NCBI GenBank assembly: GCA_050012475.1
Contig: JBEKHC010000014.1
Coordinates: 1 to 63,290, forward strand
DNA from: Candidatus Velthaea sp.
GTDB lineage: Bacteria; Vulcanimicrobiota; Vulcanimicrobiia; Vulcanimicrobiales; Vulcanimicrobiaceae
Direction: 5' to 3'
DNA: 63,290 nucleotides
The notes beneath the pieces are model-generated. The model saw only the letters and a program-made list of their open reading frames with translations, did not search any database and had not been told where the DNA came from. Made by a program: the position numbers and the translations under genes. The stretch's first letter is position 1; every line of letters starts with the position of its first letter. This document shows positions 1 to 63,290 of this stretch, in pieces.

Positions 1-506
1 GAAAACGGCGCGCGGCCGCTGATTTTCCCGGCCAGCCGGTACTCGTCGGCGTTGTAGCCCGCGGGCACGGTGACGGCGGTACCCTCGTTTTCCGTGCGCA
101 CCGGAACGATCGCGAACTGCTCGAGCAAAACGGCTTTGCACCCCTGGTGCACTACGCGCGCAACCGCACCGATTTGGGCGTCGCTGTAAGCCGCAATGTC
201 GTCCATGAGAAAATCAACGAGCCGGCCCTTTTGCTGCATGGTCGCCAGCAGGCTCACGACTTCGGCCTCGGCCTGATTTTGCGGGACGGGAGGCGGAGCG
301 ACGGGGACAGGAGCCGGCGCCGCGACTGCCACCGGCACCGGTGCAGTCTTCGCATCGTTCGCAGCGACAATTGTCGGAATCAAAATGACCGTCGCTATGA
401 TTGCGGCGACATCCAACGCGACCCGATAATCCTGCGCCCCACGCAGCAGCGACACCGCCAGGAGCACGAGCACGAGCGCGGCAAGCGCAATCGAAATGAT
501 TTTCAT
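1..506 (-). CDS. DUF2760 domain membrane-anchored protein (3' end runs off the window)
   Basis: Not in the ORF track; manual translation from ATG at 506: MKIISIALAALVLVLLAVSLL...PAPVPVAPPP...LLATMQQKGRLVDFLMDDIAAYSDAQIGAVARVVHQGCKAVL, matching the DUF2760 pattern GRLxDFLxxDIxxYSDAQIGA. Confidence 0.8.
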   Translation of the reverse strand, partial: MKIISIALAALVLVLLAVSLLRGAQDYRVALDVAAIIATVILIPTIVAANDAKTAPVPVAVAAPAPVPVAPPPVPQNQAEAEVVSLLATMQQKGRLVDFLMDDIAAYSDAQIGAVARVVHQGCKAVLLEQFAIVPVRTENEGTAVTVPAGYNADEYRLAGKISGRAPF

Positions 507-510
507 TCGT

Positions 511-546
511 CGAATACTGAACTCACCACGAATACTGAACTCATCA
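511..546. repeat. 18-bp tandem duplication CGAATACTGAACTCA(C/T)CA x2
   Basis: Units 511-528 and 529-546, one mismatch, just upstream of the DUF2760 start. Confidence 0.8.
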
Positions 547-952
547 CGTTACCCTGCGCGGCCGCGCGGGTCGGCTCCTTCGCATCACCGATCTGCGTTT
601 GCCGAACTATTCGAACCGTCGTGCGCCGGCCGTTCAACTTGTACTGCATCTACCGCCGAGCGCAGCCGGCGTTTCACGTACCGGGCGAACCGCCGGCGGA
701 GCGCCCGTCCGCCGGCGTTCGCATGCCGCATTGCCGCGAAAAATTTCACGGATCGCTTGCTTGTTTGGTCGAAGCGGGATTTTGCGGCGCCGCGCCGGCA
801 TGCTTTTGCTCGGGTACCGGTCACACAAGCATCCGTAAACGGGTACCGGCACGTTCGTCGTGGTAAGTAGATTTGTTGCTTGAAGACAGCGACGATGAAC
901 ATTCGGCGCGGGCTATTCGGCCCGTGGCGTTCATTGCGACGGAGATTGGTTC

Positions 953-2140
953 ATGACAGCTACACGCGAGGTTTTGGTCCTGAGCGGTGCGCGCACCGCA
1001 ATTGGTGATTATGGCGGAAGTTTGAAGGATGTTCCGCCGACGCAACTCGGCGCGATCGCCGTTCGAGAGGCCGTCAAACGTTCCGGAGTCAACCCCGACG
1101 ACGTCGGGATGGTCGTTTTCGGCAGCTGCATTCATTCCGAGCCGCGCGACATCTACATGTCGCGCGTCGCCGCCATCGACGGCGGACTTTCCATCAACAC
1201 GCCGTGCGTGACGGTCAATCGTCTGTGCGGCAGCGGTTTGCAGGCCATCATCATGGCTTCACAATCGCTGATGCTGGGCGACGCCGACCTCGCCGTGGCG
1301 GGCGGTGCAGAATCGATGAGCCGCGGCGGTTACCTGCTGCCCAGCGAACGCTGGGGCCAGCGGATGGGCAACGGCCAAACCATCGACATGGTGGTCGGCG
1401 GACTGACCGACCCGTTCGACCCGATCCACATGGCGATCACGGCCGAAAACGTCGCCACGCAATTCGACATTTCGCGTGAAGAGCAAGATAAGCTGGCGTA
1501 CGAGAGCCATCGCCGCGCGGCTGCGGCCATCGCCGCCGGCTACTTCAAAGAGCAAATCGTGCCGGTCGAGATCAAGACCCGCAAAGGCACCGTGGTCTTC
1601 GACACCGACGAACACGTCCGCGCCGACGCGTCGCTCGAGTCGATGGCCAAGCTGCGGCCGGTCTTCAAGAAAGACGGATCGGTGACGGCCGGTAACGCGT
1701 CGGGCATGAACGATGCCGGCGCAGCGGTCGTCCTCATGGAGGCCGAAGCGGCCAAAAGCAGCGGCCGCAAGCCGATCGGACGGCTCGTTGCGTACGGCCA
1801 CTCCGGCGTCGACCCCAAGATCATGGGCATCGGTCCGGTCAAAGCGGTGCAGAACGCGCTCAAGAGAGCCGGCCTGACGCTCGACCAGATCGACATCATC
1901 GAAGCCAACGAAGCATTTGCAGCGCAAGCCTGCGCGGTGGCCAAAGAACTCGGGTTCGATCCGGCCAAGACCAATCCCAACGGCAGCGGCATCTCGCTGG
2001 GCCATCCAGTCGGGGCGACCGGAGCGATTCTCACTATCAAGGTGCTGGCCGAACTTGCGCGCACGGGCGGCCGGTATGGACTCGCCACGATGTGCATCGG
2101 CGGCGGCCAAGGCGTAGCGGCTATTTTCGAGCGGCTCTAA
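953..2140 (+). CDS. bktB: Beta-ketothiolase (acetyl-CoA C-acyltransferase), BktB type
   Basis: Thiolase motifs VNRLCGSG, NEAFA, GHPVGATG, CIGGGQG; N-terminus closely resembles Cupriavidus BktB. Confidence 0.92.
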   Translation: MTATREVLVLSGARTAIGDYGGSLKDVPPTQLGAIAVREAVKRSGVNPDDVGMVVFGSCIHSEPRDIYMSRVAAIDGGLSINTPCVTVNRLCGSGLQAIIMASQSLMLGDADLAVAGGAESMSRGGYLLPSERWGQRMGNGQTIDMVVGGLTDPFDPIHMAITAENVATQFDISREEQDKLAYESHRRAAAAIAAGYFKEQIVPVEIKTRKGTVVFDTDEHVRADASLESMAKLRPVFKKDGSVTAGNASGMNDAGAAVVLMEAEAAKSSGRKPIGRLVAYGHSGVDPKIMGIGPVKAVQNALKRAGLTLDQIDIIEANEAFAAQACAVAKELGFDPAKTNPNGSGISLGHPVGATGAILTIKVLAELARTGGRYGLATMCIGGGQGVAAIFERL

Positions 2141-2169
2141 GCCCGGAGTTCACCCCAGCGAATCAGTTC

Positions 2170-2209
2170 AGAGCGGGGAGCGCGCCCTCCGTCGGGCGCT
2201 CCCCGCTCT
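2170..2209. terminator. 14-bp perfect stem-loop after bktB
   Basis: AGAGCGGGGAGCGC (2170-2183) pairs with GCGCTCCCCGCTCT (2196-2209); no clear U-tract. Confidence 0.5.
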
Positions 2210-2314
2210 CGGCGCGCCCGCATGGTTGAAAGCGCGGGTTTGTTTTCATTTTCTTTCGTCGAACGGACGTTGCGCCTCGCGGCGCGGTGACCGCAAAAAA
2301 AGGAGCTCTAGCGT

Positions 2315-3079
2315 ATGGACCAACGCGTGTTGGTAACAGGCGGCGCATCGGGTATCGGTCGCGAGATCGTGCGAGCGTTTGCGGCAACCGGCGCAAAGGT
2401 CTTCGTCTGCGATGTCGATCCCAGGGCACTCGACGCGTTGGCAAAAGAACTTCCCGGATTGGCAACGGGATTGTGCGACATGTCGAAGCGGGAAGCCATC
2501 GAAACCATGGTTCCGTTCGGAACGAAGGCCATCGGCGGCCTCGACGTCCTGGTCAACAATGTCGGCGTTTCGGGCCCGACGGTCCCGATCGAGAAACTCG
2601 ACCCGGCCGAATGGGACAGCGTCGTCAAGATCAACCTGACGTCGATGTTCGATGTCACCCGGCTTTGCGTTCCGCTGCTCAAGGAGTCTCCCGCCGGCGT
2701 CGTCATCAATCTTTCATCGGTCGCCGGCCGATTCGGCTACCCCAACCGCATCGCGTATAGCGCGACGAAATGGGGCGTCGTCGGGTTCACCAAAACGCTT
2801 TCGATCGAGCTAGGGGTGTACGGCATTCGCGTCAACGCCATCTTGCCGGGCGCCGTTGACGGACCGCGGCTGCAAAGCGTCTTCGAAGGCCGCGCCAAGC
2901 TCAGCGGCAAGACGGCCGAACAAGAAGCCAAATCCATCATGGTCAATCAATCGCTCAAGAATCTGGTCGATCCGCGCGACATCGCCGCGTTGGCGGTTTT
3001 CTTGGCCTCGCCGGGCGCAAAATCGATTTCGGGACAAAGCCTCCCCGTCGATGCCGACATGCAAAGCTTGATGATCTGA
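2315..3079 (+). CDS. Short-chain dehydrogenase/reductase (PRK12829-like)
   Basis: TGGASGIG, NNVG, YSATK catalytic motif; AGGAG RBS upstream. Confidence 0.9.
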   Translation: MDQRVLVTGGASGIGREIVRAFAATGAKVFVCDVDPRALDALAKELPGLATGLCDMSKREAIETMVPFGTKAIGGLDVLVNNVGVSGPTVPIEKLDPAEWDSVVKINLTSMFDVTRLCVPLLKESPAGVVINLSSVAGRFGYPNRIAYSATKWGVVGFTKTLSIELGVYGIRVNAILPGAVDGPRLQSVFEGRAKLSGKTAEQEAKSIMVNQSLKNLVDPRDIAALAVFLASPGAKSISGQSLPVDADMQSLMI

Positions 3080-3184
3080 GTCCGATCGCGGCATAACCGC
3101 GTCATCGCTTTCTGGGCATCCCGGTTTCTTGTGACCGCGCGAAACATGGTTTGCGCGGTCACAAACGTCTGTCGGCACAACGTT

Positions 3185-3376
3185 GCACGCGTTCGGCGAC
3201 GAGGCAAGCGCCGCGCAAACGTTCGCCGGCGCGACATTCGACCGGAAGGGGTCGGCCGAGTCCTCGCTGGATCGATTGCCGCACGCGTTCGGCGACGAGG
3301 CAAGCGCCCCGCAAACGTTCGCCGGCGCGACGTTCGACCGCAATGCGCTCGCCAAGCCCCGTTCGATCGATTCTCG
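3185..3376. repeat. ~96-bp tandem duplication with a 60-bp near-identical core
   Basis: 3185-3244 and 3281-3340 differ at 2 of 60 positions; the following ~36 bp are also related. A hairpin at 3131-3162 precedes it. Confidence 0.85.
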
Positions 3377-3570
3377 CACCGCCGCAATCGCGGTTGTGAA
3401 GCAACACTTCGCACGTTCTTCGAGGGCGCGGTCTATGATCGACTCGTGACGGGCCTGGTTCGGCACATCTCCGCTGTTCGACTCGAGCGGCCCGCACTTA
3501 CGATCGAAGCGAACTCCCTGCTTGGAGTTACTTTTGTCGTAGATCCGGGTGTGCCGAACGCGAGATTCCG

Positions 3571-3999
3571 ATGCAAGACCCCGCGAGCACCTACACGTCG
3601 ACGATCGTTTCGTACGTCGAGCAGGCGGCAGCGATCGCGAAAGAACGCGGCCTGCACGTCGAGATCAATGGTCCCTTTGTGCGGCTTCGGCGCCGACGTT
3701 CCTCGGCGTCGCTGACGTTTCACGTTGCCCATCTCATGCTCGAGGCGATCGAAGTCGCCCCCTGCGACCGGCGGAAACACTATGGATCGGCAATGCTCGA
3801 CGACGTCATCGCGATCGGCGAGGCGCTCGGACTGCGGATCGATTTGATCGCCGAATCGACGACCCGGCTCGACGGGCGAGGTCTGGTGCAGAGCAAGCTC
3901 GAGGGCTGGTATCACCGGCACGCATTCGTCGGCGCCGACGACGTCCTGATGCGCCGCATGCCCTCCCGCAGCGTCGGAGCCGCGACGCCGCGATCGTAA
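3571..3999 (+). CDS. Divergent GNAT-like N-acetyltransferase
   Basis: IEVAPCDRRKHYGSAML resembles GNAT motif A; LEGWYHRHAF resembles motif B. Confidence 0.55.
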   Translation: MQDPASTYTSTIVSYVEQAAAIAKERGLHVEINGPFVRLRRRRSSASLTFHVAHLMLEAIEVAPCDRRKHYGSAMLDDVIAIGEALGLRIDLIAESTTRLDGRGLVQSKLEGWYHRHAFVGADDVLMRRMPSRSVGAATPRS

Positions 4000-4058
4000 C
4001 AACCGCGGCCGCAGCAGCGCAGAACGGGGCCGCCCCGGCCGCCGTGATTCGTGATTTC

Positions 4059-4221
4059 AGTGTGGTGTCTCAGAAGTTCCATGCAAAAGATCGCGAAGTA
4101 TTTTCGTTCGGATCGAGGAGTGATGAAGGAGCGAAGCCGTAGCTTCGTGACCGAAGAACGACGATGAGCCGGGCGAAAAGACGAGTGAGATTTTGTATGC
4201 GAACTTCTGAGACACCACACT
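4059..4221. mobile_element. 163-bp palindromic non-autonomous element (MITE/REP-like)
   Basis: Perfect 21-bp terminal inverted repeats AGTGTGGTGTCTCAGAAGTTC (4059-4079; reverse complement at 4201-4221), imperfectly extendable inward; internal hairpin CGAAGC-CGTA-GCTTCG. Confidence 0.7.
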
Positions 4222-4233
4222 AGGAGAGATCGC

Positions 4234-5373
4234 ATGGTCAAGAGCCTAACCCCAGCATCGATTGCAAACGTGGCCGAGCGCGCAGCTCAGTTGTGCGTGC
4301 CCTTGTTTTGGCCGTTGGCCGCCGGCGCTGAAATCGCCGAAGCCGAGCTGAAGCTCGCAGCGCGCAACATCAAATTTTTAGCCGAGGCCGAGAAAATCGA
4401 CTTCGGTTTGCATCCACAGTTCGCGACGGAGAATACGGTCGCGCTCGATCTGCGCACGATGAAGCTCCGCGACTTTTCATTGCCCGGCGCAAGCGCGATC
4501 GCGACCCTCGTCGACGCCCCGTATGCCGGGCACACCTCGACCGCAGCGGACTTCGACATCGACCAGAGCTTGATCAAGACGCTGCGCACGAACGGCAATC
4601 CGCGCATTCTGCTCACCGATTGGAAGCCGGCGACGATCGACATGAAAGATTTCGACGTCGATACGTATCTGGCCGAGATCAACGTCGCGGTCGACGAACT
4701 GGGTGGACGGGTCAATCTCGTGGGTCTGTGTCAAGGCGGGTGGATGTCGGCGATGTTCGCGGCGCGCTTTCCGGCGAAAGTCAACAGCCTCGTGCTGGCC
4801 GGTTCACCGATCGACACGAGCGCCGGCAATGGGCCGGCCCGCAAGGTCGCGCTGAAAATTCCGCTGGCCTTTTTCGAAGAGCTCGTCGAACTCGGCGGCG
4901 GGCTCATGCCGGGCCGTTTCATGCTCGCGGCCTACAAGAACATGGACCCCGCGCAACACTATCTCAAGAAATACGTCGACCTCTACCGCCACATCGACGA
5001 CGCTGCATACCTGCGCGGGCAGGAGCGGTTTGCAAGCTGGTACGAGAGCCCGATCGATTTACCGGGTCGCGTGTATCTGGAAGTCGTCGATCGGCTGTTC
5101 AAACAGAATCAGCTCGCGCGCGGTGAATTCGTCGCACTGGGAAAGAAGCTCAGCCTGCTCGACGTGCGCTGCCCGGTGTACCTGCTCGCCGGCAAGGATG
5201 ACGACATCACGCCGTGGGAACAAGTCTTCAACGCCGAACAGTATCTGGGCACGCCCAAGGACCGCATCGTGAAGACGCTCGCACCCGGTGGCCACATCGG
5301 ATTGTTCATGGGCCACGCTGCGCTGGCGGACGATTGGCCGCGCATCGGCACGTGGATCGCAGCGAACACGTGA
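4234..5373 (+). CDS. Alpha/beta hydrolase of the PHA depolymerase/synthase clan (Cys nucleophile)
   Basis: GLCQGG nucleophile box, DDITP Asp, GGHIGLF His; AGGAG RBS. Confidence 0.8.
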   Translation: MVKSLTPASIANVAERAAQLCVPLFWPLAAGAEIAEAELKLAARNIKFLAEAEKIDFGLHPQFATENTVALDLRTMKLRDFSLPGASAIATLVDAPYAGHTSTAADFDIDQSLIKTLRTNGNPRILLTDWKPATIDMKDFDVDTYLAEINVAVDELGGRVNLVGLCQGGWMSAMFAARFPAKVNSLVLAGSPIDTSAGNGPARKVALKIPLAFFEELVELGGGLMPGRFMLAAYKNMDPAQHYLKKYVDLYRHIDDAAYLRGQERFASWYESPIDLPGRVYLEVVDRLFKQNQLARGEFVALGKKLSLLDVRCPVYLLAGKDDDITPWEQVFNAEQYLGTPKDRIVKTLAPGGHIGLFMGHAALADDWPRIGTWIAANT

Positions 5374-5402
5374 GCCGCCGGCTGCGGCCCAACTAGGATG
5401 CG

Positions 5403-6905
5403 TTGAGCGCAATGATCGATGAGGCGCTGCAGGCCAGTCTGCGCGAATTGCTCGACACGCTGCCGCTCGTGCCCGAGATCTACGCCTGGTCGCGTCCGGT
5501 CGTCACCGACGGCTTCGTCTTCTTCCTGAGCCGGCTGCCCGCCGAACGCGTTCAAGCGATCGTTGCCGAACAGATGCTGGCGCCCGCCGCCACCAGCGTC
5601 GACGATCGCCTCGTGATGCTCCTGCATCAGTGCCCCACGCTCCACAAGCTGGGCCAGGTCGTCGCCCACGACAAGCGTCTCGACGCCGAACTGCGGGCGC
5701 GCCTGCAATCACTCGAGTCGCTGCCGCCCTCGCTGGGACGCGCCGAGCTCAAAACGATGCTCGAAGAGGAATTCGGGTCGATCCCGGCGGGCGTCGAGCT
5801 CGCGGATCAGGCGCTCGCGGAGGGCAGCGTGGCGATCGTGCTGCCGTTCGAGTGGACCGCACCAGGCACGCAAGCCACGCAGCACGGCGTGTTCAAAATG
5901 CTGAAACCGCTGGCCGAAAAGCGTCTGCTCGAAGAGCTGGCGCTGTGGCCGGCGCTGGGCGATTATCTCGAGGAGCGCTGCGTCCACTACGCTCTGCCAT
6001 CATTCGATTACCGCGAAACGCTCGAGAGCGTACGCCGGCTGCTGCTCAATGAGACCCGGCTCGACCTCGAACAAGAGCACATCGTCAAAGCGGCGCGCTT
6101 TTACGCCCGCTTTCCGGGCGTCTACGTCCCCCCGCTGCTGCCCCTTTGCACGCCGCACGTCACCGCCATGGAGCGTGTCTACGGCCGCAAAGTCACCGAC
6201 CCGAGTCTCGCACCGGACGTTCGGCGGCGGCTCGCCGCGACGATCATCGACTCGCTTCTGGCGCGGCCGTTTTGGAGCACGGAACCGCTGGCCATTTTCC
6301 ACGCCGATCCGCACGCCGGCAATCTGTTCGCGGCCGACGACGGCCGGCTGGCCATCCTGGATTGGTCGCTCATCGTCGAGTTCAGCATGGAGCAGCGCGC
6401 CGCCGTCGTGCAGTCCCTCGTCGGCGCACTGACGCTCGACGTGCACCGGACGATCCGGGCCATCGCCGCGCTCGGCAACGTGCTCGACAAAGGCAAGCTC
6501 GAGACGGCCGTCCGCGGCGCGTTCCAGCTGGTCCGGCGCGGTGAATTACCGGGGTTCGAGTGGCTGACCTCGCTGCTCGAAGTGCTGACGGCCACCTCCG
6601 CGGTGCAATTCCCCGAGGAATTGATGCTCTTCCGCAAAGCGCTGCTCACGATGTCGGAGGTTGTCAGCGATGTCTCGGGGCGCTCGTCGGTCGTTGGCGT
6701 CCTCACCCGGACCGGTGCCGGACAGTTCTTTGGGGAGCTCCTGCGGCGTCCGCTGGCGGCGCCGGCATCGCGCGATTTCGGCAGCCATCTGTCGAACGTG
6801 GATCTCGTGCGCACGTGGGCCGAACTGTTTTTCGTCCCCTCGCGCTATTGGATCGGAACCGTGCGCGACGCGCTGCGCCGGCAACCGAAGGCGAAAACAA
6901 AGTAG
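5403..6905 (+). CDS. ABC1/UbiB/AarF-family atypical kinase
   Basis: KLGQ motif, A-rich loop LAEGSVA, FHADPHAGN catalytic loop; start TTG 5403 or ATG 5412. Confidence 0.85.
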   Translation: MSAMIDEALQASLRELLDTLPLVPEIYAWSRPVVTDGFVFFLSRLPAERVQAIVAEQMLAPAATSVDDRLVMLLHQCPTLHKLGQVVAHDKRLDAELRARLQSLESLPPSLGRAELKTMLEEEFGSIPAGVELADQALAEGSVAIVLPFEWTAPGTQATQHGVFKMLKPLAEKRLLEELALWPALGDYLEERCVHYALPSFDYRETLESVRRLLLNETRLDLEQEHIVKAARFYARFPGVYVPPLLPLCTPHVTAMERVYGRKVTDPSLAPDVRRRLAATIIDSLLARPFWSTEPLAIFHADPHAGNLFAADDGRLAILDWSLIVEFSMEQRAAVVQSLVGALTLDVHRTIRAIAALGNVLDKGKLETAVRGAFQLVRRGELPGFEWLTSLLEVLTATSAVQFPEELMLFRKALLTMSEVVSDVSGRSSVVGVLTRTGAGQFFGELLRRPLAAPASRDFGSHLSNVDLVRTWAELFFVPSRYWIGTVRDALRRQPKAKTK

Positions 6906-6973
6906 CGACGACGTATGCTCGAGCAAATGCGCCGCGTAGCGACGACGTTCAGGGCTAGTTCAGAGCAACCTTC
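6889..6973. mobile_element. Degenerate partial copy of the ~105-bp palindromic element
   Basis: GCTCGAGCAAATGCGCCGCGTAGCGACGACGTTCAGGGCTAGTTCAGAGCAACCTT aligns with the copies at 25760 and 54763. Confidence 0.65.
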
Positions 6974-6975
6974 GA

Positions 6976-9696
6976 TTAGACCAAGTCGATGATCGAGCGC
7001 ACCATGGTGTCGCCCATCTCGTGTTCGTGGTGGAAGCCCAGATGTCTGCACGCGTGCAGCATCGGGCTGTTGTTGCTCAGGATGTAGCCCACGATTCGAG
7101 CAACGTTCTCGGTTCGGCCGATCTCGATGAGCCGGCGCAACAGTTCGGTCCCCAAACCCCGGCTTTGCAGCTCGTCGGAAATCAGCAGGGCGAACTCCGC
7201 TTCATTGCGGTTGCGTTCCATGAGCAGCTGGGCGGCACCGACGATCTCTTGTTCGCCGGCCGCATTGGTAATGAGCGCAACCAGCGCCATTTCGCGCAAA
7301 TAATCGATGAAACACATCCGCGAGAGATAATCGTGCGCGGTGCGTTCCGACGCGCGAAAAGCGTACGTGTAGCGAGTGTAGACGCTCTGATCCGAAAGCT
7401 TGGCGTGAAAGGGCCGCATGAGCGGCTCATCTTCGGGGCGGATCGGCCGAACGGTGATGAAGGTGCCGTCGGGTAACGTGCACGTCCCGGCGTATTGCGA
7501 GGGGTACGGGCGGATCGCCGACCGCGGCAGCGCAGCGTCGGTTCTCGTGAACGGATGCAGAACGACGCGCGTATCGAGCGCGACGAACCGGTTGCGCACC
7601 GCGAAGACCGGGTTGATATCCAACTCTTTGATGCGCGGCTGATCGACGATCATGGCGCTGAACCGCACGAGCAACTGCGCGAGCGCGCCGATGTCGACTC
7701 CGCGCCGGCTGCGTTTGTCGGCCAGCGCCTCGGCGACACGGGTCCGGGCAATCATTTGGCGCGCCAACGCTTCGTTGAGCGGCGGCAACCCCAGCGCCCG
7801 GTCACGGATGAACTCGACCAATCCGCCGCCGTAACCGAAGAGCAGCACCGGTCCGAATTGCGGATCGGTGCTGCTCCCTAAGATCAGGTTGTAGCCTTCC
7901 TCGGTAGCGATGAGCGGCTGCACGACGATGCCCCCGAAGGCATCGGGTCCGGCTTCGACGCTTGCCGCGTCCGCGATCTCGCCGAATGCGCGCGCCACCC
8001 CCGCCGAGTCGCGAACGTTCAGCCGCACCCCGCCGACCACGGTTTTGTGCAAAATGGTGTCGGAGAGCAGCTTCACCGCGACCGGAAAGCCGAGCGACTC
8101 TGCGGCGGCAATCGCTGCCTCGACGGTCGTCGCGACGATGGTCGGAACGCTTGGAATCTCGTACGCGGCGAGCAGCCGCATCGATTGCGCCGGCGTGAGG
8201 ATCGTCCGCTCGTCGGCACGGGCCTGCTCGAAGATCTCGCGGACGCTGGCGCGATCGGGCTTCAACTCCTCGGGCAGCGCTTCCGGCGTCTCGAAGAGCG
8301 CGCGCAAGTTCGCGTCGTAGCGCCACATGAAGTTGAAGATGCGCGCCGCATCATCGGGAAACGCAAAGGTGGGGATCCCGGCGCGCTCGAGCATCTCCGC
8401 TCCGTCCGCCACGCCGGCACCGCCCATCCAGCTGGCCAGAATCGGCTTGCGCGACAGCTTGGCGAACGGCAACAGCCGTTGCGCCACCTCTGCCGCGCCG
8501 TGTCCGGCCTGCGGTGAGAAGGTCACGAGAATGCCGTCGTTGCCCTCGTCGGCGGCCACGATTTCGACGGCTTTCGCGTAATCCTCCGATGTCGCGTCGC
8601 CGTGCAGATCGATCGGATTCGAATGACTCCACGACGGAGCCAACTTGACGTTGAGCCGGTCCAGCGTCGCCGCTTCGAGCGACGCGGTTTGGCCGCCGCC
8701 TTCGACGAGCGCGTCGGCCGCGAGCACCGCTGCGCCGCCGGCGTTGGTGACGATCGCCAACCGGTTTCCACGGGGCCGGGGTTGTTTCGCCAACACTTCG
8801 GCCATCGCAAACAATTGCCGGATCGTCTCAACGCGCAGCACGCCGCAGCGGCGGAACGCCGCATCGAGCACTTCATCGCTGCCGGTCAACTTGCCGGTGT
8901 GCGAGGCGGCAACAATTGCCGCTGCCGCGGTGCGCCCGGCTTTGATGACGATGATCGGTTTGGATTGCGCCACTGCCCGCGCGGCCGAGAGAAACGAGCG
9001 CGCAACGCCGACCGACTCCATGAAGAGCACGATGCTTTTCGTACGCGGGTCTTCCCCGAGCTGACCGATCACGTCGCCCCAGCCGATGTCGAGCATCGAG
9101 CCCAGCGAAATCAGGGCGCTCAAGCCAAAGCGTTGGGTGAGGCTCCAATCCAGAATCGACGCACACAGTGACGCACTCTGGCTCACGAAGGCGACGCTCC
9201 CGGGCAGCGGCGACGTTTTGGCGAGTGTTGCATTGAGTCCGCTGGCGGGCAACATGAGGCCCAGCGAATTCGGTCCCAGAATGCGCAGCCCGGCGGCCTG
9301 AGCGCGTTCGAGGATCGCCGTGTCCAGCGTACCCGCGTTCGGGCCCCGGTCGCGATAAGCCGAGGCGATTCCGACCGCGACTCTGACGTGGGCGTCGATG
9401 CACTCGCCGATGATCTGCGGCACCAGCGTGGCATTGGTAGCGATCACCGCCAAGTCGATGCGTCCGGGGATATCGGCGACCGTCGGGTAGCAGAGCTGGC
9501 CGAACACCGCTTCGTGTTGCGGATTGACGGGATAGACTTTCGCGCCGCAGGTGTTCGCCAGCAGGTTGGCCAGGATGTCGGCACCGCGCCGGGGCGGTTT
9601 GTCGGTCGCGCCGATCACCGCAATGCTGCGGGGTCGAAAAAGCGCCTCGATGGGATTGACCATCGAGCCCATGGCGTCGCGCCGAGCTTCAATCAT
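6976..9696 (-). CDS. Acyl-CoA synthetase (NDP-forming) domain-GNAT fusion, Pat/PatZ-type protein lysine acetyltransferase
   Basis: PRSIAVIGA CoA-binding start, GPNSLG, SHTG, NPIDL, ATP-grasp (HKTVVGGV, DPQFGP, DINP) and C-terminal GNAT (RPIRPED, QSRGLG). Confidence 0.92.
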   Translation of the reverse strand: MIEARRDAMGSMVNPIEALFRPRSIAVIGATDKPPRRGADILANLLANTCGAKVYPVNPQHEAVFGQLCYPTVADIPGRIDLAVIATNATLVPQIIGECIDAHVRVAVGIASAYRDRGPNAGTLDTAILERAQAAGLRILGPNSLGLMLPASGLNATLAKTSPLPGSVAFVSQSASLCASILDWSLTQRFGLSALISLGSMLDIGWGDVIGQLGEDPRTKSIVLFMESVGVARSFLSAARAVAQSKPIIVIKAGRTAAAAIVAASHTGKLTGSDEVLDAAFRRCGVLRVETIRQLFAMAEVLAKQPRPRGNRLAIVTNAGGAAVLAADALVEGGGQTASLEAATLDRLNVKLAPSWSHSNPIDLHGDATSEDYAKAVEIVAADEGNDGILVTFSPQAGHGAAEVAQRLLPFAKLSRKPILASWMGGAGVADGAEMLERAGIPTFAFPDDAARIFNFMWRYDANLRALFETPEALPEELKPDRASVREIFEQARADERTILTPAQSMRLLAAYEIPSVPTIVATTVEAAIAAAESLGFPVAVKLLSDTILHKTVVGGVRLNVRDSAGVARAFGEIADAASVEAGPDAFGGIVVQPLIATEEGYNLILGSSTDPQFGPVLLFGYGGGLVEFIRDRALGLPPLNEALARQMIARTRVAEALADKRSRRGVDIGALAQLLVRFSAMIVDQPRIKELDINPVFAVRNRFVALDTRVVLHPFTRTDAALPRSAIRPYPSQYAGTCTLPDGTFITVRPIRPEDEPLMRPFHAKLSDQSVYTRYTYAFRASERTAHDYLSRMCFIDYLREMALVALITNAAGEQEIVGAAQLLMERNRNEAEFALLISDELQSRGLGTELLRRLIEIGRTENVARIVGYILSNNSPMLHACRHLGFHHEHEMGDTMVRSIIDLV

Positions 9697-10006
9697 TTCG
9701 TTCGCGTCGAATTCTCTCTTGGGATGGCACTACGGGCCGCGACTTCTCCTCCCGCCACCCGACGCGGATCGGAGCCGCCGATTGAAAGCTTCTTAGTCAG
9801 GGGAGACAAGCCCCGCAATCGGCAATCACTACGGGTCGAAGGTACTGCGCCGGCAGAGCAATGGACGCCGACCTTTCCGGTTGCGGAACGCGGTCTTCAC
9901 GAGAATGGCGATAGTTCTTCAACACGCGCGCATCCCGCGAGGATAGGTACTAGGGACGTGACGCGCTTCGGGCCGGCCACGGCGGCATCATTTTACTGAG
10001 GTACGC

Positions 10007-11695
10007 ATGAGCAGAGTCGAAGACAATCACGCGAACAAACCGACGGTTCCCTCGATCCACAACGGTGGCGAACCATTTTTCGGTTTTCGCGGCGAAGATT
10101 TGATGGCGACGGCCGGCGCGCTCGCGAAGGAAGCTTCGGCGAATCCGACGTTGCTGCTCGAGGAGCAAGCCGGACTCGTCCGCGACGTCATTCGCGTGCT
10201 GGCCGGCCAATCCGAGCTCCGGCCGGCGCCCAAGGACAAGCGGTTTTCCGACGTCACCTGGCGGGAAAACCCGTTTTACCGGGTGTTCCTGGGCGGCTAT
10301 CTCGCTTGGACGAAGTCGCTGCACGAACTCATCGAGAAGTCGAGTTTCGACCGGCTCACCAAAGAGCGTGCGCGCTTTATCGCCGACCTCATTACCTCGG
10401 CCGTTGCTCCGAGCAATTTCTTGGCCAACCCCGAAGCGCTCAAACGCGCCATCGACACCGGCGGGACGAGCGTCGTGTACGGACTGCGCAACATGATGTC
10501 CGACCTGTTTGGCAACTACGGAATGCCGTCGCAGATCGACAAGAGCGCCTTCGAGGTCGGCAAGAGTCTCGCGATCACCGAAGGTTCCGTGGTTTTTCGC
10601 AACGAGGTACTCGAGCTGATCCAGTACGCGCCGCAGACCAAGCAGGTCTACACAACCCCGCTGCTCATCGTTCCGCCGCAGATCAACAAATTCTACATCT
10701 TCGACCTGGCACCCGAAGACAGCTTAGTCGACTACTTGGTCGAAGGCGGTATCACGCTCTTCACCATCAGCTGGCGCAATCCGACCGCAGCCAACCGCGA
10801 TTGGGGCATGGACGCCTACGTGGCGGCGATCATCGAAGCGATGGCCGCAGTGCGCGAAATTTGCCACGTCGACAAAATCAATATCGCCGGCGCATGCGCG
10901 GGCGCGCTGACGGTGAGCGCGCTGCTGGGCTACTATGCCGCCGGGAGCGATGCGACCCCGGTCAATTGCGCGACGCACCTCGTTTCGGTTCTCGACATCG
11001 GCACGGACTCGATGATCGGGATGTTCGTGACGAAGGACATTCTCAAAACGGCGAAAGCGACGAGCGCATTTCGCGGCGTGCTCGAAGGCGCGGACATGGG
11101 CCGCATCTTCGCGTGGCTGCGGCCCAACGATCTCGTGTGGAACTACTGGGTCAACAACTATCTGTTGGGCAAAGATCCGCCGGCCTTCGACATGCTGTAC
11201 TGGAACGCCGACACGACCCGTTTGCCCGCCAAGTTTCACGCCGATTTGCTCGACATCTATGCCGAAAGCAAGCTTTTGCACCCGGGAGAGATGGTGGTTC
11301 TGGGCCGGCCGGTCGACATCGGGCAGATCGCGGGCGACTCGTATTTCGTCGCGGGCATCACCGATCACATCGCGCAATGGAAAGACGTGTATCGCAACAT
11401 GCTCGCGTTGCGCGGTGAACGGACGTTCGTGCTCAGCGCCGCCGGGCACATTCAGAGCATCGTCAACCCGCCGGCAGCGGCAGCGCGGCGGCAGTTTCTG
11501 ATCAACCCCGATCACCCCGAGAATCCCGCAGCGTGGCTCCAAGGGGCTACTCCTCAACCCGGCTCCTGGTGGAACCATTGGCTCGAATGGCTGCGACACC
11601 GTTCCGGCGACCAAATCGACGCCGCTTCCCAACTCGGGAGCGCCCGCAATCCGCCCATCGCAAAGGCCCCTGGTACCTACGTGCTGGCAAAGTGA
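10007..11695 (+). CDS. phaC: PHA synthase, class II-like (copy 1)
   Basis: PPQINKFY, GACAG Cys box, WLRPNDLVWNYWVNNYLLG, DHI, GHIQS, GSWW, PGTYV; 562 aa with Pseudomonas PhaC1/C2-like N-terminus. Confidence 0.95.
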   Translation: MSRVEDNHANKPTVPSIHNGGEPFFGFRGEDLMATAGALAKEASANPTLLLEEQAGLVRDVIRVLAGQSELRPAPKDKRFSDVTWRENPFYRVFLGGYLAWTKSLHELIEKSSFDRLTKERARFIADLITSAVAPSNFLANPEALKRAIDTGGTSVVYGLRNMMSDLFGNYGMPSQIDKSAFEVGKSLAITEGSVVFRNEVLELIQYAPQTKQVYTTPLLIVPPQINKFYIFDLAPEDSLVDYLVEGGITLFTISWRNPTAANRDWGMDAYVAAIIEAMAAVREICHVDKINIAGACAGALTVSALLGYYAAGSDATPVNCATHLVSVLDIGTDSMIGMFVTKDILKTAKATSAFRGVLEGADMGRIFAWLRPNDLVWNYWVNNYLLGKDPPAFDMLYWNADTTRLPAKFHADLLDIYAESKLLHPGEMVVLGRPVDIGQIAGDSYFVAGITDHIAQWKDVYRNMLALRGERTFVLSAAGHIQSIVNPPAAAARRQFLINPDHPENPAAWLQGATPQPGSWWNHWLEWLRHRSGDQIDAASQLGSARNPPIAKAPGTYVLAK

Positions 11696-11783
11696 GCCCG
11701 GCTTTTCAGACTGCGGCGTGGCCCTCAGAAGTGAGATAATCGGCGAAGCCGAAGAGTGTGCCGCGCCCCAATGGAGATCCAGC

Positions 11784-12392
11784 ATGACGACCAGTCAAGC
11801 CTCGGAAACTGCCTTTGTCGACCGATTCGAGAACGTCGTCGATCTCGTTGTCGAACGGCAGAGCGATGAAGCCACGGAGAGCCTGCGGGCGATCTCGCGC
11901 GTCGGTCTCGATCATGCGCAGGCGCCGCTGGCAAGACAGGCGGCGATTTTTGCCCGCGACCGCTACAGCTGCCGCTACTGCGGCACCCGGACGATTCTCA
12001 TTCCGGTTATGTACACGATCTCCGCGCTGTACGGCAGCATCTTCAAGGCCCATCGCCATTGGCGGCGCGATGAAACGGACATCGCGTATTGGACCTACGC
12101 GACGAGCCTCGAGCACATCGTGCCCACCCAGCACGGCGGCACAAACGAGGTCACGAATCTCGCGACCGCGTGCTGGCGCTGCAACGCCCTCAAGGGCAGC
12201 GCGACGCTCGAGCAGATCGGCTGGACGCTGCGTCCCGTCAGCGATCGGCCCTGGGACGGACTGGGCTCCCGGCTTCCGGAACTGCTGACGGTGCTCGATG
12301 AAACACCGTACCTTGAAGGGCTCATGAAATCCACGCGCTCTTACTTCGAGGGCTGGATCGAAGCCATCAACGAACCCGAAAAACTAACGTAA
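11784..12392 (+). CDS. HNH endonuclease
   Basis: IFARDRYSCRYCG...EHIVPTQHGGTNEVTNLATACWRCNALKG; ATG at 11784 follows GGAG. Confidence 0.85.
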   Translation: MTTSQASETAFVDRFENVVDLVVERQSDEATESLRAISRVGLDHAQAPLARQAAIFARDRYSCRYCGTRTILIPVMYTISALYGSIFKAHRHWRRDETDIAYWTYATSLEHIVPTQHGGTNEVTNLATACWRCNALKGSATLEQIGWTLRPVSDRPWDGLGSRLPELLTVLDETPYLEGLMKSTRSYFEGWIEAINEPEKLT

Positions 12393-12524
12393 CAAAGAAG
12401 ACAGCGCAGCGCGCAATCCGGCGCCTTTCAGGCGGCGGCTCCGCGCCGAACGCCACGCGGCTCGCGCAGCCGCACACGCCACGCGGGTTGCCGCGCAATG
12501 CGCCGAACCCGGCTGCTACTGCTG

Positions 12525-13751
12525 TTATGCGCTCGGCTTGAGCGCCGCTTGAGTTCCGTGCGCGTGTCTGCGCATGAAACGCGCGATTCGCGGCATGATC
12601 TCTTCGCGGAAACGACGCCCGTTGAAGACGCCGTAATGGCCGACGCCCGGCTGCAACAGGTGGTCGCGCTGCGCGGCGTTCAACGACGAGCACAAGTCGT
12701 GCGCCGCGACCGTCATGCCGGGCGAACACAAATCGTCGAGTTCACCTTCCACGGTCAAGAGTGCGGTCGCGCGAATAGCCGACGGATCGACCCGCTCGCC
12801 GCGCCACGTCAGCGTGCCGTTGGGCAGCGAGTGCTTCATGAACACGTGCTCGGCCGTCGTTAGGAAGTACTCTGCCGTCACGTCCATCACCGACAAATAT
12901 TCGTCATAGAACTTCTCGCGCACGGCGGCCGACTCGCCGTCGCCGCGCACCAGTTCGTTGTACATGTTGATGTGCGCGTTGATATGCCGCTTCGCGTTCA
13001 TCGAGATGAACGCGCCGAGCTGCACGATGCCTGGGTAGACGCGGCGTCCGGCTCCGGGATAGTAGGCCGGAACCGTCGTGAGCACGTTGCGCTCGAAGAA
13101 TTCGAGTGAGAGCTTTTCGGCGATTTTAGCTGCTTTGTTCGCATTCACGCGCACGTCCACCGGGCCGGCCATGATGGTCATCGTGCGGGGCTGCGCCGGA
13201 TCGTTGTGCGCCGCCATCAGCGAGACGGCGGCCAGGACGGCGGGAGCCGGCTGGCAGACCGCCATCACGTGGACATTCGGCCCGAGCATGCGCAGGTAAT
13301 CGATCGTGTAGCTGATGTAGTCATCGAGATCGAAGCTGCCGCAGTCGAGCGGCACCTGCTTGGCATCGGCCCAATCGGTAACGTAGACGTCGTGGTCGGT
13401 GATGAGCGCTTCGATCGTGCCGCGCATGAGCGTCGCGTAGTGGCCGGAAAGAGCGGCGACCATCAGAATCTGTGGAACGGGAGAGCGTCGTTCGCGTGAA
13501 AAACGCACCAGGCGGCAGAACGGACGCTCGTCGATGACATCCATCTTGGCGTCGATGTCCCATTCGGGTTTGCCGCGCCGCTTGGTGATGCTGGTAAACA
13601 CGTCGGCCGAAGCAGCGATCATGCGGCCGGGCAGGGTGTAGCGGAGCGGATTGAGCGGACTGCCGAAGATCGCTTGGGCAGCGGCCGCCGACCAGCGCAA
13701 CGGGGTCAGGCTCAGCGAAGTCGCATCGTACAGGTTGTATTTGGTAATGAT
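12525..13751 (-). CDS. phaZ: Intracellular PHB depolymerase (scl PhaZ type)
   Basis: ALSGHYATL, DVYVTDW, AVCQP Cys box, LLTVEGELDD, GVGHYGVFNG. The first standard start is TTG 13700, but the frame stays open and PhaZ-like up to ATT/ATC at 13748/13751. Confidence 0.92.
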   Translation of the reverse strand: MITKYNLYDATSLSLTPLRWSAAAAQAIFGSPLNPLRYTLPGRMIAASADVFTSITKRRGKPEWDIDAKMDVIDERPFCRLVRFSRERRSPVPQILMVAALSGHYATLMRGTIEALITDHDVYVTDWADAKQVPLDCGSFDLDDYISYTIDYLRMLGPNVHVMAVCQPAPAVLAAVSLMAAHNDPAQPRTMTIMAGPVDVRVNANKAAKIAEKLSLEFFERNVLTTVPAYYPGAGRRVYPGIVQLGAFISMNAKRHINAHINMYNELVRGDGESAAVREKFYDEYLSVMDVTAEYFLTTAEHVFMKHSLPNGTLTWRGERVDPSAIRATALLTVEGELDDLCSPGMTVAAHDLCSSLNAAQRDHLLQPGVGHYGVFNGRRFREEIMPRIARFMRRHAHGTQAALKPSA

Positions 13752-13929
13752 CGTCTGCCCATCCTAAAAGCGCGGTTCCCGAAGGAACCGGAAAGCATTC
13801 GAACGGCCGGCTGGCCTGCGTTGTAACCGCGAAAGGTTATACCCATCTTTCGGCGCTTCACTGGAGGAAACGTTCAGTTTTTCGCGTCGGGGTATGAAAA
13901 TTGTAGAATTTCACCTATTCCGTACCCCT

Positions 13930-13964
13930 AAAAAACGGACCCTCGCTTCAAAAGCGAGGGTCCG
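13930..13964 (-). terminator. Rho-independent terminator of the acyl-CoA dehydrogenase gene
   Basis: 13-bp stem CGGACCCTCGCTT/AAGCGAGGGTCCG followed by T6 on the minus strand. Confidence 0.8.
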
Positions 13965-14092
13965 ATGCGGCACATCCGCCGCTGGGCGGACCTAGCGGAC
14001 TGCGCTGCGCGCAGTCCGTCGCGTTTTGTCTTCGCGGGTGAACCGAGCGAAGCCGAGGCACACCCATAAGCCGCCAGTCCGCGCCCTGGCAG

Positions 14093-15907
14093 TTATGCCG
14101 TTACGAGCAACTGCCGGTCGAGGTCGTACTGTTCCTCGGTCAACGTCATGACCGAGGCCGAACCGCTCACGATTTCATGGTTGAGCCAAAGTGCCTGGCT
14201 CAGCACGTGATCGGCGTAGAAACGCGCCGTGGTCAACTTGGCGGCGTAGAACGGGTCGCTTTCGCCCGCTGCGATTTTCTTCGCGCTGATGCCTGCGGCG
14301 CGAGCCATCTGCCAGCCGCCGGCGACGACGCCCCAAAGTTTGGCGTACGGCACGCTGCATGCGAATGCAAGATTGACATTCGTTCCCGCGCTCTTGCCCA
14401 CGAACTCCGAGGCCGCCACGAGCAGATCGATGCCGTTGAGCAGTTGCTGCTTGATGACGGCAACGTCGGCGTTCGAGACGTCGAGTTCGGCTGCGTCCTT
14501 CTTCATCTGGGCGACGACCGCCGTCGCCGCGGCGCCCTTGTCGCGGATGACCTTCCGGCCGATGAGATCCATCGCTTGAATTCCGGTCGTGCCTTCGTAG
14601 ATGCCCACGATACGCACATCGCGATACTGCTGGGCAATCCCGGTTTCCTCAACGTAACCCGTGCCGCCGAATACCTGGACGGCGGTCGAACACAGGTCGT
14701 TGCAGCTTTCGGCGAACCATGCCTTGACCACCGGAATCATGAGTTCGATGAACGCCTTGTGCTGCGCGCGAACGTCCGCATCGGGATGTTTGGCCTCGTA
14801 ATCGAGCGACGCGGCGATGACGCCCGCGAGCGCCCGCATCGCCTCGAGCTGAGACTTCATCCACATGAGCATGCGCCGCACGTCGGCATGTTTGATGATG
14901 GGAGCAGCGTTGAAGGATTTGTTGCCGACTTCGCGCCCTTGCAGCCGTTCCTTCGCATACTCGAGCGCGCTTTGATACGCGCGGTCGGCGATGCCCAGAC
15001 CTTGCACGCTGATGCCGAAGCGCGCCGCATTCATCATCACGAACATATACTCGAGTCCGCGATTCAGCTCGCCCACCAGATACCCGATGGCGCCGCCCTT
15101 TTCACCGTAATTGATCGAGCACGTCGGATTGCCGTTGATGCCGAGCTTGTGTTCGATGCCCGCGCAAACGACATCGTTGCGTTCGCCTAAACTGCCGTCC
15201 GCGTTGACGAGCACTTTGGGGACGATGAAGAGCGAAATCCCCTTGGTCCCGGCCGGCGCATCGGGCAGCCGTGCGAGCACCAAGTGGATGATGTTGGGCG
15301 CCATGTCGTGGTCGCCGAACGTGATGAAAATCTTCTGACCGGTGATCTTGTAGTGATCGCCTTCGGGAACCGCTTTGGTACGCACCGCGGCCAGGTCCGA
15401 ACCGGCTTGCGGCTCGGTGAGATCCATCGTCCCGCACCACTCGCCGCTGACGAGTTTGGGAATGTACGTGTGCTTCTGCGCTTCGGAGCCGCACAGTTCG
15501 ATCGCTTCGATCGCGCCCTGATTGAGCAGCGGGCCGTTGCCGAAACCGACGTTCGAGCCGTTCCACATTTCGATCGTCGGAGCGGTCAGCAGTTGCGGCA
15601 AACCTTGACCGCCGTGGTCGGCCGAAAACGGGAGTCCGATCCAGCCCGCCTTCGCGAATTGCGCGTACGCCTCTTTGAAGCCGGGCGCGGTGGTGACCAC
15701 GCCGTCGTTCCACTTGCAGCCGTTGATGTCGCCGCTGCGATTGATCGGGTCCAGCACCTCGGCGGCAAATGTCGCGGCCTCTTGCAGAATTGCGTCGACG
15801 ACATCGACGGTGTCCTCGTAGCCCGGCAGTTTGGCAATTTGCTCGAGGCCGGCAAGTTCGTTGAGAACGAATTGCATGTCGCGCAGCGGGGCTCGGTACG
15901 TGCTCAT
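14093..15907 (-). CDS. Acyl-CoA dehydrogenase, long (~600 aa) type
   Basis: YRAPLRDMQF, GTMDLTEPQAGSDL, KIFIT, EHKLGI, QVFGGTGY, IYEGTTGIQA. Confidence 0.93.
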   Translation of the reverse strand: MSTYRAPLRDMQFVLNELAGLEQIAKLPGYEDTVDVVDAILQEAATFAAEVLDPINRSGDINGCKWNDGVVTTAPGFKEAYAQFAKAGWIGLPFSADHGGQGLPQLLTAPTIEMWNGSNVGFGNGPLLNQGAIEAIELCGSEAQKHTYIPKLVSGEWCGTMDLTEPQAGSDLAAVRTKAVPEGDHYKITGQKIFITFGDHDMAPNIIHLVLARLPDAPAGTKGISLFIVPKVLVNADGSLGERNDVVCAGIEHKLGINGNPTCSINYGEKGGAIGYLVGELNRGLEYMFVMMNAARFGISVQGLGIADRAYQSALEYAKERLQGREVGNKSFNAAPIIKHADVRRMLMWMKSQLEAMRALAGVIAASLDYEAKHPDADVRAQHKAFIELMIPVVKAWFAESCNDLCSTAVQVFGGTGYVEETGIAQQYRDVRIVGIYEGTTGIQAMDLIGRKVIRDKGAAATAVVAQMKKDAAELDVSNADVAVIKQQLLNGIDLLVAASEFVGKSAGTNVNLAFACSVPYAKLWGVVAGGWQMARAAGISAKKIAAGESDPFYAAKLTTARFYADHVLSQALWLNHEIVSGSASVMTLTEEQYDLDRQLLVTA

Positions 15908-16093
15908 AAGCTTTCCTCAGAATGACGAAGAGTAAAAGACGCCGTACCGAGCCGATGCCCAAGAAAGTTCTCGTCGACAAGCCGACAAGAGTCGAGAAGG
16001 CAACGCTTCCATCAACGATTCGCAACCGCTATGAAAGTGCGGCTGCGCCGGAGCGCCCTTCCCGCTTCGAACTTACTCACTTCGGATCGGACC

Positions 16094-16129
16094 GACCATA
16101 GTGAAACAGGAAAGACCATAGTAAAACGG
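16094..16129. promoter_or_regulatory. 16-bp direct repeat pair, candidate operator
   Basis: GACCATAGTGAAACAG (16094-16109) and GACCATAGTAAAACGG (16114-16129), 20-bp period, upstream of the acyl-CoA dehydrogenase. Confidence 0.5.
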
Positions 16130-16322
16130 CTGAAATTAGTTTTCGCACCGGGGTGTGTACGTCCTGCGAATTTTCGCGCCGCGGCCGTGCACATCCGATT
16201 CACAGCCAAGGTGCGCTTGCCACGCCGCGACCGGCACACCCAAGCGGCGTGCGGCCGCGCCGGTACGATGCTGGGCCGAATCCACGGGCCAAGCGTGACA
16301 GAACGCACGAAAGCAGCGCCCG

Positions 16323-17417
16323 CTACACCTCGACGATCACTTTGAGCGCCTTGGTCTCCGCTGCGCGCCCGAACGTATCGTACGCATCCAGCATGTCAGC
16401 GAGCTGGAAATGATGGGTGATGAGGAGGGTCGGGTCGACCTTCTTGTACTGGATGGTCTTGAGCAGGAGCGGCGTCGTGACCGTATCGACCAGTCGCGTC
16501 GTGATCGAAATGTTGTGCGCCCACAGACGCTCGAGATGCAGATCGACCATCTTGCCGTGCACGCCGACGTTGGCCAGCGTTCCGCCGGCCGCCACGATCC
16601 CCTCGCAAACGGCAAACGTCGCGGGGGTTCCGACCGCTTCGATCGCGGTGTCGACGCCCCGTCCGCCGGTCATCTCCATGACCGCTTCGGCGGCCTTCCC
16701 GTCGGTGTTGTTCACGACCGCCGATGCGCCCAGCCGCTTGGCCGTCGCGAGCCGGTTATCGTCGACGTCGATGACGATGATTTCGGCCGGCGAGTAGAAC
16801 TGCGCGGCCAAGAGCGCCGCAAGCCCGACCGGACCCGCGCCGACGATGGCTACGGTATGACCCGGCTCGACTTTCCCATTGAGGACGCCGCATTCGTAAC
16901 CGGTCGGCAGGATGTCGCTGACCATCACGAGTGCTTCCTCGTCGCTTCCCGGCGGCACGGCATGCAGGCTCGTGTCGGCGTGCGGAACGCGCACGTACTC
17001 GGCTTGGGTCCCGTCGATGAGGTGCCCGAGGATCCAGCCGCCGTCACTACAGTGCGAATAAATGCCTTTTTTACACTTCGAGCACTTGCCGCACGACGTG
17101 ATGCACGAAACGATGACCGGGTCGCCGACTTTGAACTCGCTGACGCCCGATCCGACGGAATCCACGATGCCGACGCCTTCGTGACCGAGGATCCGTCCCG
17201 GTTCACACGACGGAACGTCGCCTTTGAGAATATGCAGATCCGTGCCGCAGATCGTCGTTTTGACGATTTTCACGATCGCGTCCGAGGGCTTTTGGATGGT
17301 CGGACGCGGCCGATCCTCCAGCGTTTTCTTCCCCGGTCCACCGTACACAAGTGCCTTCATGGTTTTGACCGATGACGCGTCATCGGATTGAAGCGTCATC
17401 ACTTTGGTTGCTGACAT
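16323..17417 (-). CDS. Zinc-dependent alcohol dehydrogenase (MDR family)
   Basis: CGTDLH, GHEGVG, CGKCSKCKKGIYSHC, GAGPVG; ATG 17417 has a GAGAGGA RBS (alternative start at MKALVY). Confidence 0.93.
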   Translation of the reverse strand: MSATKVMTLQSDDASSVKTMKALVYGGPGKKTLEDRPRPTIQKPSDAIVKIVKTTICGTDLHILKGDVPSCEPGRILGHEGVGIVDSVGSGVSEFKVGDPVIVSCITSCGKCSKCKKGIYSHCSDGGWILGHLIDGTQAEYVRVPHADTSLHAVPPGSDEEALVMVSDILPTGYECGVLNGKVEPGHTVAIVGAGPVGLAALLAAQFYSPAEIIVIDVDDNRLATAKRLGASAVVNNTDGKAAEAVMEMTGGRGVDTAIEAVGTPATFAVCEGIVAAGGTLANVGVHGKMVDLHLERLWAHNISITTRLVDTVTTPLLLKTIQYKKVDPTLLITHHFQLADMLDAYDTFGRAAETKALKVIVEV

Positions 17418-17585
17418 CGTGACCGTCCTCTCCGGATCTTGCGGGCCTCTGGTTGCCGAGGCGTACCTCAGAATAACCGAAAAGGCAGCGCGCGTCCCGT
17501 GTCGCAGATTCCAGCTCAAAACATATTAGCAAGCAGTGCTCGACTCGCACCTCGATCCAAGCGTTCCCGCCGCATCGCAGGCGTT

Positions 17586-17629
17586 AAAAAAAGCGATGCC
17601 GGAGCTGCCCGAAGCAGTCCCGGCATCGC
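17586..17629 (-). terminator. Rho-independent terminator of the DUF3141 gene
   Basis: Stem GCGATGCCGG/CCGGCATCGC followed by T7 on the minus strand. Confidence 0.7.
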
Positions 17630-17655
17630 ACTCGCGCGTGCTTCGCTCGTCTTTT

Positions 17656-20049
17656 TTAGGAGACCGTCGCTCCGGAATCGCCCGGCAAAGCGGCAGTTTC
17701 GAGCACGCCCAGCAGTTCCTCGACGTGACGGATGCGCGCCTCGCGCTCCGCATCGATGGCGCCCATCGCTTTTTCCATGCGCCGCACAGCGTGCATCGTG
17801 GCGAGCCGGTGTTCGCGGTCGGCGAGGAGCACCGTCAGCGTTTCGAGCGCGTGCTGCTCGTCGAGCCGTACCAGGAACGTTTGCTCGCGCACCGCGTCTT
17901 TGAATTCGACGAGCGTCTTGCGCGTATTCTCGTGCGCTTCATCGTAGATTTGCTTGAGCGCCTTGAAGCCGCGTTCTTCCGCCGCCGGCTGACCCTTGTG
18001 AATGTACGCGCAGATCCGGACGAATGCTTCGAGCGTGCCGCCCTTGACTTCGCGCGCCTTGAGTTCTTCGATCTTTTCAGCCAACTGTGCGCGCCGGGCG
18101 CCTTCATCGCCGCGGCTGGTGTCGCGCTTCCCGGTAACGCCGAGCGCACGCTGCACGAACGGATCCTCGAAGATCGCCTTGAAGAGCAGCTCTTGCGTGC
18201 CGTCGCGCAGATCGCGGAAAAGGTCGAGCGAACGGACCAGGGTATCCGAGAACGTCTGCTCGATCCCGACGAACACGTTGTCGTCGGCGACCTGGTGGCG
18301 ATTCTTGCGCACCGACTCAGCGGCGACTTTGACGACGCCCATCGCCGGATTTACTTTGTCGGCGAAGATGTGCTGACGCACGCGTCCGGGATGCAGTTCG
18401 CGCATGAGCGCGGCGGTCGGTTCGTTTGCTACCGCCCGCACGAACGGGGAGATGTAGCGCAGGTAGAGCCCCTCGTTGATTTCCGAGAGCCGCGCGGCGG
18501 CCTCGAACGGCTTCTCGTCCTTGGGCGTCCCTCCCATGTCACGGATGTCTTGCAGCTTGCGCTCCTTAAATTTCACGCTGTAGCGGTGCGCGATCAGCTC
18601 GTCCGGGTCGTGGCTGGGCTCCTTGTCGTTGATCGTCATCTCGTACAGGCCGGGCGGCAGCATCTCGACCATCTCGAGCGTGCGGACAACCTCGGCATGC
18701 TCTTTGCGATTCACGTCGCCGGCGACGAATATCCCCAAATGCCCGACGGTTTGGTGGAGCATGTAGATGATCGTCTGTTCGTTGGCCAGCAGGTCTTCGT
18801 CGGTCGCGTAGGTGTCGAGGATCCAGTGCAGCGCTTGCGCCGGCGGGGTGATGTTGTCGCCCCACGAGCAGAACACGATAACCGGCGACTTGATGTTGCG
18901 CAGATCGATCGGATCGGCGCCCGCGTCTTGAACCAGCCGTCCTTGGACGAGCTTATTTTGCGTGAAGAGGTCGTTGATGATGAAGCGTATTTCCTCGGAC
19001 GTCGAGAGGAAGAACGCGCCCCACCATTTCTCGAATTCGAGGTACCGTTTGGCCTCGCTATCGATCTTGCGGAACAGGCCGTAATTCTTGCTCCACAGCG
19101 CGTTGCCGGGATTCATGATCTCGAAGTTCGCGACGGCGTTCGCGCCGTCGAAGGTCCCGTTTCCGATGTCGCACATCAGCGACATCACCCACGAGCCCCC
19201 CATGAGGCCGCCCGCAAACCGGATCGGGCTGTCGCCCTCGGCGCCGGCCCAATACGAGAGCGGAGCGCCGGTCAGCATGATCGGGCCGAAATCCTCGGGC
19301 GCTCCGGCGCACAGAATCGCGACCGCCCAACCGCCCTGGCAGTTGCCGATCACGACCGGCTTGTTCGCGTCCTTGTGCAGTTCGCGGACGTGGTGAACGA
19401 AGATCGTCTCGACGTGGTGCACGTCGGCGATCGTCTGGCCGGGTACGGGGTCCGGGAAAAACGTGACCAGATAACACTGGTGCCCGGAGCGCATGGCCAT
19501 CCCGATCTGACTGTCTTCTTTGAACCCGCCGACGCCCGGACCGTGACCCGCACGCGGGTCGACGATGACGTAGGGCCGTTTCTTCGGATCGATCTTTTGA
19601 TGCGCGCGCGGCTTCACTTTGAGCAACGCGTAATTTGCCGGCCGGTCGAACGTGCGGCCGTCCAGGATCATTTCCGAATCAAACGTCAACAGCGCGGGTT
19701 TGCCCTGCTCCGTATGATCGAGGGTGGCGTTGCCGCGTTCGCGCATGACGTCCAGCATGAGCACCGACCGCTGCGTGCGGTCCAGCCAGTAGTCGAAGAG
19801 CTGGCCCGCCAGCCCGGGCACGGGCAAACCGCCCATCAGGGGCAGCCCGCTTTTAGCGCGTTGGGCCGCGCCGTTGGTTTTCGCCGCGGCGCCGTTCGTC
19901 TTGACGGTTGAACCGTTTGCCGCTGCCGCGCCGTTGGTGGCGGATGCGCCGTTTGACTCGGCTGAGCTGCCTTTGCTCGGCAGCATCGGACGCAGGAGAG
20001 TATCCGACCAGACTTTCACCACTTGCCCGGCAAGCTTGGGGAGGAACAT
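17656..20049 (-). CDS. DUF3141 domain PHA synthase/depolymerase-like hydrolase
   Basis: DPRAGHGPGVGGFK, GNCQGGW, GAPLSYWAG, SWGDNITPP, GHLGIFV. Confidence 0.9.
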   Translation of the reverse strand: MFLPKLAGQVVKVWSDTLLRPMLPSKGSSAESNGASATNGAAAANGSTVKTNGAAAKTNGAAQRAKSGLPLMGGLPVPGLAGQLFDYWLDRTQRSVLMLDVMRERGNATLDHTEQGKPALLTFDSEMILDGRTFDRPANYALLKVKPRAHQKIDPKKRPYVIVDPRAGHGPGVGGFKEDSQIGMAMRSGHQCYLVTFFPDPVPGQTIADVHHVETIFVHHVRELHKDANKPVVIGNCQGGWAVAILCAGAPEDFGPIMLTGAPLSYWAGAEGDSPIRFAGGLMGGSWVMSLMCDIGNGTFDGANAVANFEIMNPGNALWSKNYGLFRKIDSEAKRYLEFEKWWGAFFLSTSEEIRFIINDLFTQNKLVQGRLVQDAGADPIDLRNIKSPVIVFCSWGDNITPPAQALHWILDTYATDEDLLANEQTIIYMLHQTVGHLGIFVAGDVNRKEHAEVVRTLEMVEMLPPGLYEMTINDKEPSHDPDELIAHRYSVKFKERKLQDIRDMGGTPKDEKPFEAAARLSEINEGLYLRYISPFVRAVANEPTAALMRELHPGRVRQHIFADKVNPAMGVVKVAAESVRKNRHQVADDNVFVGIEQTFSDTLVRSLDLFRDLRDGTQELLFKAIFEDPFVQRALGVTGKRDTSRGDEGARRAQLAEKIEELKAREVKGGTLEAFVRICAYIHKGQPAAEERGFKALKQIYDEAHENTRKTLVEFKDAVREQTFLVRLDEQHALETLTVLLADREHRLATMHAVRRMEKAMGAIDAEREARIRHVEELLGVLETAALPGDSGATVS

Positions 20050-20129
20050 GAATGGGACTCCCTCCGTCCGCGGCGCGCTAGAGAGCCCGCACGTGGACTC
20101 GTAGAAAAAAATATTTTAGTTCTACCTGT

Positions 20130-20152
20130 TATTACACAAACTATTACACAAA
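20130..20152. promoter_or_regulatory. Perfect 11-bp direct repeat TATTACACAAA x2
   Basis: 20130-20140 and 20142-20152, in the AT-rich divergent promoter region between DUF3141 and phaC. Confidence 0.55.
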
Positions 20153-20451
20153 GATGCAGCGCGGAAATGATACGATTTCGGTCCTTTTCATGCGAATTTT
20201 CCTTCACATGTCCGACTAGGCGCTAAAAGATCAGCCGGCGCGGCGTCATCCGCGCTCGCGCCGGCGGCGCGGCCAAGGCGAACAGGTGCAACGAGAGAAA
20301 GCTCTGTCAAACTGCTGTAGAGCGGACGCCGAGGACCACGGCGAACCAAGACTGCGGGCGCCGGCGAACCCGGCACGGTGTCCCGGGTGCCGGATACCGG
20401 ATATAGTGAGGTAGTACACAATGAGCGAACCAACCTCGATCGGGGTGACCC

Positions 20452-22140
20452 GTGTCTGATCACGATCCAACCAACGAACTGGCCGACAGCGCTTCGCGCT
20501 CGATGCTCGGACCCAACCCGTTCATCGGCATTCGGACGGAGGATGTCTTGGCGACGGCCGGCGCCTTGACCAAAGAAGCCGCGGCGCATCCGCTGCTGGT
20601 GCTCGAACAGCAAGCCGCGCTGGTGCGCGAGATCGCGTTGGTCTTCGCCGGACAGTCGACGGTGAAACCGGCCCGCGATGACCGCCGCTTCAGCGACGCC
20701 GCCTGGACGGAGAATCCATTCTATCGGGCGTTCCTGGGCGGATATCTGGCCTGGACGAAATCGCTCGACGAGTTCATCGACAAATCGAGCTTCGACGCAC
20801 GCACCAAAGAGCGCGCGCGTTTCGTGCGGCAGCTGGTGACCGACGCGCTTTCGCCGAGCAACTCGCCGGCCAACCCGGCCGCGGTCAAGCGCGCCGTCGA
20901 AACCGGCGGCGTCAGCATGATCGAAGGCTTGCGGCACATGACGTCCGACATGGTCAACAACGGCGGCATGCCGTCGATGGTCGACAAGAGCGCGTTCACG
21001 CTCGGCAAGAATCTCGCCGTCACCGAAGGCAGCGTCGTATTCCGCAACGACGTGCTCGAACTCATCCAATACCGCCCGCAAACCGAGCAGATCTATGCGG
21101 TCCCGCTGATGATCGTCCCGCCGCAGATCAACAAGTATTACGTGTTCGATCTCTCGCCCGAGAAGAGCATGGTCGACTTTCTGATCAAAGGCGGCATCGG
21201 CAGCTTCGTCGTGAGCTGGCGCAATCCGACCGCGGCGCAGCGCGACTGGGGCATGGACACCTATGTCACGGCGCTCATCGAAGCCATCGACGCCATCAAA
21301 GAGATCTCCGGCAGCCCGAAGGTCAACATCGCGGGCGCCTGCGCCGGCGCTATGACGCTCTCGGCGCTGCTAGGATACTACGCCGCCGGCCGCGGCAAGA
21401 ATCCGGTCAACTCGGCAACTCTCATGGTGGCGGTGCTCGACAGCGAGAGCGAGTCCATGCTCACGATGTTCATGACCGAAGACACGGCCAAAGCGGCGAA
21501 GGCCGCAACCAAGGTCAAGGGCGTGCTCGACGGTTCGGAGATGGGCCGCGTCTTCGCCTGGCTGCGTCCGAACGATCTGGTCTGGAACTACTGGGTCAAC
21601 AACTATCTGCTGGGCAAAAACCCGCCGGCGTTCGACATCCTGGCCTGGAATGCCGACACCACGCGGTTGCCGGCCAAATTCCACGGCGAAATCATCGACT
21701 CGTTCGTCGAGAACAAGTTCAAGCACCCCGGCGGGATGGTCGTCTTGGGACGGCCGATCGATCTGCACAAAGTCACGCTCGACAGTTACATCGTCGCCGG
21801 CATCACCGACCACATCTCCCAGTGGAAGGGCGTCTACCGGACGATGATGATGCTGGGCGGAAAACCCACCATGGTGCTCAGCGCCGCCGGCCACATCCAA
21901 AGTTTGATCAACCCGCCCGCGGATGCGGCGAAGCGGCAGTACTTTCTCAACCCCGACCACGGCGAGGATCCCGAAGAGTGGCTCAAAGCCGCGAGCACGC
22001 ACAAGGGGTCGTGGTGGGGTCACTGGCTCGCGTGGCTCGAACATCGTTCGGGCGATAAAATCCCCGCGCCCGCGCAGACCGGCAGCGCGGTTCACCCGCC
22101 GATCGCAGATGCGCCCGGCACCTACGTACTGGAAAAGTGA
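20452..22140 (+). CDS. phaC: PHA synthase, class II-like (copy 2)
   Basis: Same motifs and length (562 aa) as copy 1; N-terminus NELADSASRSMLGPNPFIGIR parallels Pseudomonas PhaC1. Confidence 0.95.
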   Translation: MSDHDPTNELADSASRSMLGPNPFIGIRTEDVLATAGALTKEAAAHPLLVLEQQAALVREIALVFAGQSTVKPARDDRRFSDAAWTENPFYRAFLGGYLAWTKSLDEFIDKSSFDARTKERARFVRQLVTDALSPSNSPANPAAVKRAVETGGVSMIEGLRHMTSDMVNNGGMPSMVDKSAFTLGKNLAVTEGSVVFRNDVLELIQYRPQTEQIYAVPLMIVPPQINKYYVFDLSPEKSMVDFLIKGGIGSFVVSWRNPTAAQRDWGMDTYVTALIEAIDAIKEISGSPKVNIAGACAGAMTLSALLGYYAAGRGKNPVNSATLMVAVLDSESESMLTMFMTEDTAKAAKAATKVKGVLDGSEMGRVFAWLRPNDLVWNYWVNNYLLGKNPPAFDILAWNADTTRLPAKFHGEIIDSFVENKFKHPGGMVVLGRPIDLHKVTLDSYIVAGITDHISQWKGVYRTMMMLGGKPTMVLSAAGHIQSLINPPADAAKRQYFLNPDHGEDPEEWLKAASTHKGSWWGHWLAWLEHRSGDKIPAPAQTGSAVHPPIADAPGTYVLEK

Positions 22141-22150
22141 GGACATCAAG

Positions 22151-22594
22151 ATGACTGACCAAAAGCCGAAAGACGGCTCGCCGGACATTACCGGCTTACT
22201 CGAAAAGTTCAAGCTGCCCGGTTTCGACGTCGACAGCTTCGTGGCGTCGCGTAAAAGCGACATCGACGCGGTGACAAAGGCGACGTCGGCGGCGTTCAGC
22301 GGTGCGCAGTCGCTCGTCGACAAACAGACCGAGCTGCTCAAGACGGTGCTCACCGAAGTCGGCAACGCTTTGCACACGCTTCCGGCAGACGCAGCGAAGC
22401 CAGCCGAACTTCTGCGCAAGCAGCAAGAACTCGCCAACGAAGCGTTGTCGAGCGCCCTGGCCAGCATGAAAGAGATGGCCGAGACGGTGCGCAAATCGCA
22501 AGCCGAGATTCTCGAGATCGCTTCGAGCCGCGTCAAGAGCAACGTCGAAGAGATCCGCAAATTCGCGAAGCGGCCCGACAACGAGGCAAAGTAA
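22151..22594 (+). CDS. phaP: Phasin (PHA granule-associated protein)
   Basis: FKLPGFDVDSFVASRKSDIDA...AQSLVDKQTELL, a phasin-type helical sequence; GAGGA RBS directly after phaC. Confidence 0.85.
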   Translation: MTDQKPKDGSPDITGLLEKFKLPGFDVDSFVASRKSDIDAVTKATSAAFSGAQSLVDKQTELLKTVLTEVGNALHTLPADAAKPAELLRKQQELANEALSSALASMKEMAETVRKSQAEILEIASSRVKSNVEEIRKFAKRPDNEAK

Positions 22595-22603
22595 CGCCTC
22601 TGC

Positions 22604-23437
22604 GTGGACGTTCGAACGATTGACGTCGCCGGCCGCCGCTTGCGGCTGGCGACTACGGCCCCGAGCCCCGGTACGCTCCCACTGCTCTTCTTCAACGGGA
22701 TCGGGGCCGATGTCGAACTGGTGCGTGCCTTGGCCGAAGAGCTGCGCGCCTTCGGCATCGGCATCATCGTTTTCGACGTTCCGGGTACTGGCGGATCGAG
22801 CTCCCCGGCGCCACTGTATCGCTTCCCCTGGTTGGCAAGGCTGGCCAACGACGTTCTCGGCGCGCTCGGGATCGACGGCCAAGTCGACGTCGCCGGCGTC
22901 AGTTGGGGCGGGGCCTTAGCGCAGGAATTCACCCGGCGCTTTCCGCTGCGCGTGCGCCGGCTCGTGCTGGCGGCCACCTCGGCCGGCACCTTCGCGTTTC
23001 CCGGCCGGCTGACGGCGCTGGCGAAGATGCTCAGCATCCGCCGCTACCTGGATCGCACCTACCTCGCGGGCATCGGCGCCAGCATCTACGGCGGCAAGGT
23101 CAGCCGCGACAAGGCGCTCCTCGCGCGGTTCAACGGGGCGCTGCGCTCGCCGCGCGGCAGCGGCTACTATTTGCAGGTGCTGGCCGGCGCCGGTTGGACG
23201 AGCGCCCTGTGGCTGCACACGCTGGCCCAACCGACGCTGGTGATGATGGGGACCGACGATCCGCTCGTGCCGGTGGCCAACGGTCGCGTCCTGGCCGCGT
23301 TCCTTCCCAACGCGCGGCTGGTCACCATCGACGACGGACATCTTCTGCTCTTGACGAGCGCGCGCGAGTGCGCGCCCATCATTGCCGATTTCCTGGGCGT
23401 CAGCGCCTTGCCGCATCAACCGGCCGCCGCGGGCTAA
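22604..23437 (+). CDS. phaZ: Poly(3-hydroxyalkanoate) depolymerase, Pseudomonas mcl-PhaZ type (copy 1)
   Basis: FNGIGA, FDVPGTGGS, GVSWGGALAQ Ser box, GWTS, DDPLVP, DDGHL. Confidence 0.9.
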   Translation: MDVRTIDVAGRRLRLATTAPSPGTLPLLFFNGIGADVELVRALAEELRAFGIGIIVFDVPGTGGSSSPAPLYRFPWLARLANDVLGALGIDGQVDVAGVSWGGALAQEFTRRFPLRVRRLVLAATSAGTFAFPGRLTALAKMLSIRRYLDRTYLAGIGASIYGGKVSRDKALLARFNGALRSPRGSGYYLQVLAGAGWTSALWLHTLAQPTLVMMGTDDPLVPVANGRVLAAFLPNARLVTIDDGHLLLLTSARECAPIIADFLGVSALPHQPAAAG

Positions 23438-23444
23438 AGGGACG

Positions 23445-24710
23445 GTGGCGCTGGCGCTCCCGCAAGCCGACCTCGAACGCAAACGCGCCGGGCTGCGGCG
23501 CATCAAAATCATCGCCACAAGTTTGCTGCCGGTCATGGCCGCCTTGTTCGTCATCTCGGCGCGCTACAAGGCACACCTGCCGGCGCTGGCGTGGCTCGAA
23601 GCTTTCGCCGAAGCGGCGCTGGTGGGCGGCCTTGCGGATTGGTTCGCCGTCGTCGCGCTCTTCCGCCGTCCCGGCGGCTTGCCGTTGCCGCACACGGCGA
23701 TCATCCCGCGCAACAAAGAGCGGATCGGACGCCAGCTCGGGGAGTTCGTCGAACTCAACTTTTTGACGCCCGAGAACATCCTCGCCAAAGTGCGGACGGT
23801 CGATCTCGCGGGACTCGTCGTCGGCTGGTTCGCCGATCTCGGGCACGCGCAGCGGCTCGTCACGATGCTGCGCGGCGAACTGCCGCGCTTGATCGCCGCC
23901 GTCGATGAACCGGAAATGGAACGCGCGATCGCCCGCGTTCTGAGCGCCGAATTCGAGCAGCTCAACCTCGCTCGCCTGAGCGCGTCGGCGCTGACGTTGC
24001 TCGCGCGCGCCGGACGGCATCAGGGCGTGCTCGACGAGATGCTGCCGCAGCTGGCGAGCTGGCTCGGCGAGCACCGCGAAGAAATCAAACTCCGCTTCCG
24101 GCGCCGTTCGGTGCTCAAGGTACCATGGCTCGACTCGTATGTCGTCGAGCGTTTGATCGACGGCGTGATCGATCTGCTCGGCGAGGTCGCGCGCACGCCC
24201 GATCACGAACTGCGCATCGCGTTCGACGCCTATGTTTGGAGCTGCGTCACACGGCTCAAAAGCGATCCCGCCGCGGGCCGCGGACTCGACGAACTGCGGA
24301 CGCTGATCTTGCGCAGCCGCGCAATCGGTGCGTTCGTATCCGCGCTCTGGCACACGATCAAGGCGCGCGTGGTCGCGGCCGCTGCGGCGCCCGAGTACGC
24401 CAGCGACGCCGTCGTTGCGCGGCTCGTCGGCCGGCTTGCAAACGAAATCCTCGCCGACCGGGCGTTGCTCGACCGGCTCAACGTCAACGTCCTCGCCGTC
24501 ATCGAACGCTCGCTGCGGCAGTCGAAATATCAATTCGCCGCGCTGATCGAGGGAATCGTGCGCAAGTGGGATACGCAGCTCGTCACCGAAAAGGTCGAAC
24601 TCGAGCTGGGTCCCGACCTGCAGTTCATCCGCTTGAACGGGACGTTCATCGGCGGGCTGGCCGGCGTCGCGCTGCATTTCGCGCTCGTGCTCGCGGGCGT
24701 CAATTGCTAA
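23445..24710 (+). CDS. DUF445 family membrane protein (YjiN-like)
   Basis: AEAALVGGLADWFAVVALFR, HTAIIPRNK, DLQFIRLNGT; GTG at 23445 after AAGGG. Confidence 0.9.
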   Translation: MALALPQADLERKRAGLRRIKIIATSLLPVMAALFVISARYKAHLPALAWLEAFAEAALVGGLADWFAVVALFRRPGGLPLPHTAIIPRNKERIGRQLGEFVELNFLTPENILAKVRTVDLAGLVVGWFADLGHAQRLVTMLRGELPRLIAAVDEPEMERAIARVLSAEFEQLNLARLSASALTLLARAGRHQGVLDEMLPQLASWLGEHREEIKLRFRRRSVLKVPWLDSYVVERLIDGVIDLLGEVARTPDHELRIAFDAYVWSCVTRLKSDPAAGRGLDELRTLILRSRAIGAFVSALWHTIKARVVAAAAAPEYASDAVVARLVGRLANEILADRALLDRLNVNVLAVIERSLRQSKYQFAALIEGIVRKWDTQLVTEKVELELGPDLQFIRLNGTFIGGLAGVALHFALVLAGVNC

Positions 24711-24826
24711 TTGCTGACGATCGCGCGCGCCGGGTGACGCCGCGGCTCGCGCCGAAACAGTCGTTCGCGTTCGCGTGCGTCGTCCCGACGTTTCTCGAAC
24801 ACGCCGAATGAATAGGAGTACCTAAC

Positions 24827-25762
24827 ATGGCAGCGGCACGCAAAGTTATCATCACCTGCGCCGTCACCGGCAGCATTCATACTCCGACCATGTCCCCATA
24901 TCTCCCGATCACGCCCGATCAAATCGCGGCCGACGCTGTCGCGGCAGCCGAAGCGGGCGCCTCTATTCTGCATCTGCATGCGCGCAATCCCAAAGATGGG
25001 CGGCCGACGCCCGATCCCGACGTGTTCATGCAGTTTCTGCCGGCGATCAAAGCTTCAACCAACGCCGTCATCAACATCACCACCGGGGGCGGTCACAACA
25101 TGACCGTCCAAGAGCGGCTCGCGGCTCCGCTGCGCGCCAAACCCGAGATGTGCTCGCTCAACATGGGCTCGATGAACTTCGGTCTGTATCCGATGCTCAA
25201 CAAGTATTCCCGTTGGCAATACGATTGGGAGCCGCAATACCTCGAGGCCTCGCGCGACTTCATCTTCCGCAACACGTTCAAAGACATCGAATACATTCTG
25301 CGCGAGCTCGGCGAAGCGCACGGCACGCGGTTCGAGTTCGAGTGCTACGACGTCGGACATCTCTACACGCTCGCGCACTTCCTCGAACGCGGCTTGGTCA
25401 AGCCGCCGCTGTTCGTGCAAACGATCTTCGGCATCCTGGGCGGTATCGGACCAGATCCCGAAAACCTCACCCACATGCGCAGCATCGCCAACAAACTCTT
25501 CGGCGACCAATATCAGTGGTCGATCCTCGCGACCGGCCGTCATCAGATGGGCCTCATCACGATGGGTGCGGTCATGGGCGGCAACGTTCGCGTCGGGCTC
25601 GAGGATAGCTTGTACGCGGGCAAAGGCGCACTCGCGCACAACAACGCCGAACAAGTGCGCAAGATTCGCGAGATTCTCGAAGCGCTCTCGCTCGACGTTG
25701 CCACGCCGGATGAAGCTCGGCGCATGCTCGATCTCAAAGGCTCCGTACTCGTCGGGTTCTAG
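24827..25762 (+). CDS. Beta-keto acid cleavage enzyme (BKACE / Kce / DUF849)
   Basis: IITCAVTG, HLHAR zinc ligands, CSLNMGS, RVGLED; AGGAG RBS. Confidence 0.92.
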   Translation: MAAARKVIITCAVTGSIHTPTMSPYLPITPDQIAADAVAAAEAGASILHLHARNPKDGRPTPDPDVFMQFLPAIKASTNAVINITTGGGHNMTVQERLAAPLRAKPEMCSLNMGSMNFGLYPMLNKYSRWQYDWEPQYLEASRDFIFRNTFKDIEYILRELGEAHGTRFEFECYDVGHLYTLAHFLERGLVKPPLFVQTIFGILGGIGPDPENLTHMRSIANKLFGDQYQWSILATGRHQMGLITMGAVMGGNVRVGLEDSLYAGKGALAHNNAEQVRKIREILEALSLDVATPDEARRMLDLKGSVLVGF

Positions 25763-25864
25763 CGACGCACTGATTTCGCCCTGGACGTCGTCGCTGCGCG
25801 GCTCATTTGCTGAAGCAAACTTCGCCGCTATGGTCCTCGCCAGGACGAAATCAGAGCATCCCTA
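25760..25864. mobile_element. ~105-bp palindromic MITE-like element
   Basis: Terminal IRs TAGCGACGCACTGATTTCG / CGAAATCAGAGCATCCCTA, each end in a CTAG context; reverse complement of 54763-54866. Confidence 0.8.
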
Positions 25865-26280
25865 GGTTCAGGCCGCCGCCGGAGACGCATCGAGCGTGTC
25901 GGGCGGCGGCGAATAGCAGGCCTCCCCCGACGCCATGGCCGGCAATCGACATCAGCCAAAGCGCGCGCTTCGAAGCGGTAGCGCTGCCGTTGCGAGCACG
26001 CTTTCCGCAGTCTGCGGCGCGAGCGGCTATCCCGTAGCCGTCCGGATCAATTGCGGCGCATTCGTGCTGGCGGCCGGCGTCGCCGATGCTCGCGCCGACG
26101 TGATGCAGCGCTTGACGGCGGGCGTTTCGTGCGCATGAAGCGCAGCGTGGCCCCCGCCCGGACTGTTTCTTCCCATCGGCAGTCGCCCGCCGGCGACAGG
26201 TGACCGCGCTGCTGAGGGCAGCGCCGCTTCAACGTGCAGTCGGGGCATGCGCCGATCCGACCAATGTCGCGCATTCGCTC

Positions 26281-26345
26281 TTCACAATTCGCGTTACAAA
26301 GCTCCACGCAGGTTCACCAAACTTTCACAAACCTCGTGGTACGGT
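26281..26345 (+). promoter_or_regulatory. TTCAC-repeat promoter upstream of the hydrogenase operon
   Basis: TTCAC 26281, TCCAC 26303, TTCAC 26313, TTCAC 26324, then 11 nt to TACGGT (26340-26345). Confidence 0.55.
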
Positions 26346-26404
26346 GCAACAAATCTTTTGCGCCACCCATTTCGCGCTCCCAGCCTTTGAGAACGGTGAC
26401 CTTG

Positions 26405-27541
26405 ATGCGCCCGAACGTGGATCTCGATCCCTTAGCGACGCGGCACGCGCGGCCCGGCGGCCTTTCCCGCCGGGCCTTTGCGAAGTTCTGCGGCGCGATG
26501 GCCGCGACACTTGCGCTGCCGATGACGTATTCCACTGCAATCGCCTCGGCGTTGCAGTCCACCAAGAAGCCGGTGCTGGTGTGGCTCGAATTTCAGGACT
26601 GCACCGGCTGCTCCGAATCGTTTTTGCGCTCGGAAGATCCGGCTTTCGGGGAGATCGTGCTCGATCTGTTCACCCTGCGCTATCACGAGACGCTCATGGC
26701 TCCGGCCGGCGCGGCGGCGGAGCGTTCGTTGCGCGAAGTGGTCGACAATCTGAAGGGCAAATACATCGCGGTCGTCGAGGGATCGATCCCGACCGCCGAT
26801 TCGGGATACTGCACGATCGCCGGGCGCAGCGCGCTCGATATCGCCCGGGAAGTGTGCGGCAACGCCGCAGCCACGGTGACCGTCGGCGCCTGTGCCTTCT
26901 ACGGCGGCTGGCCGCGCGCGCATCCCAACCCGACCGGTGCCGTCGGTTTGGGGGAAGCCGTGCCGGGGCTCAAGATCGTCAATCTTCCCGGATGTCCGGT
27001 CAACGGTGCGAACGTCGCCGCGACGCTGGTCCACTATTTGACCTTCGGTGAACTCCCGGCGACCGATCAATTGGGGCGCCCGCTGTTCGCCTACGGACAG
27101 CTCATTCACGACAGCTGCGAGCGCCGCGCCCATTTCGATGCCGGCGAATACGTCGAGAAATGGGGCGATGACGCACACCGCACGGGCTGGTGCTTGTACA
27201 AAGTCGGCTGCAAGGGACCGACGACGCATCACAACTGCTCGATTGCGCGCTGGAACGGCGGAACGAGCTGGCCCATCGGCGCCGGGCACGGCTGCATCGG
27301 CTGCAGCGAACCCGAGTTTTGGGACGCGAACACGCCCTTCTACGATCGGCTGCCCAACGTTCCCGGCTTCGGCGTGCAAACGACGGCCGAACAAGTCGGG
27401 CTGGGGATCGTCGCCGCAACGGCGGTCGGCTTCGGATTGCACGGCGTGGCAGCCGTGGCGGCACATCACGTGAAGCCGCTGCGTGACGAAGACGGGCCGA
27501 TTCCGCCACCCTCCTCGGGCGAAGAAGGTGAAGAAAAGTGA
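26405..27541 (+). CDS. Group 1 [NiFe]-hydrogenase small subunit, Tat-exported, C-terminal anchor
   Basis: Twin-arginine SRRAFAK, CTGCSES, GCP, HDSC, CLYKVGCKGP, CIGC, hydrophobic tail with His. Confidence 0.93.
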   Translation: MRPNVDLDPLATRHARPGGLSRRAFAKFCGAMAATLALPMTYSTAIASALQSTKKPVLVWLEFQDCTGCSESFLRSEDPAFGEIVLDLFTLRYHETLMAPAGAAAERSLREVVDNLKGKYIAVVEGSIPTADSGYCTIAGRSALDIAREVCGNAAATVTVGACAFYGGWPRAHPNPTGAVGLGEAVPGLKIVNLPGCPVNGANVAATLVHYLTFGELPATDQLGRPLFAYGQLIHDSCERRAHFDAGEYVEKWGDDAHRTGWCLYKVGCKGPTTHHNCSIARWNGGTSWPIGAGHGCIGCSEPEFWDANTPFYDRLPNVPGFGVQTTAEQVGLGIVAATAVGFGLHGVAAVAAHHVKPLRDEDGPIPPPSSGEEGEEK

Positions 27542-29253
27542 CACGCATCGCGGTCGATCCGATTACCCGCATCGAGGGTCACTTGCGCATCGAAGCGCAG
27601 GTCGAACACGGCGTCGTCACCGATGCCTGGAGTTCGAGCACGATGTTCCGCGGCATGGAAATCGTGCTCAAAGGGCGTGACCCGCGCGATGCCTGGCTCT
27701 TTGCCCAGCGCATCTGCGGCGTTTGCACGACGGTTCATGCGCTCGCGTCCGTGCGCGCGGTCGAAGATGCGTTGGACATCGAGGTGCCGGCCAACGCGCA
27801 ATTGATCCGCAACATCATCGCCGGCACGCAGTGGGTGCAAGATCACGTCATCCACTTCTATCATCTGCACGCGCTGGATTGGGTCGACGTCGTCAGCGCA
27901 CTCAAAGCCGATCCGCGCGAAACCTCGCGGCTGGCCACGTCGATCTCGCCGTGGCCGAAATCGAGCACCGATTACTTCCGCGGAGTGCAGGGCAAATTGA
28001 GCAAGCTCGCTGAGTCGGGCGCCGATCTTGGCCTGTTCGCCAACGGCTATTGGGGGCATCCGGCATACAAGCTTCCGCCGGCGGTCAATCTGCTCGCGGT
28101 CGCGCATTATCTCGAAGCGCTCGAGTGGCAGCGCGAAGTGATCAAAGTCCAGGCGATCCTGGGTGCAAAGAATCCGCACCCCCAAACGTATCTCGTCGGC
28201 GGCATGGCGATTCCGGTCGATCCGACCAGCCAAGTCGCGATCAACGATCACCGCTTAGCCGAGCAATTGCGTTTGATCCGGCTGGCAAAAACGTTTGTCG
28301 AGCAAGTCTACATCCCCGATTTGCTCGCCATCGGGGCCGCGTACAAAGATTGGGCGAAGCACGGCGCGAGTGCCGGAAACTATCTGTGTTACGGCGACTT
28401 CCCGAGCGGAAACTCGCGCGATCCCAGTTCGTTCTGGATCCCGCGCGGCATCATCGTCAACGGCGACCTGTCGCACGTCGTTCCCTTCGATGAACGGCGC
28501 GTCGGTGAGGACGTCGCGCATGCCTGGTTCACCTACAGCGACTCGGACGCCGTCCCCAAGCACCCCTTAGACGGCCAGACCAACCCGAAATACACCGGGC
28601 CCAAGCCGCCGTATCAGACGCTGCCGACCGACGAAAAGTATTCGTGGGTCAAGGCGCCGCGGTACGACAAGATGCCGATGGAAGTCGGGCCGCTCGCGCG
28701 TTTGCTCGTCGGATACGCTTCGGGTCATAAGCAGATTCGCAGCGCCGTCGACACGACGTGTCACGCGCTGGGCGTCGGCATTCCCGCGCTCTCTTCCACC
28801 CTCGGACGGATCGTTGCGCGCGGCATCGAGACCCAACTGATGGTCGACAAAGTCTTGCAGTGGCACGACGACCTGGTGGCCAACGTCGGCAGCGGCGATT
28901 TGCGCGTGCACAATGGGACGCGCTGGGATCCGGCGACGTGGCCCGCGACCGCGGCCGGCTGGGGTGCCCACGAGGGTCCGCGCGGCTCGCTCGGCCATTG
29001 GATCCGCATCAAAGACCGCGCGATCGAGAACTACCAGTGCGTCGTTCCGACGACTTGGAACGCTTCGCCGCGGGATGCGGCGGGGATTCGCGGTCCCTAC
29101 GAAACCGCACTGCTCGGAACGCCGGTCGCCGACCCGCAGCGACCGTTGGAGATCTTGCGCACGATCCATTCGTTCGACCCGTGCATGGCCTGCGCGGTCC
29201 ACGTGACCGGGCCAGACGGCTCCGTCGCCGTGACCGTCGAGCGATCGGTGTAG
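27538..29253 (+). CDS. Group 1 [NiFe]-hydrogenase large subunit
   Basis: DPITRIEGH, L1 RICGVCTTVH, L2 SFDPCMACAVH plus cleavable tail; GTGA overlap with the small subunit. Confidence 0.96.
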   Translation: MTRIAVDPITRIEGHLRIEAQVEHGVVTDAWSSSTMFRGMEIVLKGRDPRDAWLFAQRICGVCTTVHALASVRAVEDALDIEVPANAQLIRNIIAGTQWVQDHVIHFYHLHALDWVDVVSALKADPRETSRLATSISPWPKSSTDYFRGVQGKLSKLAESGADLGLFANGYWGHPAYKLPPAVNLLAVAHYLEALEWQREVIKVQAILGAKNPHPQTYLVGGMAIPVDPTSQVAINDHRLAEQLRLIRLAKTFVEQVYIPDLLAIGAAYKDWAKHGASAGNYLCYGDFPSGNSRDPSSFWIPRGIIVNGDLSHVVPFDERRVGEDVAHAWFTYSDSDAVPKHPLDGQTNPKYTGPKPPYQTLPTDEKYSWVKAPRYDKMPMEVGPLARLLVGYASGHKQIRSAVDTTCHALGVGIPALSSTLGRIVARGIETQLMVDKVLQWHDDLVANVGSGDLRVHNGTRWDPATWPATAAGWGAHEGPRGSLGHWIRIKDRAIENYQCVVPTTWNASPRDAAGIRGPYETALLGTPVADPQRPLEILRTIHSFDPCMACAVHVTGPDGSVAVTVERSV

Positions 29254-29255
29254 CG

Positions 29256-29939
29256 ATGGATCAACCGCAACCGCAACCCGTCCTTCGGCGCGATGTCGTT
29301 TATGTGTGGCAGATTCCGGTACGTCTCACCCATTGGGTGAACGTGCTCGCGATTTTTGCCCTCAGCGCGACGGGGTTGTACATCGCCTGGCCCTTCTTTA
29401 CCGGCGGCGGCGGCTTCACGATGCGCTGGGCCTATGCTGCTCACATCGTGTTCGGCTGCATTTTCCTGTCCAGCGTCATGTTTCGCGTGTATTGGTCGTT
29501 GCGCGGGAATCGCTGGGCGTCGTACCGGGCGTTCTTTCCGGTCCTCACCAAGGACGGCCGGCGCGGTATGAGGCGCGCGCTGCTGTACTACGTGTTCCTC
29601 CGGCGCGTGCTGCCCGGCGGCGTCGGTCACAACGCGCTGGCGGCGACGACGTACACCTTGGTGTTCTTGCTCTTCATCGTCGAGATCGTCACCGGATTTG
29701 CGATGCTCACCTTCAACTGGGGCGGCGGCTGGCACACCGCGCTGGGTTGGGTTTTCGCGCTGGCGCCGCCTCAGCAGATCCATCTCGTGCATTACATCGT
29801 GATGTGGATGCTGCTCGGATTCGTCGTCCATCACATCTACAGCGCGACCCTGTTCGACATCGAAGGCCGCGAGGGCGAAATTTCGAGCATCATCAGCGGT
29901 TACAAGACCGTGCGCCGTCATGGCGGCAAAATGCAGTGA
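29256..29939 (+). CDS. Ni/Fe-hydrogenase b-type cytochrome subunit (HyaC/HupC-like)
   Basis: VYVWQIPVRLTHW, GHNALA, HYIVMW, HHIY, ISSIISGYK. Confidence 0.9.
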   Translation: MDQPQPQPVLRRDVVYVWQIPVRLTHWVNVLAIFALSATGLYIAWPFFTGGGGFTMRWAYAAHIVFGCIFLSSVMFRVYWSLRGNRWASYRAFFPVLTKDGRRGMRRALLYYVFLRRVLPGGVGHNALAATTYTLVFLLFIVEIVTGFAMLTFNWGGGWHTALGWVFALAPPQQIHLVHYIVMWMLLGFVVHHIYSATLFDIEGREGEISSIISGYKTVRRHGGKMQ

Positions 29940-30499
29940 GCGAGGTCTTGCTGCTGGGCATCGGCAACATTCTGCTCGCCGACGACGGACTGGGATCCTG
30001 GTTCGCGAGCGGCTTTCGCCGACGCTATCGAATCCCGCCGAACCTCGACGTCATCGAAGGCGGAACGCTCGGTCTCGAACTTCTCGATTGCATTGCGGGG
30101 CGACGCGCGCTCGTCGTCGTCGACGCGGTCGTCACGTCGCAGCCGAAGGCGGGCACCGTGGTGCGGCTGGAAGGGGCGATGGTCTCGGCCGCGCTCGGAC
30201 TCAAGATGTCGACGCACGACATCGCGCTGCGCGATCTGCTCGCAGGTGCGACGCTGTTGGGCTGCGTGCCGCCCAGCGTGGTCCTCTGCGGTATCGAACC
30301 GGCGGAAATCGCTCCTCAAATCGCGCTCTCCGCGCCGGTCCAGGCCGCGCTTCCCGCGCTGGAACGCCTGGTTCTCGAGGAGCTCGCGCGTTTGGGTTGC
30401 GTCTGCACGCCGGTCGCGCCGGAACCGGGCGCCGCAGGCGGCCTCTCGTGGGACCGGCTCGCGATCGAGCTGCCGGAAATGAACGCGCCGGCAATCTGA
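29936..30499 (+). CDS. Hydrogenase maturation protease (HyaD/HybD family)
   Basis: LLGIGNILLADDGLG, EGGTLG, VVDAV, STH, GIEP; GTGA overlap with the cytochrome b gene. Confidence 0.9.
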   Translation: MSEVLLLGIGNILLADDGLGSWFASGFRRRYRIPPNLDVIEGGTLGLELLDCIAGRRALVVVDAVVTSQPKAGTVVRLEGAMVSAALGLKMSTHDIALRDLLAGATLLGCVPPSVVLCGIEPAEIAPQIALSAPVQAALPALERLVLEELARLGCVCTPVAPEPGAAGGLSWDRLAIELPEMNAPAI

Positions 30500-30684
30500 G
30501 GAATACCAAACCTATCACCGAGATTGCCCCTAGTGCTTCAATTACGTCAACCTTCCGCGCCCGGCTTTGCTAATGTCGCGCGCGTTTGCGACGTGGCGGG
30601 ACGGACCCGTCATGCGCTACCGGTTCCCGCAAGCGAAATGACCCTTGGAAGCGACCTCGACACTGCACAGTCGAAATGCGGGCA

Positions 30685-31545
30685 ATGGACGTCAAGAATA
30701 TTACGGTTGCAGGCCAAAAACTCCGAGTCGCTGTCAGCGCGGGCAATCCCGGTTTCCCGCCGTTTCTGCTCTTCAACGGTCTGGGCGCCGACCTCAACGT
30801 CTTGCGGGGCTTGTCGCGCGAACTGAGCGCGTTCGGCATCGGCATCGTGACGTTCGACGTGCCGGGAATCGGCGGTTCGAGCCTGCCCGCGTTGCCTTAC
30901 CGCTTCGCCTGCCTCGCGCGCCTGGCGCATGACGTTCTCAATAGCCTGGGCATCACCGGGCAGGTCGATGTCGCGGGCATGAGTTGGGGCGGCGCCCTCG
31001 CCCAAGAGTTTACCCACCGCTATCCGGCCCGCGTGCGCCGCCTGCTGCTCGCCGCGACGTCGGCCGGCGCGCTCGCCGTCCCGGGCCGGCTTTCGGCGCT
31101 CGTCAAGATGCTGGACCCGCGACTCTACGCGGATCCCGCCTACATCGCGCAGATCGGCGGCGATCTGTACGGCGGCAAGATGCGCACGAACCCCGAGCCG
31201 CTCTTGAAATACGCCACGCAGATGCGGGCCGCCGGCTCCGCTTTCCAGCTGTTGGCCGTCGCAGGGTGGACCAGCGCGTTTTGGCTGCATACCCTGCGCC
31301 AGCCGACATTGATCATGATGGGCGCCGACGACCCGATCATGCCCCCGGTGAACGGACGCCTTCTGGCAACGCTCATCCCTCGTGCGCGCATGGTGACGGT
31401 CGACGACGGTCACCTGTTCCTGTTGACGAGCGCGCACGAGTGCGCCCCGATCATTGCCGAATTCTTGCACGGCAATCCGAACGGCAAGCCGTCCGCGCGC
31501 ATCGGCACCAACGGCGCCGCTTCAAAATCGTCCGCCTCACCCTAA
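30685..31545 (+). CDS. phaZ: Poly(3-hydroxyalkanoate) depolymerase, mcl-PhaZ type (copy 2)
   Basis: Close paralogue of 22604-23437: FNGLGA, GMSWGGALAQ, GWTS, DDPIMP, DDGHL. Confidence 0.9.
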   Translation: MDVKNITVAGQKLRVAVSAGNPGFPPFLLFNGLGADLNVLRGLSRELSAFGIGIVTFDVPGIGGSSLPALPYRFACLARLAHDVLNSLGITGQVDVAGMSWGGALAQEFTHRYPARVRRLLLAATSAGALAVPGRLSALVKMLDPRLYADPAYIAQIGGDLYGGKMRTNPEPLLKYATQMRAAGSAFQLLAVAGWTSAFWLHTLRQPTLIMMGADDPIMPPVNGRLLATLIPRARMVTVDDGHLFLLTSAHECAPIIAEFLHGNPNGKPSARIGTNGAASKSSASP

Positions 31546-31628
31546 GGCTGGGTCCGAGCGCGGTTTCGCCGGAAGCCGGTACCGGTTCGGCGCTGTGCGC
31601 ACGACCCGGTACCGAGGCCTGGCCGTCC

Positions 31629-32429
31629 TCAACCCTGGTAAACGCCGCCGTTCATGTTCAAGGCGTGACCGGTGATATATGCGCCTTCCACGGCTAAGAA
31701 GCGCACGCCGCGCGCCACCTCTTCGGGCGTGCAAGCGCGGTGCATGGGGATTCTCTCGTAGATCTTTTCCTTGATTTCCGGGGGAATCGTTTCCCACATC
31801 TCCGTTGCCATCGCGCCCGGCGCGACGACGTTGACGGTGATGTTGCTGCGCGCGAGTTCAACCGCGAGCGCTTTGCTGAAGCCGATGATTCCCGCCTTGG
31901 CCGCCGCGTAGTTGGCTTGCCCGAACGTCACGACCAGCTGTCCGGTCGTCGACGAGATGTTGATGATCCGGCCCCAGCCGTTCGCCAGCAGCATCGGTAC
32001 GGCAAAGTGAGAGGTGTACATGAGCGCCGTGAGGTCGGTGTCGATGACTTCCCGCCATTCTTGCGCGGTCATTTTGCGGAAGCTATGGTCGCGCAGAATC
32101 GCTGCGTTGTTGACCAGAATGTCAAGCCGGTTGCAGCGCTCCTTGACCCGGCCGAACATCCGCTCGACATCGTCGTAGTCGGCGACATCGCACTGTTCGG
32201 TGAAGGCGCTGCCGCCGGCGGCTTCGATCTCAGCAACGACCGCGGCGGCTTTTTCCCCGCCGTGATGAAAATTGATGATGGCTGTCGCGCCGGCTTCGGC
32301 GAGCTCCTTTGCGATGGCAGCTCCAAGGCCGCGCGAACCGCCCGTGACGAGGGCCACGCGCCCCAGCAACGGCTTCGGGGATCGGAAATCGGGGTCCGGA
32401 GTAACAGTTTTCGCAGTCTTCGTTTCCAT
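31629..32429 (-). CDS. phaB: Acetoacetyl-CoA/3-oxoacyl reductase (PhaB/FabG-like SDR)
   Basis: TGGSRGLG, NNAAILRD, FGQANYAAAKAG, MNGG; PHA-cluster context. PhaB versus FabG cannot be resolved by eye. Confidence 0.75.
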   Translation of the reverse strand: METKTAKTVTPDPDFRSPKPLLGRVALVTGGSRGLGAAIAKELAEAGATAIINFHHGGEKAAAVVAEIEAAGGSAFTEQCDVADYDDVERMFGRVKERCNRLDILVNNAAILRDHSFRKMTAQEWREVIDTDLTALMYTSHFAVPMLLANGWGRIINISSTTGQLVVTFGQANYAAAKAGIIGFSKALAVELARSNITVNVVAPGAMATEMWETIPPEIKEKIYERIPMHRACTPEEVARGVRFLAVEGAYITGHALNMNGGVYQG

Positions 32430-32766
32430 GCCAACCCTTTTAAGCGTAGGAAACTTCTGCCTTATAAATTCGCCAGCAGTTCCCTTGGCGTGCCGCTGAT
32501 CGTCTACTTTGGCGGTCGCCTTGCGCCTGCTCCAAATGTGATCTCGATGCCTTCCGTTCCCGCCGATCCGCCTCCCAGCATCGGTGGTTAGCAGGCAAGC
32601 GAGCGAGAGCAGCCCGCCGTATGCTGAAAGATTTCTTCGCCCGCGCCATCGGTAGAATTCTTCAAGAGTTCGTCACAACGTTCTTGACTGGTTCGTCTCT
32701 CCTGCATCGTCAGGCCGTACGCTGGTCAACGACGAGCACAAACGACAAGCACATCTGGAGGCGACC

Positions 32767-32907
32767 ATGCAAGGATTTCTGGTCTTCAAGTCGTTGACCG
32801 AGGCGATTCGCGCCGGTTTCCACGTTTACGACCGCACGGCCGACGGTTATCTGGTGCGAACCCGCACATCGAGCGGCTGGGCGTTCGCGTTCGCCAAGAT
32901 GAGCTGA
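32767..32907 (+). CDS. 46-aa small hypothetical protein
   Basis: Not in the ORF track; GGAGG RBS 5 nt before ATG; MQGFLVFKSLTEAIRAGFHVYDRTADGYLVRTRTSSGWAFAFAKMS; genome-like codon use. Confidence 0.75.
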   Translation: MQGFLVFKSLTEAIRAGFHVYDRTADGYLVRTRTSSGWAFAFAKMS

Positions 32908-33248
32908 ACCGCGCGAATCTCACCCCAACGCCCCTCGCGTCGTGTCGGCAGCTCGAGCGTGCCGGGAGCTCATGACGCGGATACCGTTCGCGGGTTGGAA
33001 GCCGCAGCGCGTAACGCCCACACTTCTCGAGCGTGCCGGAACGATCGTGCTGGTGCCGGAGCCGGGATAGCTCGCAAGCCTTTCGAGCAGCCGATCATTC
33101 GACTGTCGGCGCGGAACACCGATGTTCCGTGCCAAAACCCGCCGCGATAGGCGCCGGCCGATGTTGCTATGCGTTTGTCGAACTGCATCGCCGGCTTGCC
33201 GAATGAAGCAGTCGCAGTCGCTGCGCACGCTGCCGCGGAAAGGTTCGT

Positions 33249-34712
33249 TTGAGGAAGATTGCGCCGGGCGTGGGCCCGAAGTTTCCCCAAGTCGTCGTTC
33301 TTGTCGGTGCCACCGGCGACTTGTCGAAACGCAAGTTGCTCCCGGGCTTGTTTCGTCTTGCGAATGCCGGCTTCATCCCGAGTTGCCGGATCATCGGGGT
33401 TTCGCTCGACGACATCGATTGCGACGGTTTCCGCGCTGTCGCGCGCGAAGCACTCGATCAATTCTCAGCCCGCACCGTCGACGACGCGCACTGGACGGCT
33501 TTTTCGGAGAGTTTGGATTACGTGCCGCTCGCTGCGGGCGCGCCGGCGCTCAAAGCGGCCGTCGAGCGTGCCGAAGCGACCTTCACCGGTGAAAGCCGGC
33601 GCGTGCACTATTTGAGCGTGCCGCCCAATGCCGCGCTCTCGGCCGTCCGGCTACTCGACGAAGCGGGACTGGTCGCCCGCTCTCGCATCATCATGGAAAA
33701 GCCGTTCGGCACGGATTTGGCCAGCGCCGTTTCGCTGAACGCAAAATTACACGACGTCTTCGCCGAAGAACAGATCTTTCGCATCGATCATTTCCTCGGC
33801 AAAGAACCGGCGCAGAACATTCTCGCGTTCCGTTTCGCCAACGGCTTGTTCGAGCCGATCTGGAATCGCATGTTCATCGACCACGTGCAAATCGACGTCC
33901 CCGAGACGCTGGGCCTGGGCAAACGCGCCGCGTTCTACGAGGCGACTGGCGCGTATCGCGACATGGTCGTGACGCACCTGTTTCAGATCGTTGCGTTCAT
34001 GGCGATGGAACCACCGACGTCGCTGGAACCCGGGCCGATCAGCGAAGAAAAAAATAAAGTCTTTCGCAGCATGTTGCCGGTCGACCCCAAGGACGTCGTA
34101 CGCGGGCAATATTCCGGATACCGCTCGGAAGACGGTGTCGATCCCGAATCCGACACCGAAACGTTTGTCGCGCTCAAATGCTCGATCGACAACTGGCGCT
34201 GGGCTGGCGTCCCGTTTTTCTTGCGCACGGGCAAGCGGCTCGCCGAAGGGCAGCGGATCATCTCGATCGCGTTTCGCGAACCGCCCAAGAGCATGTTTCC
34301 CAGCGGTTCCGGCATTGGCGCGGAAGGCCCGGATCACCTCACCTTCGATCTGGCCGACGCCTCGAAGATGTCGCTGTCGTTCTACGGCAAGCGCCCCGGT
34401 CCGGGCATGCGGCTCGACAAGTTGAGCCTGCAGTTCGCAATGCACGACACGGGGCTCATCGGCGACGTGCTCGAGGCCTACGAGCGTTTGATTCTCGATG
34501 CGATGCGCGGCGATCGCACGCTCTTCACCACGGCCGACGGTATCGAACGGCTGTGGGAAGTCTCGATTCCGTTGCTCGAATCGCCGCCGCCGGTCCGGGC
34601 GTATCCGCCCGGCTCCTGGGGGCCCAAATCGATCCATCAACTCGTCGCCCCACATGCCTGGCGGCTCCCGTTCGAGCGGGCCTGGCGCGCGCCCAATCCG
34701 ACGGGCGGCTGA
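33249..34712 (+). CDS. zwf: Glucose-6-phosphate 1-dehydrogenase
   Basis: [38 protein letters not shown]. Confidence 0.96.
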
Positions 34713-34799
34713 GGCTTGCCGCCCCAGCCAGCCTCAACCCGATTCGGCTTCCCTCGCTCGCACTGGGTCCGGTCGCAGAATCACCGGAATCAGGTAAGC

Positions 34800-35360
34800 T
34801 CACTCCAGTGACGTGTTCTGATAGATTTTGTCGAATGCCATGCTGACACCGACCGGCGTGAAGTAAAGCGTCCCGTCAGTCAAGGTTAGCGGCTTTTGCC
34901 ATGTCCCGTCGGCATCGCGCACGTGCGATGTGACGACACGCTCGAGTGATTCGACGAGGACAAGCTGCTCGATACTGGGTGTGTTCCAATACTCGAAGAG
35001 TTTGGTATTCCATTCGCGGCCGAGATTCGAGGGCGATACGACTTCGACGACGATCCGCGGCAGCTCGACGTAGAACCGTGAGCCGACATTGGCATTCGAG
35101 CACGACACGGTCACGTCCGGGCGATAGCCATCCTCGGCGGTCCGCGAAATCGTCTGCACGATTGCCGTACTCGGAAAAACGCGGCACGGCGGCTCGAGCG
35201 AGGCGTGCAGCTTCGAGATGATGTTCACCGTGATGGTCTCGTGGTCGACCGAACCAGCGAGGAACCGGACGACGCGACCGCCGATGAGTTCATGACGTTC
35301 GGTTTGGTCTTGTTCCCAAGCGACGAACTCGGCGAAAGAGACGTTTAGCTGCTTCTCGAT
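34800..35360 (-). CDS. Uma2-family PD-(D/E)xK endonuclease
   Basis: YRPDVTV, VVEVVSPS, KLFEY; the frame extends upstream of GTG 35228 with a Uma2-like N-terminus (SFAEFVAWEQDQTERHELIGGRVV) to ATC at 35360. Confidence 0.85.
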   Translation of the reverse strand: MEKQLNVSFAEFVAWEQDQTERHELIGGRVVRFLAGSVDHETITVNIISKLHASLEPPCRVFPSTAIVQTISRTAEDGYRPDVTVSCSNANVGSRFYVELPRIVVEVVSPSNLGREWNTKLFEYWNTPSIEQLVLVESLERVVTSHVRDADGTWQKPLTLTDGTLYFTPVGVSMAFDKIYQNTSLE

Positions 35361-35538
35361 CGTGCGTTACCGCCCATCAGGAGCGTGATCGTTCGCCTTC
35401 GCACGGCGCTGGACTTCTCCGTCGAACTTGACGCTGCGAGCAGACGCAACAAGCCGGCGGTCAGCCTTCGCGCCGGTTCGACCCGCTTACCGGCCGTTTT
35501 CGACGCCTTTGCCGGTCGAGCGTTTCCGTGCCTGAACG

Positions 35539-36906
35539 TTACGCGTCCTGGCGAACCTGCGACGACAAGGACACATGCATCCGTTCGGCGATCGCCAGGG
35601 CGTCGCGCACGTTATCGCCCACGCCCAGGCCGCGATACGCGTTGCCGGCAAGCGCGAACCCGGGGTGCGTTGCTTCGCGTTGCTCGATCGCGCGCACGAT
35701 GGAGCGATGCCGCAGCGTATATTGCGGGATCGCTTTGGGCCAGAGAATCTCGTGGTGCGCGACCGGCGGCGCGGTGATGCCCAATACCCGGCGCAGGTCG
35801 GCCAAAACGATCCACTTCACGGTTTCGGCGTCAAGGGCGGCGATTGCGGGGTCGGCGGCACCGCCTAAAAAGATCCGCAGATAGGTCGTCTCCGGCGGGG
35901 CGTGTTCGGGGACGATCGACGAGGTGTAGAACGCGCCCAAGCTGCGGATGCCCTCGTTGCGCGCGGCCAAGAACCCGAAACCGTCCAGCGGCGCCGGCAC
36001 GTCGGCGGTGCGAAACGCAACGCCGACCGCGCGCATCGGCGCGTACGGAATCTCGCTCAAGTGCGCAGCCAGCTCGGCATCGAAGCCCTCGACCAACCCG
36101 GCGGCGACGTCGGCCGGCGTCGCGACGACGACGCCGTCGACTACCGCTTCGCCGTCATCGTGCACGATGCGCCAACCGTCGTCGCCGCGTTCGATGCGCT
36201 GCACGCCGACGCCGGTGCGCAAGCGATCTCCCAGCCGTTCGGCCAACCGGTTCGTGAGCGTCTGCATGCCGCCGTTGGCGAAGCTATACATGCCGGCACG
36301 GTCGCGCGGACCTTTTTTGCGCGGTGCTTGGAACATCGCCCGAATCACGGAGCCGTGCTTGGCCTCCATGTCGCGCAAACGGGGAAAAATCGCCGCCAAG
36401 CTCGTTGCCGCGGCGTCGCCGCCGCTGATGCCCAGCAGCGCCGGGGAAACGAGCCGCTCGGCCACTTCGCGTCCGAACCGCCGCTCCATGAACGTGTAGA
36501 CGCTCTCGTCGTCGGCACCGGCGCCCTTGCGCACGAACAGCTCGCCCAACGCGCGCGCTTTGCCGCGCGTCGACAGGATCGTCATCTTGAAGGCATCGGA
36601 CGGTTTGGCCGGCAGTTGGTGCAGCACGCCGTCCCAATAGATGAAGCGTTTCTTCGCCGCCGGACGCGCCGGCGTGAGCGCGTCGCCCAAGCCGATCTCG
36701 CCGATGAGCGCCTTGAGTTCGCCGGCGCTCGCGAGAAAGGCGCTCGGGCCCCACTCGAAGAGAAAACCGCCCTCGATCGGTTGCGAGCGGATCTTGCCGC
36801 CGGCGGACGCCTCGCGCTCGAAGAGAACGACGTCGTGGTGCGCGCCCAGGCGATCGGCGGCGGTGAGTCCGGCGATGCCGCCGCCGATCACGGCGACCGT
36901 GCTCAC
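35539..36906 (-). CDS. hemY: FAD-dependent protoporphyrinogen oxidase
   Basis: VAVIGGGIAGL, GGKIRS, EWGP, GFGFL, AIPQY, AGNAYRGLGV; GTG overlaps the hemH stop. Confidence 0.92.
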   Translation of the reverse strand: MSTVAVIGGGIAGLTAADRLGAHHDVVLFEREASAGGKIRSQPIEGGFLFEWGPSAFLASAGELKALIGEIGLGDALTPARPAAKKRFIYWDGVLHQLPAKPSDAFKMTILSTRGKARALGELFVRKGAGADDESVYTFMERRFGREVAERLVSPALLGISGGDAAATSLAAIFPRLRDMEAKHGSVIRAMFQAPRKKGPRDRAGMYSFANGGMQTLTNRLAERLGDRLRTGVGVQRIERGDDGWRIVHDDGEAVVDGVVVATPADVAAGLVEGFDAELAAHLSEIPYAPMRAVGVAFRTADVPAPLDGFGFLAARNEGIRSLGAFYTSSIVPEHAPPETTYLRIFLGGAADPAIAALDAETVKWIVLADLRRVLGITAPPVAHHEILWPKAIPQYTLRHRSIVRAIEQREATHPGFALAGNAYRGLGVGDNVRDALAIAERMHVSLSSQVRQDA

Positions 36907-37925
36907 GCAGACACCACGGCGGGCTTGCGGCACAGTTCGGTCAGCGCGGCGATCCAGGCCGGATCGTTGTTGAGGCAGGGAACGTAGCTGAACGTTTCGC
37001 CCCCGGCGCCCAGGAACGTCTCGCGGCCGCGCATTTCCATCTCCTCGAGCGTCTCGAGGCAGTCGGCGACGAACGATGGGCAGACGACGGCCAGCCGCTT
37101 GACGCCGCGCGCCGGCAGCGCCGTGAGCTCTTTGTCGGTGAAGGGTTCGAGCCAGCCGCCGCCCAGCCGCGATTGGAACGCGAAGCCGTAGCTGCCCTTG
37201 GCCAGGCTCAGACGCTCGGCGACGCCTTCCATCGTGGCGATCACTTGGTGCCGGTAGCAGGTCGCCCACGCCGCCGATGCGGTGCTGCAGCAATCCGCCG
37301 AACGCAGGCAGTGCTTGCCGGTCGGATCCATCTTGCGCACGTGGCGCTCGGGGATGCCGTGGTAACTGAACAGCACGAACGTCGTGCCGGCCGGGATGCT
37401 CGCGCGCATGCGCGCGGCCAGCGCATCGAGGTAACCGGGATCGTCGTAAAACGGCGGCAGAAAACGATACCGCACGTTCTTGCCGCGCAACGCGGCGTCG
37501 ACGGCCACCTCGACCGTTTTGGTCGAAGCCATCGCGTAGTGCGGATACAGCGGGACGACGACGAGTTCGTCGAGTTCGCTCGCGCGCTGCAGCAGCTCGT
37601 CGATCCCGTGCGGAATTGACGGCTCGCCGTAACGCATCGCGAGCCCGACCGGAAGACCGGCGGCCGCTTCGAGCGCTGCGCGTGTTTCGCGCGAGATGAC
37701 GACTAGCGGCGAACCTTCCGCCGTCCAGATCTTCGCATACGCCTCGCCCGATTTCGCCGGCCGCGTGTTGAGAATCAAACCGCGCACGAGCAGCGTGCGC
37801 GCAACGGTCGGGATATCCAAAACGAACGGATCCATCAGGAACTCATCGAGATAGCGGCGCACGTCCGGGGTCGACGGCGACGCCGGCGACCCCAAGTTGA
37901 TCAGGAGAATGGCTTGCCGCATCAT
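36903..37925 (-). CDS. hemH: Ferrochelatase
   Basis: [43 protein letters not shown]. Confidence 0.95.
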
Positions 37926-38944
37926 CGTTCGAGCGGCTGCGTTCCCAGCCAATCGCGCGGGCGCAGGTAGTCCGCTAACTGCGCTTCGGGACTGCCCGGG
38001 TCGGGTTGTTCGTTATACGCCCAGCGCACCAGCGGCGGCAGCGACATCAAGATCGACTCCGTTCGTCCCCCGCTCTGCAGCCCGAAGTGGGTGCCGCGGT
38101 CGTAGATGAGGTTGAATTCGACGTAGCGCCCGCGGCGCATGAGTTGGAACGAACGCTCGCGTTCGCCGAAGGGTTTCGCGGCGTGCCGTTCGACGAGCGG
38201 GAAATACGCGTCGTTGAACGCAGCGCCGGCGTCGCTCATGAAGGCGAACAGTTCGTCGCACGTTTTCGGTTGGACGAAGAACGCGCGATTGTCGAACTCG
38301 CCGAACCCCGCGGCGTCGAGATAGTCGTAAAAGATGCCGCCGACGCCGCGCGTCTCGGCGCGGTGCTTGAGATAGAAATAGCGATCGCACCAGGCTTTGA
38401 AGGCCGGATAGAAGGCGGCATCGTGGCGGTCGCACGCAGTGCGGAGCGTGGCGTGAAAGTGCCGCACGTCGTCGAGTTCGGGATAGTACGGCGTGAGATC
38501 CGAGCCGCCGCCGAACCACCACGCGCTGCGCGTTCCGTCCGGCGCTTGCGCCTCGAAGTAGCGATAGTTGCAGTGCGCCGTCGGGGCGTACGGATTGTGC
38601 GGATGAAGCACGACGCTCACGCCCGCGGCGAAGAATCCGTGCCCGGCTAATTCGGGACGTTGGGCGACCACGCTGGGCGGCAGATTCGTCCCGCTGACGA
38701 CCGACGTGTTGACCCCGCCCTTCTCGAAGGCGGCCCCCTCGGCGATGACCCGCGTCGACCCCGTGCCGCGCACCCCTTGGCGGCCTTCGCTCTGCCACGC
38801 ATCGACCAAAAACTCGGCCGGCGCGCGGCCCGCACGCTGGGCGACCGCGCGTTCGACGCCGGCCACGCCCGCGCAGATGCGCTCTTGGAGCCGGCCGACG
38901 AGCTGCGCCGCGCTGCGCCGCACCGCCGGCAGTTCGTCGATCAT
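37922..38944 (-). CDS. hemF: Oxygen-dependent coproporphyrinogen III oxidase
   Basis: [54 protein letters not shown] overlaps at both ends. Confidence 0.96.
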
Positions 38945-39981
38945 GTCCGTTTGAAGGAGTGAACCGTATCGACCAGTTGCGCCACCGCATCGAGCGGCGC
39001 GTTCGGCCAAATCCCGTGTCCGAGGTTGAAGATGTGCGCGCCGCCCAGTCCGGTTTTCAGGATGCGGACGGCTTCGGCGGCGAGCGCGTCGCGGCCGGCA
39101 TAGAGCATCGCCGGGTCGAGGTTGCCCTGCAGCGTCCGGCCGGGCAGCTGCCGGCGCGCGCGCTGCAAGTCGGTCCGCCAATCGACGCTCACCACGTCGC
39201 ACGGAATCTCCGCAATGGCGTCCATCAGGTGCGCCGCACCCAGCGCGAAGAACATCCGCCCCACGCCGCAATCGGCCAGACCCTCCATGATGCGCTGGTA
39301 ATATGGCAAACCGAATTCGCGGTACGTCGGTTCGTCGTGAAGCCCGGCCCAGCTGTCGAAGAGTTGAATCGCATCGGCGCCGGCGGCGGCCTGCATCCGC
39401 AGATAGGCAATCGTGAGTTCGGTGAGTTTCTCCAGCAGCAGATGCACGACGGCCGGATCGCTGCGCAGGAACTGGCGAAATTTCGCGTATTCCTTGCTGC
39501 CGCCGCCTTCGATCAGGTACGCCGCGAGCGTCAGCGGCGTACCGCCGAAGCCGATCAAGCCGACGTTGTCCGGCAGTGCTGCTTTGACCATCCGCAACGC
39601 GTCGCCGACGAACGGCGCGATCTCGCCGCGCAGCGCCAGCGCCTCGACTTGCGCGCGCGAACGCAGCGGCTGCGCGATCGAGGGCCCGGGCGAAAACGCG
39701 ATGTCGATCCCCAGCGCTTCGAGCGGCGTCATGATGTCGCTGAAGATGATCGCCGCGTCGAGCGGGAAGCGGCGCACCGGCTGGAGCGTGATCTCGGCGG
39801 CGATCTCCGGCGTGCGCGTCATCTCCAAAAACGACGACTTGGCCTTGATCGCAAGATACTCGGGCAGATAGCGTCCCGCTTGGCGCATGAGCCAAATCGG
39901 CGCCCGTTCTTCGGAAACACCGCGAACGGCCGCAACGAAGCTCAGCGTGGAACGGTCGGTTCGCGAAGTTGGAGCGATCAT
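38941..39981 (-). CDS. hemE: Uroporphyrinogen decarboxylase
   Basis: [43 protein letters not shown]. Confidence 0.96.
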
Positions 39982-40033
39982 GCCTGAGATTTCGGGTTGG
40001 CGCTCCCCGTGGGCGAGGCCTCTCCGAACGCCC

Positions 40034-40076
40034 TTCACAAATATTTCACTGCCCCTTCACGGGCCGCCCCTAGCGT
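40034..40076 (+). promoter_or_regulatory. TTCAC-repeat promoter of the radical SAM gene
   Basis: TTCAC at 40034, 40045 and 40056 (exact 11-bp period), then 10 nt, then TAGCGT. Confidence 0.7.
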
Positions 40077-40114
40077 CGGCAGAGATGGCCAGTCCATCCG
40101 CTCAGGAGTTCCGC

Positions 40115-41203
40115 ATGCCTCTCGAAATGGCGCCTGACTACAGCGCCGCGCCGCGATACGTCTACTGGGAGATGACCCAGGTCTGCGGCCTCGCCTGCCG
40201 TCACTGCCGCGCCACCTCCAAGCGGGTGCAGCATCCCGACGAACTGACGACAAACGAAGGCAAGGCGCTGGTTCGCGAAGTCGCGCTCTTCGGCGGCCGG
40301 CCGCCCACGCTGATCTTCTCGGGCGGCGACCCGCTCGAGCGCGAGGATCTGTGGGAACTGCTCGATTACGCTCACGGCCTGGGCATTCCGACGGCGGTCA
40401 CCCCGAGCGCCACGCCGACCCTGAGCCGCGACCATTTCGTCAAGCTCAAGGCCCACCACGTCAGCGCGGTGAGCATGAGCCTCGACGGCTCGAATGCCAA
40501 GCGCCACGACGGCATCCGTAACGTCGGCGGCTGCTTCGACTACACCATGCAGGCCTGGGACTGGACCGCCGAACTCGAGATTCCCTTGCTGGTGAACTCG
40601 GTGGTCTCCGAAGCCAGCTATGACGACATCCCCGCGATCTATGCGCTGCTGCGCACCAAGAAGCTCATCCGCTGGAGTTTGTTCTTCCTGATCGCCGTCG
40701 GCCGCGGACGCTATCTGGTGCCGGTTACGAGCGAACGCGCCGAAGAACTCATGCGCTCGATGTACGAGTGGTCGCTCGACGCGCCGTTCGTGATCGGTTC
40801 AACCGAAGCACCCTCGTACCGCCGGATCGCGCTCGAAGCGATGCGCGCCAGCGGCTGGACCGAAGCGCAAATCGCCGCGACGCCGCTCTCCGCCGGCTTT
40901 GGGATTCGCGACGGCAACGGCGTGGTTTTCGTGTCGAAGATCGGCGATGTCTATCCGACGGGTTTCTTGCCGCTCTCCGGCGGCAACGTCCGCCAGCGCG
41001 GACTGGTCGACATCTACCGCAACAGTCCGCTGTTCACGAACATTCGCGACCTCAAACGATTCAAGGGAACGTGCGGCGTCTGCGGCTATCGCGCGATCTG
41101 CGGCGGTTCACGCGCCCGGGCGTATGCCCAAACGACCGATGCCCTCGAAAGCGATTCACTCTGCAGCTATAAGCCCGCGCCGGCTGCCGCCGCAGCGATG
41201 TAA
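40115..41203 (+). CDS. Radical SAM/SPASM protein, TIGR04053 / AhbD-NirJ-like
   Basis: WEMTQVCGLACRHC, SGGDPL, SLDG, CGVCGYRAICGGSRARAY...C; AGGAG RBS. Confidence 0.88.
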   Translation: MPLEMAPDYSAAPRYVYWEMTQVCGLACRHCRATSKRVQHPDELTTNEGKALVREVALFGGRPPTLIFSGGDPLEREDLWELLDYAHGLGIPTAVTPSATPTLSRDHFVKLKAHHVSAVSMSLDGSNAKRHDGIRNVGGCFDYTMQAWDWTAELEIPLLVNSVVSEASYDDIPAIYALLRTKKLIRWSLFFLIAVGRGRYLVPVTSERAEELMRSMYEWSLDAPFVIGSTEAPSYRRIALEAMRASGWTEAQIAATPLSAGFGIRDGNGVVFVSKIGDVYPTGFLPLSGGNVRQRGLVDIYRNSPLFTNIRDLKRFKGTCGVCGYRAICGGSRARAYAQTTDALESDSLCSYKPAPAAAAAM

Positions 41204-41241
41204 GCACCGCGCCGCCCGGCTGCGCGCCGGACGTCCACCGG

Positions 41242-41270
41242 GATAGCCCCGTTTTGCCAACGGGGCTATC
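41242..41270 (+). terminator. Stem-loop terminator after the radical SAM gene
   Basis: GATAGCCCCGTT / AACGGGGCTATC 12-bp stem followed by GTGTTT. Confidence 0.65.
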
Positions 41271-41495
41271 GTGTTTCGAACCACTTTCGTCCGCCGCCCT
41301 GCGCGCGCGTTTCGACTGCGGTGATCCATTCATCGCGCCGGACCGTCTTTCCACCGTTGTAAGCCCGCCAGTCGATCCCGCGTGGTTTCGACCAGCGTCT
41401 TTCTTCGCGCGCCCGGACCGTTTGGCGGCGTCCTCGTGACGCGCGCAATCGTTCGCACCGCCTTTTTTCTCGCATGCACTCTGCAGAGGAACACC

Positions 41496-42587
41496 ATGAA
41501 CAGGAACGTCAACGCAGCAATCAGTCTTACCCTCTTGACCGCGCTCGCCGGTTGCGGCGGCGGCGGCAGCAGCACGCCGATCCCGCACATGACGGCGATT
41601 CCGTCGACCAGCTCCGCGCTTTGGGTCGCCAACGGAGCCAACGTCGTCGAATTTCTTCCCAGCCAGCTTCTCCCGGGCGTCACCGATCCCGCACCGCACA
41701 TCGCGCTCAACAGCGCGTCGGGGTTGGGTGCGCCGCAGGGCGTGCAATTCGATGCCGGCGGCAATCTCTGGGTTCTTGATGGCGGCAACGGGAGCACCGT
41801 CGCACCGGCGCTCGACGAATTCACCGCCGCGCAGCTGACGGCGCATACCGCGAACCCGAATCCGATGCCCGCCAAGTCCATCACGTACGCGGGCATCAAG
41901 TTTCCGCAACAGGGCGTGTTCGACAAGAGCGGCGATTTCTGGGTTGCCGATAACGGCGCCAACGAAGTCGTCGAGTTCACCCCGGCCCAGCTCGCGGCGG
42001 GCGGCACCGTAACGCCGAACCTCACGCTGACCTCGACGATCCCCTTCAACGGCCCGCTGGGCATCGCGTTCTCGCCGATCACCGGCAATCTTTGGGTCGC
42101 CAACAACGCCGGCACGTCGATCGAAGGCTTTGCCGCGACGTCGCTCGTGGGCCTTACCGGCGTGCAAACCCTCGCGCCGCACGACGTCCTCAACGACGAC
42201 GGCGCCGGCTCGATTCAGGCGCCGTGGGCGCTGGTGTTCGACGCGGCCGGAAACCTGTGGTCGAGCAACGCCAACACGCCGTTCACGGTCGTTGAATTTG
42301 CCGCCGGCGGGCTCGGCGGCGGGACCGGCGCGACTCCGGTTCCCCACATCACGGTCTCACCGGTGAGCGACGGCGGAAACATCACCCTGAGCGCGCCCAA
42401 CGGCCTGGCCTTCGACAAGCTCGGGAACCTCGCCGCGATCAGTTCGGCCGCGCCCTTCGGCGTGCCGGTGTACGCCGCTACGCAACTCACCAGCAGCGGC
42501 GCGACGGTTCCCAGCGTTTTCCTCGCCGGAGCGGCAACGACGCTCAACGCCCCGGCAGGCGACGTCTTCGGACCCGCCGTTCCCTGA
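41496..42587 (+). CDS. Lipoprotein with NHL/beta-propeller-like repeats
   Basis: Signal peptide with LAGC lipobox; repeated PxGxxFDxxGNLWV blades; GAGGA RBS. Confidence 0.85.
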   Translation: MNRNVNAAISLTLLTALAGCGGGGSSTPIPHMTAIPSTSSALWVANGANVVEFLPSQLLPGVTDPAPHIALNSASGLGAPQGVQFDAGGNLWVLDGGNGSTVAPALDEFTAAQLTAHTANPNPMPAKSITYAGIKFPQQGVFDKSGDFWVADNGANEVVEFTPAQLAAGGTVTPNLTLTSTIPFNGPLGIAFSPITGNLWVANNAGTSIEGFAATSLVGLTGVQTLAPHDVLNDDGAGSIQAPWALVFDAAGNLWSSNANTPFTVVEFAAGGLGGGTGATPVPHITVSPVSDGGNITLSAPNGLAFDKLGNLAAISSAAPFGVPVYAATQLTSSGATVPSVFLAGAATTLNAPAGDVFGPAVP

Positions 42588-42650
42588 CGCACCATCTCAG
42601 CAACGGCTGCGGGCGGCCACCGGCTGCCCGCAGCCGGACCACACGCCGAG

Positions 42651-43298
42651 TTACAGCATCGGTCCGGCGCTGCGGCTCGCCGCAAGCGCCGAACCAATGC
42701 CGATCACGCCGTTGACGATGCCGAACAACGCCCACCAGCTCACCCGTTCGGCCGGCATCGCATCCGTTTCGGCACATCCGGAGTGCGTTTGGACCGCGAC
42801 TACCGCATTGCGAAAGAACTGAGCGCTGCCGGTCCGATCGCGCAGCTGCGCGAACCCGTTCCAAACATTGCCGTAGCGGTTTTTGGCGTAGCGGACGGTC
42901 GACTCCGAACCATCGCCGAAAACGAGCACCATATAGCGACTCGAGTGCCTTCCCGTCGTGCGGTAGATTTTCGCGATCGAGATGGATTCGTTGCGGCACA
43001 GCGCGCCGGCAACCCGGGTTGCCGCAGAGCCGAGGCAGCTGGGGTCGCCGCTGTAAGCCCCAAGGTCGAGCTTGGCGCCGGCGTACATCCCGCCGGCAAG
43101 CGCAAGTCCCACGATGCCGATCACGATTCCGAGAACCGGATGCCCCCGTCGCCGATATCCATGTCCATAAAAGTTTTGGCGCCGCACTGCAGCGATCGCC
43201 TCGATCACCGTGAATGCCACGGTCGAGATCGCAAAAATGTACAGCGCGAAGTCAAGGCGCACCACACCTTGACTATCGGCAGCACGGCGGCGCTGCAT
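42651..43298 (-). CDS. Hypothetical membrane protein (about 3 TM segments)
   Basis: Hydrophobic stretches FALYIFAISTVAFTVI, VLGIVIGIVGLALAG, WWALFGIVNGVIGIG; start uncertain (43298 or 43265). Confidence 0.6.
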   Translation of the reverse strand: MQRRRAADSQGVVRLDFALYIFAISTVAFTVIEAIAAVRRQNFYGHGYRRRGHPVLGIVIGIVGLALAGGMYAGAKLDLGAYSGDPSCLGSAATRVAGALCRNESISIAKIYRTTGRHSSRYMVLVFGDGSESTVRYAKNRYGNVWNGFAQLRDRTGSAQFFRNAVVAVQTHSGCAETDAMPAERVSWWALFGIVNGVIGIGSALAASRSAGPML

Positions 43299-43614
43299 TA
43301 CGGCTCGACGTCCCGCATTCGTTCGGCTCGATGAACCGCGCCGCGACGCGGCCGGCCGGCGACAAACGGAGATGATTCGTTCCCCGATCGCCGAACTGCG
43401 GGTATCACGCTGACAAGTCGTTTGATTCCTGGTATGCCAGTGTCGGTTGGTGATAGGGAGAGTTCCATCGTAGACATGGGTTCCCGGCTCGATGCCGAGC
43501 CGGGCGCGCTCTCGAATCCGCCGGCGCAGCCCCGGCGCACGGCTCGCGTTCGCCGGCGGGGATGAGCGCCCGTGTTCGTTCAGGAAAGCCGCGCCGCATA
43601 TCGCACGCGGCTCG

Positions 43615-45891
43615 GTGAGCCGGAGGACGTCGACGGTTAATCGCGCCGATCTCCTCAACTGCGATCGTGAGCCGATCCATCTGTCGGGCGCGATTCAGCC
43701 GCACGGCATGCTCTTGGCCATTGAAGCCGCGGACCTGCGCGTCGTCGGCGTCAGCGCCAACTCGGCGGCCTTCATCGGCATCGAACCCCCACGCGTGCTG
43801 CACCGCCGGCTCGCCGAGATTCTGCCGCTGGCCGGCTACGAGCGGCTCGAAGAAGCGCTGCTGGCCGCGGATCCCGGCCGCAACAACCCGATTCGGACCG
43901 TTCTGCGTCCCGAACTCCCCTCGTTCGACGCGATCGTTCACCGGGTCGCCGAAACCGCCATCCTGGAATTCGAACCGTCGTCGGCAGGCGCCGACGACGA
44001 AGCCTTTCGGGCCTTGCGATCGTTCGTCGAGCGCGCGCAAGAAAAGCGAACCTTTACCGGCTTGTGCGCGGGCGTCGTCGACGACGTACGGTGCTTGACC
44101 GGCTTCGATCGGGTCATGATGTATCAGTTCGATGAAGACTGGCACGGGCGCGTCATCGCCGAATCCGCCGCCGCCGGCATGGCGAAGTATTTGGACTTCC
44201 ACTTTCCCGCCTCGGACATTCCGCGTCAAGCCCGCGACCTCTATACGCGCAATCTGATTCGGCTGATTCCGGATGCAACATACGTACCGGTTCCGCTCGT
44301 GTGCGGCCAGAGCTTGTCCAGCGGCGCCGCGCTGGACCTGAGCCAAGCGACGCTGCGCAGCGTCTCGCCGCTGCACGTCCAATATTTGCGCAACATGGGC
44401 GTCCGTTCGTCGATGAGCGTCTCGCTGGTCTGCGAGGGACGTCTGTGGGGTCTGATCGCCTGTCATCACCGGCAACCGCTGTACCTCCCGTTTGCCGTCC
44501 GCACGGCGTGCGAACTCTTGGCGCGCGTCGCCGCCACCCAAATCGTCACGCTCCAAAGCCGCGCCGGCTACGAAGAACGGATGCGCACCGCGACCGTGCA
44601 AAGCCGGCTGATCGAAACGATGTCGCAGCGCGGGGATCTGGGCGCCGCGCTCGTCGAAGGCACACCCAGCATCGGCGAACTCCTCGAAGCCGGCGGAGCC
44701 GCCGTGCGTTTGGGCGCCGCCGAGATGCGGCTGGTGGGCACGACGCCGACGGCCGCCCAGGTTATGGAGATCATCGCCTGGCTGCAGCAGCGCGGCGACA
44801 CCGACATCTATTCCACGGCTTCGCTGCCGGTGTCGCACGAACCGTTCGCGCGCTTCGCCGCGGTTGCCAGCGGACTGCTCGCGCTCCCGATCTCGCGCCG
44901 GGCGGGCTCGTACATTTTGTGGTTTCGGCCCGAACTAGCGCAAACGATCACCTGGGGCGGCGATCCGAACAAGCCGCTCGACGGCGAGGCGGATGCGACC
45001 ACGCTGACGCCCCGCAAGTCGTTCGCCGCCTGGCTCCAGGTGCGCGAGCGGCACGCCAAGCCTTGGACGCGCTTCGACGAGCAAGCTGCCATCGATTTTG
45101 GCCGCGCGATCGGCGGATTCTTCATGCGCCAAAACGACCAGCTCGTCGAAGCCAATCGAGCGCTGGCGCGCACGAACGCGGAGCTGGACACGTTCGCGCA
45201 CATGACGTCGCACGACCTCAAAGAGCCGTTACGCGGCATCCGTAGTTACGCCAGCCACATCGTCGAAGATTTCGGCGCGACGCTCGATGCCGAGGCCGTC
45301 GCCAAACTCAACGGCATCATTCGCCTCACCACACGCATGGACGAACTGCTGGCCTCGCTGCTGCACTTCGCCGGCGCCGGGCGCGAGTTGCTCGAACATC
45401 GCGACGTCGACCTGGGCAACGTCGTGCTCGAAGCGAGCGAAATGCTCGCCGGATGGCTCGATGAACGCGGCGTTTCCGTGGTCATCGATTCGCCGCTCGC
45501 GCACGTCCTCGGCGACGCCGCCAACCTGCGCGAAGTGTTCGTCAACCTGTTGTCCAACGCCGCGAAATATAACGACAAGCCCGAACGCTGGATCTCGGTC
45601 TCGATGGTCGACGAAGGTCCGGCAGGGTCGAACGACGTCGTGGTCGCGGTGCGCGACAACGGAGTCGGCATCGAGCCCGATCAGCACGATGCGATCTTCC
45701 GCATGTTCACCCGGATGCATCCACGCGATGCTTTCGGCGGCGGAACGGGCGCGGGGCTGGCGATCGTCCGCAAACTGCTCGAGCCCATGGGCGGCTCGAT
45801 TCGCGTTGAGTCGACGGTCGGCGCCGGCTCGACGTTTTTCGTGGCCTTGCCGAAATCAGGGTCCGATACCTCGCTGCTTCCGGCCGGCTGA
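43615..45891 (+). CDS. bphP: Bacteriophytochrome histidine kinase (PAS-GAF-PHY-HisKA-HATPase)
   Basis: N-terminal bilin Cys in NCDREPIH, GFDRVMMY, PASDIP, HVQYLRNMG, PRKSF tongue, SHDLKEPLR, N/G boxes; exact start uncertain. Confidence 0.93.
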   Translation: MSRRTSTVNRADLLNCDREPIHLSGAIQPHGMLLAIEAADLRVVGVSANSAAFIGIEPPRVLHRRLAEILPLAGYERLEEALLAADPGRNNPIRTVLRPELPSFDAIVHRVAETAILEFEPSSAGADDEAFRALRSFVERAQEKRTFTGLCAGVVDDVRCLTGFDRVMMYQFDEDWHGRVIAESAAAGMAKYLDFHFPASDIPRQARDLYTRNLIRLIPDATYVPVPLVCGQSLSSGAALDLSQATLRSVSPLHVQYLRNMGVRSSMSVSLVCEGRLWGLIACHHRQPLYLPFAVRTACELLARVAATQIVTLQSRAGYEERMRTATVQSRLIETMSQRGDLGAALVEGTPSIGELLEAGGAAVRLGAAEMRLVGTTPTAAQVMEIIAWLQQRGDTDIYSTASLPVSHEPFARFAAVASGLLALPISRRAGSYILWFRPELAQTITWGGDPNKPLDGEADATTLTPRKSFAAWLQVRERHAKPWTRFDEQAAIDFGRAIGGFFMRQNDQLVEANRALARTNAELDTFAHMTSHDLKEPLRGIRSYASHIVEDFGATLDAEAVAKLNGIIRLTTRMDELLASLLHFAGAGRELLEHRDVDLGNVVLEASEMLAGWLDERGVSVVIDSPLAHVLGDAANLREVFVNLLSNAAKYNDKPERWISVSMVDEGPAGSNDVVVAVRDNGVGIEPDQHDAIFRMFTRMHPRDAFGGGTGAGLAIVRKLLEPMGGSIRVESTVGAGSTFFVALPKSGSDTSLLPAG

Positions 45892-45894
45892 GCG

Positions 45895-48120
45895 ATGTCG
45901 CGCCGCCGCAAGGTGTTGCTCATCGACGACAGTCCCGAAGATCTCGCGACGTACTCGGCGTATTTGCTGTCGTCGCCGGATTCGCTCGTGGTCGCGACGG
46001 CGTCTTCGTCGGTGACGGGCCTGCAGTTGTGCACCGCGTTTGCGCCCGACTGCCTCGTCATCGACCTGCATATCGACGCGCTCGACGGACTCGCGGTCCT
46101 CGAGCACGCCCGCGAGCGCGCGGGCTACGTTCCGACGATCATTCTCACCGGACAGGGCAACGAGCGGCTTGCGGTCGAGTCACTCAAACGCGGGGCCTGG
46201 AACTATTTGGTCAAAGGCGAGACCAGCGCGACGGCGCTTGCCCAAGCAGTCCACGAAGCACTCGACGCGGATGCGCTGCGGCAAGAACTCGTCGAGCGGC
46301 GGCGCACCGAAGAACGCGCGCGCGCGGAACTGGAGACCGCTTACGCACGGGCGCGATTCCTGGCCGCAATCAGTGAAATCCTGATCTCGTCCCTCGACCG
46401 CGAAACAATCGTCGCGACGGTCGTGCGGGAAGTCATCGCCAACGTCGCCGACGCCTGCTTCGTCGATTTGGTGGCGGGCAGCGGATTAACGCGCATCGGG
46501 GGCGCCCACCCGGACGACGCGCCGCACCTCGACGGACGCGAGGGCGTCGCGCGCGTCATGCGCAGCGGCGAGCCCGCGCTGTACGGCCGCGCATGGCTCG
46601 ACACCGTCCTGCCGTGCGACGCGGATTTGGCGCGGCTGGCCGGCGCGGGCCTTCATTCGGCGCTGATCGTCCCGCTGACGTTCGATCGCGGCGCGTTCGG
46701 CGCGGTCACCTTCGCGGCCGTCGGCAGCCGACCGGTGTTGTCCAGCGACGACATCCCGCACTTCATGGAGTTGGGGCGCCGATTGTCGGCGGCAATCGTC
46801 AACGCCGACCTCTACAACGCCGAGCGCCGCGCGCGAACGGCAGCCGAGTCGGCGAAACGCCGGCTGACGATCGTGTCGCAAGCAAGCTCGCTCTTCGCCC
46901 GTTCGTTGGATTGGCAAGAAACGCTGCAGCGCCTAGCGCGCGCGCTCGTTCCGCGCTTCGCGGACTGGACCGGAATCTTCGTCGTCGACGGCGATTCGGC
47001 GGCGGGGCTCAAGCTGGTCGCCTCGCGACACGCCGACACCGCGCGCGCTGACACCTATGCGCGACTGTTCGAACCGCTCGCGGCGACGATCGGCGAAACG
47101 GCGATTGCCAGCAGCAGCGGCCCGGCGCCGCGGCCCGAGTATTTCCCGCATGGCTTGCCCGAGCCGGATGCAGCCGGAACGATCGGTGCGCTCCGCGCCG
47201 GCGGCGTCCGGTCGTACATGTCGGTGCCGCTGATTGCGCGCGGGCAACTTTGGGGTTCGTTCGTCGTCCTCAACGACGGCGAACGCGATTCGTTCGAACT
47301 CGACGATCTCTCGCTGCTCGAAGATCTCGGCCGGCGCATCGCAACCTACCTCGAAAGCGCTTCCATCTCGCGCCGCGAACGCGAGATCGCGCACACGCTC
47401 CAGCGCAGCTTGATGCCCGATACGATTCCCGCGTTCGACGATCTCGGTTTCGCGACGCGCTATCTGCCGGGAATGGAAGGCGTGCACGTCGGCGGCGACT
47501 GGTACGACGCGTTCGCCGTCGACGAACGATGCGTCGCCTTCGTCATCGGCGACGTCAGCGGGCGCGGCGTGCGCGCAGCCGCGATCATGGGGAATCTGCG
47601 CGCGACCGTGCGGGCTTATCTGCTCGACGGCTTCGGGCCGGCAGCGGTGCTCGAACGCGCCAACCGCGCTTCGGAAGGCATCGGCTTCGATCACTTTGCG
47701 ACCGTCCTGTGCGCGATCCTGGACCGGGGCACCGGCAGCTTGACGTTTGCCAACGCCGGCCACCCGCCCCCGCTGCTGATCACCAATCATTCTTGCGCGG
47801 TCCTCGATCACGAACCCGGTCCGCCGATCGGCGTCGTCCGCAACCCGGTTTATGCGGACATCCGCGTCCATATCGAGGCCGGCGCAACGTTCTTGCTCTA
47901 TACCGACGGACTGATCGAAAGCCGCAAGCGCGCCGCATCCGACGGAATTCTGGAACTGTGCGAGCAGGCCAAACGGGGACGCGACGACGACTTGGAAATG
48001 TACGTCGACAACCTGCTCGCTGCGATGACGGGTGGACGCCACGACGATGACGTCGCCATCGTGGCAGTTCGCCGGTTGCCGGCCGCATCCGAGGCGTGCC
48101 TCGACTCAGAAAGAGAATGA
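45895..48120 (+). CDS. REC-GAF-GAF-PP2C (SpoIIE/RsbU-type) phosphatase
   Basis: LLIDD...VID...ILTG...YLVK receiver; two GAF-like regions; GGDWYD, GDVSGRG, NAGHPPP, YTDGL, DDVA. Confidence 0.9.
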   Translation: MSRRRKVLLIDDSPEDLATYSAYLLSSPDSLVVATASSSVTGLQLCTAFAPDCLVIDLHIDALDGLAVLEHARERAGYVPTIILTGQGNERLAVESLKRGAWNYLVKGETSATALAQAVHEALDADALRQELVERRRTEERARAELETAYARARFLAAISEILISSLDRETIVATVVREVIANVADACFVDLVAGSGLTRIGGAHPDDAPHLDGREGVARVMRSGEPALYGRAWLDTVLPCDADLARLAGAGLHSALIVPLTFDRGAFGAVTFAAVGSRPVLSSDDIPHFMELGRRLSAAIVNADLYNAERRARTAAESAKRRLTIVSQASSLFARSLDWQETLQRLARALVPRFADWTGIFVVDGDSAAGLKLVASRHADTARADTYARLFEPLAATIGETAIASSSGPAPRPEYFPHGLPEPDAAGTIGALRAGGVRSYMSVPLIARGQLWGSFVVLNDGERDSFELDDLSLLEDLGRRIATYLESASISRREREIAHTLQRSLMPDTIPAFDDLGFATRYLPGMEGVHVGGDWYDAFAVDERCVAFVIGDVSGRGVRAAAIMGNLRATVRAYLLDGFGPAAVLERANRASEGIGFDHFATVLCAILDRGTGSLTFANAGHPPPLLITNHSCAVLDHEPGPPIGVVRNPVYADIRVHIEAGATFLLYTDGLIESRKRAASDGILELCEQAKRGRDDDLEMYVDNLLAAMTGGRHDDDVAIVAVRRLPAASEACLDSERE

Positions 48121-48243
48121 CCGGCGCGAACCGGCCCGCTTCGTGTCACCGGGCTGGCGCACAAACGAGTCAACATCGCGACGGTCCGCCGGGCCGGCGA
48201 AGCGGACCGCGTGTACCTGATCACTGAGTTCGCTAATTCCCGG

Positions 48244-49872
48244 TTACAGCGAAAGGAGTTTGAGCAGCACGCCGTTCGTCCAGCCAAAGCCGATCTGCGT
48301 CGTGTATTCGCCGCCGCCGCCGCCACTGGCCATGACCAGATCGTACTTCTCGACGAATTTTCTGCTCGCGGCGAACACCGTGAGATTTACGTGTATCCAG
48401 CGTTGCGCGATCGTGTTCGCCAGCGCGGTTTGTCCGTAGTCGTTCAAACCCGATACGGCGATCCACTGCAGCGGCGCCCAGCCGTTGGGCTGATCCCACT
48501 GCTGACCCGAATCAACCAGCGTGGTCGCGACGCCATTGAGTTCGAGCAGCCGGGTTGCCACCAAATGGGCGACGCCGTTGGCCTCTTGGGCCGTCGCGAT
48601 GTCGAGGAACAAGGGGTACAGCGTTGCTGCCGTGACCCGATGCGTCAGGTGGCCTTGCCGCCAAGAGTAGTCCTCGAACAGCTTTTGCTGCGGATCCCAC
48701 ATCAAGCGGTGAATCGCGGCCGCCCGGGCAACCGCACGCGCCAGATACCACTTCGTCCGGGCCACATCGCCTTTGAAAAAGTAACCCCGGGCGAGCGTCA
48801 GCTCCAGATGTTGGAGCAGCGCGTTCAGATCGACCGGCAGCAGATCGAGCGTCTCGACCGTCGCCAGCGTCTTTCCGTCGGCCAGCCAGCGCGAACTGAA
48901 GTCCCAACCGGATTCGGCCGTTGCGCGCAGGTTGCGGTAAACGTCGGCCGCCGGGCGCGCCGAGCTCATGGCCGTCAAGACATCCTCGCGGTACGACTCG
49001 TCGCGCGGAACGTCACGCGCATCCCAATAGCGGTTGAGAATCGTGCCGTCGAGCAAACGCACCGAATTGCGATAGACTTGACCGCGCCCGAGCTGCTCGG
49101 CGCCATCCATCCAGTAGTCGTATTCGCGTTCGAGCTCCGGAAGATAGCGCACGTACACGCTCACGCCGTCGCGCGCGGCCATCAAGTCGAGCATCTTTGA
49201 GAAAAACGGCGGCTGCGACCGGCTCAGATAGTAACTGCGATTGCCGTTCGGAATATGACCGTAGCGATCGATTTCGTACGCGAAATCGGCGACCATGCCC
49301 TCGGCGATTGCGTGACGTTGGTCCGCTTCGAGTCCGAGCATCGTGAAATAGCTGTCCCAGTAATACATCTCGCCGAAGCGGCCGCCCGGAACGACGAACG
49401 GCTGCGGCAATGACAGCAGCGACGAATAAGGCGCGGTCTTGTCGACGTCGCCGGTCTGCTCGAGCAACACATTCCACAAACCGGCGATGTAGCTTTGAGC
49501 TGTTTCTCCGGGCGGAGCCGGATTCACCACCGGGCCGCCAGACGGCATGCGAAAATGCGCGGTGACGAACGCCGCCAACGAGAAGCCGGGCAACCCTTTT
49601 TGCGCGGCATACGCAGCGTTGATCGCCGTTGGAGTCTCCAGCGGAATCCAGTCGCAAAACGTCTTTTGGTCCGGAAACACTTGCGCGAGCTGCACGTCGC
49701 GAAAGAGCTGCCCGAACAGGATCGACGGCGGCGCTGGAGCGACGTCCGCGGCCGCCGGCGCCAAGCTCACGGTCGCGGCGTCGACCGCGCGTCCCCAGCC
49801 GGCGCCGCAGCCAAAAGCGATCGCAACCACCAGCGCTTTGCCGAAGGCATGCGAAAAAAAGCTTCGTCCCAT
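48244..49872 (-). CDS. treA: Secreted alpha,alpha-trehalase (GH37)
   Basis: PGGRFGEMYYWDSY, IPNGNRSYYLSRSQPP, AESGWDFSSRW, QWDQPNGWAP, GFGWTNGV; signal peptide; GGAGG RBS before ATG 49872. Confidence 0.92.
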   Translation of the reverse strand: MGRSFFSHAFGKALVVAIAFGCGAGWGRAVDAATVSLAPAAADVAPAPPSILFGQLFRDVQLAQVFPDQKTFCDWIPLETPTAINAAYAAQKGLPGFSLAAFVTAHFRMPSGGPVVNPAPPGETAQSYIAGLWNVLLEQTGDVDKTAPYSSLLSLPQPFVVPGGRFGEMYYWDSYFTMLGLEADQRHAIAEGMVADFAYEIDRYGHIPNGNRSYYLSRSQPPFFSKMLDLMAARDGVSVYVRYLPELEREYDYWMDGAEQLGRGQVYRNSVRLLDGTILNRYWDARDVPRDESYREDVLTAMSSARPAADVYRNLRATAESGWDFSSRWLADGKTLATVETLDLLPVDLNALLQHLELTLARGYFFKGDVARTKWYLARAVARAAAIHRLMWDPQQKLFEDYSWRQGHLTHRVTAATLYPLFLDIATAQEANGVAHLVATRLLELNGVATTLVDSGQQWDQPNGWAPLQWIAVSGLNDYGQTALANTIAQRWIHVNLTVFAASRKFVEKYDLVMASGGGGGEYTTQIGFGWTNGVLLKLLSL

Positions 49873-50007
49873 TCCTACCTCCAAGAAAATGGTTGCCGAC
49901 ATTGCGGCCCCATTTTGTTGCGCATCGCCGGCCCGGTTCAAACGCGAGGAGCCCCTACTCGGCTTGCGGACAGACCAACCCCACGTTACGCGGGCGGCGC
50001 TGCGCCA

Positions 50008-50050
50008 TTCATCCGCTCTTCACCCCGCCTTCGCCGCGGGCGCCTACGCT
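50008..50050 (+). promoter_or_regulatory. TTCAC-repeat promoter of the small membrane protein gene
   Basis: TTCAT 50008, TTCAC 50019, TTCGC 50030, then 10 nt, then TACGCT 50045-50050. Confidence 0.65.
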
Positions 50051-50094
50051 TTCGGGTGACACGTCGCGTTGCGCCCGCGAGATTCGGAGGTTGT

Positions 50095-50301
50095 ATGAGG
50101 CCGGCGAATGTCGATCCGGTCGAGTGTGCCCGCCTCATCGTCTATGCCCATTTGTCGGCAACACGCGAAACGCCCGACGATGCGCGCTCGGCGATCATCG
50201 ACGCCGCCGGACAGCCGGATTTCCCGCCGAGCATTGCGCTCACGCTCGTGTGCGTCGTTTCCTCGATCGCGATCGTGGCTTGGTCGATCGCGACGCAATG
50301 A
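50095..50301 (+). CDS. 68-aa small protein with C-terminal TM helix
   Basis: GGAGG RBS; ends in IALTLVCVVSSIAIVAWSIATQ; has its own candidate promoter. Confidence 0.65.
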   Translation: MRPANVDPVECARLIVYAHLSATRETPDDARSAIIDAAGQPDFPPSIALTLVCVVSSIAIVAWSIATQ

Positions 50302-50317
50302 CGCCGGGTGTGGCGGC

Positions 50318-50950
50318 CTAGGCGAAACCGAAGCGCGGCGAGCGCCGGTAGGTCACACCGGCGCGGGGCATCTCGAGTTTGGCATCGATGACGGCGTACG
50401 AATCGCGGTGCAAGCGCACCGGATCGAGCGTTAAACGCGCGCTCGCGGTGTTGACGAAAATCGCGCAAACCCGCACCATGACCAGCGCGAGCGCACGCAG
50501 CGCGGCGGGCTCCAAGGCCACCTGGGCTTTGTCGAAAACATTGGCCAGCACGGCCTGCGCCTGATGCAGATCGACCGGCGCGGCGCCGACGACGCGATGC
50601 GCGCCGCTTCTCACTTCGACGATCCGCCCCAGCGCCGCGTCGGCCCGGCATCGGATCCCGATATCGGTCCCGCACTCGACCATGCGTTGGGCGAGAATCT
50701 GGCCGCCGGCAAGCTTTTGGGCTTGCGCTGCAATACGTTCGTAAGCGCGCCGCACCATCTGCGCGCTCGTCAGATCGGTGAGCGCGAGCGATACGTCGGC
50801 ACCGTACGCCGGCGGGACGAGCCGCAGCGCGATCGGCCCGCGCGCCGCAAACGCCACCGCCTGCTTCGCACTCGTAACGTACCGCGAGCGCGCGACGCGA
50901 ATTCCGCGTTCGCGCAACAGGTCCAGAACCGTCAGCGTGTCGACGATCAT
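50318..50950 (-). CDS. Stand-alone degenerate ATP-grasp domain (acetate-CoA ligase beta-like)
   Basis: LLRERGIRVARSRYVTSAKQAV, VRRAYERI, ILAQRMV, LTLDPV...VIDAK parallel the ATP-grasp region of the Pat protein at 6976-9696. Confidence 0.7.
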   Translation of the reverse strand: MIVDTLTVLDLLRERGIRVARSRYVTSAKQAVAFAARGPIALRLVPPAYGADVSLALTDLTSAQMVRRAYERIAAQAQKLAGGQILAQRMVECGTDIGIRCRADAALGRIVEVRSGAHRVVGAAPVDLHQAQAVLANVFDKAQVALEPAALRALALVMVRVCAIFVNTASARLTLDPVRLHRDSYAVIDAKLEMPRAGVTYRRSPRFGFA

Positions 50951-51149
50951 CGGCTTGCCGAATCTTGCTCGAACATGCACCGAACTTGGCGTTGGACGAC
51001 GAAAGTACCGTGAAAGGGGGACCGTTTACGGGGCGAGAGTGATCGCCGTCAATCATCGCTCGCCGCTGTCGCTCTGGGCAGCCGGCTCCAGATCCGGCAT
51101 GATATCGGACACGGTGTGAAGACGCAGCGGGAAGGCCGGGCATGGTTCC

Positions 51150-51170
51150 TTCACGCTCGATCGGTACCGT
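51150..51170 (+). promoter_or_regulatory. TTCAC-N10-TACCGT promoter, probably leaderless
   Basis: TTCAC 51150, TACCGT 51165-51170, ATG 7 nt later at 51178 with no RBS. Confidence 0.55.
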
Positions 51171-51177
51171 TGCGGCC

Positions 51178-52137
51178 ATGAGCGGCGTTTTCACCCGCAT
51201 TCTCGCGGCAATCGACGGATCGGAACCATCGAACGTTGCCGTGACAGTCGCCGCACGTTTGGCCAGCGAGCACGGTGCGCAGCTCGTGCTCTGCCACTGC
51301 GCGAATTGGGAGCCGCTCATCGTGCAGTTACAATCGATCGGCGCGATCGTCGATCCGACGCCGACGATCGGCGCGGTGAAAGAACGCGGCACCCGCGTGC
51401 TGGCCGAGGCCGCCGGACGGGCGCACGAATTCGGCGTCGAGGTGCGATCCGTCGTGCTCCAAGGGGATCCGCCGACGGGCATCAGCGCTTTGGCCCGCGA
51501 GACGCAGAGCGGGCTGATCGTGATGGGAACTCACGATGGGGCCGGCATGCAGCGGCTGCTCGTCGGCAGCACCACGAGCGCCGTGTTGCAGCGAAGCACG
51601 CTTCCAGTTCTCACCGTCCGCCCGGGCATTCGCGTCGCGCCGCCGGTACGGCGCTGTTTCGAGCGCATCCTCGTCGCCACCGACGACTCCGCGCTGTCGG
51701 CCGTGGCCATCGAGACGGCGTTGGCGTTCCCGGCCGAAGACCGCCGCGAGCTGCTGTTCTGCAGCGTCGCGGACGTCGATCGCGTCAGCGCCGAAAGCGA
51801 TCGTGAAGATCCGCTGGCCGGAAGCCGGCTGGCGGCGCAAGCGCAGACGGCCGTCGAGCGAGCGTTGGAGCGGGCACGCGCCCGCGGCATCGCCGCCCAG
51901 GGCCGCGTCCTCGAAGGCAACCCCGGCGCGGAGCTGGTCGCCGCCGCCGAACGCGAGCGCGTCGACCTCATCGTGCTGGGGACGCACGGCCGGCACGGCG
52001 GCGAACGCATCGCCCTGGGCAGCGTCGCGGAGCGGATCATTCGCACCGCGCCGCTTCCGGTCATGATCGTGGGCAGCGGCGTGCGCAGCCGCGACGATGC
52101 GGCCGCGAGCGCGAACCATCAGGCGTCACTGGTCTGA
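51178..52137 (+). CDS. Tandem universal stress protein (2x USP)
   Basis: RILAAIDGS...LIVMGTH...GSTT; second domain RILVATDDS...DLIVLGTHG...LGSVAE. Confidence 0.92.
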   Translation: MSGVFTRILAAIDGSEPSNVAVTVAARLASEHGAQLVLCHCANWEPLIVQLQSIGAIVDPTPTIGAVKERGTRVLAEAAGRAHEFGVEVRSVVLQGDPPTGISALARETQSGLIVMGTHDGAGMQRLLVGSTTSAVLQRSTLPVLTVRPGIRVAPPVRRCFERILVATDDSALSAVAIETALAFPAEDRRELLFCSVADVDRVSAESDREDPLAGSRLAAQAQTAVERALERARARGIAAQGRVLEGNPGAELVAAAERERVDLIVLGTHGRHGGERIALGSVAERIIRTAPLPVMIVGSGVRSRDDAAASANHQASLV

Positions 52138-52329
52138 CGGGAGCTTAATCGCTTCACTCGCTTTGCTCGCTGCGCGTCGCAAGCGGTCGCTGCGTACGAA
52201 CGCGCGTCTTAAACTCCGCTTCATCTTCGAATCGCATCGTAGAGCGGGAGATCGGCGGACGCATCTGCTACATTTGCAGGCATTCGCGCAGTGACGCTTC
52301 GCTCGCAAGGCGAGAACGTGAGGAATTTC

Positions 52330-54765
52330 ATGACGCTTCTGGACGGACGCCGTGCGGCAAGTTCCGACCTCAACGCTTTCGGCAAAGCTCGCTCGACAAT
52401 CGAGGGCTCGCCGCTTTCGGCGGACGAGCTGCGCCTCATCGATCAATACTGGCGCGCCTGCAATTATCTCGCGCTGGGCATGATCTATCTCAAAGACAAC
52501 GCGCTCCTGCGCCGTCCGCTGGAGCCGACCGACATCAAGCCGCGGCTGCTCGGCCACTGGGGCACGAGCCCCGAGCTGGCGTTCATCTACACGCACCTCA
52601 ACCGGATCATCGTGCGGGACGATCTCGACGCGATCTTCATGGCCGGTCCCGGGCACGGCGCGCCGGGCGTGCTGGCGCCGGTGTATCTCGAGGGCACGTA
52701 CTCCGAAATCTATCCCGATAAGAGCTTGGACGAGGCTGGTTTGCAGCGCTTTTTTCGCCAGTTCTCCTTTCCGGGCGGGATCGGCAGTCATTGCACGCCC
52801 GAAACACCGGGCTCGATTCACGAAGGCGGCGAACTCGGCTACGTGCTGTCGCACGCCTGCGGTGCGGCGTTCGACAACCCCGACTTGATCGTCGCCGCGG
52901 TCGTGGGCGACGGCGAGGCGGAGACCGGACCGCTTGCGACATCCTGGCACATCTCGAAGTACTTGAACCCCATTCGCGACGGCGCGGTCCTGCCGATTCT
53001 CAATCTCAACGGCTACAAGATCAACAATCCGACGCTGTTGGCGCGCATCTCGCACGAAGAGCTGGAGAGCCTCTTGACCGGCTACGGCTGGACGCCGTTC
53101 TTCGTCGAGGGTTCCGACGCCGAATCGATGCATCAAGCGATGGCGGCGACGCTCGACGAATGCGCAGCGCGCATCCGTGCCGCGCAAGACGAAGCGCGCA
53201 GTTCAGGCCAGGCAGCGCGGCCGCGCTGGCCGATGATCGTGTTGCGCAGCCCCAAAGGCTGGACCGCGCCCAAGACCATCGACGGCCACAACGTCGAAGG
53301 TTCCTGGCGCGCGCATCAAGTTCCGATCACGGATCCGGCGACGAACACCGCGCACATGCGAATTCTCGAACAATGGCTGCTCAGCTATCGCCCGCACGAA
53401 CTGTGGGATGAGCACGGAACGCCGATCGCCGAGGTCCTCAATCTGCCGCCGCACGGCGCCCGGCGCATGTCGGCCAATCCGATCGCCAACGGCGGCTTGG
53501 TCAAGAAACCGCTGCAAGTGCCGCCGTTCCGCGATTATGCGGTCGCCGTCGATCAGCCCGGACGCGTTCGGCACGAGAACACCCGGCCGCTGGGCGAACT
53601 TTTGCGCGACGTCATGCGGCGGAACATGACGAACTTCCGCGTCTTCGGTCCGGATGAGAACACCTCGAACAAACTCGACGCAATCTATGCGGTAAGCAAG
53701 AAGCTATGGCTGGCCGACTACTTTCCTGAAGACATCGACGGCTGCGAACTCGCGCCGGACGGCCGCGTCATCGAGATGCTGTCCGAGCACACGATGGAAG
53801 GGATGCTCGAAGGCTATCTGCTGTCCGGGCGGCACGGTTTTTTGGCGAGTTACGAATCGTTCATCCATGTCATCGATTCGATGTTCAACCAGCACGCCAA
53901 GTGGCTGGAATCGTCCCATCATCTCTCGTGGCGCAAAGAAGTCGCCTCGCTCAACTTGCTCATCACCTCCACGGTTTGGCGTCAAGATCACAACGGCTTC
54001 ACCCATCAGGATCCCGGTTTTCTGGATCTCGTCGTCAATAAGAGCGCCGAGATCGTGCGCATCTATCTGCCGCCCGACGTCAACTGCTTGCTGTCGGTGG
54101 CCGACCACTGCCTGCGCAGCGAAGATTACGTCAACGTCATCGTGTGCGACAAGCAGAATCACCTCCAGTATCTCGATGCCGACAAAGCAGCGATTCACTG
54201 CGAAAAAGGCATCGGCATCTGGTCTTTTGCGAGCACCGACGAAGGTGTCGAGCCCGACGTCGTCTTGGCCTGTGCCGGCGACATCCCGACGATGGAGTCG
54301 CTCGGAGCCGTCGAACTTCTGCTCGAAGCGTTTCCCGATCTCAAGATCCGGTTCATCAACGTCGTCGACCTGTTCAAACTGCAACCCAGCACCGAACATC
54401 CGCACGGCTTGACCGATCGTGACTTCGACAGCTTGTTCACGCTCGACCGGCCGATCATCTTCAACTTCCACGGCTACCCGTGGCTGATCCACCGGCTGGC
54501 GTACCGGCGCCACAACCACGACAACATGCACGTCCGCGGCTACAAGGAACGCGGCAACATCAATACGCCGCTGGAGTTGGCGATCAACAATGAAATCGAC
54601 CGCTTCACGCTCGCGATCGACGTGATCAATCGCGTGCCGCGTCTGCAGATCGCCGGCGCGCACGCCAAGGAGCGTTTCCGTAACCTGCAATTGACCGCGC
54701 GCAACTATGCCCGAACCAACGGCATCGATGCGCCCGAGTACACGAACTGGACGTGGACGCGCTAA
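52330..54765 (+). CDS. xfp: Xylulose-5-P/fructose-6-P phosphoketolase
   Basis: [44 protein letters not shown] 52330 has a GAGGA RBS (longer GTG starts possible). Confidence 0.96.
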
Positions 54766-54866
54766 GGATGTTCTGATTTCGCCCTGGCGAGGAGCAATGC
54801 GGCGAAGTTTGCTTCAGCAAATGAACCGCGCAGCACGACGTCCGGGGCTAAATCAGAGTATCCTCA
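54763..54866. mobile_element. ~105-bp palindromic MITE-like element (inverted copy)
   Basis: TAAGGATGTTCTGATTT...AAATCAGAGTATCCTCA; internal GGCGAAGTTTGCTTCAGCAAATGA is shared with 25760-25864. Confidence 0.8.
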
Positions 54867-55343
54867 AAGACGCGTTATTTCCAGCGCCGGCGCACCTTCG
54901 ATGGCTTCGACGATATCGGTCAGCAGCGCATCCGCGGTCGATTCCGCGATGCTCTTGCCGATCGCGGCGTCGAAGAAGGCGCCGACGGGACCGAACGGCG
55001 CGGTGTAGGTTCCCTCGAGTTCGAGGACGGAGGTCGAGTCGTCCGCGCCGCGATGGAGAAACAGCCAGCCCGTAAAGCGCGGATAGGGGCCGCCGCCGGC
55101 AACTTCCCACTGGATGTGAAAGCCCGTCGCCGGATTCTCGTCGGCGCGAAGCCGCACGAACGTCGCGCGCACTTCGCGTTCGAGCGACAGGTGCGAAGGC
55201 AGCCCGATGTCGGCCAGCCGGACGCGCAACGGCAGCGTGCGCTCGCGCCCGTCATCAGCAAGCCTCGCGTAAAAGGCTTCGACGTAGTGGTTGGAACCGG
55301 GCCAAGCACAGTGCAGAATTCGTTGCGCAGAGATCGCTCGCAT
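54864..55343 (-). CDS. Hypothetical protein, SRPBCC/START-like
   Basis: IQWEVAGGGPYPRFTGWL...LELEGTYTAPFGPVGAFFDAAIGKSIAESTADALL resembles a helix-grip C-terminus. Confidence 0.7.
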   Translation of the reverse strand: MRAISAQRILHCAWPGSNHYVEAFYARLADDGRERTLPLRVRLADIGLPSHLSLEREVRATFVRLRADENPATGFHIQWEVAGGGPYPRFTGWLFLHRGADDSTSVLELEGTYTAPFGPVGAFFDAAIGKSIAESTADALLTDIVEAIEGAPALEITRL

Positions 55344-55350
55344 GAGGAAA

Positions 55351-55393
55351 ATGATAGGAGCTTCCTGTGAAGGTCTCACGAAATCGCTGAGAA
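55351..55393 (-). promoter_or_regulatory. TTCAC-repeat promoter, leaderless
   Basis: Minus strand: TTCTC-N6-TTCGT-N6-TTCAC-N10-TATCAT-N7-ATG (55343). Confidence 0.7.
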
Positions 55394-55489
55394 CCGCCGG
55401 CCCGCCAACCGGCGGACGCGTCACGAACGTGTAACGGCGTGCCGTGGGCGCGGACCCGCGCGTTGGCGGGGCGAATGAGAAGCGCGCCC

Positions 55490-56932
55490 ATGGAAGCCAC
55501 CGATCGCAAGCAGAGCGTCGCTCTGTCCTCAGTGATGGCCAGCGCGGGGCTGACGGTAGCAAAGCTCGCCGTCGGTCTCTTGACGGGCAGCTTAGCGATC
55601 CTTTCGGAGGCTGCGCACTCGCTGCTCGATCTGGGCGCCGCCGCGATCACCTGGATGGCCGTGCGCCAGAGCGACAAACCTGCCGACGCCGATCACCAGT
55701 GGGGCCACGGCAAGATCGAAGCAATCTCGGCGCTGATCGAAACGGCGCTGCTGTTCGTCACGGCCCTGGGCATCGCGCGCGAAGCAGTGTTGCGGCTGGT
55801 TTTCCCCTCGAGCCATCCGGTTGTCGTGACGTGGTACGCGGTCGCGGTCGTCGTCACGGCGATCCTGGTCGACATCACCCGGTCGCGCGCGCTCATGAAG
55901 GTGGCCAAAGAAACGCGCAGTCAAGCGTTAGAAGCCGATGCGCTGCACTTTTCATCGGACATCCTGGCTTCGGCCAGCGTGCTGGTCGGATTGGCCGGCG
56001 TCGCCTTGGGCTACCCACGCGCCGATGCGCTCGCCGCACTGGCCGTGTCGCTGGTCGTCATCAAGGTGGGCTGGCGGCTGGGCTCGCGAACCATCGACGT
56101 GCTCGTCGATGCCGCCCCCGACGGGGTCTCCGAAAGCATTACCGAGATTCTGCAAAACGTACCGGCGATCGCGCGCGTCGAACGGGTTCGCGCGCGGCTG
56201 GCGGGCAGCACCATCGTCGCCGACGCGCTCGTGTGCGTCGCCCCAGGGACGCCGATCGAAAACGCCGCCGCGATCTGTGACGCCGCCCGCGATGCCGTCA
56301 CCGCCAAGCACCCCGAGGTCGACCTCACGATCGGAGCTGATCCTTTACCGCTCGATCAGGGTTCGATCGCCGACACCGTCCGCCACGTCGCCGCGCGCTT
56401 GGGTTACAGCGTCCACGACATCAGCGTCTATCACACCCATGCCGATGCCGACATCACCCACGTCGGGTTCGACGTCGAACTCGACGGAACGACGACGCTG
56501 GCCGACGCGCACGGGCGCGCCGACGAAGTCGAACGGGCGGTGGCCCTGCAACTCGGCGGCGACGTCGTGGTGCGTTCGCACCTCGATCCCAAGCGCGCCG
56601 ATCCGATCGACGCGCGGCTGCTCGGCCCCGACCGGGAACGCGAGCTGATCGAACGCATTCGGCGCGCCGCCGCCGGCGAACCGCTCTGCCGTTCGATGGC
56701 TGAAGCCTCGGTTCAGGGCGGCGAGGACGGCTTCTCGATTTCCGTGTCGTGCACGTTCGACCGCGACCTGTCGCTCAACACCGTGCACGCTGCGACCTGG
56801 TCGATCGAGCAGCGCATCCGCCACGCGGTGCCCGAGGCCGGGCGCGTGATCGTTCATGCGGAGCCCGCAGCGCCGCTGCTCGCCGGATTCTCCGACCGGC
56901 CGGCGGCCGATCCGCCCGCGATCAGCCGTTAA
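55490..56932 (+). CDS. Cation diffusion facilitator (FieF-like) with extended C-terminus
   Basis: SLAILSEAAHSLLD, HQWGHGKIE, ADALHFSSD; repeated cytosolic dimerisation-like domains; start 55475 or 55490. Confidence 0.9.
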   Translation: MEATDRKQSVALSSVMASAGLTVAKLAVGLLTGSLAILSEAAHSLLDLGAAAITWMAVRQSDKPADADHQWGHGKIEAISALIETALLFVTALGIAREAVLRLVFPSSHPVVVTWYAVAVVVTAILVDITRSRALMKVAKETRSQALEADALHFSSDILASASVLVGLAGVALGYPRADALAALAVSLVVIKVGWRLGSRTIDVLVDAAPDGVSESITEILQNVPAIARVERVRARLAGSTIVADALVCVAPGTPIENAAAICDAARDAVTAKHPEVDLTIGADPLPLDQGSIADTVRHVAARLGYSVHDISVYHTHADADITHVGFDVELDGTTTLADAHGRADEVERAVALQLGGDVVVRSHLDPKRADPIDARLLGPDRERELIERIRRAAAGEPLCRSMAEASVQGGEDGFSISVSCTFDRDLSLNTVHAATWSIEQRIRHAVPEAGRVIVHAEPAAPLLAGFSDRPAADPPAISR

Positions 56933-56962
56933 TTGTCTTTTGCGCGTTAATTGTCTTTCGCG
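56927..56962. repeat. 18-bp tandem duplication spanning two convergent stop codons
   Basis: CGTTAATTGTCTTTTGCG / CGTTAATTGTCTTTCGCG. Confidence 0.8.
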
Positions 56963-57168
56963 CGAGTCGCTCCGACGGTGACGCGCGGACCTTTGAATTC
57001 ACGTCCGTCCCCGATGTGGTGCTTGCACAAGTACAGCGGCGGGGTCAACAGACGGCCGCAGAACATGCACGGCAATTTCTGCAGGCTTCGCTCGCGCAGC
57101 GACGTTACATACGCGATGACGAGGCCCAGGGCGATGCAGGCGAATCCGGCAATCATGAGTGGATCCAT
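56947..57168 (-). CDS. 73-aa membrane-anchored putative zinc-binding protein
   Basis: GAGG RBS; N-terminal TM helix; CMFC...CKHH. Confidence 0.6.
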   Translation of the reverse strand: MDPLMIAGFACIALGLVIAYVTSLRERSLQKLPCMFCGRLLTPPLYLCKHHIGDGREFKGPRVTVGATRAKDN

Positions 57169-57358
57169 AGAAGACCTCGCGACGATGAAAATTGTTCGGG
57201 ACCTTCTCATCGTACCCAGCGTCTGTTTCGTCCAGCAGAGCATGACGGCTTGATCCGATGCAACGTTGGTCTCATCCGCAGGCAGGGATCTGTGCGGCCG
57301 GACCCGGATTGCGGCACGCAGGCCGGCGAAGCGATGTGAAGCGCGGGTGCAGACTTGC

Positions 57359-57390
57359 TTCACGCCGCCTTCACGTGAGCCGCCTAGCCT
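57359..57390 (+). promoter_or_regulatory. TTCAC-repeat promoter
   Basis: TTCAC 57359, TTCAC 57370, then 10 nt, then TAGCCT 57385-57390. Confidence 0.65.
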
Positions 57391-57399
57391 GCTCCCTTC

Positions 57400-57666
57400 A
57401 TGCGCAGCGCGATCAGCCGGACAACCGCGTCCTCCAGGAACGATTCGCCGACATCCGATGCGATGATCGGACGGGACGTCGAAATCCGATCGGCTGCGGG
57501 CATTCGTTACCGCGGAATCGTGCGCTCCATTCGCGCCGGCGACGTGCTGGGCGAGCTCTTCGAGTTAGGTTCGACCCGCGTCGCCGACTACCGGCGTTTG
57601 GTCTATGTCAGCGATCGGCGCGCGCAGATCCGCCCGCTCGAACACGACGGCACGGCGCCTTTCTAA
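57400..57666 (+). CDS. Small hypothetical protein, possibly Sm/SH3-like beta-barrel
   Basis: MIGRDVEIRSAAGIRYRGIVRSI; start 57400 or 57463; GC3-rich codons; candidate promoter upstream. Confidence 0.6.
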   Translation: MRSAISRTTASSRNDSPTSDAMIGRDVEIRSAAGIRYRGIVRSIRAGDVLGELFELGSTRVADYRRLVYVSDRRAQIRPLEHDGTAPF

Positions 57667-57696
57667 GCCGAGAGCGGCCTCGGATGGGCGCCCTCG

Positions 57697-57765
57697 GCTC
57701 CGCTCGGTGCTCCCTGTCCGCTCCGCTCGGTGCGCCCCGCCCGCTTCGCTCGGCACGCCCCGCCC
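57697..57765. repeat. 23-bp tandem repeat x3
   Basis: GCTCCGCTCGGTGCTCCCTGTCC / GCTCCGCTCGGTGCGCCCCGCCC / GCTTCGCTCGGCACGCCCCGCCC. Confidence 0.75.
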
Positions 57766-57942
57766 GCGTCGGCCGGTACGCCACGCGCGAACACTGCAGA
57801 TTCGTCGAGCGAATCCCAGACGAATCCATCAAGGCTTTCGGACCTTGCCGCCGCTGGGGCGCGAGTGGGATGATCGGCTCCGGGGCAGGAACGCCGCTCC
57901 GGCCGCGTGATTGAATCTTTCGTGAACGGTGTTGCGCGCATG

Positions 57943-57974
57943 GTCACGCTGCCTTCACAAGCGCGGTTTAGCTT
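57943..57974 (+). promoter_or_regulatory. TTCAC-repeat promoter of the second USP gene
   Basis: GTCAC 57943, TTCAC 57954, then 10 nt, then TAGCTT 57969-57974. Confidence 0.65.
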
Positions 57975-58049
57975 TAAAGACCACATCCACCGCAGTGATC
58001 GGTCCCCTAACGCGTGCCCGTTTCGGACACGAGAATCGGCAGGCCAAGT

Positions 58050-59012
58050 GTGAGCAGCCTTTTCGGACGTATTCTCGTCGCGATCGACGATTCGGAGCCC
58101 GCGAAAACAGCGCTCGCGCTCGGCGCGCGCCTCGCTCGGGAACACGACGGCGAACTCGTCCTGTGCCACGCGCTCAACTGGCTCCCGATCATCGCCGAGA
58201 TCGAGTCTACGGGTGTCATCTTCGACCCGCAGCCGACGATCGAAGGGCTCACGCGGAACGCCCAAGCGATGCTGGACGGGGCGAGCCAGGACGCTTTGCG
58301 CTTCGGCGTCGCCGCAAAACACCACCTCATCGAAGGCGAGCCCGCGAAAGCCATCCTCGCACTGGCGAACAAGCTGCGCTGCGGCACCATCGTGATGGGG
58401 ACGCACGCGCGCGGCGGTTTGGGACGGCTGTTCATCGGCAGCACGACCGAGGCGGTGCTCCGCGGCAGTTCGATCCCGGTGCTGACCGTTCGGCCCGGGA
58501 CGGTCTTGGCGCTCGAGCCGCGCAAGTGCTTCGAGCGGATCGTCGTCGGGGCCGACGAGTCCGAACCGGCGCGCGCGGCGATCGACACGGTCGTCGGACA
58601 CGCGGCGGCCGACGATTGTCACGTGCTCTTCTGCAGCGTCGTCGACTTCGACGCCGTCGTCGGTTCGCACGGCTACTATGACACGTCGCTCCAAGCCTCG
58701 CTCTACGACGATGCGCAGCGCGTGGTCGACCGCGCGGTGACCGAAGCCCGGGCCAACGACGTGGCGGCCGAAGGGCGCATCGCCGAAGGCAACGCCAGCC
58801 GCGCGCTCATCGCGGTCGCCAAGCGCGAAAATGCCGATCTCATCGTCACCGGCAGCCACGGCCGCAACGGCGTCCGCCGGGTGTTCCTGGGCAGTGTCGC
58901 CGAGACCATCGTGCGGATGTCGCCCGTTCCGGTGCTCGTCGTTCGCTGCCCGGCGCGTGTTCCTGCGACGGCCGGGGCAAGAGCAAAACGGCAGACGTCG
59001 GCGGTCCGCTAA
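58050..59012 (+). CDS. Tandem universal stress protein (2x USP), paralogue of 51178-52137
   Basis: RILVAIDDS, IVMGTHARGG...GSTTE, CFERIVV, DLIVTGSHG...LGSVAE. Confidence 0.92.
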   Translation: MSSLFGRILVAIDDSEPAKTALALGARLAREHDGELVLCHALNWLPIIAEIESTGVIFDPQPTIEGLTRNAQAMLDGASQDALRFGVAAKHHLIEGEPAKAILALANKLRCGTIVMGTHARGGLGRLFIGSTTEAVLRGSSIPVLTVRPGTVLALEPRKCFERIVVGADESEPARAAIDTVVGHAAADDCHVLFCSVVDFDAVVGSHGYYDTSLQASLYDDAQRVVDRAVTEARANDVAAEGRIAEGNASRALIAVAKRENADLIVTGSHGRNGVRRVFLGSVAETIVRMSPVPVLVVRCPARVPATAGARAKRQTSAVR

Positions 59013-59091
59013 CTCCCTGCTCGACGCCGGGACGCGCCCGATCGGGGCGGTTTCGCTGGGATCGAACCCCTTGACCGGTCCTTCACAAACC

Positions 59092-60339
59092 GTGCCGATC
59101 ACCGCCCAGGACTTCGTCGTGCTCCTGAGCATGGCGCTGTTTTTTGGTCTGGCGTTCGAGAAGTTCTTCGCCCCCGAAATCCCGCAGCGGCCGGGCGGTA
59201 TCCGCACCTTTCCGATGCTGGCCTTGGCCGGTGCCGGCTGTTACGCCCTCGCCCCGCAGAGCGGAGTCATCTTTGCCGCCGGGTTGGCGATCTTGGGGCT
59301 CTGGCTTTATGCCTACTACCGGGTCAGCGCCGCCGCTGAGCAACGCGACTTCGTCGTCCCCGTCTGCAATCTGTTGGCCTACCTGCTCGGTGCGCTCGCC
59401 GTGACCCAAGCTCCGTGGCTGGTCATCGCGGTGACGGTCGCCGCGACGATGCTGCTGGCGGGCCGCCGGCGCCTGCACGAGATCGCGCAAACGGTGCCGC
59501 TCGAAGAAATCTTCACGGCGGGGCAGTTCCTGCTGCTCGTGGGCGTCGCGCTGCCGCTGTTTCCCGACGTTCCCTTCGCCGGATTGCGCGAACTGTCGCC
59601 GCACCGCGTGTTGCTGGCCGTCATCGCCGTCTCGACCCTCTCGTACGCCAGTTATCTCCTGACCCGATACGTCCGGCCCAAGGGCGCGACCCTGCTGGCC
59701 GCTGTTCTGGGCGGCTTGTATTCCTCGACCGCGACGACGGTCGTGCTCGCCCGGCGCAGCCGCGACGGTCAGGCGCCGGCCGACGTTGCGGCGGGCATCG
59801 TGCTGGCCACCGCCTTCATGTACATCCGGCTGCTCGTCATCATCGTGATTTTCGATGCGGCGCTGGGCCGCGTGCTGCTGGTGCCGCTGCTGAGCTTCTT
59901 CGCCGCCGGCTGCGCGGCGGCGTGGATCGTTTACCGCGCCGCAAGCGAACGGCGAACCGCGGATATTCCAGCCGAGGAGAAAGCACCGACGAACCCGCTG
60001 CAGGTCGGCGCGGCCGTCCTGTTCGCCGTTTTGTTCATCGCGGTCACGTTTGCGACGCACGCGGCCCAAGGCCGGTTCGGACGCTCGGGCCTCGACGCCC
60101 TGGCCGCGCTCGTCGGCTTCACCGACATCGACCCATTCGTGCTGAGCATTGCTCAGGGCAACGCTGGTCCGCTGCCCGCGGTCGCCCAGGCCATCCTCAT
60201 CGCGGTTTCTTCGAACAACTTGCTCAAAGCCGCGTACGCGTTCATCTTCGGCGCCGGCCGCGGAATGCGGCGCCCGATGCTCGCGCTCATCGCGTTAGCC
60301 GCCGCCGGCCTCGCCGCGGCCGTCATCGTCGGGCGTTAG
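59092..60339 (+). CDS. MgtC/SapB + DUF4010 polytopic membrane protein
   Basis: GGIRTFPML, GGLYSSTATT, VGFTDIDPF, SNNLLK. Confidence 0.88.
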   Translation: MPITAQDFVVLLSMALFFGLAFEKFFAPEIPQRPGGIRTFPMLALAGAGCYALAPQSGVIFAAGLAILGLWLYAYYRVSAAAEQRDFVVPVCNLLAYLLGALAVTQAPWLVIAVTVAATMLLAGRRRLHEIAQTVPLEEIFTAGQFLLLVGVALPLFPDVPFAGLRELSPHRVLLAVIAVSTLSYASYLLTRYVRPKGATLLAAVLGGLYSSTATTVVLARRSRDGQAPADVAAGIVLATAFMYIRLLVIIVIFDAALGRVLLVPLLSFFAAGCAAAWIVYRAASERRTADIPAEEKAPTNPLQVGAAVLFAVLFIAVTFATHAAQGRFGRSGLDALAALVGFTDIDPFVLSIAQGNAGPLPAVAQAILIAVSSNNLLKAAYAFIFGAGRGMRRPMLALIALAAAGLAAAVIVGR

Positions 60340-60341
60340 CG

Positions 60342-60926
60342 CTAACTGCAGACCGGCCGGCCCGGCAGGTGCAGGCAATATTCCCCGGGCTTGGCGCCCA
60401 AGTGGACGCGGCCCCCGCGGCTCTCGAGCGCCGGCGCCATCGCATCGAGGTGCGCGGCTGCCAGCTGCCAGTCGCCCAAGGCGGTCGCGGTCAAACGGAC
60501 CACCGCGCCGGAGCCGGCCGCGATGCGAATCGACGACCGGGGCGGCAACGCCGAGAGCAACGCGTGCAGGGCTTCTTCGACCGCTTCGTGCATCGCGAGC
60601 GCGTGGCCGCGTAAAATTCCGCACGGACTCATTCGCCGGTCGGATCCCGTCACGAGCAGCCGAACGTCACCAGCGGACGAGGCCACCTCCAGCTCATCGG
60701 CAACCGAACGGACCAAGTCTTCGATATCGACGACTTGGTCGTCGGCCGGAGTCTGATCCCAATCGTACTTGGAAACGGTCGCAACGATGCTCTTCACGTC
60801 CTCGAGGGCGCGCACGAGGCCTTGTAAATTGCTCTTGTCAGTCGGCAGTTTTCCATCGAGCATCGCGGTCGCGGTGAGCACAGCCGTCGTCAAGCGATTG
60901 CGCAATTCGTGGATTTGGGTCGTCAC
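60342..60926 (-). CDS. Histidine-kinase-like protein with DHp domain and degenerate ATPase domain
   Basis: IHELRNRL H-box; C-terminal part keeps HATPase-like spacing but lacks the N and G boxes; start uncertain (60926-61016). Confidence 0.7.
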   Translation of the reverse strand: MTTQIHELRNRLTTAVLTATAMLDGKLPTDKSNLQGLVRALEDVKSIVATVSKYDWDQTPADDQVVDIEDLVRSVADELEVASSAGDVRLLVTGSDRRMSPCGILRGHALAMHEAVEEALHALLSALPPRSSIRIAAGSGAVVRLTATALGDWQLAAAHLDAMAPALESRGGRVHLGAKPGEYCLHLPGRPVCS

Positions 60927-60961
60927 GGCGGCCAACCATCGATCCGGTTTGTCACCGGCTA

Positions 60962-61004
60962 ACCCTACCCGGGACCTTTGACGAACGCATGAACGTTCGG
61001 CGAA
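60962..61004 (-). promoter_or_regulatory. TTCAC-like repeat promoter of the pseudo-kinase gene
   Basis: Minus strand: TTCGC-N6-TTCAT-N6-GTCAA-N10-TAGGGT. Confidence 0.5.
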
Positions 61005-61020
61005 GGCGGCCGTCACCGTC

Positions 61021-61725
61021 CTACTGCGCGAACTTGTACCCGACGCCTTGCACGGTAAGGATGTAGCGCGGCCGGTTGGGATCGTCGCGAATCTTGTGCC
61101 GCAGGTTCGCGATGTGCTTATCGAGCGTGCGGTCGAAAACGTCGGCCGAATCGGCGTTGACCGTGTCCAAGAGTTGAGCTCGCGTCAGCGCCGCTCCCGC
61201 GTTGCGCAAGAGCACGTCGAGGATCCGATACTCCATCGGCGTGAGTTTGACCGGCGTGCCTTTGAGCCGAATCTCGTGCCCGGTCCGATCGATCTCCAAA
61301 TCGCCGATCCGCTGCAGATCGTGCTCGACGCGCATCACCGACGGCCGCCGTTCGACGCGATTGATGATGTTCTTCACCCGCGCCACGACCTCGCGCGGAT
61401 TGAAGGGCTTGGAAATGTAGTCGTCGGCGCCGAGCTCGAGCCCGACGACGCGATCGATCGCGTCGTCGCGCGAAGTGACCATCAAAATCGGAACGTCGGA
61501 AACTTTACGCACCGCTTTGAAAATCTCGACGCCCGAGATCGTCGGCAAGTTCAAGTCGAGCAGAATGACGTCGAATGTTTCGCTTAGCGCCCGCCGCATC
61601 GCTTCGGCGCCGTCGAACACGCCGGTAACGGCAAAGCCTTCGTCGCTCAGATAGCTCGAGAGAACCTCGACGATCTTCTGTTCGTCATCGATGATAAGCG
61701 CACGTCGCTGCCTAAGCGTTTCCAT
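61021..61725 (-). CDS. OmpR/PhoB-family response regulator
   Basis: IIDDE, LLDLNLP, GADDYISKPF, LTPMEY, RTLDKHIANLRHKI, TVQGVGYKF; GGAG RBS. Confidence 0.95.
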   Translation of the reverse strand: METLRQRRALIIDDEQKIVEVLSSYLSDEGFAVTGVFDGAEAMRRALSETFDVILLDLNLPTISGVEIFKAVRKVSDVPILMVTSRDDAIDRVVGLELGADDYISKPFNPREVVARVKNIINRVERRPSVMRVEHDLQRIGDLEIDRTGHEIRLKGTPVKLTPMEYRILDVLLRNAGAALTRAQLLDTVNADSADVFDRTLDKHIANLRHKIRDDPNRPRYILTVQGVGYKFAQ

Positions 61726-61926
61726 GGCTCCGAAGGTTGTTCGCCCGCAGCGCAAAGCTTTCCCATCCGGCTTGCCGGGCCGTGCAATGAGCGCGCCGCC
61801 ACGGAATCGGCCGCGCGACCCGTCCGGCTCGCCAGGCGCGCGCCCTGAGTCGCTTGCCCACACTGGGCAAGCGACTCCCCGAAACGATGGCATGCGCCGA
61901 CGTTACGCGCCAAGAAGGAGAGGCGC

Positions 61927-63290
61927 GTGAATAAGACGCTGCACGATATGCGCAACGACTTGGCAGTGGCGATCGCCAGCTTGGAAGCCTTCATCGACGG
62001 CAAGCTCGAGCCCAATCACAAGAATTTCGGCGATATCCTCGAGGCCCTGGGCCATCTGGACGGCCTCATCTCGACCCTGCGAACGCCTCCGCCGGCAGTC
62101 AGCCTTCCGCCGCGGGGCGACCTGTTCAACCTCGTCGTCGAGGCCGCGCCCAGTGCGATGGTGCTGGTGAACGAACGCGGGCGCATCACGCTCGTCAACG
62201 TTCAGACCGAGAAGCTCTTCGGCTACGAGCGCGCCGAGCTGCTCGGCGAGTCGATCGAAACGCTGGTTCCCGAGCGGTTCCGGACCGGACATGCCGGGCT
62301 GCGCAGTTTCTTCAACGAGGCGGCGGTGGCGCGCCCGATGGGCGCCGGGCGCGATCTCTACGCGCGGCATAAGGACGGCAGCGAAATCCCGGTCGAGATC
62401 GGGCTCAACCCGATTCAGACCGGCGGCGCGACCCTGACGCTCGCCGCGATCACGGACATCACCGAGCGCAAGCGGGCCGAAGAGCTGCGCCTGCTGCACG
62501 CCGGCGTGCAGCAACATGCCAGTGAGCTCGAAGAGCTCAACCGCGAACTGGCGAGCGCATCGCGGTTCAAAACGCAGTTCGTGGCCACCATGAGTCACGA
62601 ACTGCGCACGCCGCTCACCGCAATCATCGGCGCGGCCGAACTCTTGGGCAAGGCCAAGCTCGAGGAGCGCGAGCAGATCAGCGTGCAAACCATCAACGAG
62701 GCGGCGGAAGCCTTGTTTGCGCTCATCAACAGCATCCTCGATTTCTCGAAGATCGAAGCCGGAAAGATCGATCTGCATCCGACGATCTTCGAGATCGAAA
62801 CGGTGCTCGAAGGGGCCGCCGATGTCGTCGCACAGCTGGCCCGCGACAAGGGCGTGACGCTCCACGCCTATGTCGATCCGATCATTCCGCCCGTCGAAGG
62901 CGACGCCGACCGGCTGCGTCAGATCCTGTTGAACTTGCTGGGCAACGCGGTGAAATTCACCGAACGCGGCCGCGTCGTCGCGCGGGTCGTTCCGCTCGAG
63001 ATTTTTCGCAGCGACGTCGTGCTGCGTTTCGAGGTCCAGGACACCGGGATCGGCATCGCTGCGGCCGTGCTGCCGCAATTGTTCGAACCGTTCGCGCAGG
63101 CCGACGGGCTGACAGCGCGGCGCTTCGGCGGCACGGGCCTGGGACTCTCGATCTCCAAACGGCTGGTCGAATTGATGGGCGGAGAGATCGGCGCGCAGAG
63201 CATCGACGGCGATGGTTCGTTGTTTTGGTTTACGGCGCGTTTCGCCCGCGCTCCGGTTTTGCCAGCCGTGCAGGAACGCCGGCTCAACGG
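61927..63290 (+). CDS. Sensor histidine kinase: extra N-terminal DHp-like domain, FixL-like PAS, HisKA, HATPase (truncated by window end)
   Basis: Not in the ORF track; manual translation from GTG 61927 after AAGGAGAGG: LHDMRNDL..., PAS (LFGYERAELLGESIETLVPERFRTGH...MGAGR...KDGS), MSHELRTPL, NLLGNAVKF, DTGIG, GGTGLGL. Confidence 0.9.
   Translation, partial: MNKTLHDMRNDLAVAIASLEAFIDGKLEPNHKNFGDILEALGHLDGLISTLRTPPPAVSLPPRGDLFNLVVEAAPSAMVLVNERGRITLVNVQTEKLFGYERAELLGESIETLVPERFRTGHAGLRSFFNEAAVARPMGAGRDLYARHKDGSEIPVEIGLNPIQTGGATLTLAAITDITERKRAEELRLLHAGVQQHASELEELNRELASASRFKTQFVATMSHELRTPLTAIIGAAELLGKAKLEEREQISVQTINEAAEALFALINSILDFSKIEAGKIDLHPTIFEIETVLEGAADVVAQLARDKGVTLHAYVDPIIPPVEGDADRLRQILLNLLGNAVKFTERGRVVARVVPLEIFRSDVVLRFEVQDTGIGIAAAVLPQLFEPFAQADGLTARRFGGTGLGLSISKRLVELMGGEIGAQSIDGDGSLFWFTARFARAPVLPAVQERRLN

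What the first reader, a model, noticed from the sequence alone, without database searches (positions are those of the whole stretch)
26281..61004. Hidden regulon: 11-bp-period TTCAC direct repeats ending 10 bp before a -10 box at about ten promoters
Seen in sequence: the architecture (TTCAC-N6)n-N10-TAnnnT occurs at 40034-40076 (radical SAM; three perfect TTCAC), 50008-50050, 55351-55393 (-), 57359-57390, 57943-57974 (USP) and 60962-61004 (-). There is a single-repeat version at 51150-51170 (USP). N11 variants occur at 26313-26345 (hydrogenase) and 51099-51120 (-), and weaker matches at 32692-32723 and 3408-3439. Established: OmpR/PhoB-family activators bind head-to-tail repeats with an 11-bp period placed about 10 bp upstream of the -10 box, replacing the -35. 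Inference: one activator, plausibly the regulator at 61021-61725, co-induces USPs, hydrogenase, the heme-related radical SAM enzyme and several unknown small proteins. That would be a DosR/ResD-like low-oxygen regulon I do not recognise as described. A phosphate (PhoP/PhoB) regulon is the main alternative, because Streptomyces PHO boxes use a similar GTTCAC repeat.
Basis: partly seen in the sequence, partly recalled or inferred. Interest (0 to 1): 0.85.

Follow-up and report, generated by a model that had tools for sequence, protein, structure and literature searches.

The report
Low-oxygen regulon with swappable sensor kinases
About ten promoters in this piece of a soil bacterium's genome share a repeated DNA box that relatives also keep, and it likely lets one family of regulators switch on low-oxygen survival genes, with the signal predicted to come either from a heme-type oxygen sensor encoded next door or from a cysteine-bearing kinase that has no sensor domain.

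Summary
The motif is real. A model trained outside the window recovers nine window sites (shuffles: 0.07). Period 11 and spacer 10 are sharply preferred. In relatives an ATG follows the -10 box at exactly +7 in 15 of 37 sites. The genome is Eremiobacterota. The repeat itself is the known CreB/BlrA tag, but the regulator is not CreB, and pst promoters carry a different box, so the phosphate reading fails. Targets here and in relatives include USPs, ba3 oxidase, a heme-synthase-like radical SAM enzyme, hydrogenase, pyruvate:ferredoxin oxidoreductase, 4-hydroxybutyryl-CoA dehydratase and SRPBCC-like proteins: a DosR/lxa-like low-oxygen set. The likely binder is a class-wide OmpR clade with two copies in this genome. 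One copy pairs with a sensor-less four-cysteine kinase in the ba3 operon. The window's copy pairs with a hybrid kinase that has a FixL-like heme-PAS domain and a grafted His-bearing hairpin predicted to dock on the regulator; four relatives have only this kinase. Binding, start sites and the signal are untested. The scan noted the regulon and cysteine kinase before on another genome (unreviewed note); the heme-PAS branch was not in the lines shown.

The parts
40034..40076 (+). Triple TTCAC repeat + N10 + TAGCGT; promoter of the radical SAM gene
   Evidence: (23.3 bits held out); footprint kept in 16 of 26 homologous genes at the same register
50008..50050 (+). Triple repeat + N10 + TACGCT; before a 68-aa ORF
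   Evidence: 20.6 bits; the paralogue on C51 has a matching site with its ATG at the same +45
55351..55393 (-). Triple repeat + N10 + TATCAT; ATG at +8 (likely leaderless SRPBCC-like gene)
   Evidence: (20.1 bits)
57359..57390 (+). Double TTCAC + N10 + TAGCCT; before small ORF 57400/57463-57666
   Evidence: 22.4 bits
57943..57974 (+). GTCAC/TTCAC + N10 + TAGCTT; promoter of the USP and DUF4010 genes
   Evidence: 21.7 bits
60962..61004 (-). Triple repeat + N10 + TAGGGT; separate promoter for the pseudo-kinase, downstream of the regulator
   Evidence: 20.3 bits; a like site lies right after the regulator in G178
26313..26345 (+). Double TTCAC + N11 + TACGGT; hydrogenase promoter
   Evidence: TTCAC-N6-TTCGC-N11-TAnnnT kept in 2 of 9 homologous operons
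32681..32723 (+). Degenerate triple repeat + N10 + TACGCT; before a 46-aa ORF
   Evidence: (15.7 bits)
3408..3439 (+). Weaker double repeat + N10 + TATGAT; before a 142-aa unknown ORF
   Evidence: (15.0 bits)
51150..51170 (+). Single TTCAC + N10 + TACCGT; ATG at +8 (likely leaderless USP); not significant alone
51099..51120 (-). Single TTCAC + N11 + TATCAT; divergent, before the ATP-grasp-like gene; weakest site
   Evidence: 9.7 bits; homologous genes carry strong sites in G013, G065 and G017
61021..61725 (-). OmpR-family response regulator of an Eremiobacterota clade; phospho-acceptor residues intact; no repeat in its own promoter
61927..63290 (+). Hybrid histidine kinase, cut by the contig end: His-bearing DHp-like hairpin, FixL-like PAS (proximal His and distal Arg positions kept), HisKA, HATPase; full-length relatives end in a receiver domain
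60342..60935 (-). Pseudo-kinase: DHp His kept, ATP-binding N and G boxes lost; homologue of the four-cysteine kinase; start codon uncertain
40115..41203 (+). TIGR04053 radical SAM/SPASM protein (next-best model: heme b synthase AhbD, below cut-off); alternative ATG at 40085
26396..30499 (+). [NiFe] hydrogenase operon: small and large subunits, cytochrome b, maturation protease
51178..52137 (+). Universal stress protein, two domains; followed by phosphoketolase 52330-54765, which has no site of its own
58050..59012 (+). Universal stress protein, two domains; followed by DUF4010/MgtC-like membrane protein 59092-60339
54864..55343 (-). SRPBCC/START-like protein of a family that recurs beside the regulator across the class
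   Evidence: (lead only)
50318..50950 (-). Stand-alone ATP-grasp_5-like protein
50095..50301 (+). 68-aa unknown protein with paralogues on C51 and C61, both with sites
32767..32907 (+). 46-aa unknown protein, multi-copy in the genome

Best explanation
The TTCAC repeats sit at a fixed distance before a -10 box and are likely the binding sites of an Eremiobacterota OmpR-clade activator that would switch on a low-oxygen survival regulon when phosphorylated. Shown: the sites, their geometry, their conservation, the gene set, and the conserved regulator-kinase neighbourhoods. Inferred step 1: head-to-tail regulator dimers bind two or three repeats over the -35 region and recruit RNA polymerase, often to leaderless transcripts that start at the ATG 7 nt after the -10 box. 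Inferred step 2: in this window the divergent hybrid kinase senses O2 through a FixL-like heme-PAS domain, and phosphate passes from its kinase His to its receiver Asp, then to the grafted N-terminal His, then to the 61021-61725 regulator. Inferred step 3: the class-wide paralogue (C65) is fed by a sensor-less kinase whose four catalytic-domain cysteines form a redox- or O2-sensitive disulfide or metal site. Both regulators likely read the same boxes. The induced pseudo-kinase likely acts as a feedback relay or phosphate sink.
For: Geometry and non-randomness. In 986 kb of relatives' DNA scored with a model from this genome only, 41 sites reach >=18 bits at spacer 10 against 3-13 at other spacers; ATG falls at +7 in 15 of 37 sites, and at +6..+9 in 18 against 1.4 expected. 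Targets: 6 of 8 USP genes score >=12 bits against 40 of 4101 genes (partly circular, as 3 were seeds and a fourth entered on iteration). PFOR, desaturase, PHA synthase/MaoC-Pta and 4-hydroxybutyryl-CoA dehydratase (1U8V, E 6e-228) carry sites. TTCAY is exact at the second-repeat register in 4 of 4 leaderless ba3-oxidase promoters (ba3 identity). Radical SAM footprint: 16 of 26 at N21 and 4 at N22. The regulator clade lies among ba3, USP, xfp, ackA and SRPBCC genes across three families. Genomes with a triple-repeat match: 51 of 119 with the clade against 15 of 74 without; outside the class, 5 of 5 genomes with a near relative have >=5 matches against 2 of 52. PAS: top solved-structure matches are FixL, EcDOS and heme-binding FG214, with His122 and Arg142 invariant in 17 of 17. 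The hybrid kinase lies beside the window-type regulator in G178, G221, G195 and G271, and 4 of 5 hybrid-bearing genomes tested show no cysteine kinase. Seven more genomes have a His-bearing PAS kinase of this type within about 6 kb of the regulator. The N-terminal His is kept in 17 of 17 kinase fusions and lost in 2 of 2 phosphatase fusions. Predicted hairpin-receiver complex: score 0.75, best control 0.01; the mark was reached by 116 of 157 solved and 2 of 215 mismatched pairs; runs agree in >=92% of contacts; partner pLDDT >=80. This is a textbook kinase-regulator pair, so the pass may reflect likeness to solved complexes. Cysteines 70, 96, 103 and 138 are kept in 117-118 of 120 homologues; C96 and C138 align with two cysteines of the SrrB catalytic domain. 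Literature parallels: lxa gene content (PMC3721108, passages); ba3 rises as O2 falls (PMC11551716, passages); SrrB redox cysteines (PMC8534201 and PMC8774646, passages).
Against: No binding, start-site, heme or expression data exist. Two paralogues could bind, and neither is shown to. 15 of 74 class genomes without a detected regulator still have a triple match (only 11 candidates were scored per genome), and G015 (96% complete) has a 26-bit site but no clade member found. 68 of 119 regulator-positive genomes have no match to the strict triple pattern. The best USP locus per relative scores >=12 bits in only 6 of 29, against 12 of 116 at wrong spacers; ba3 loci score so in only 3 of 17. Of 16 ba3 loci, 8 gave no small ORF and 4 no nearby -10 box. 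Hydrogenase sites are kept in only 2 of 9. In other classes and phyla, TTCAC repeats precede Nif11-like/radical SAM genes, a metal-binding-domain gene or the regulator itself (names read from sequence), beside membrane-type kinases without the cysteines. Pho boxes score up to 20 bits with the same model. About a third of the 28 best sites in this genome precede unknown or uncalled genes. The hybrid kinase is cut by the contig end here. The tree is a quick one without bootstrap.
Confidence: 0.7

Rival explanations
1. The boxes are real sites of this regulator clade, but the signal is general redox, energy or stationary-phase stress (or NO/CO), not O2 as such; the regulon would be a growth-arrest set in the manner of CreBC or SrrAB.
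For: USPs, Hsp20 and PHA genes are general stress genes. CreBC, which uses the same tag, responds to fermentative or metabolic cues (PMC4689548, passages). SrrB responds to the quinone pool and NO. Heme-PAS FG214 is described as redox-regulated (PMC13060918, abstract and one section). The class-wide kinase has cysteines, not heme.
Against: A FixL-type PAS kinase replaces the cysteine kinase in several genomes. ba3 oxidase and enzymes known to be O2-labile (PFOR, 4-hydroxybutyryl-CoA dehydratase; own knowledge) are among the targets.
Confidence: 0.17
2. The site list is a mixture: several OmpR regulators share the geometry, and the window sites are read mainly by the C65 paralogue or by another envelope- or metal-stress regulator, while the window's regulator has a separate role.
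For: 12 full-length OmpR regulators in the genome. A copper-type TTCAG class and the Pho box share the geometry. The window regulator has no site in its own promoter. Sister-clade regulators outside the phylum have TTCAC sites before other kinds of genes.
Against: The two paralogues have nearly identical recognition helices. In genomes where only the window-type pair was found, the surrounding islands carry strong sites before ba3, USP, xfp and SRPBCC genes. The copper-type sites drop below 15 bits in the refined model.
Confidence: 0.09
3. A phosphate-starvation (PhoB/PhoP) regulon.
For: Same 11-bp geometry. 5 of 27 pstS-like promoters of relatives reach >=15 bits with the TTCAC model.
Against: pstS promoters carry TTAAN/TTGAN repeats in the same geometry (9 of 27 loci by pattern). 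pstS and phoU of this genome score <=4 bits (the C75 pstS promoter is cut off by a contig end). No pst or pho gene is among the 28 best sites. A different regulator lies about 3 kb from pstS in several relatives (coordinates).
Confidence: 0.02
4. A Rex or Crp/Fnr regulon whose palindromic half-site (TTCAC/TCAC) was misread as a direct repeat.
For: The Rex box TTGTGAA-W4-TTCACAA contains TTCAC (PMC2883068, abstract in the search listing). The lxa locus uses TGA-N6-TCA. The genome has 18 matches to the Crp-type HTH family.
Against: No rex gene was found (genome 94% complete). No inverted spacing is enriched, and there are 0 GTGA-N6-TCAC and 0 GTGAA-N4-TTCAC sites in window non-coding DNA. Period 11 is sharply preferred.
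Confidence: 0.02

Closest known systems
CreBC / BlrAB (E. coli, Aeromonas, Pseudomonas) and the cre/blr tag
   Same: Identical core TTCAC-N6-TTCAC read by an OmpR-family activator (PMC4689548, passages). In E. coli creD the tag ends 22 nt before a TAGTCT hexamer, the register of the N11 variants (start site not checked). CreB is the top NCBIfam hit of the window regulator.
   Different: The hit is below the cut-off (212.7 against 273), identity is 38%, the recognition helix differs, and CreB falls outside the clade. No CreC-type membrane sensor or creD lies beside it. The targets differ.
SrrAB (S. aureus) / ResDE (B. subtilis)
   Same: OmpR-family low-O2/NO system controlling oxidases and anaerobic metabolism (passages). 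Two cysteines of the partner kinase align with two cysteines of the SrrB catalytic domain.
   Different: SrrB has Cache, membrane, HAMP and PAS input. The partner kinase here is only DHp-CA, with two more invariant cysteines and often a terminal CxxC. Orthology was not tested.
FixL-FixJ(-FixK) of rhizobia; EcDOS
   Same: Heme-PAS fold with the proximal His and distal Arg positions kept, fused to a histidine kinase.
   Different: A hybrid kinase with a receiver domain and an extra N-terminal His hairpin; the partner is an OmpR regulator acting directly on many promoters. FixJ being LuxR-type and acting through FixK is own knowledge.
DosRST regulon (mycobacteria) and the lxa locus (Burkholderia cenocepacia)
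   Same: USP-rich, low-oxygen persistence gene set with Hsp20, acetate kinase, phosphate acetyltransferase and PHA genes (PMC3721108, passages; PMC2914252, abstract in the search listing).
   Different: lxa uses an Anr/Fnr-like palindrome. DosT senses through GAF-heme, and DosR is NarL-type (own knowledge). Here a direct repeat is read by an OmpR protein.
CckA-ChpT-CtrA phosphorelay (Caulobacter; recalled, from no call)
   Same: Hybrid PAS kinase, a pseudo-kinase with His but no ATP boxes, and an OmpR regulator.
   Different: The relay His also sits at the kinase's own N-terminus. The pseudo-kinase is rare (2 of 151 genomes with a clear match) and has no solved-structure match.

Membership tests
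CreBC/BlrAB | TTCAC-N6-TTCAC tag in target promoters | tested here: met
CreBC/BlrAB | Regulator orthologous to CreB | tested here: not met
   below cut-off, 38% identity, outside the clade in a quick tree where CreB is a long branch
CreBC/BlrAB | Adjacent CreC membrane sensor and creD | tested here: not met
   neighbours are a pseudo-kinase and a cytoplasmic PAS hybrid; creD was not searched genome-wide
PhoB/PhoP regulon | Box present at pstS/phoU promoters | tested here: not met
   pstS promoters carry TTAAN/TTGAN repeats
PhoB/PhoP regulon | Induction by phosphate limitation | not testable with these tools
   needs expression data
SrrAB/ResDE | OmpR-family regulator with respiratory/fermentative targets | tested here: met
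   (targets predicted from sites)
SrrAB/ResDE | Cysteine pair in the catalytic domain of the kinase | tested here: met
   C96/C138 of the C65 kinase align with two SrrB cysteines 37 residues apart; that these two form the reported disulfide is recalled, as the primary paper is not held
SrrAB/ResDE | Membrane-bound Cache-HAMP-PAS sensor | tested here: not met
   fewer than 30 residues precede the His in 120 of 120 homologues of 133-424 aa; longer forms were not searched
SrrAB/ResDE | Orthology to SrrA/ResD | not tested
   neither sequence was in the tree
FixLJ | Heme-PAS with proximal His and distal Arg | tested here: met
   sequence and fold only
FixLJ | Heme and O2 binding that regulates the kinase | not testable with these tools
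   needs spectroscopy and kinase assays
FixLJ | Simple kinase paired with a LuxR-type FixJ | tested here: not met
   hybrid kinase paired with an OmpR regulator
DosRST | NarL-type regulator, palindromic box, GAF-heme sensors | tested here: not met
   OmpR, direct repeat, PAS
DosRST / lxa | USP-rich target set | tested here: met
   6 of 8 USP genes in this genome; weak in relatives' best USP loci (6 of 29)
Rex | rex gene and inverted TTGTGAA-W4-TTCACAA box | tested here: not met
Fnr/Anr/FixK | TGA-N6-TCA-type palindrome at the promoters | tested here: not met
   0 GTGA-N6-TCAC in window non-coding DNA; the exact Fnr consensus was not scanned
ChpT-like phosphotransferase (60342-60935) | DHp His kept, ATP-binding boxes lost | tested here: met
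ChpT-like phosphotransferase (60342-60935) | Relays phosphate between receiver domains | not testable with these tools
   needs phosphotransfer assays

The most novel reading that the evidence does not exclude
Eremiobacterota run a class-wide hypoxia regulon through one OmpR clade with interchangeable oxygen inputs. One input is a minimal kinase that senses through a four-cysteine metal or disulfide site inside its catalytic domain, with no sensor domain at all. The other is a heme-PAS hybrid kinase that plugged into the pathway by grafting the minimal kinase's His-bearing hairpin onto its N-terminus as a built-in phosphotransferase: a DHp used as an HPt, which would show how a new sensor is wired into an existing regulon.
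Probability: 0.4. Interest if true: 0.8.

Novelty: new variant of a known kind. Interest (0 to 1): 0.62.

Why it matters
It predicts how an abundant, barely cultured soil and peat phylum copes with low oxygen, and it gives candidate roles to several unknown small proteins, an SRPBCC-like family and the TIGR04053 radical SAM enzyme. For signalling specialists it offers two testable oddities: a sensor-less kinase with four invariant catalytic-domain cysteines, and a heme-PAS hybrid kinase carrying a grafted copy of that kinase's His hairpin. It also shows the cre tag reused by a non-CreB regulator, and that OmpR boxes of the same geometry must be told apart by two or three bases.

Tried and rejected
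RNA data: five metatranscriptome runs from two studies hold part of the region, as contigs only. In four runs of one study, contigs stop at 51186 (4 of 4) and at 57990-57996 (4 of 4), 8-15 nt inside the predicted starts, and one stops at 32743. Contigs cannot show starts and the second study gave no cover, so this is not counted as evidence. One contig (X4, 26165-26375) runs across the predicted hydrogenase start, and contigs of the SRPBCC-like gene stop at 55256, 88 nt short of its predicted start. Single-repeat and exact-pair counts were not enriched. Scoring the best USP locus per relative was not discriminating. The careful tree did not finish, so a quick tree was used. The model of the cysteine kinase (mean pLDDT 87) gave only ordinary kinase matches, and its coordinates could not be inspected, so clustering of the cysteines is untested. 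The pseudo-kinase has no solved-structure match. Two papers were not held. Paper searches for a sensor-less four-cysteine kinase and for TTCAC repeats with OmpR, hypoxia and USPs returned nothing. The first 20 of 804 listed papers for Eremiobacterota two-component/USP terms had no mention of the phylum, and the listing showed no regulon study; the library lacks most subscription journals. No supplements were read. Rejected: Pho, Rex, Crp/Fnr and CreB membership (see rivals and membership test).

Full report
Setting. The window is contig C14 of a 5.36-Mb, 64% GC genome. The best hit of the regulator among named records is an Eremiobacteraeota genome, which falls in the same family. Named homologues of the partner kinase are Eremiobacteraeota/Baltobacteraceae proteins. 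Genes were called with my own script and annotated with NCBIfam and Pfam.

Observation. All 11 strings are present. A relaxed two-repeat pattern plus TAnnnT occurs in upstream regions 8+6 times (sense+antisense) at spacer 10 and 7+5 times at spacer 21, against 0-3 at other spacers and at most 1 in 3.7 Mb of coding DNA at spacer 10. A matrix trained on 11 non-window sites finds 9 window sites at >=15 bits and 6 at >=20 bits in 11.5 kb of non-coding DNA; 500 shuffles give 0.07 and 0.004. Period 11 and spacer 10 are sharp optima. A refined model, seeded by hand with 17 sites of the TTCAC class, gives 28 non-coding and 2 coding sites at >=18 bits genome-wide, 8 of them in this window. Single TTCAC sites are not enriched, so 51150 and 51099 rest on context only.

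The hexamer is likely a real -10 box. In relatives' loci, ATG follows it at exactly +7 in 15 of 37 sites, and at +6..+9 in 18 against 1.4 expected per four positions. This is the pattern expected of leaderless mRNAs. In the window, ATG lies at +8 for the USP at 51178 and the SRPBCC-like gene at 55343.

Targets. In the window: a TIGR04053 radical SAM enzyme, a membrane [NiFe] hydrogenase, two USPs, an SRPBCC-like protein, an ATP-grasp-like protein, small unknown ORFs and a pseudo-kinase. Elsewhere in the genome: four more USPs, PFOR, 4-hydroxybutyryl-CoA dehydratase, a desaturase, PHA synthase with MaoC-Pta, and a LuxR-type gene before acetoacetyl-CoA reductase. About a third of the best sites precede unknown or uncalled genes. 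With a model from this genome only, relatives show sites before USPs, ba3 oxidase, SRPBCC-like, Hsp20, radical SAM, phosphoketolase and alcohol dehydrogenase homologues: 41 sites at spacer 10 against 3-13 at other spacers in 986 kb. The radical SAM footprint is TTC-N-N plus 21 nt plus TAnnnT in 16 of 26 homologues, 22 nt in 4 and 32 nt in 9; other distances give 0-3, except 8 at 24 and 4 at 33. TTCAY is exact in 4 of 4 leaderless ba3 promoters, out of 16 loci examined. Results against: best USP loci 6 of 29 and ba3 loci 3 of 17 by score; hydrogenase 2 of 9. The set resembles the low-oxygen lxa locus (PMC3721108, passages), and ba3 oxidase rises as O2 falls in Caldalkalibacillus (PMC11551716, passages). 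The one cultured member of the phylum is a strict aerobe growing at 1-20% O2 (PMC9758169, passages), so survival rather than anaerobic growth is the likely role (inference).

Not phosphate, Rex or Crp. pstS promoters of relatives carry TTAAN/TTGAN repeats in the same geometry (9 of 27 loci by pattern), although 5 reach >=15 bits with the TTCAC model. pstS and phoU of this genome score <=4 bits. No rex gene and no palindrome enrichment were found.

Which regulator. The repeat equals the cre/blr tag (PMC4689548, passages), but the regulator is below the CreB cut-off, 38% identical, and outside CreB's place in a quick tree. It belongs to an Eremiobacterota clade (SH-aLRT 96; 35 rows including duplicates) found in 119 of 193 class genomes. 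The clade sits among ba3, USP, xfp, ackA and SRPBCC genes. Triple-repeat matches occur in 51 of 119 genomes with the clade and 15 of 74 without. Outside the class, 5 of 5 genomes with a near relative have >=5 matches against 2 of 52 (kin are not independent; tallies include unpublished G030 and G205). Among 79 loci from other phyla, strong sites fall in 4 of 11 sister-clade loci and 2 of 68 others. So the clade likely reads TTCAC, but outside the class the repeats precede other genes, and function must come from the targets and sensors. This genome has two clade members, 59% identical, with recognition helices that differ at two positions.

Input one. The C65 copy lies in an operon with ba3 oxidase, SCO, a 242-aa kinase, an SRPBCC-like gene and acetate kinase. 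The kinase has intact His, N and G boxes but fewer than 30 residues before the His in 120 of 120 homologues. Cysteines 70, 96, 103 and 138 are kept in 117-118 of 120, and a terminal CxxC in 71; no kinase outside the family in my control set shows all four. C96 and C138 align with two SrrB cysteines. Reviews report a redox-sensitive disulfide in the SrrB catalytic domain (PMC8534201, PMC8774646, passages); that it is this pair is recalled. The family was found in 20 of 121 phylum genomes, all within the class (23 candidates scored per genome). Redox or O2 sensing by these cysteines is inference.

Input two, in this window. Divergent from the regulator is a kinase cut by the contig end; relatives are about 710-aa hybrids ending in a receiver domain. 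Its PAS domain matches FixL, EcDOS and heme-binding FG214 best, by sequence and by fold, with the His and Arg positions invariant in 17 of 17. Its first 60 residues are homologous to the DHp of the cysteine kinase (E 3e-10) and are modelled as a helical hairpin. The His is kept in 17 of 17 kinase fusions and lost in both phosphatase fusions on C65. The hybrid occurs in 13 of 201 family genomes. It lies next to a regulator 71-83% identical to the window's in G178, G221, G195 and G271, and next to other clade members in G237 and G260. Four of five such genomes tested gave no cysteine-kinase match (one is 79% complete), yet their islands carry sites before ba3, USP, xfp or SRPBCC genes. Seven further genomes have a PAS kinase with the same His within about 6 kb of the regulator. 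A predicted complex of the hairpin dimer with the regulator's receiver scores 0.75 against 0.01 for the best control (mark reached by 116 of 157 solved and 2 of 215 mismatched pairs; runs agree in >=92% of contacts; partner pLDDT >=80). It resembles solved kinase-regulator pairs, so it may show likeness only. The pseudo-kinase 60342-60935 keeps the His, lacks the ATP boxes, has its own TTCAC promoter, and has one clear homologue in 150 family genomes, in the same context.

Mechanism. Shown: sites, geometry, conservation, neighbourhoods and residues. Inferred: low O2 activates the heme-PAS hybrid (relay kinase His, receiver Asp, N-terminal His, regulator) and/or the cysteine kinase; the phosphorylated regulators bind the repeats over the -35 region and activate largely leaderless transcripts for high-affinity respiration, O2-independent cofactor synthesis, substrate-level ATP formation and stress protection. 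Confidence 0.7.

Novelty. The box and the kind of regulon are known; the wiring is not in the papers I could search (most subscription journals are missing). An unreviewed note of this scan, seen only after I had reached this reading, reports the same regulon and cysteine kinase in another genome; it is not independent support. Verdict: real, a new variant of a known kind, interest 0.62.

Noticed in passing
window 974-32369: PHA island: two class-II-like PHA synthases, depolymerases, phasin, BktB, acetoacetyl-CoA reductase, alcohol dehydrogenase and an acetate-CoA ligase/GNAT fusion. The nine genes scored have no TTCAC site of 10 bits or more.
   Followed up: partly
window 35539-39888 (-): hemE-hemF-hemH-hemY operon (O2-dependent steps) divergent from the radical SAM gene; the TTCAC array lies between them and might switch between two heme routes. 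Untested.
   Followed up: no
window 43615-48120 (+): Bacteriophytochrome kinase followed by a receiver-GAF-PP2C protein.
   Followed up: no
window 32767-32907 (+): 46-aa protein with at least six close paralogues in the genome and no Pfam match.
   Followed up: partly
L165:91-3717 (G000 C65:5391-9017): Two SpoIIE-type phosphatase proteins carry the same DHp-like hairpin plus FixL-like PAS but have lost the His; they may dock on the same pathway without relaying phosphate.
   Followed up: partly
L174 (G000 C1:103001-111000): A separate TTCAG-N6-TTCA(T/C/G)-N10-TAnnnT promoter class before cupredoxin, SCO and lipoprotein genes, beside its own OmpR pair; likely a copper regulon; similar sites in several relatives.
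   Followed up: partly
L176-L193 (pstS promoters of relatives): Candidate Pho box of the class: TTAAN-N6-TTAAC/TTGAN-N10-TAnnnT (one locus is from unpublished G030).
   Followed up: partly
L296, L301-L304 (G063, G059, G055, G050, G045): Genomes of other classes carry 14-29 near-perfect triple TTCAC promoters with TATAAT; two of the loci examined lead into genes that look like Nif11-type peptides and a radical SAM protein (read from sequence only): a possible large peptide-biosynthesis regulon.
   Followed up: partly
L165:18904-18946 (+) (G000 C65:24204-24246): A strong site pointing away from the ba3 operon with no ORF called behind it; G003 has a like site. Possibly a small RNA or antisense transcript.
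   Followed up: no
G000 C66:19035 (+) and C59:11764 (-): Two related high-scoring repeat arrays with a poor -10 box, each followed by a 40-codon and a 30-codon ORF, the latter Cys-rich.
   Followed up: no
window 57690-57780: Short imperfect repeats (CCGCTCGGTGC-like) between the small ORF and the USP promoter.
   Followed up: no
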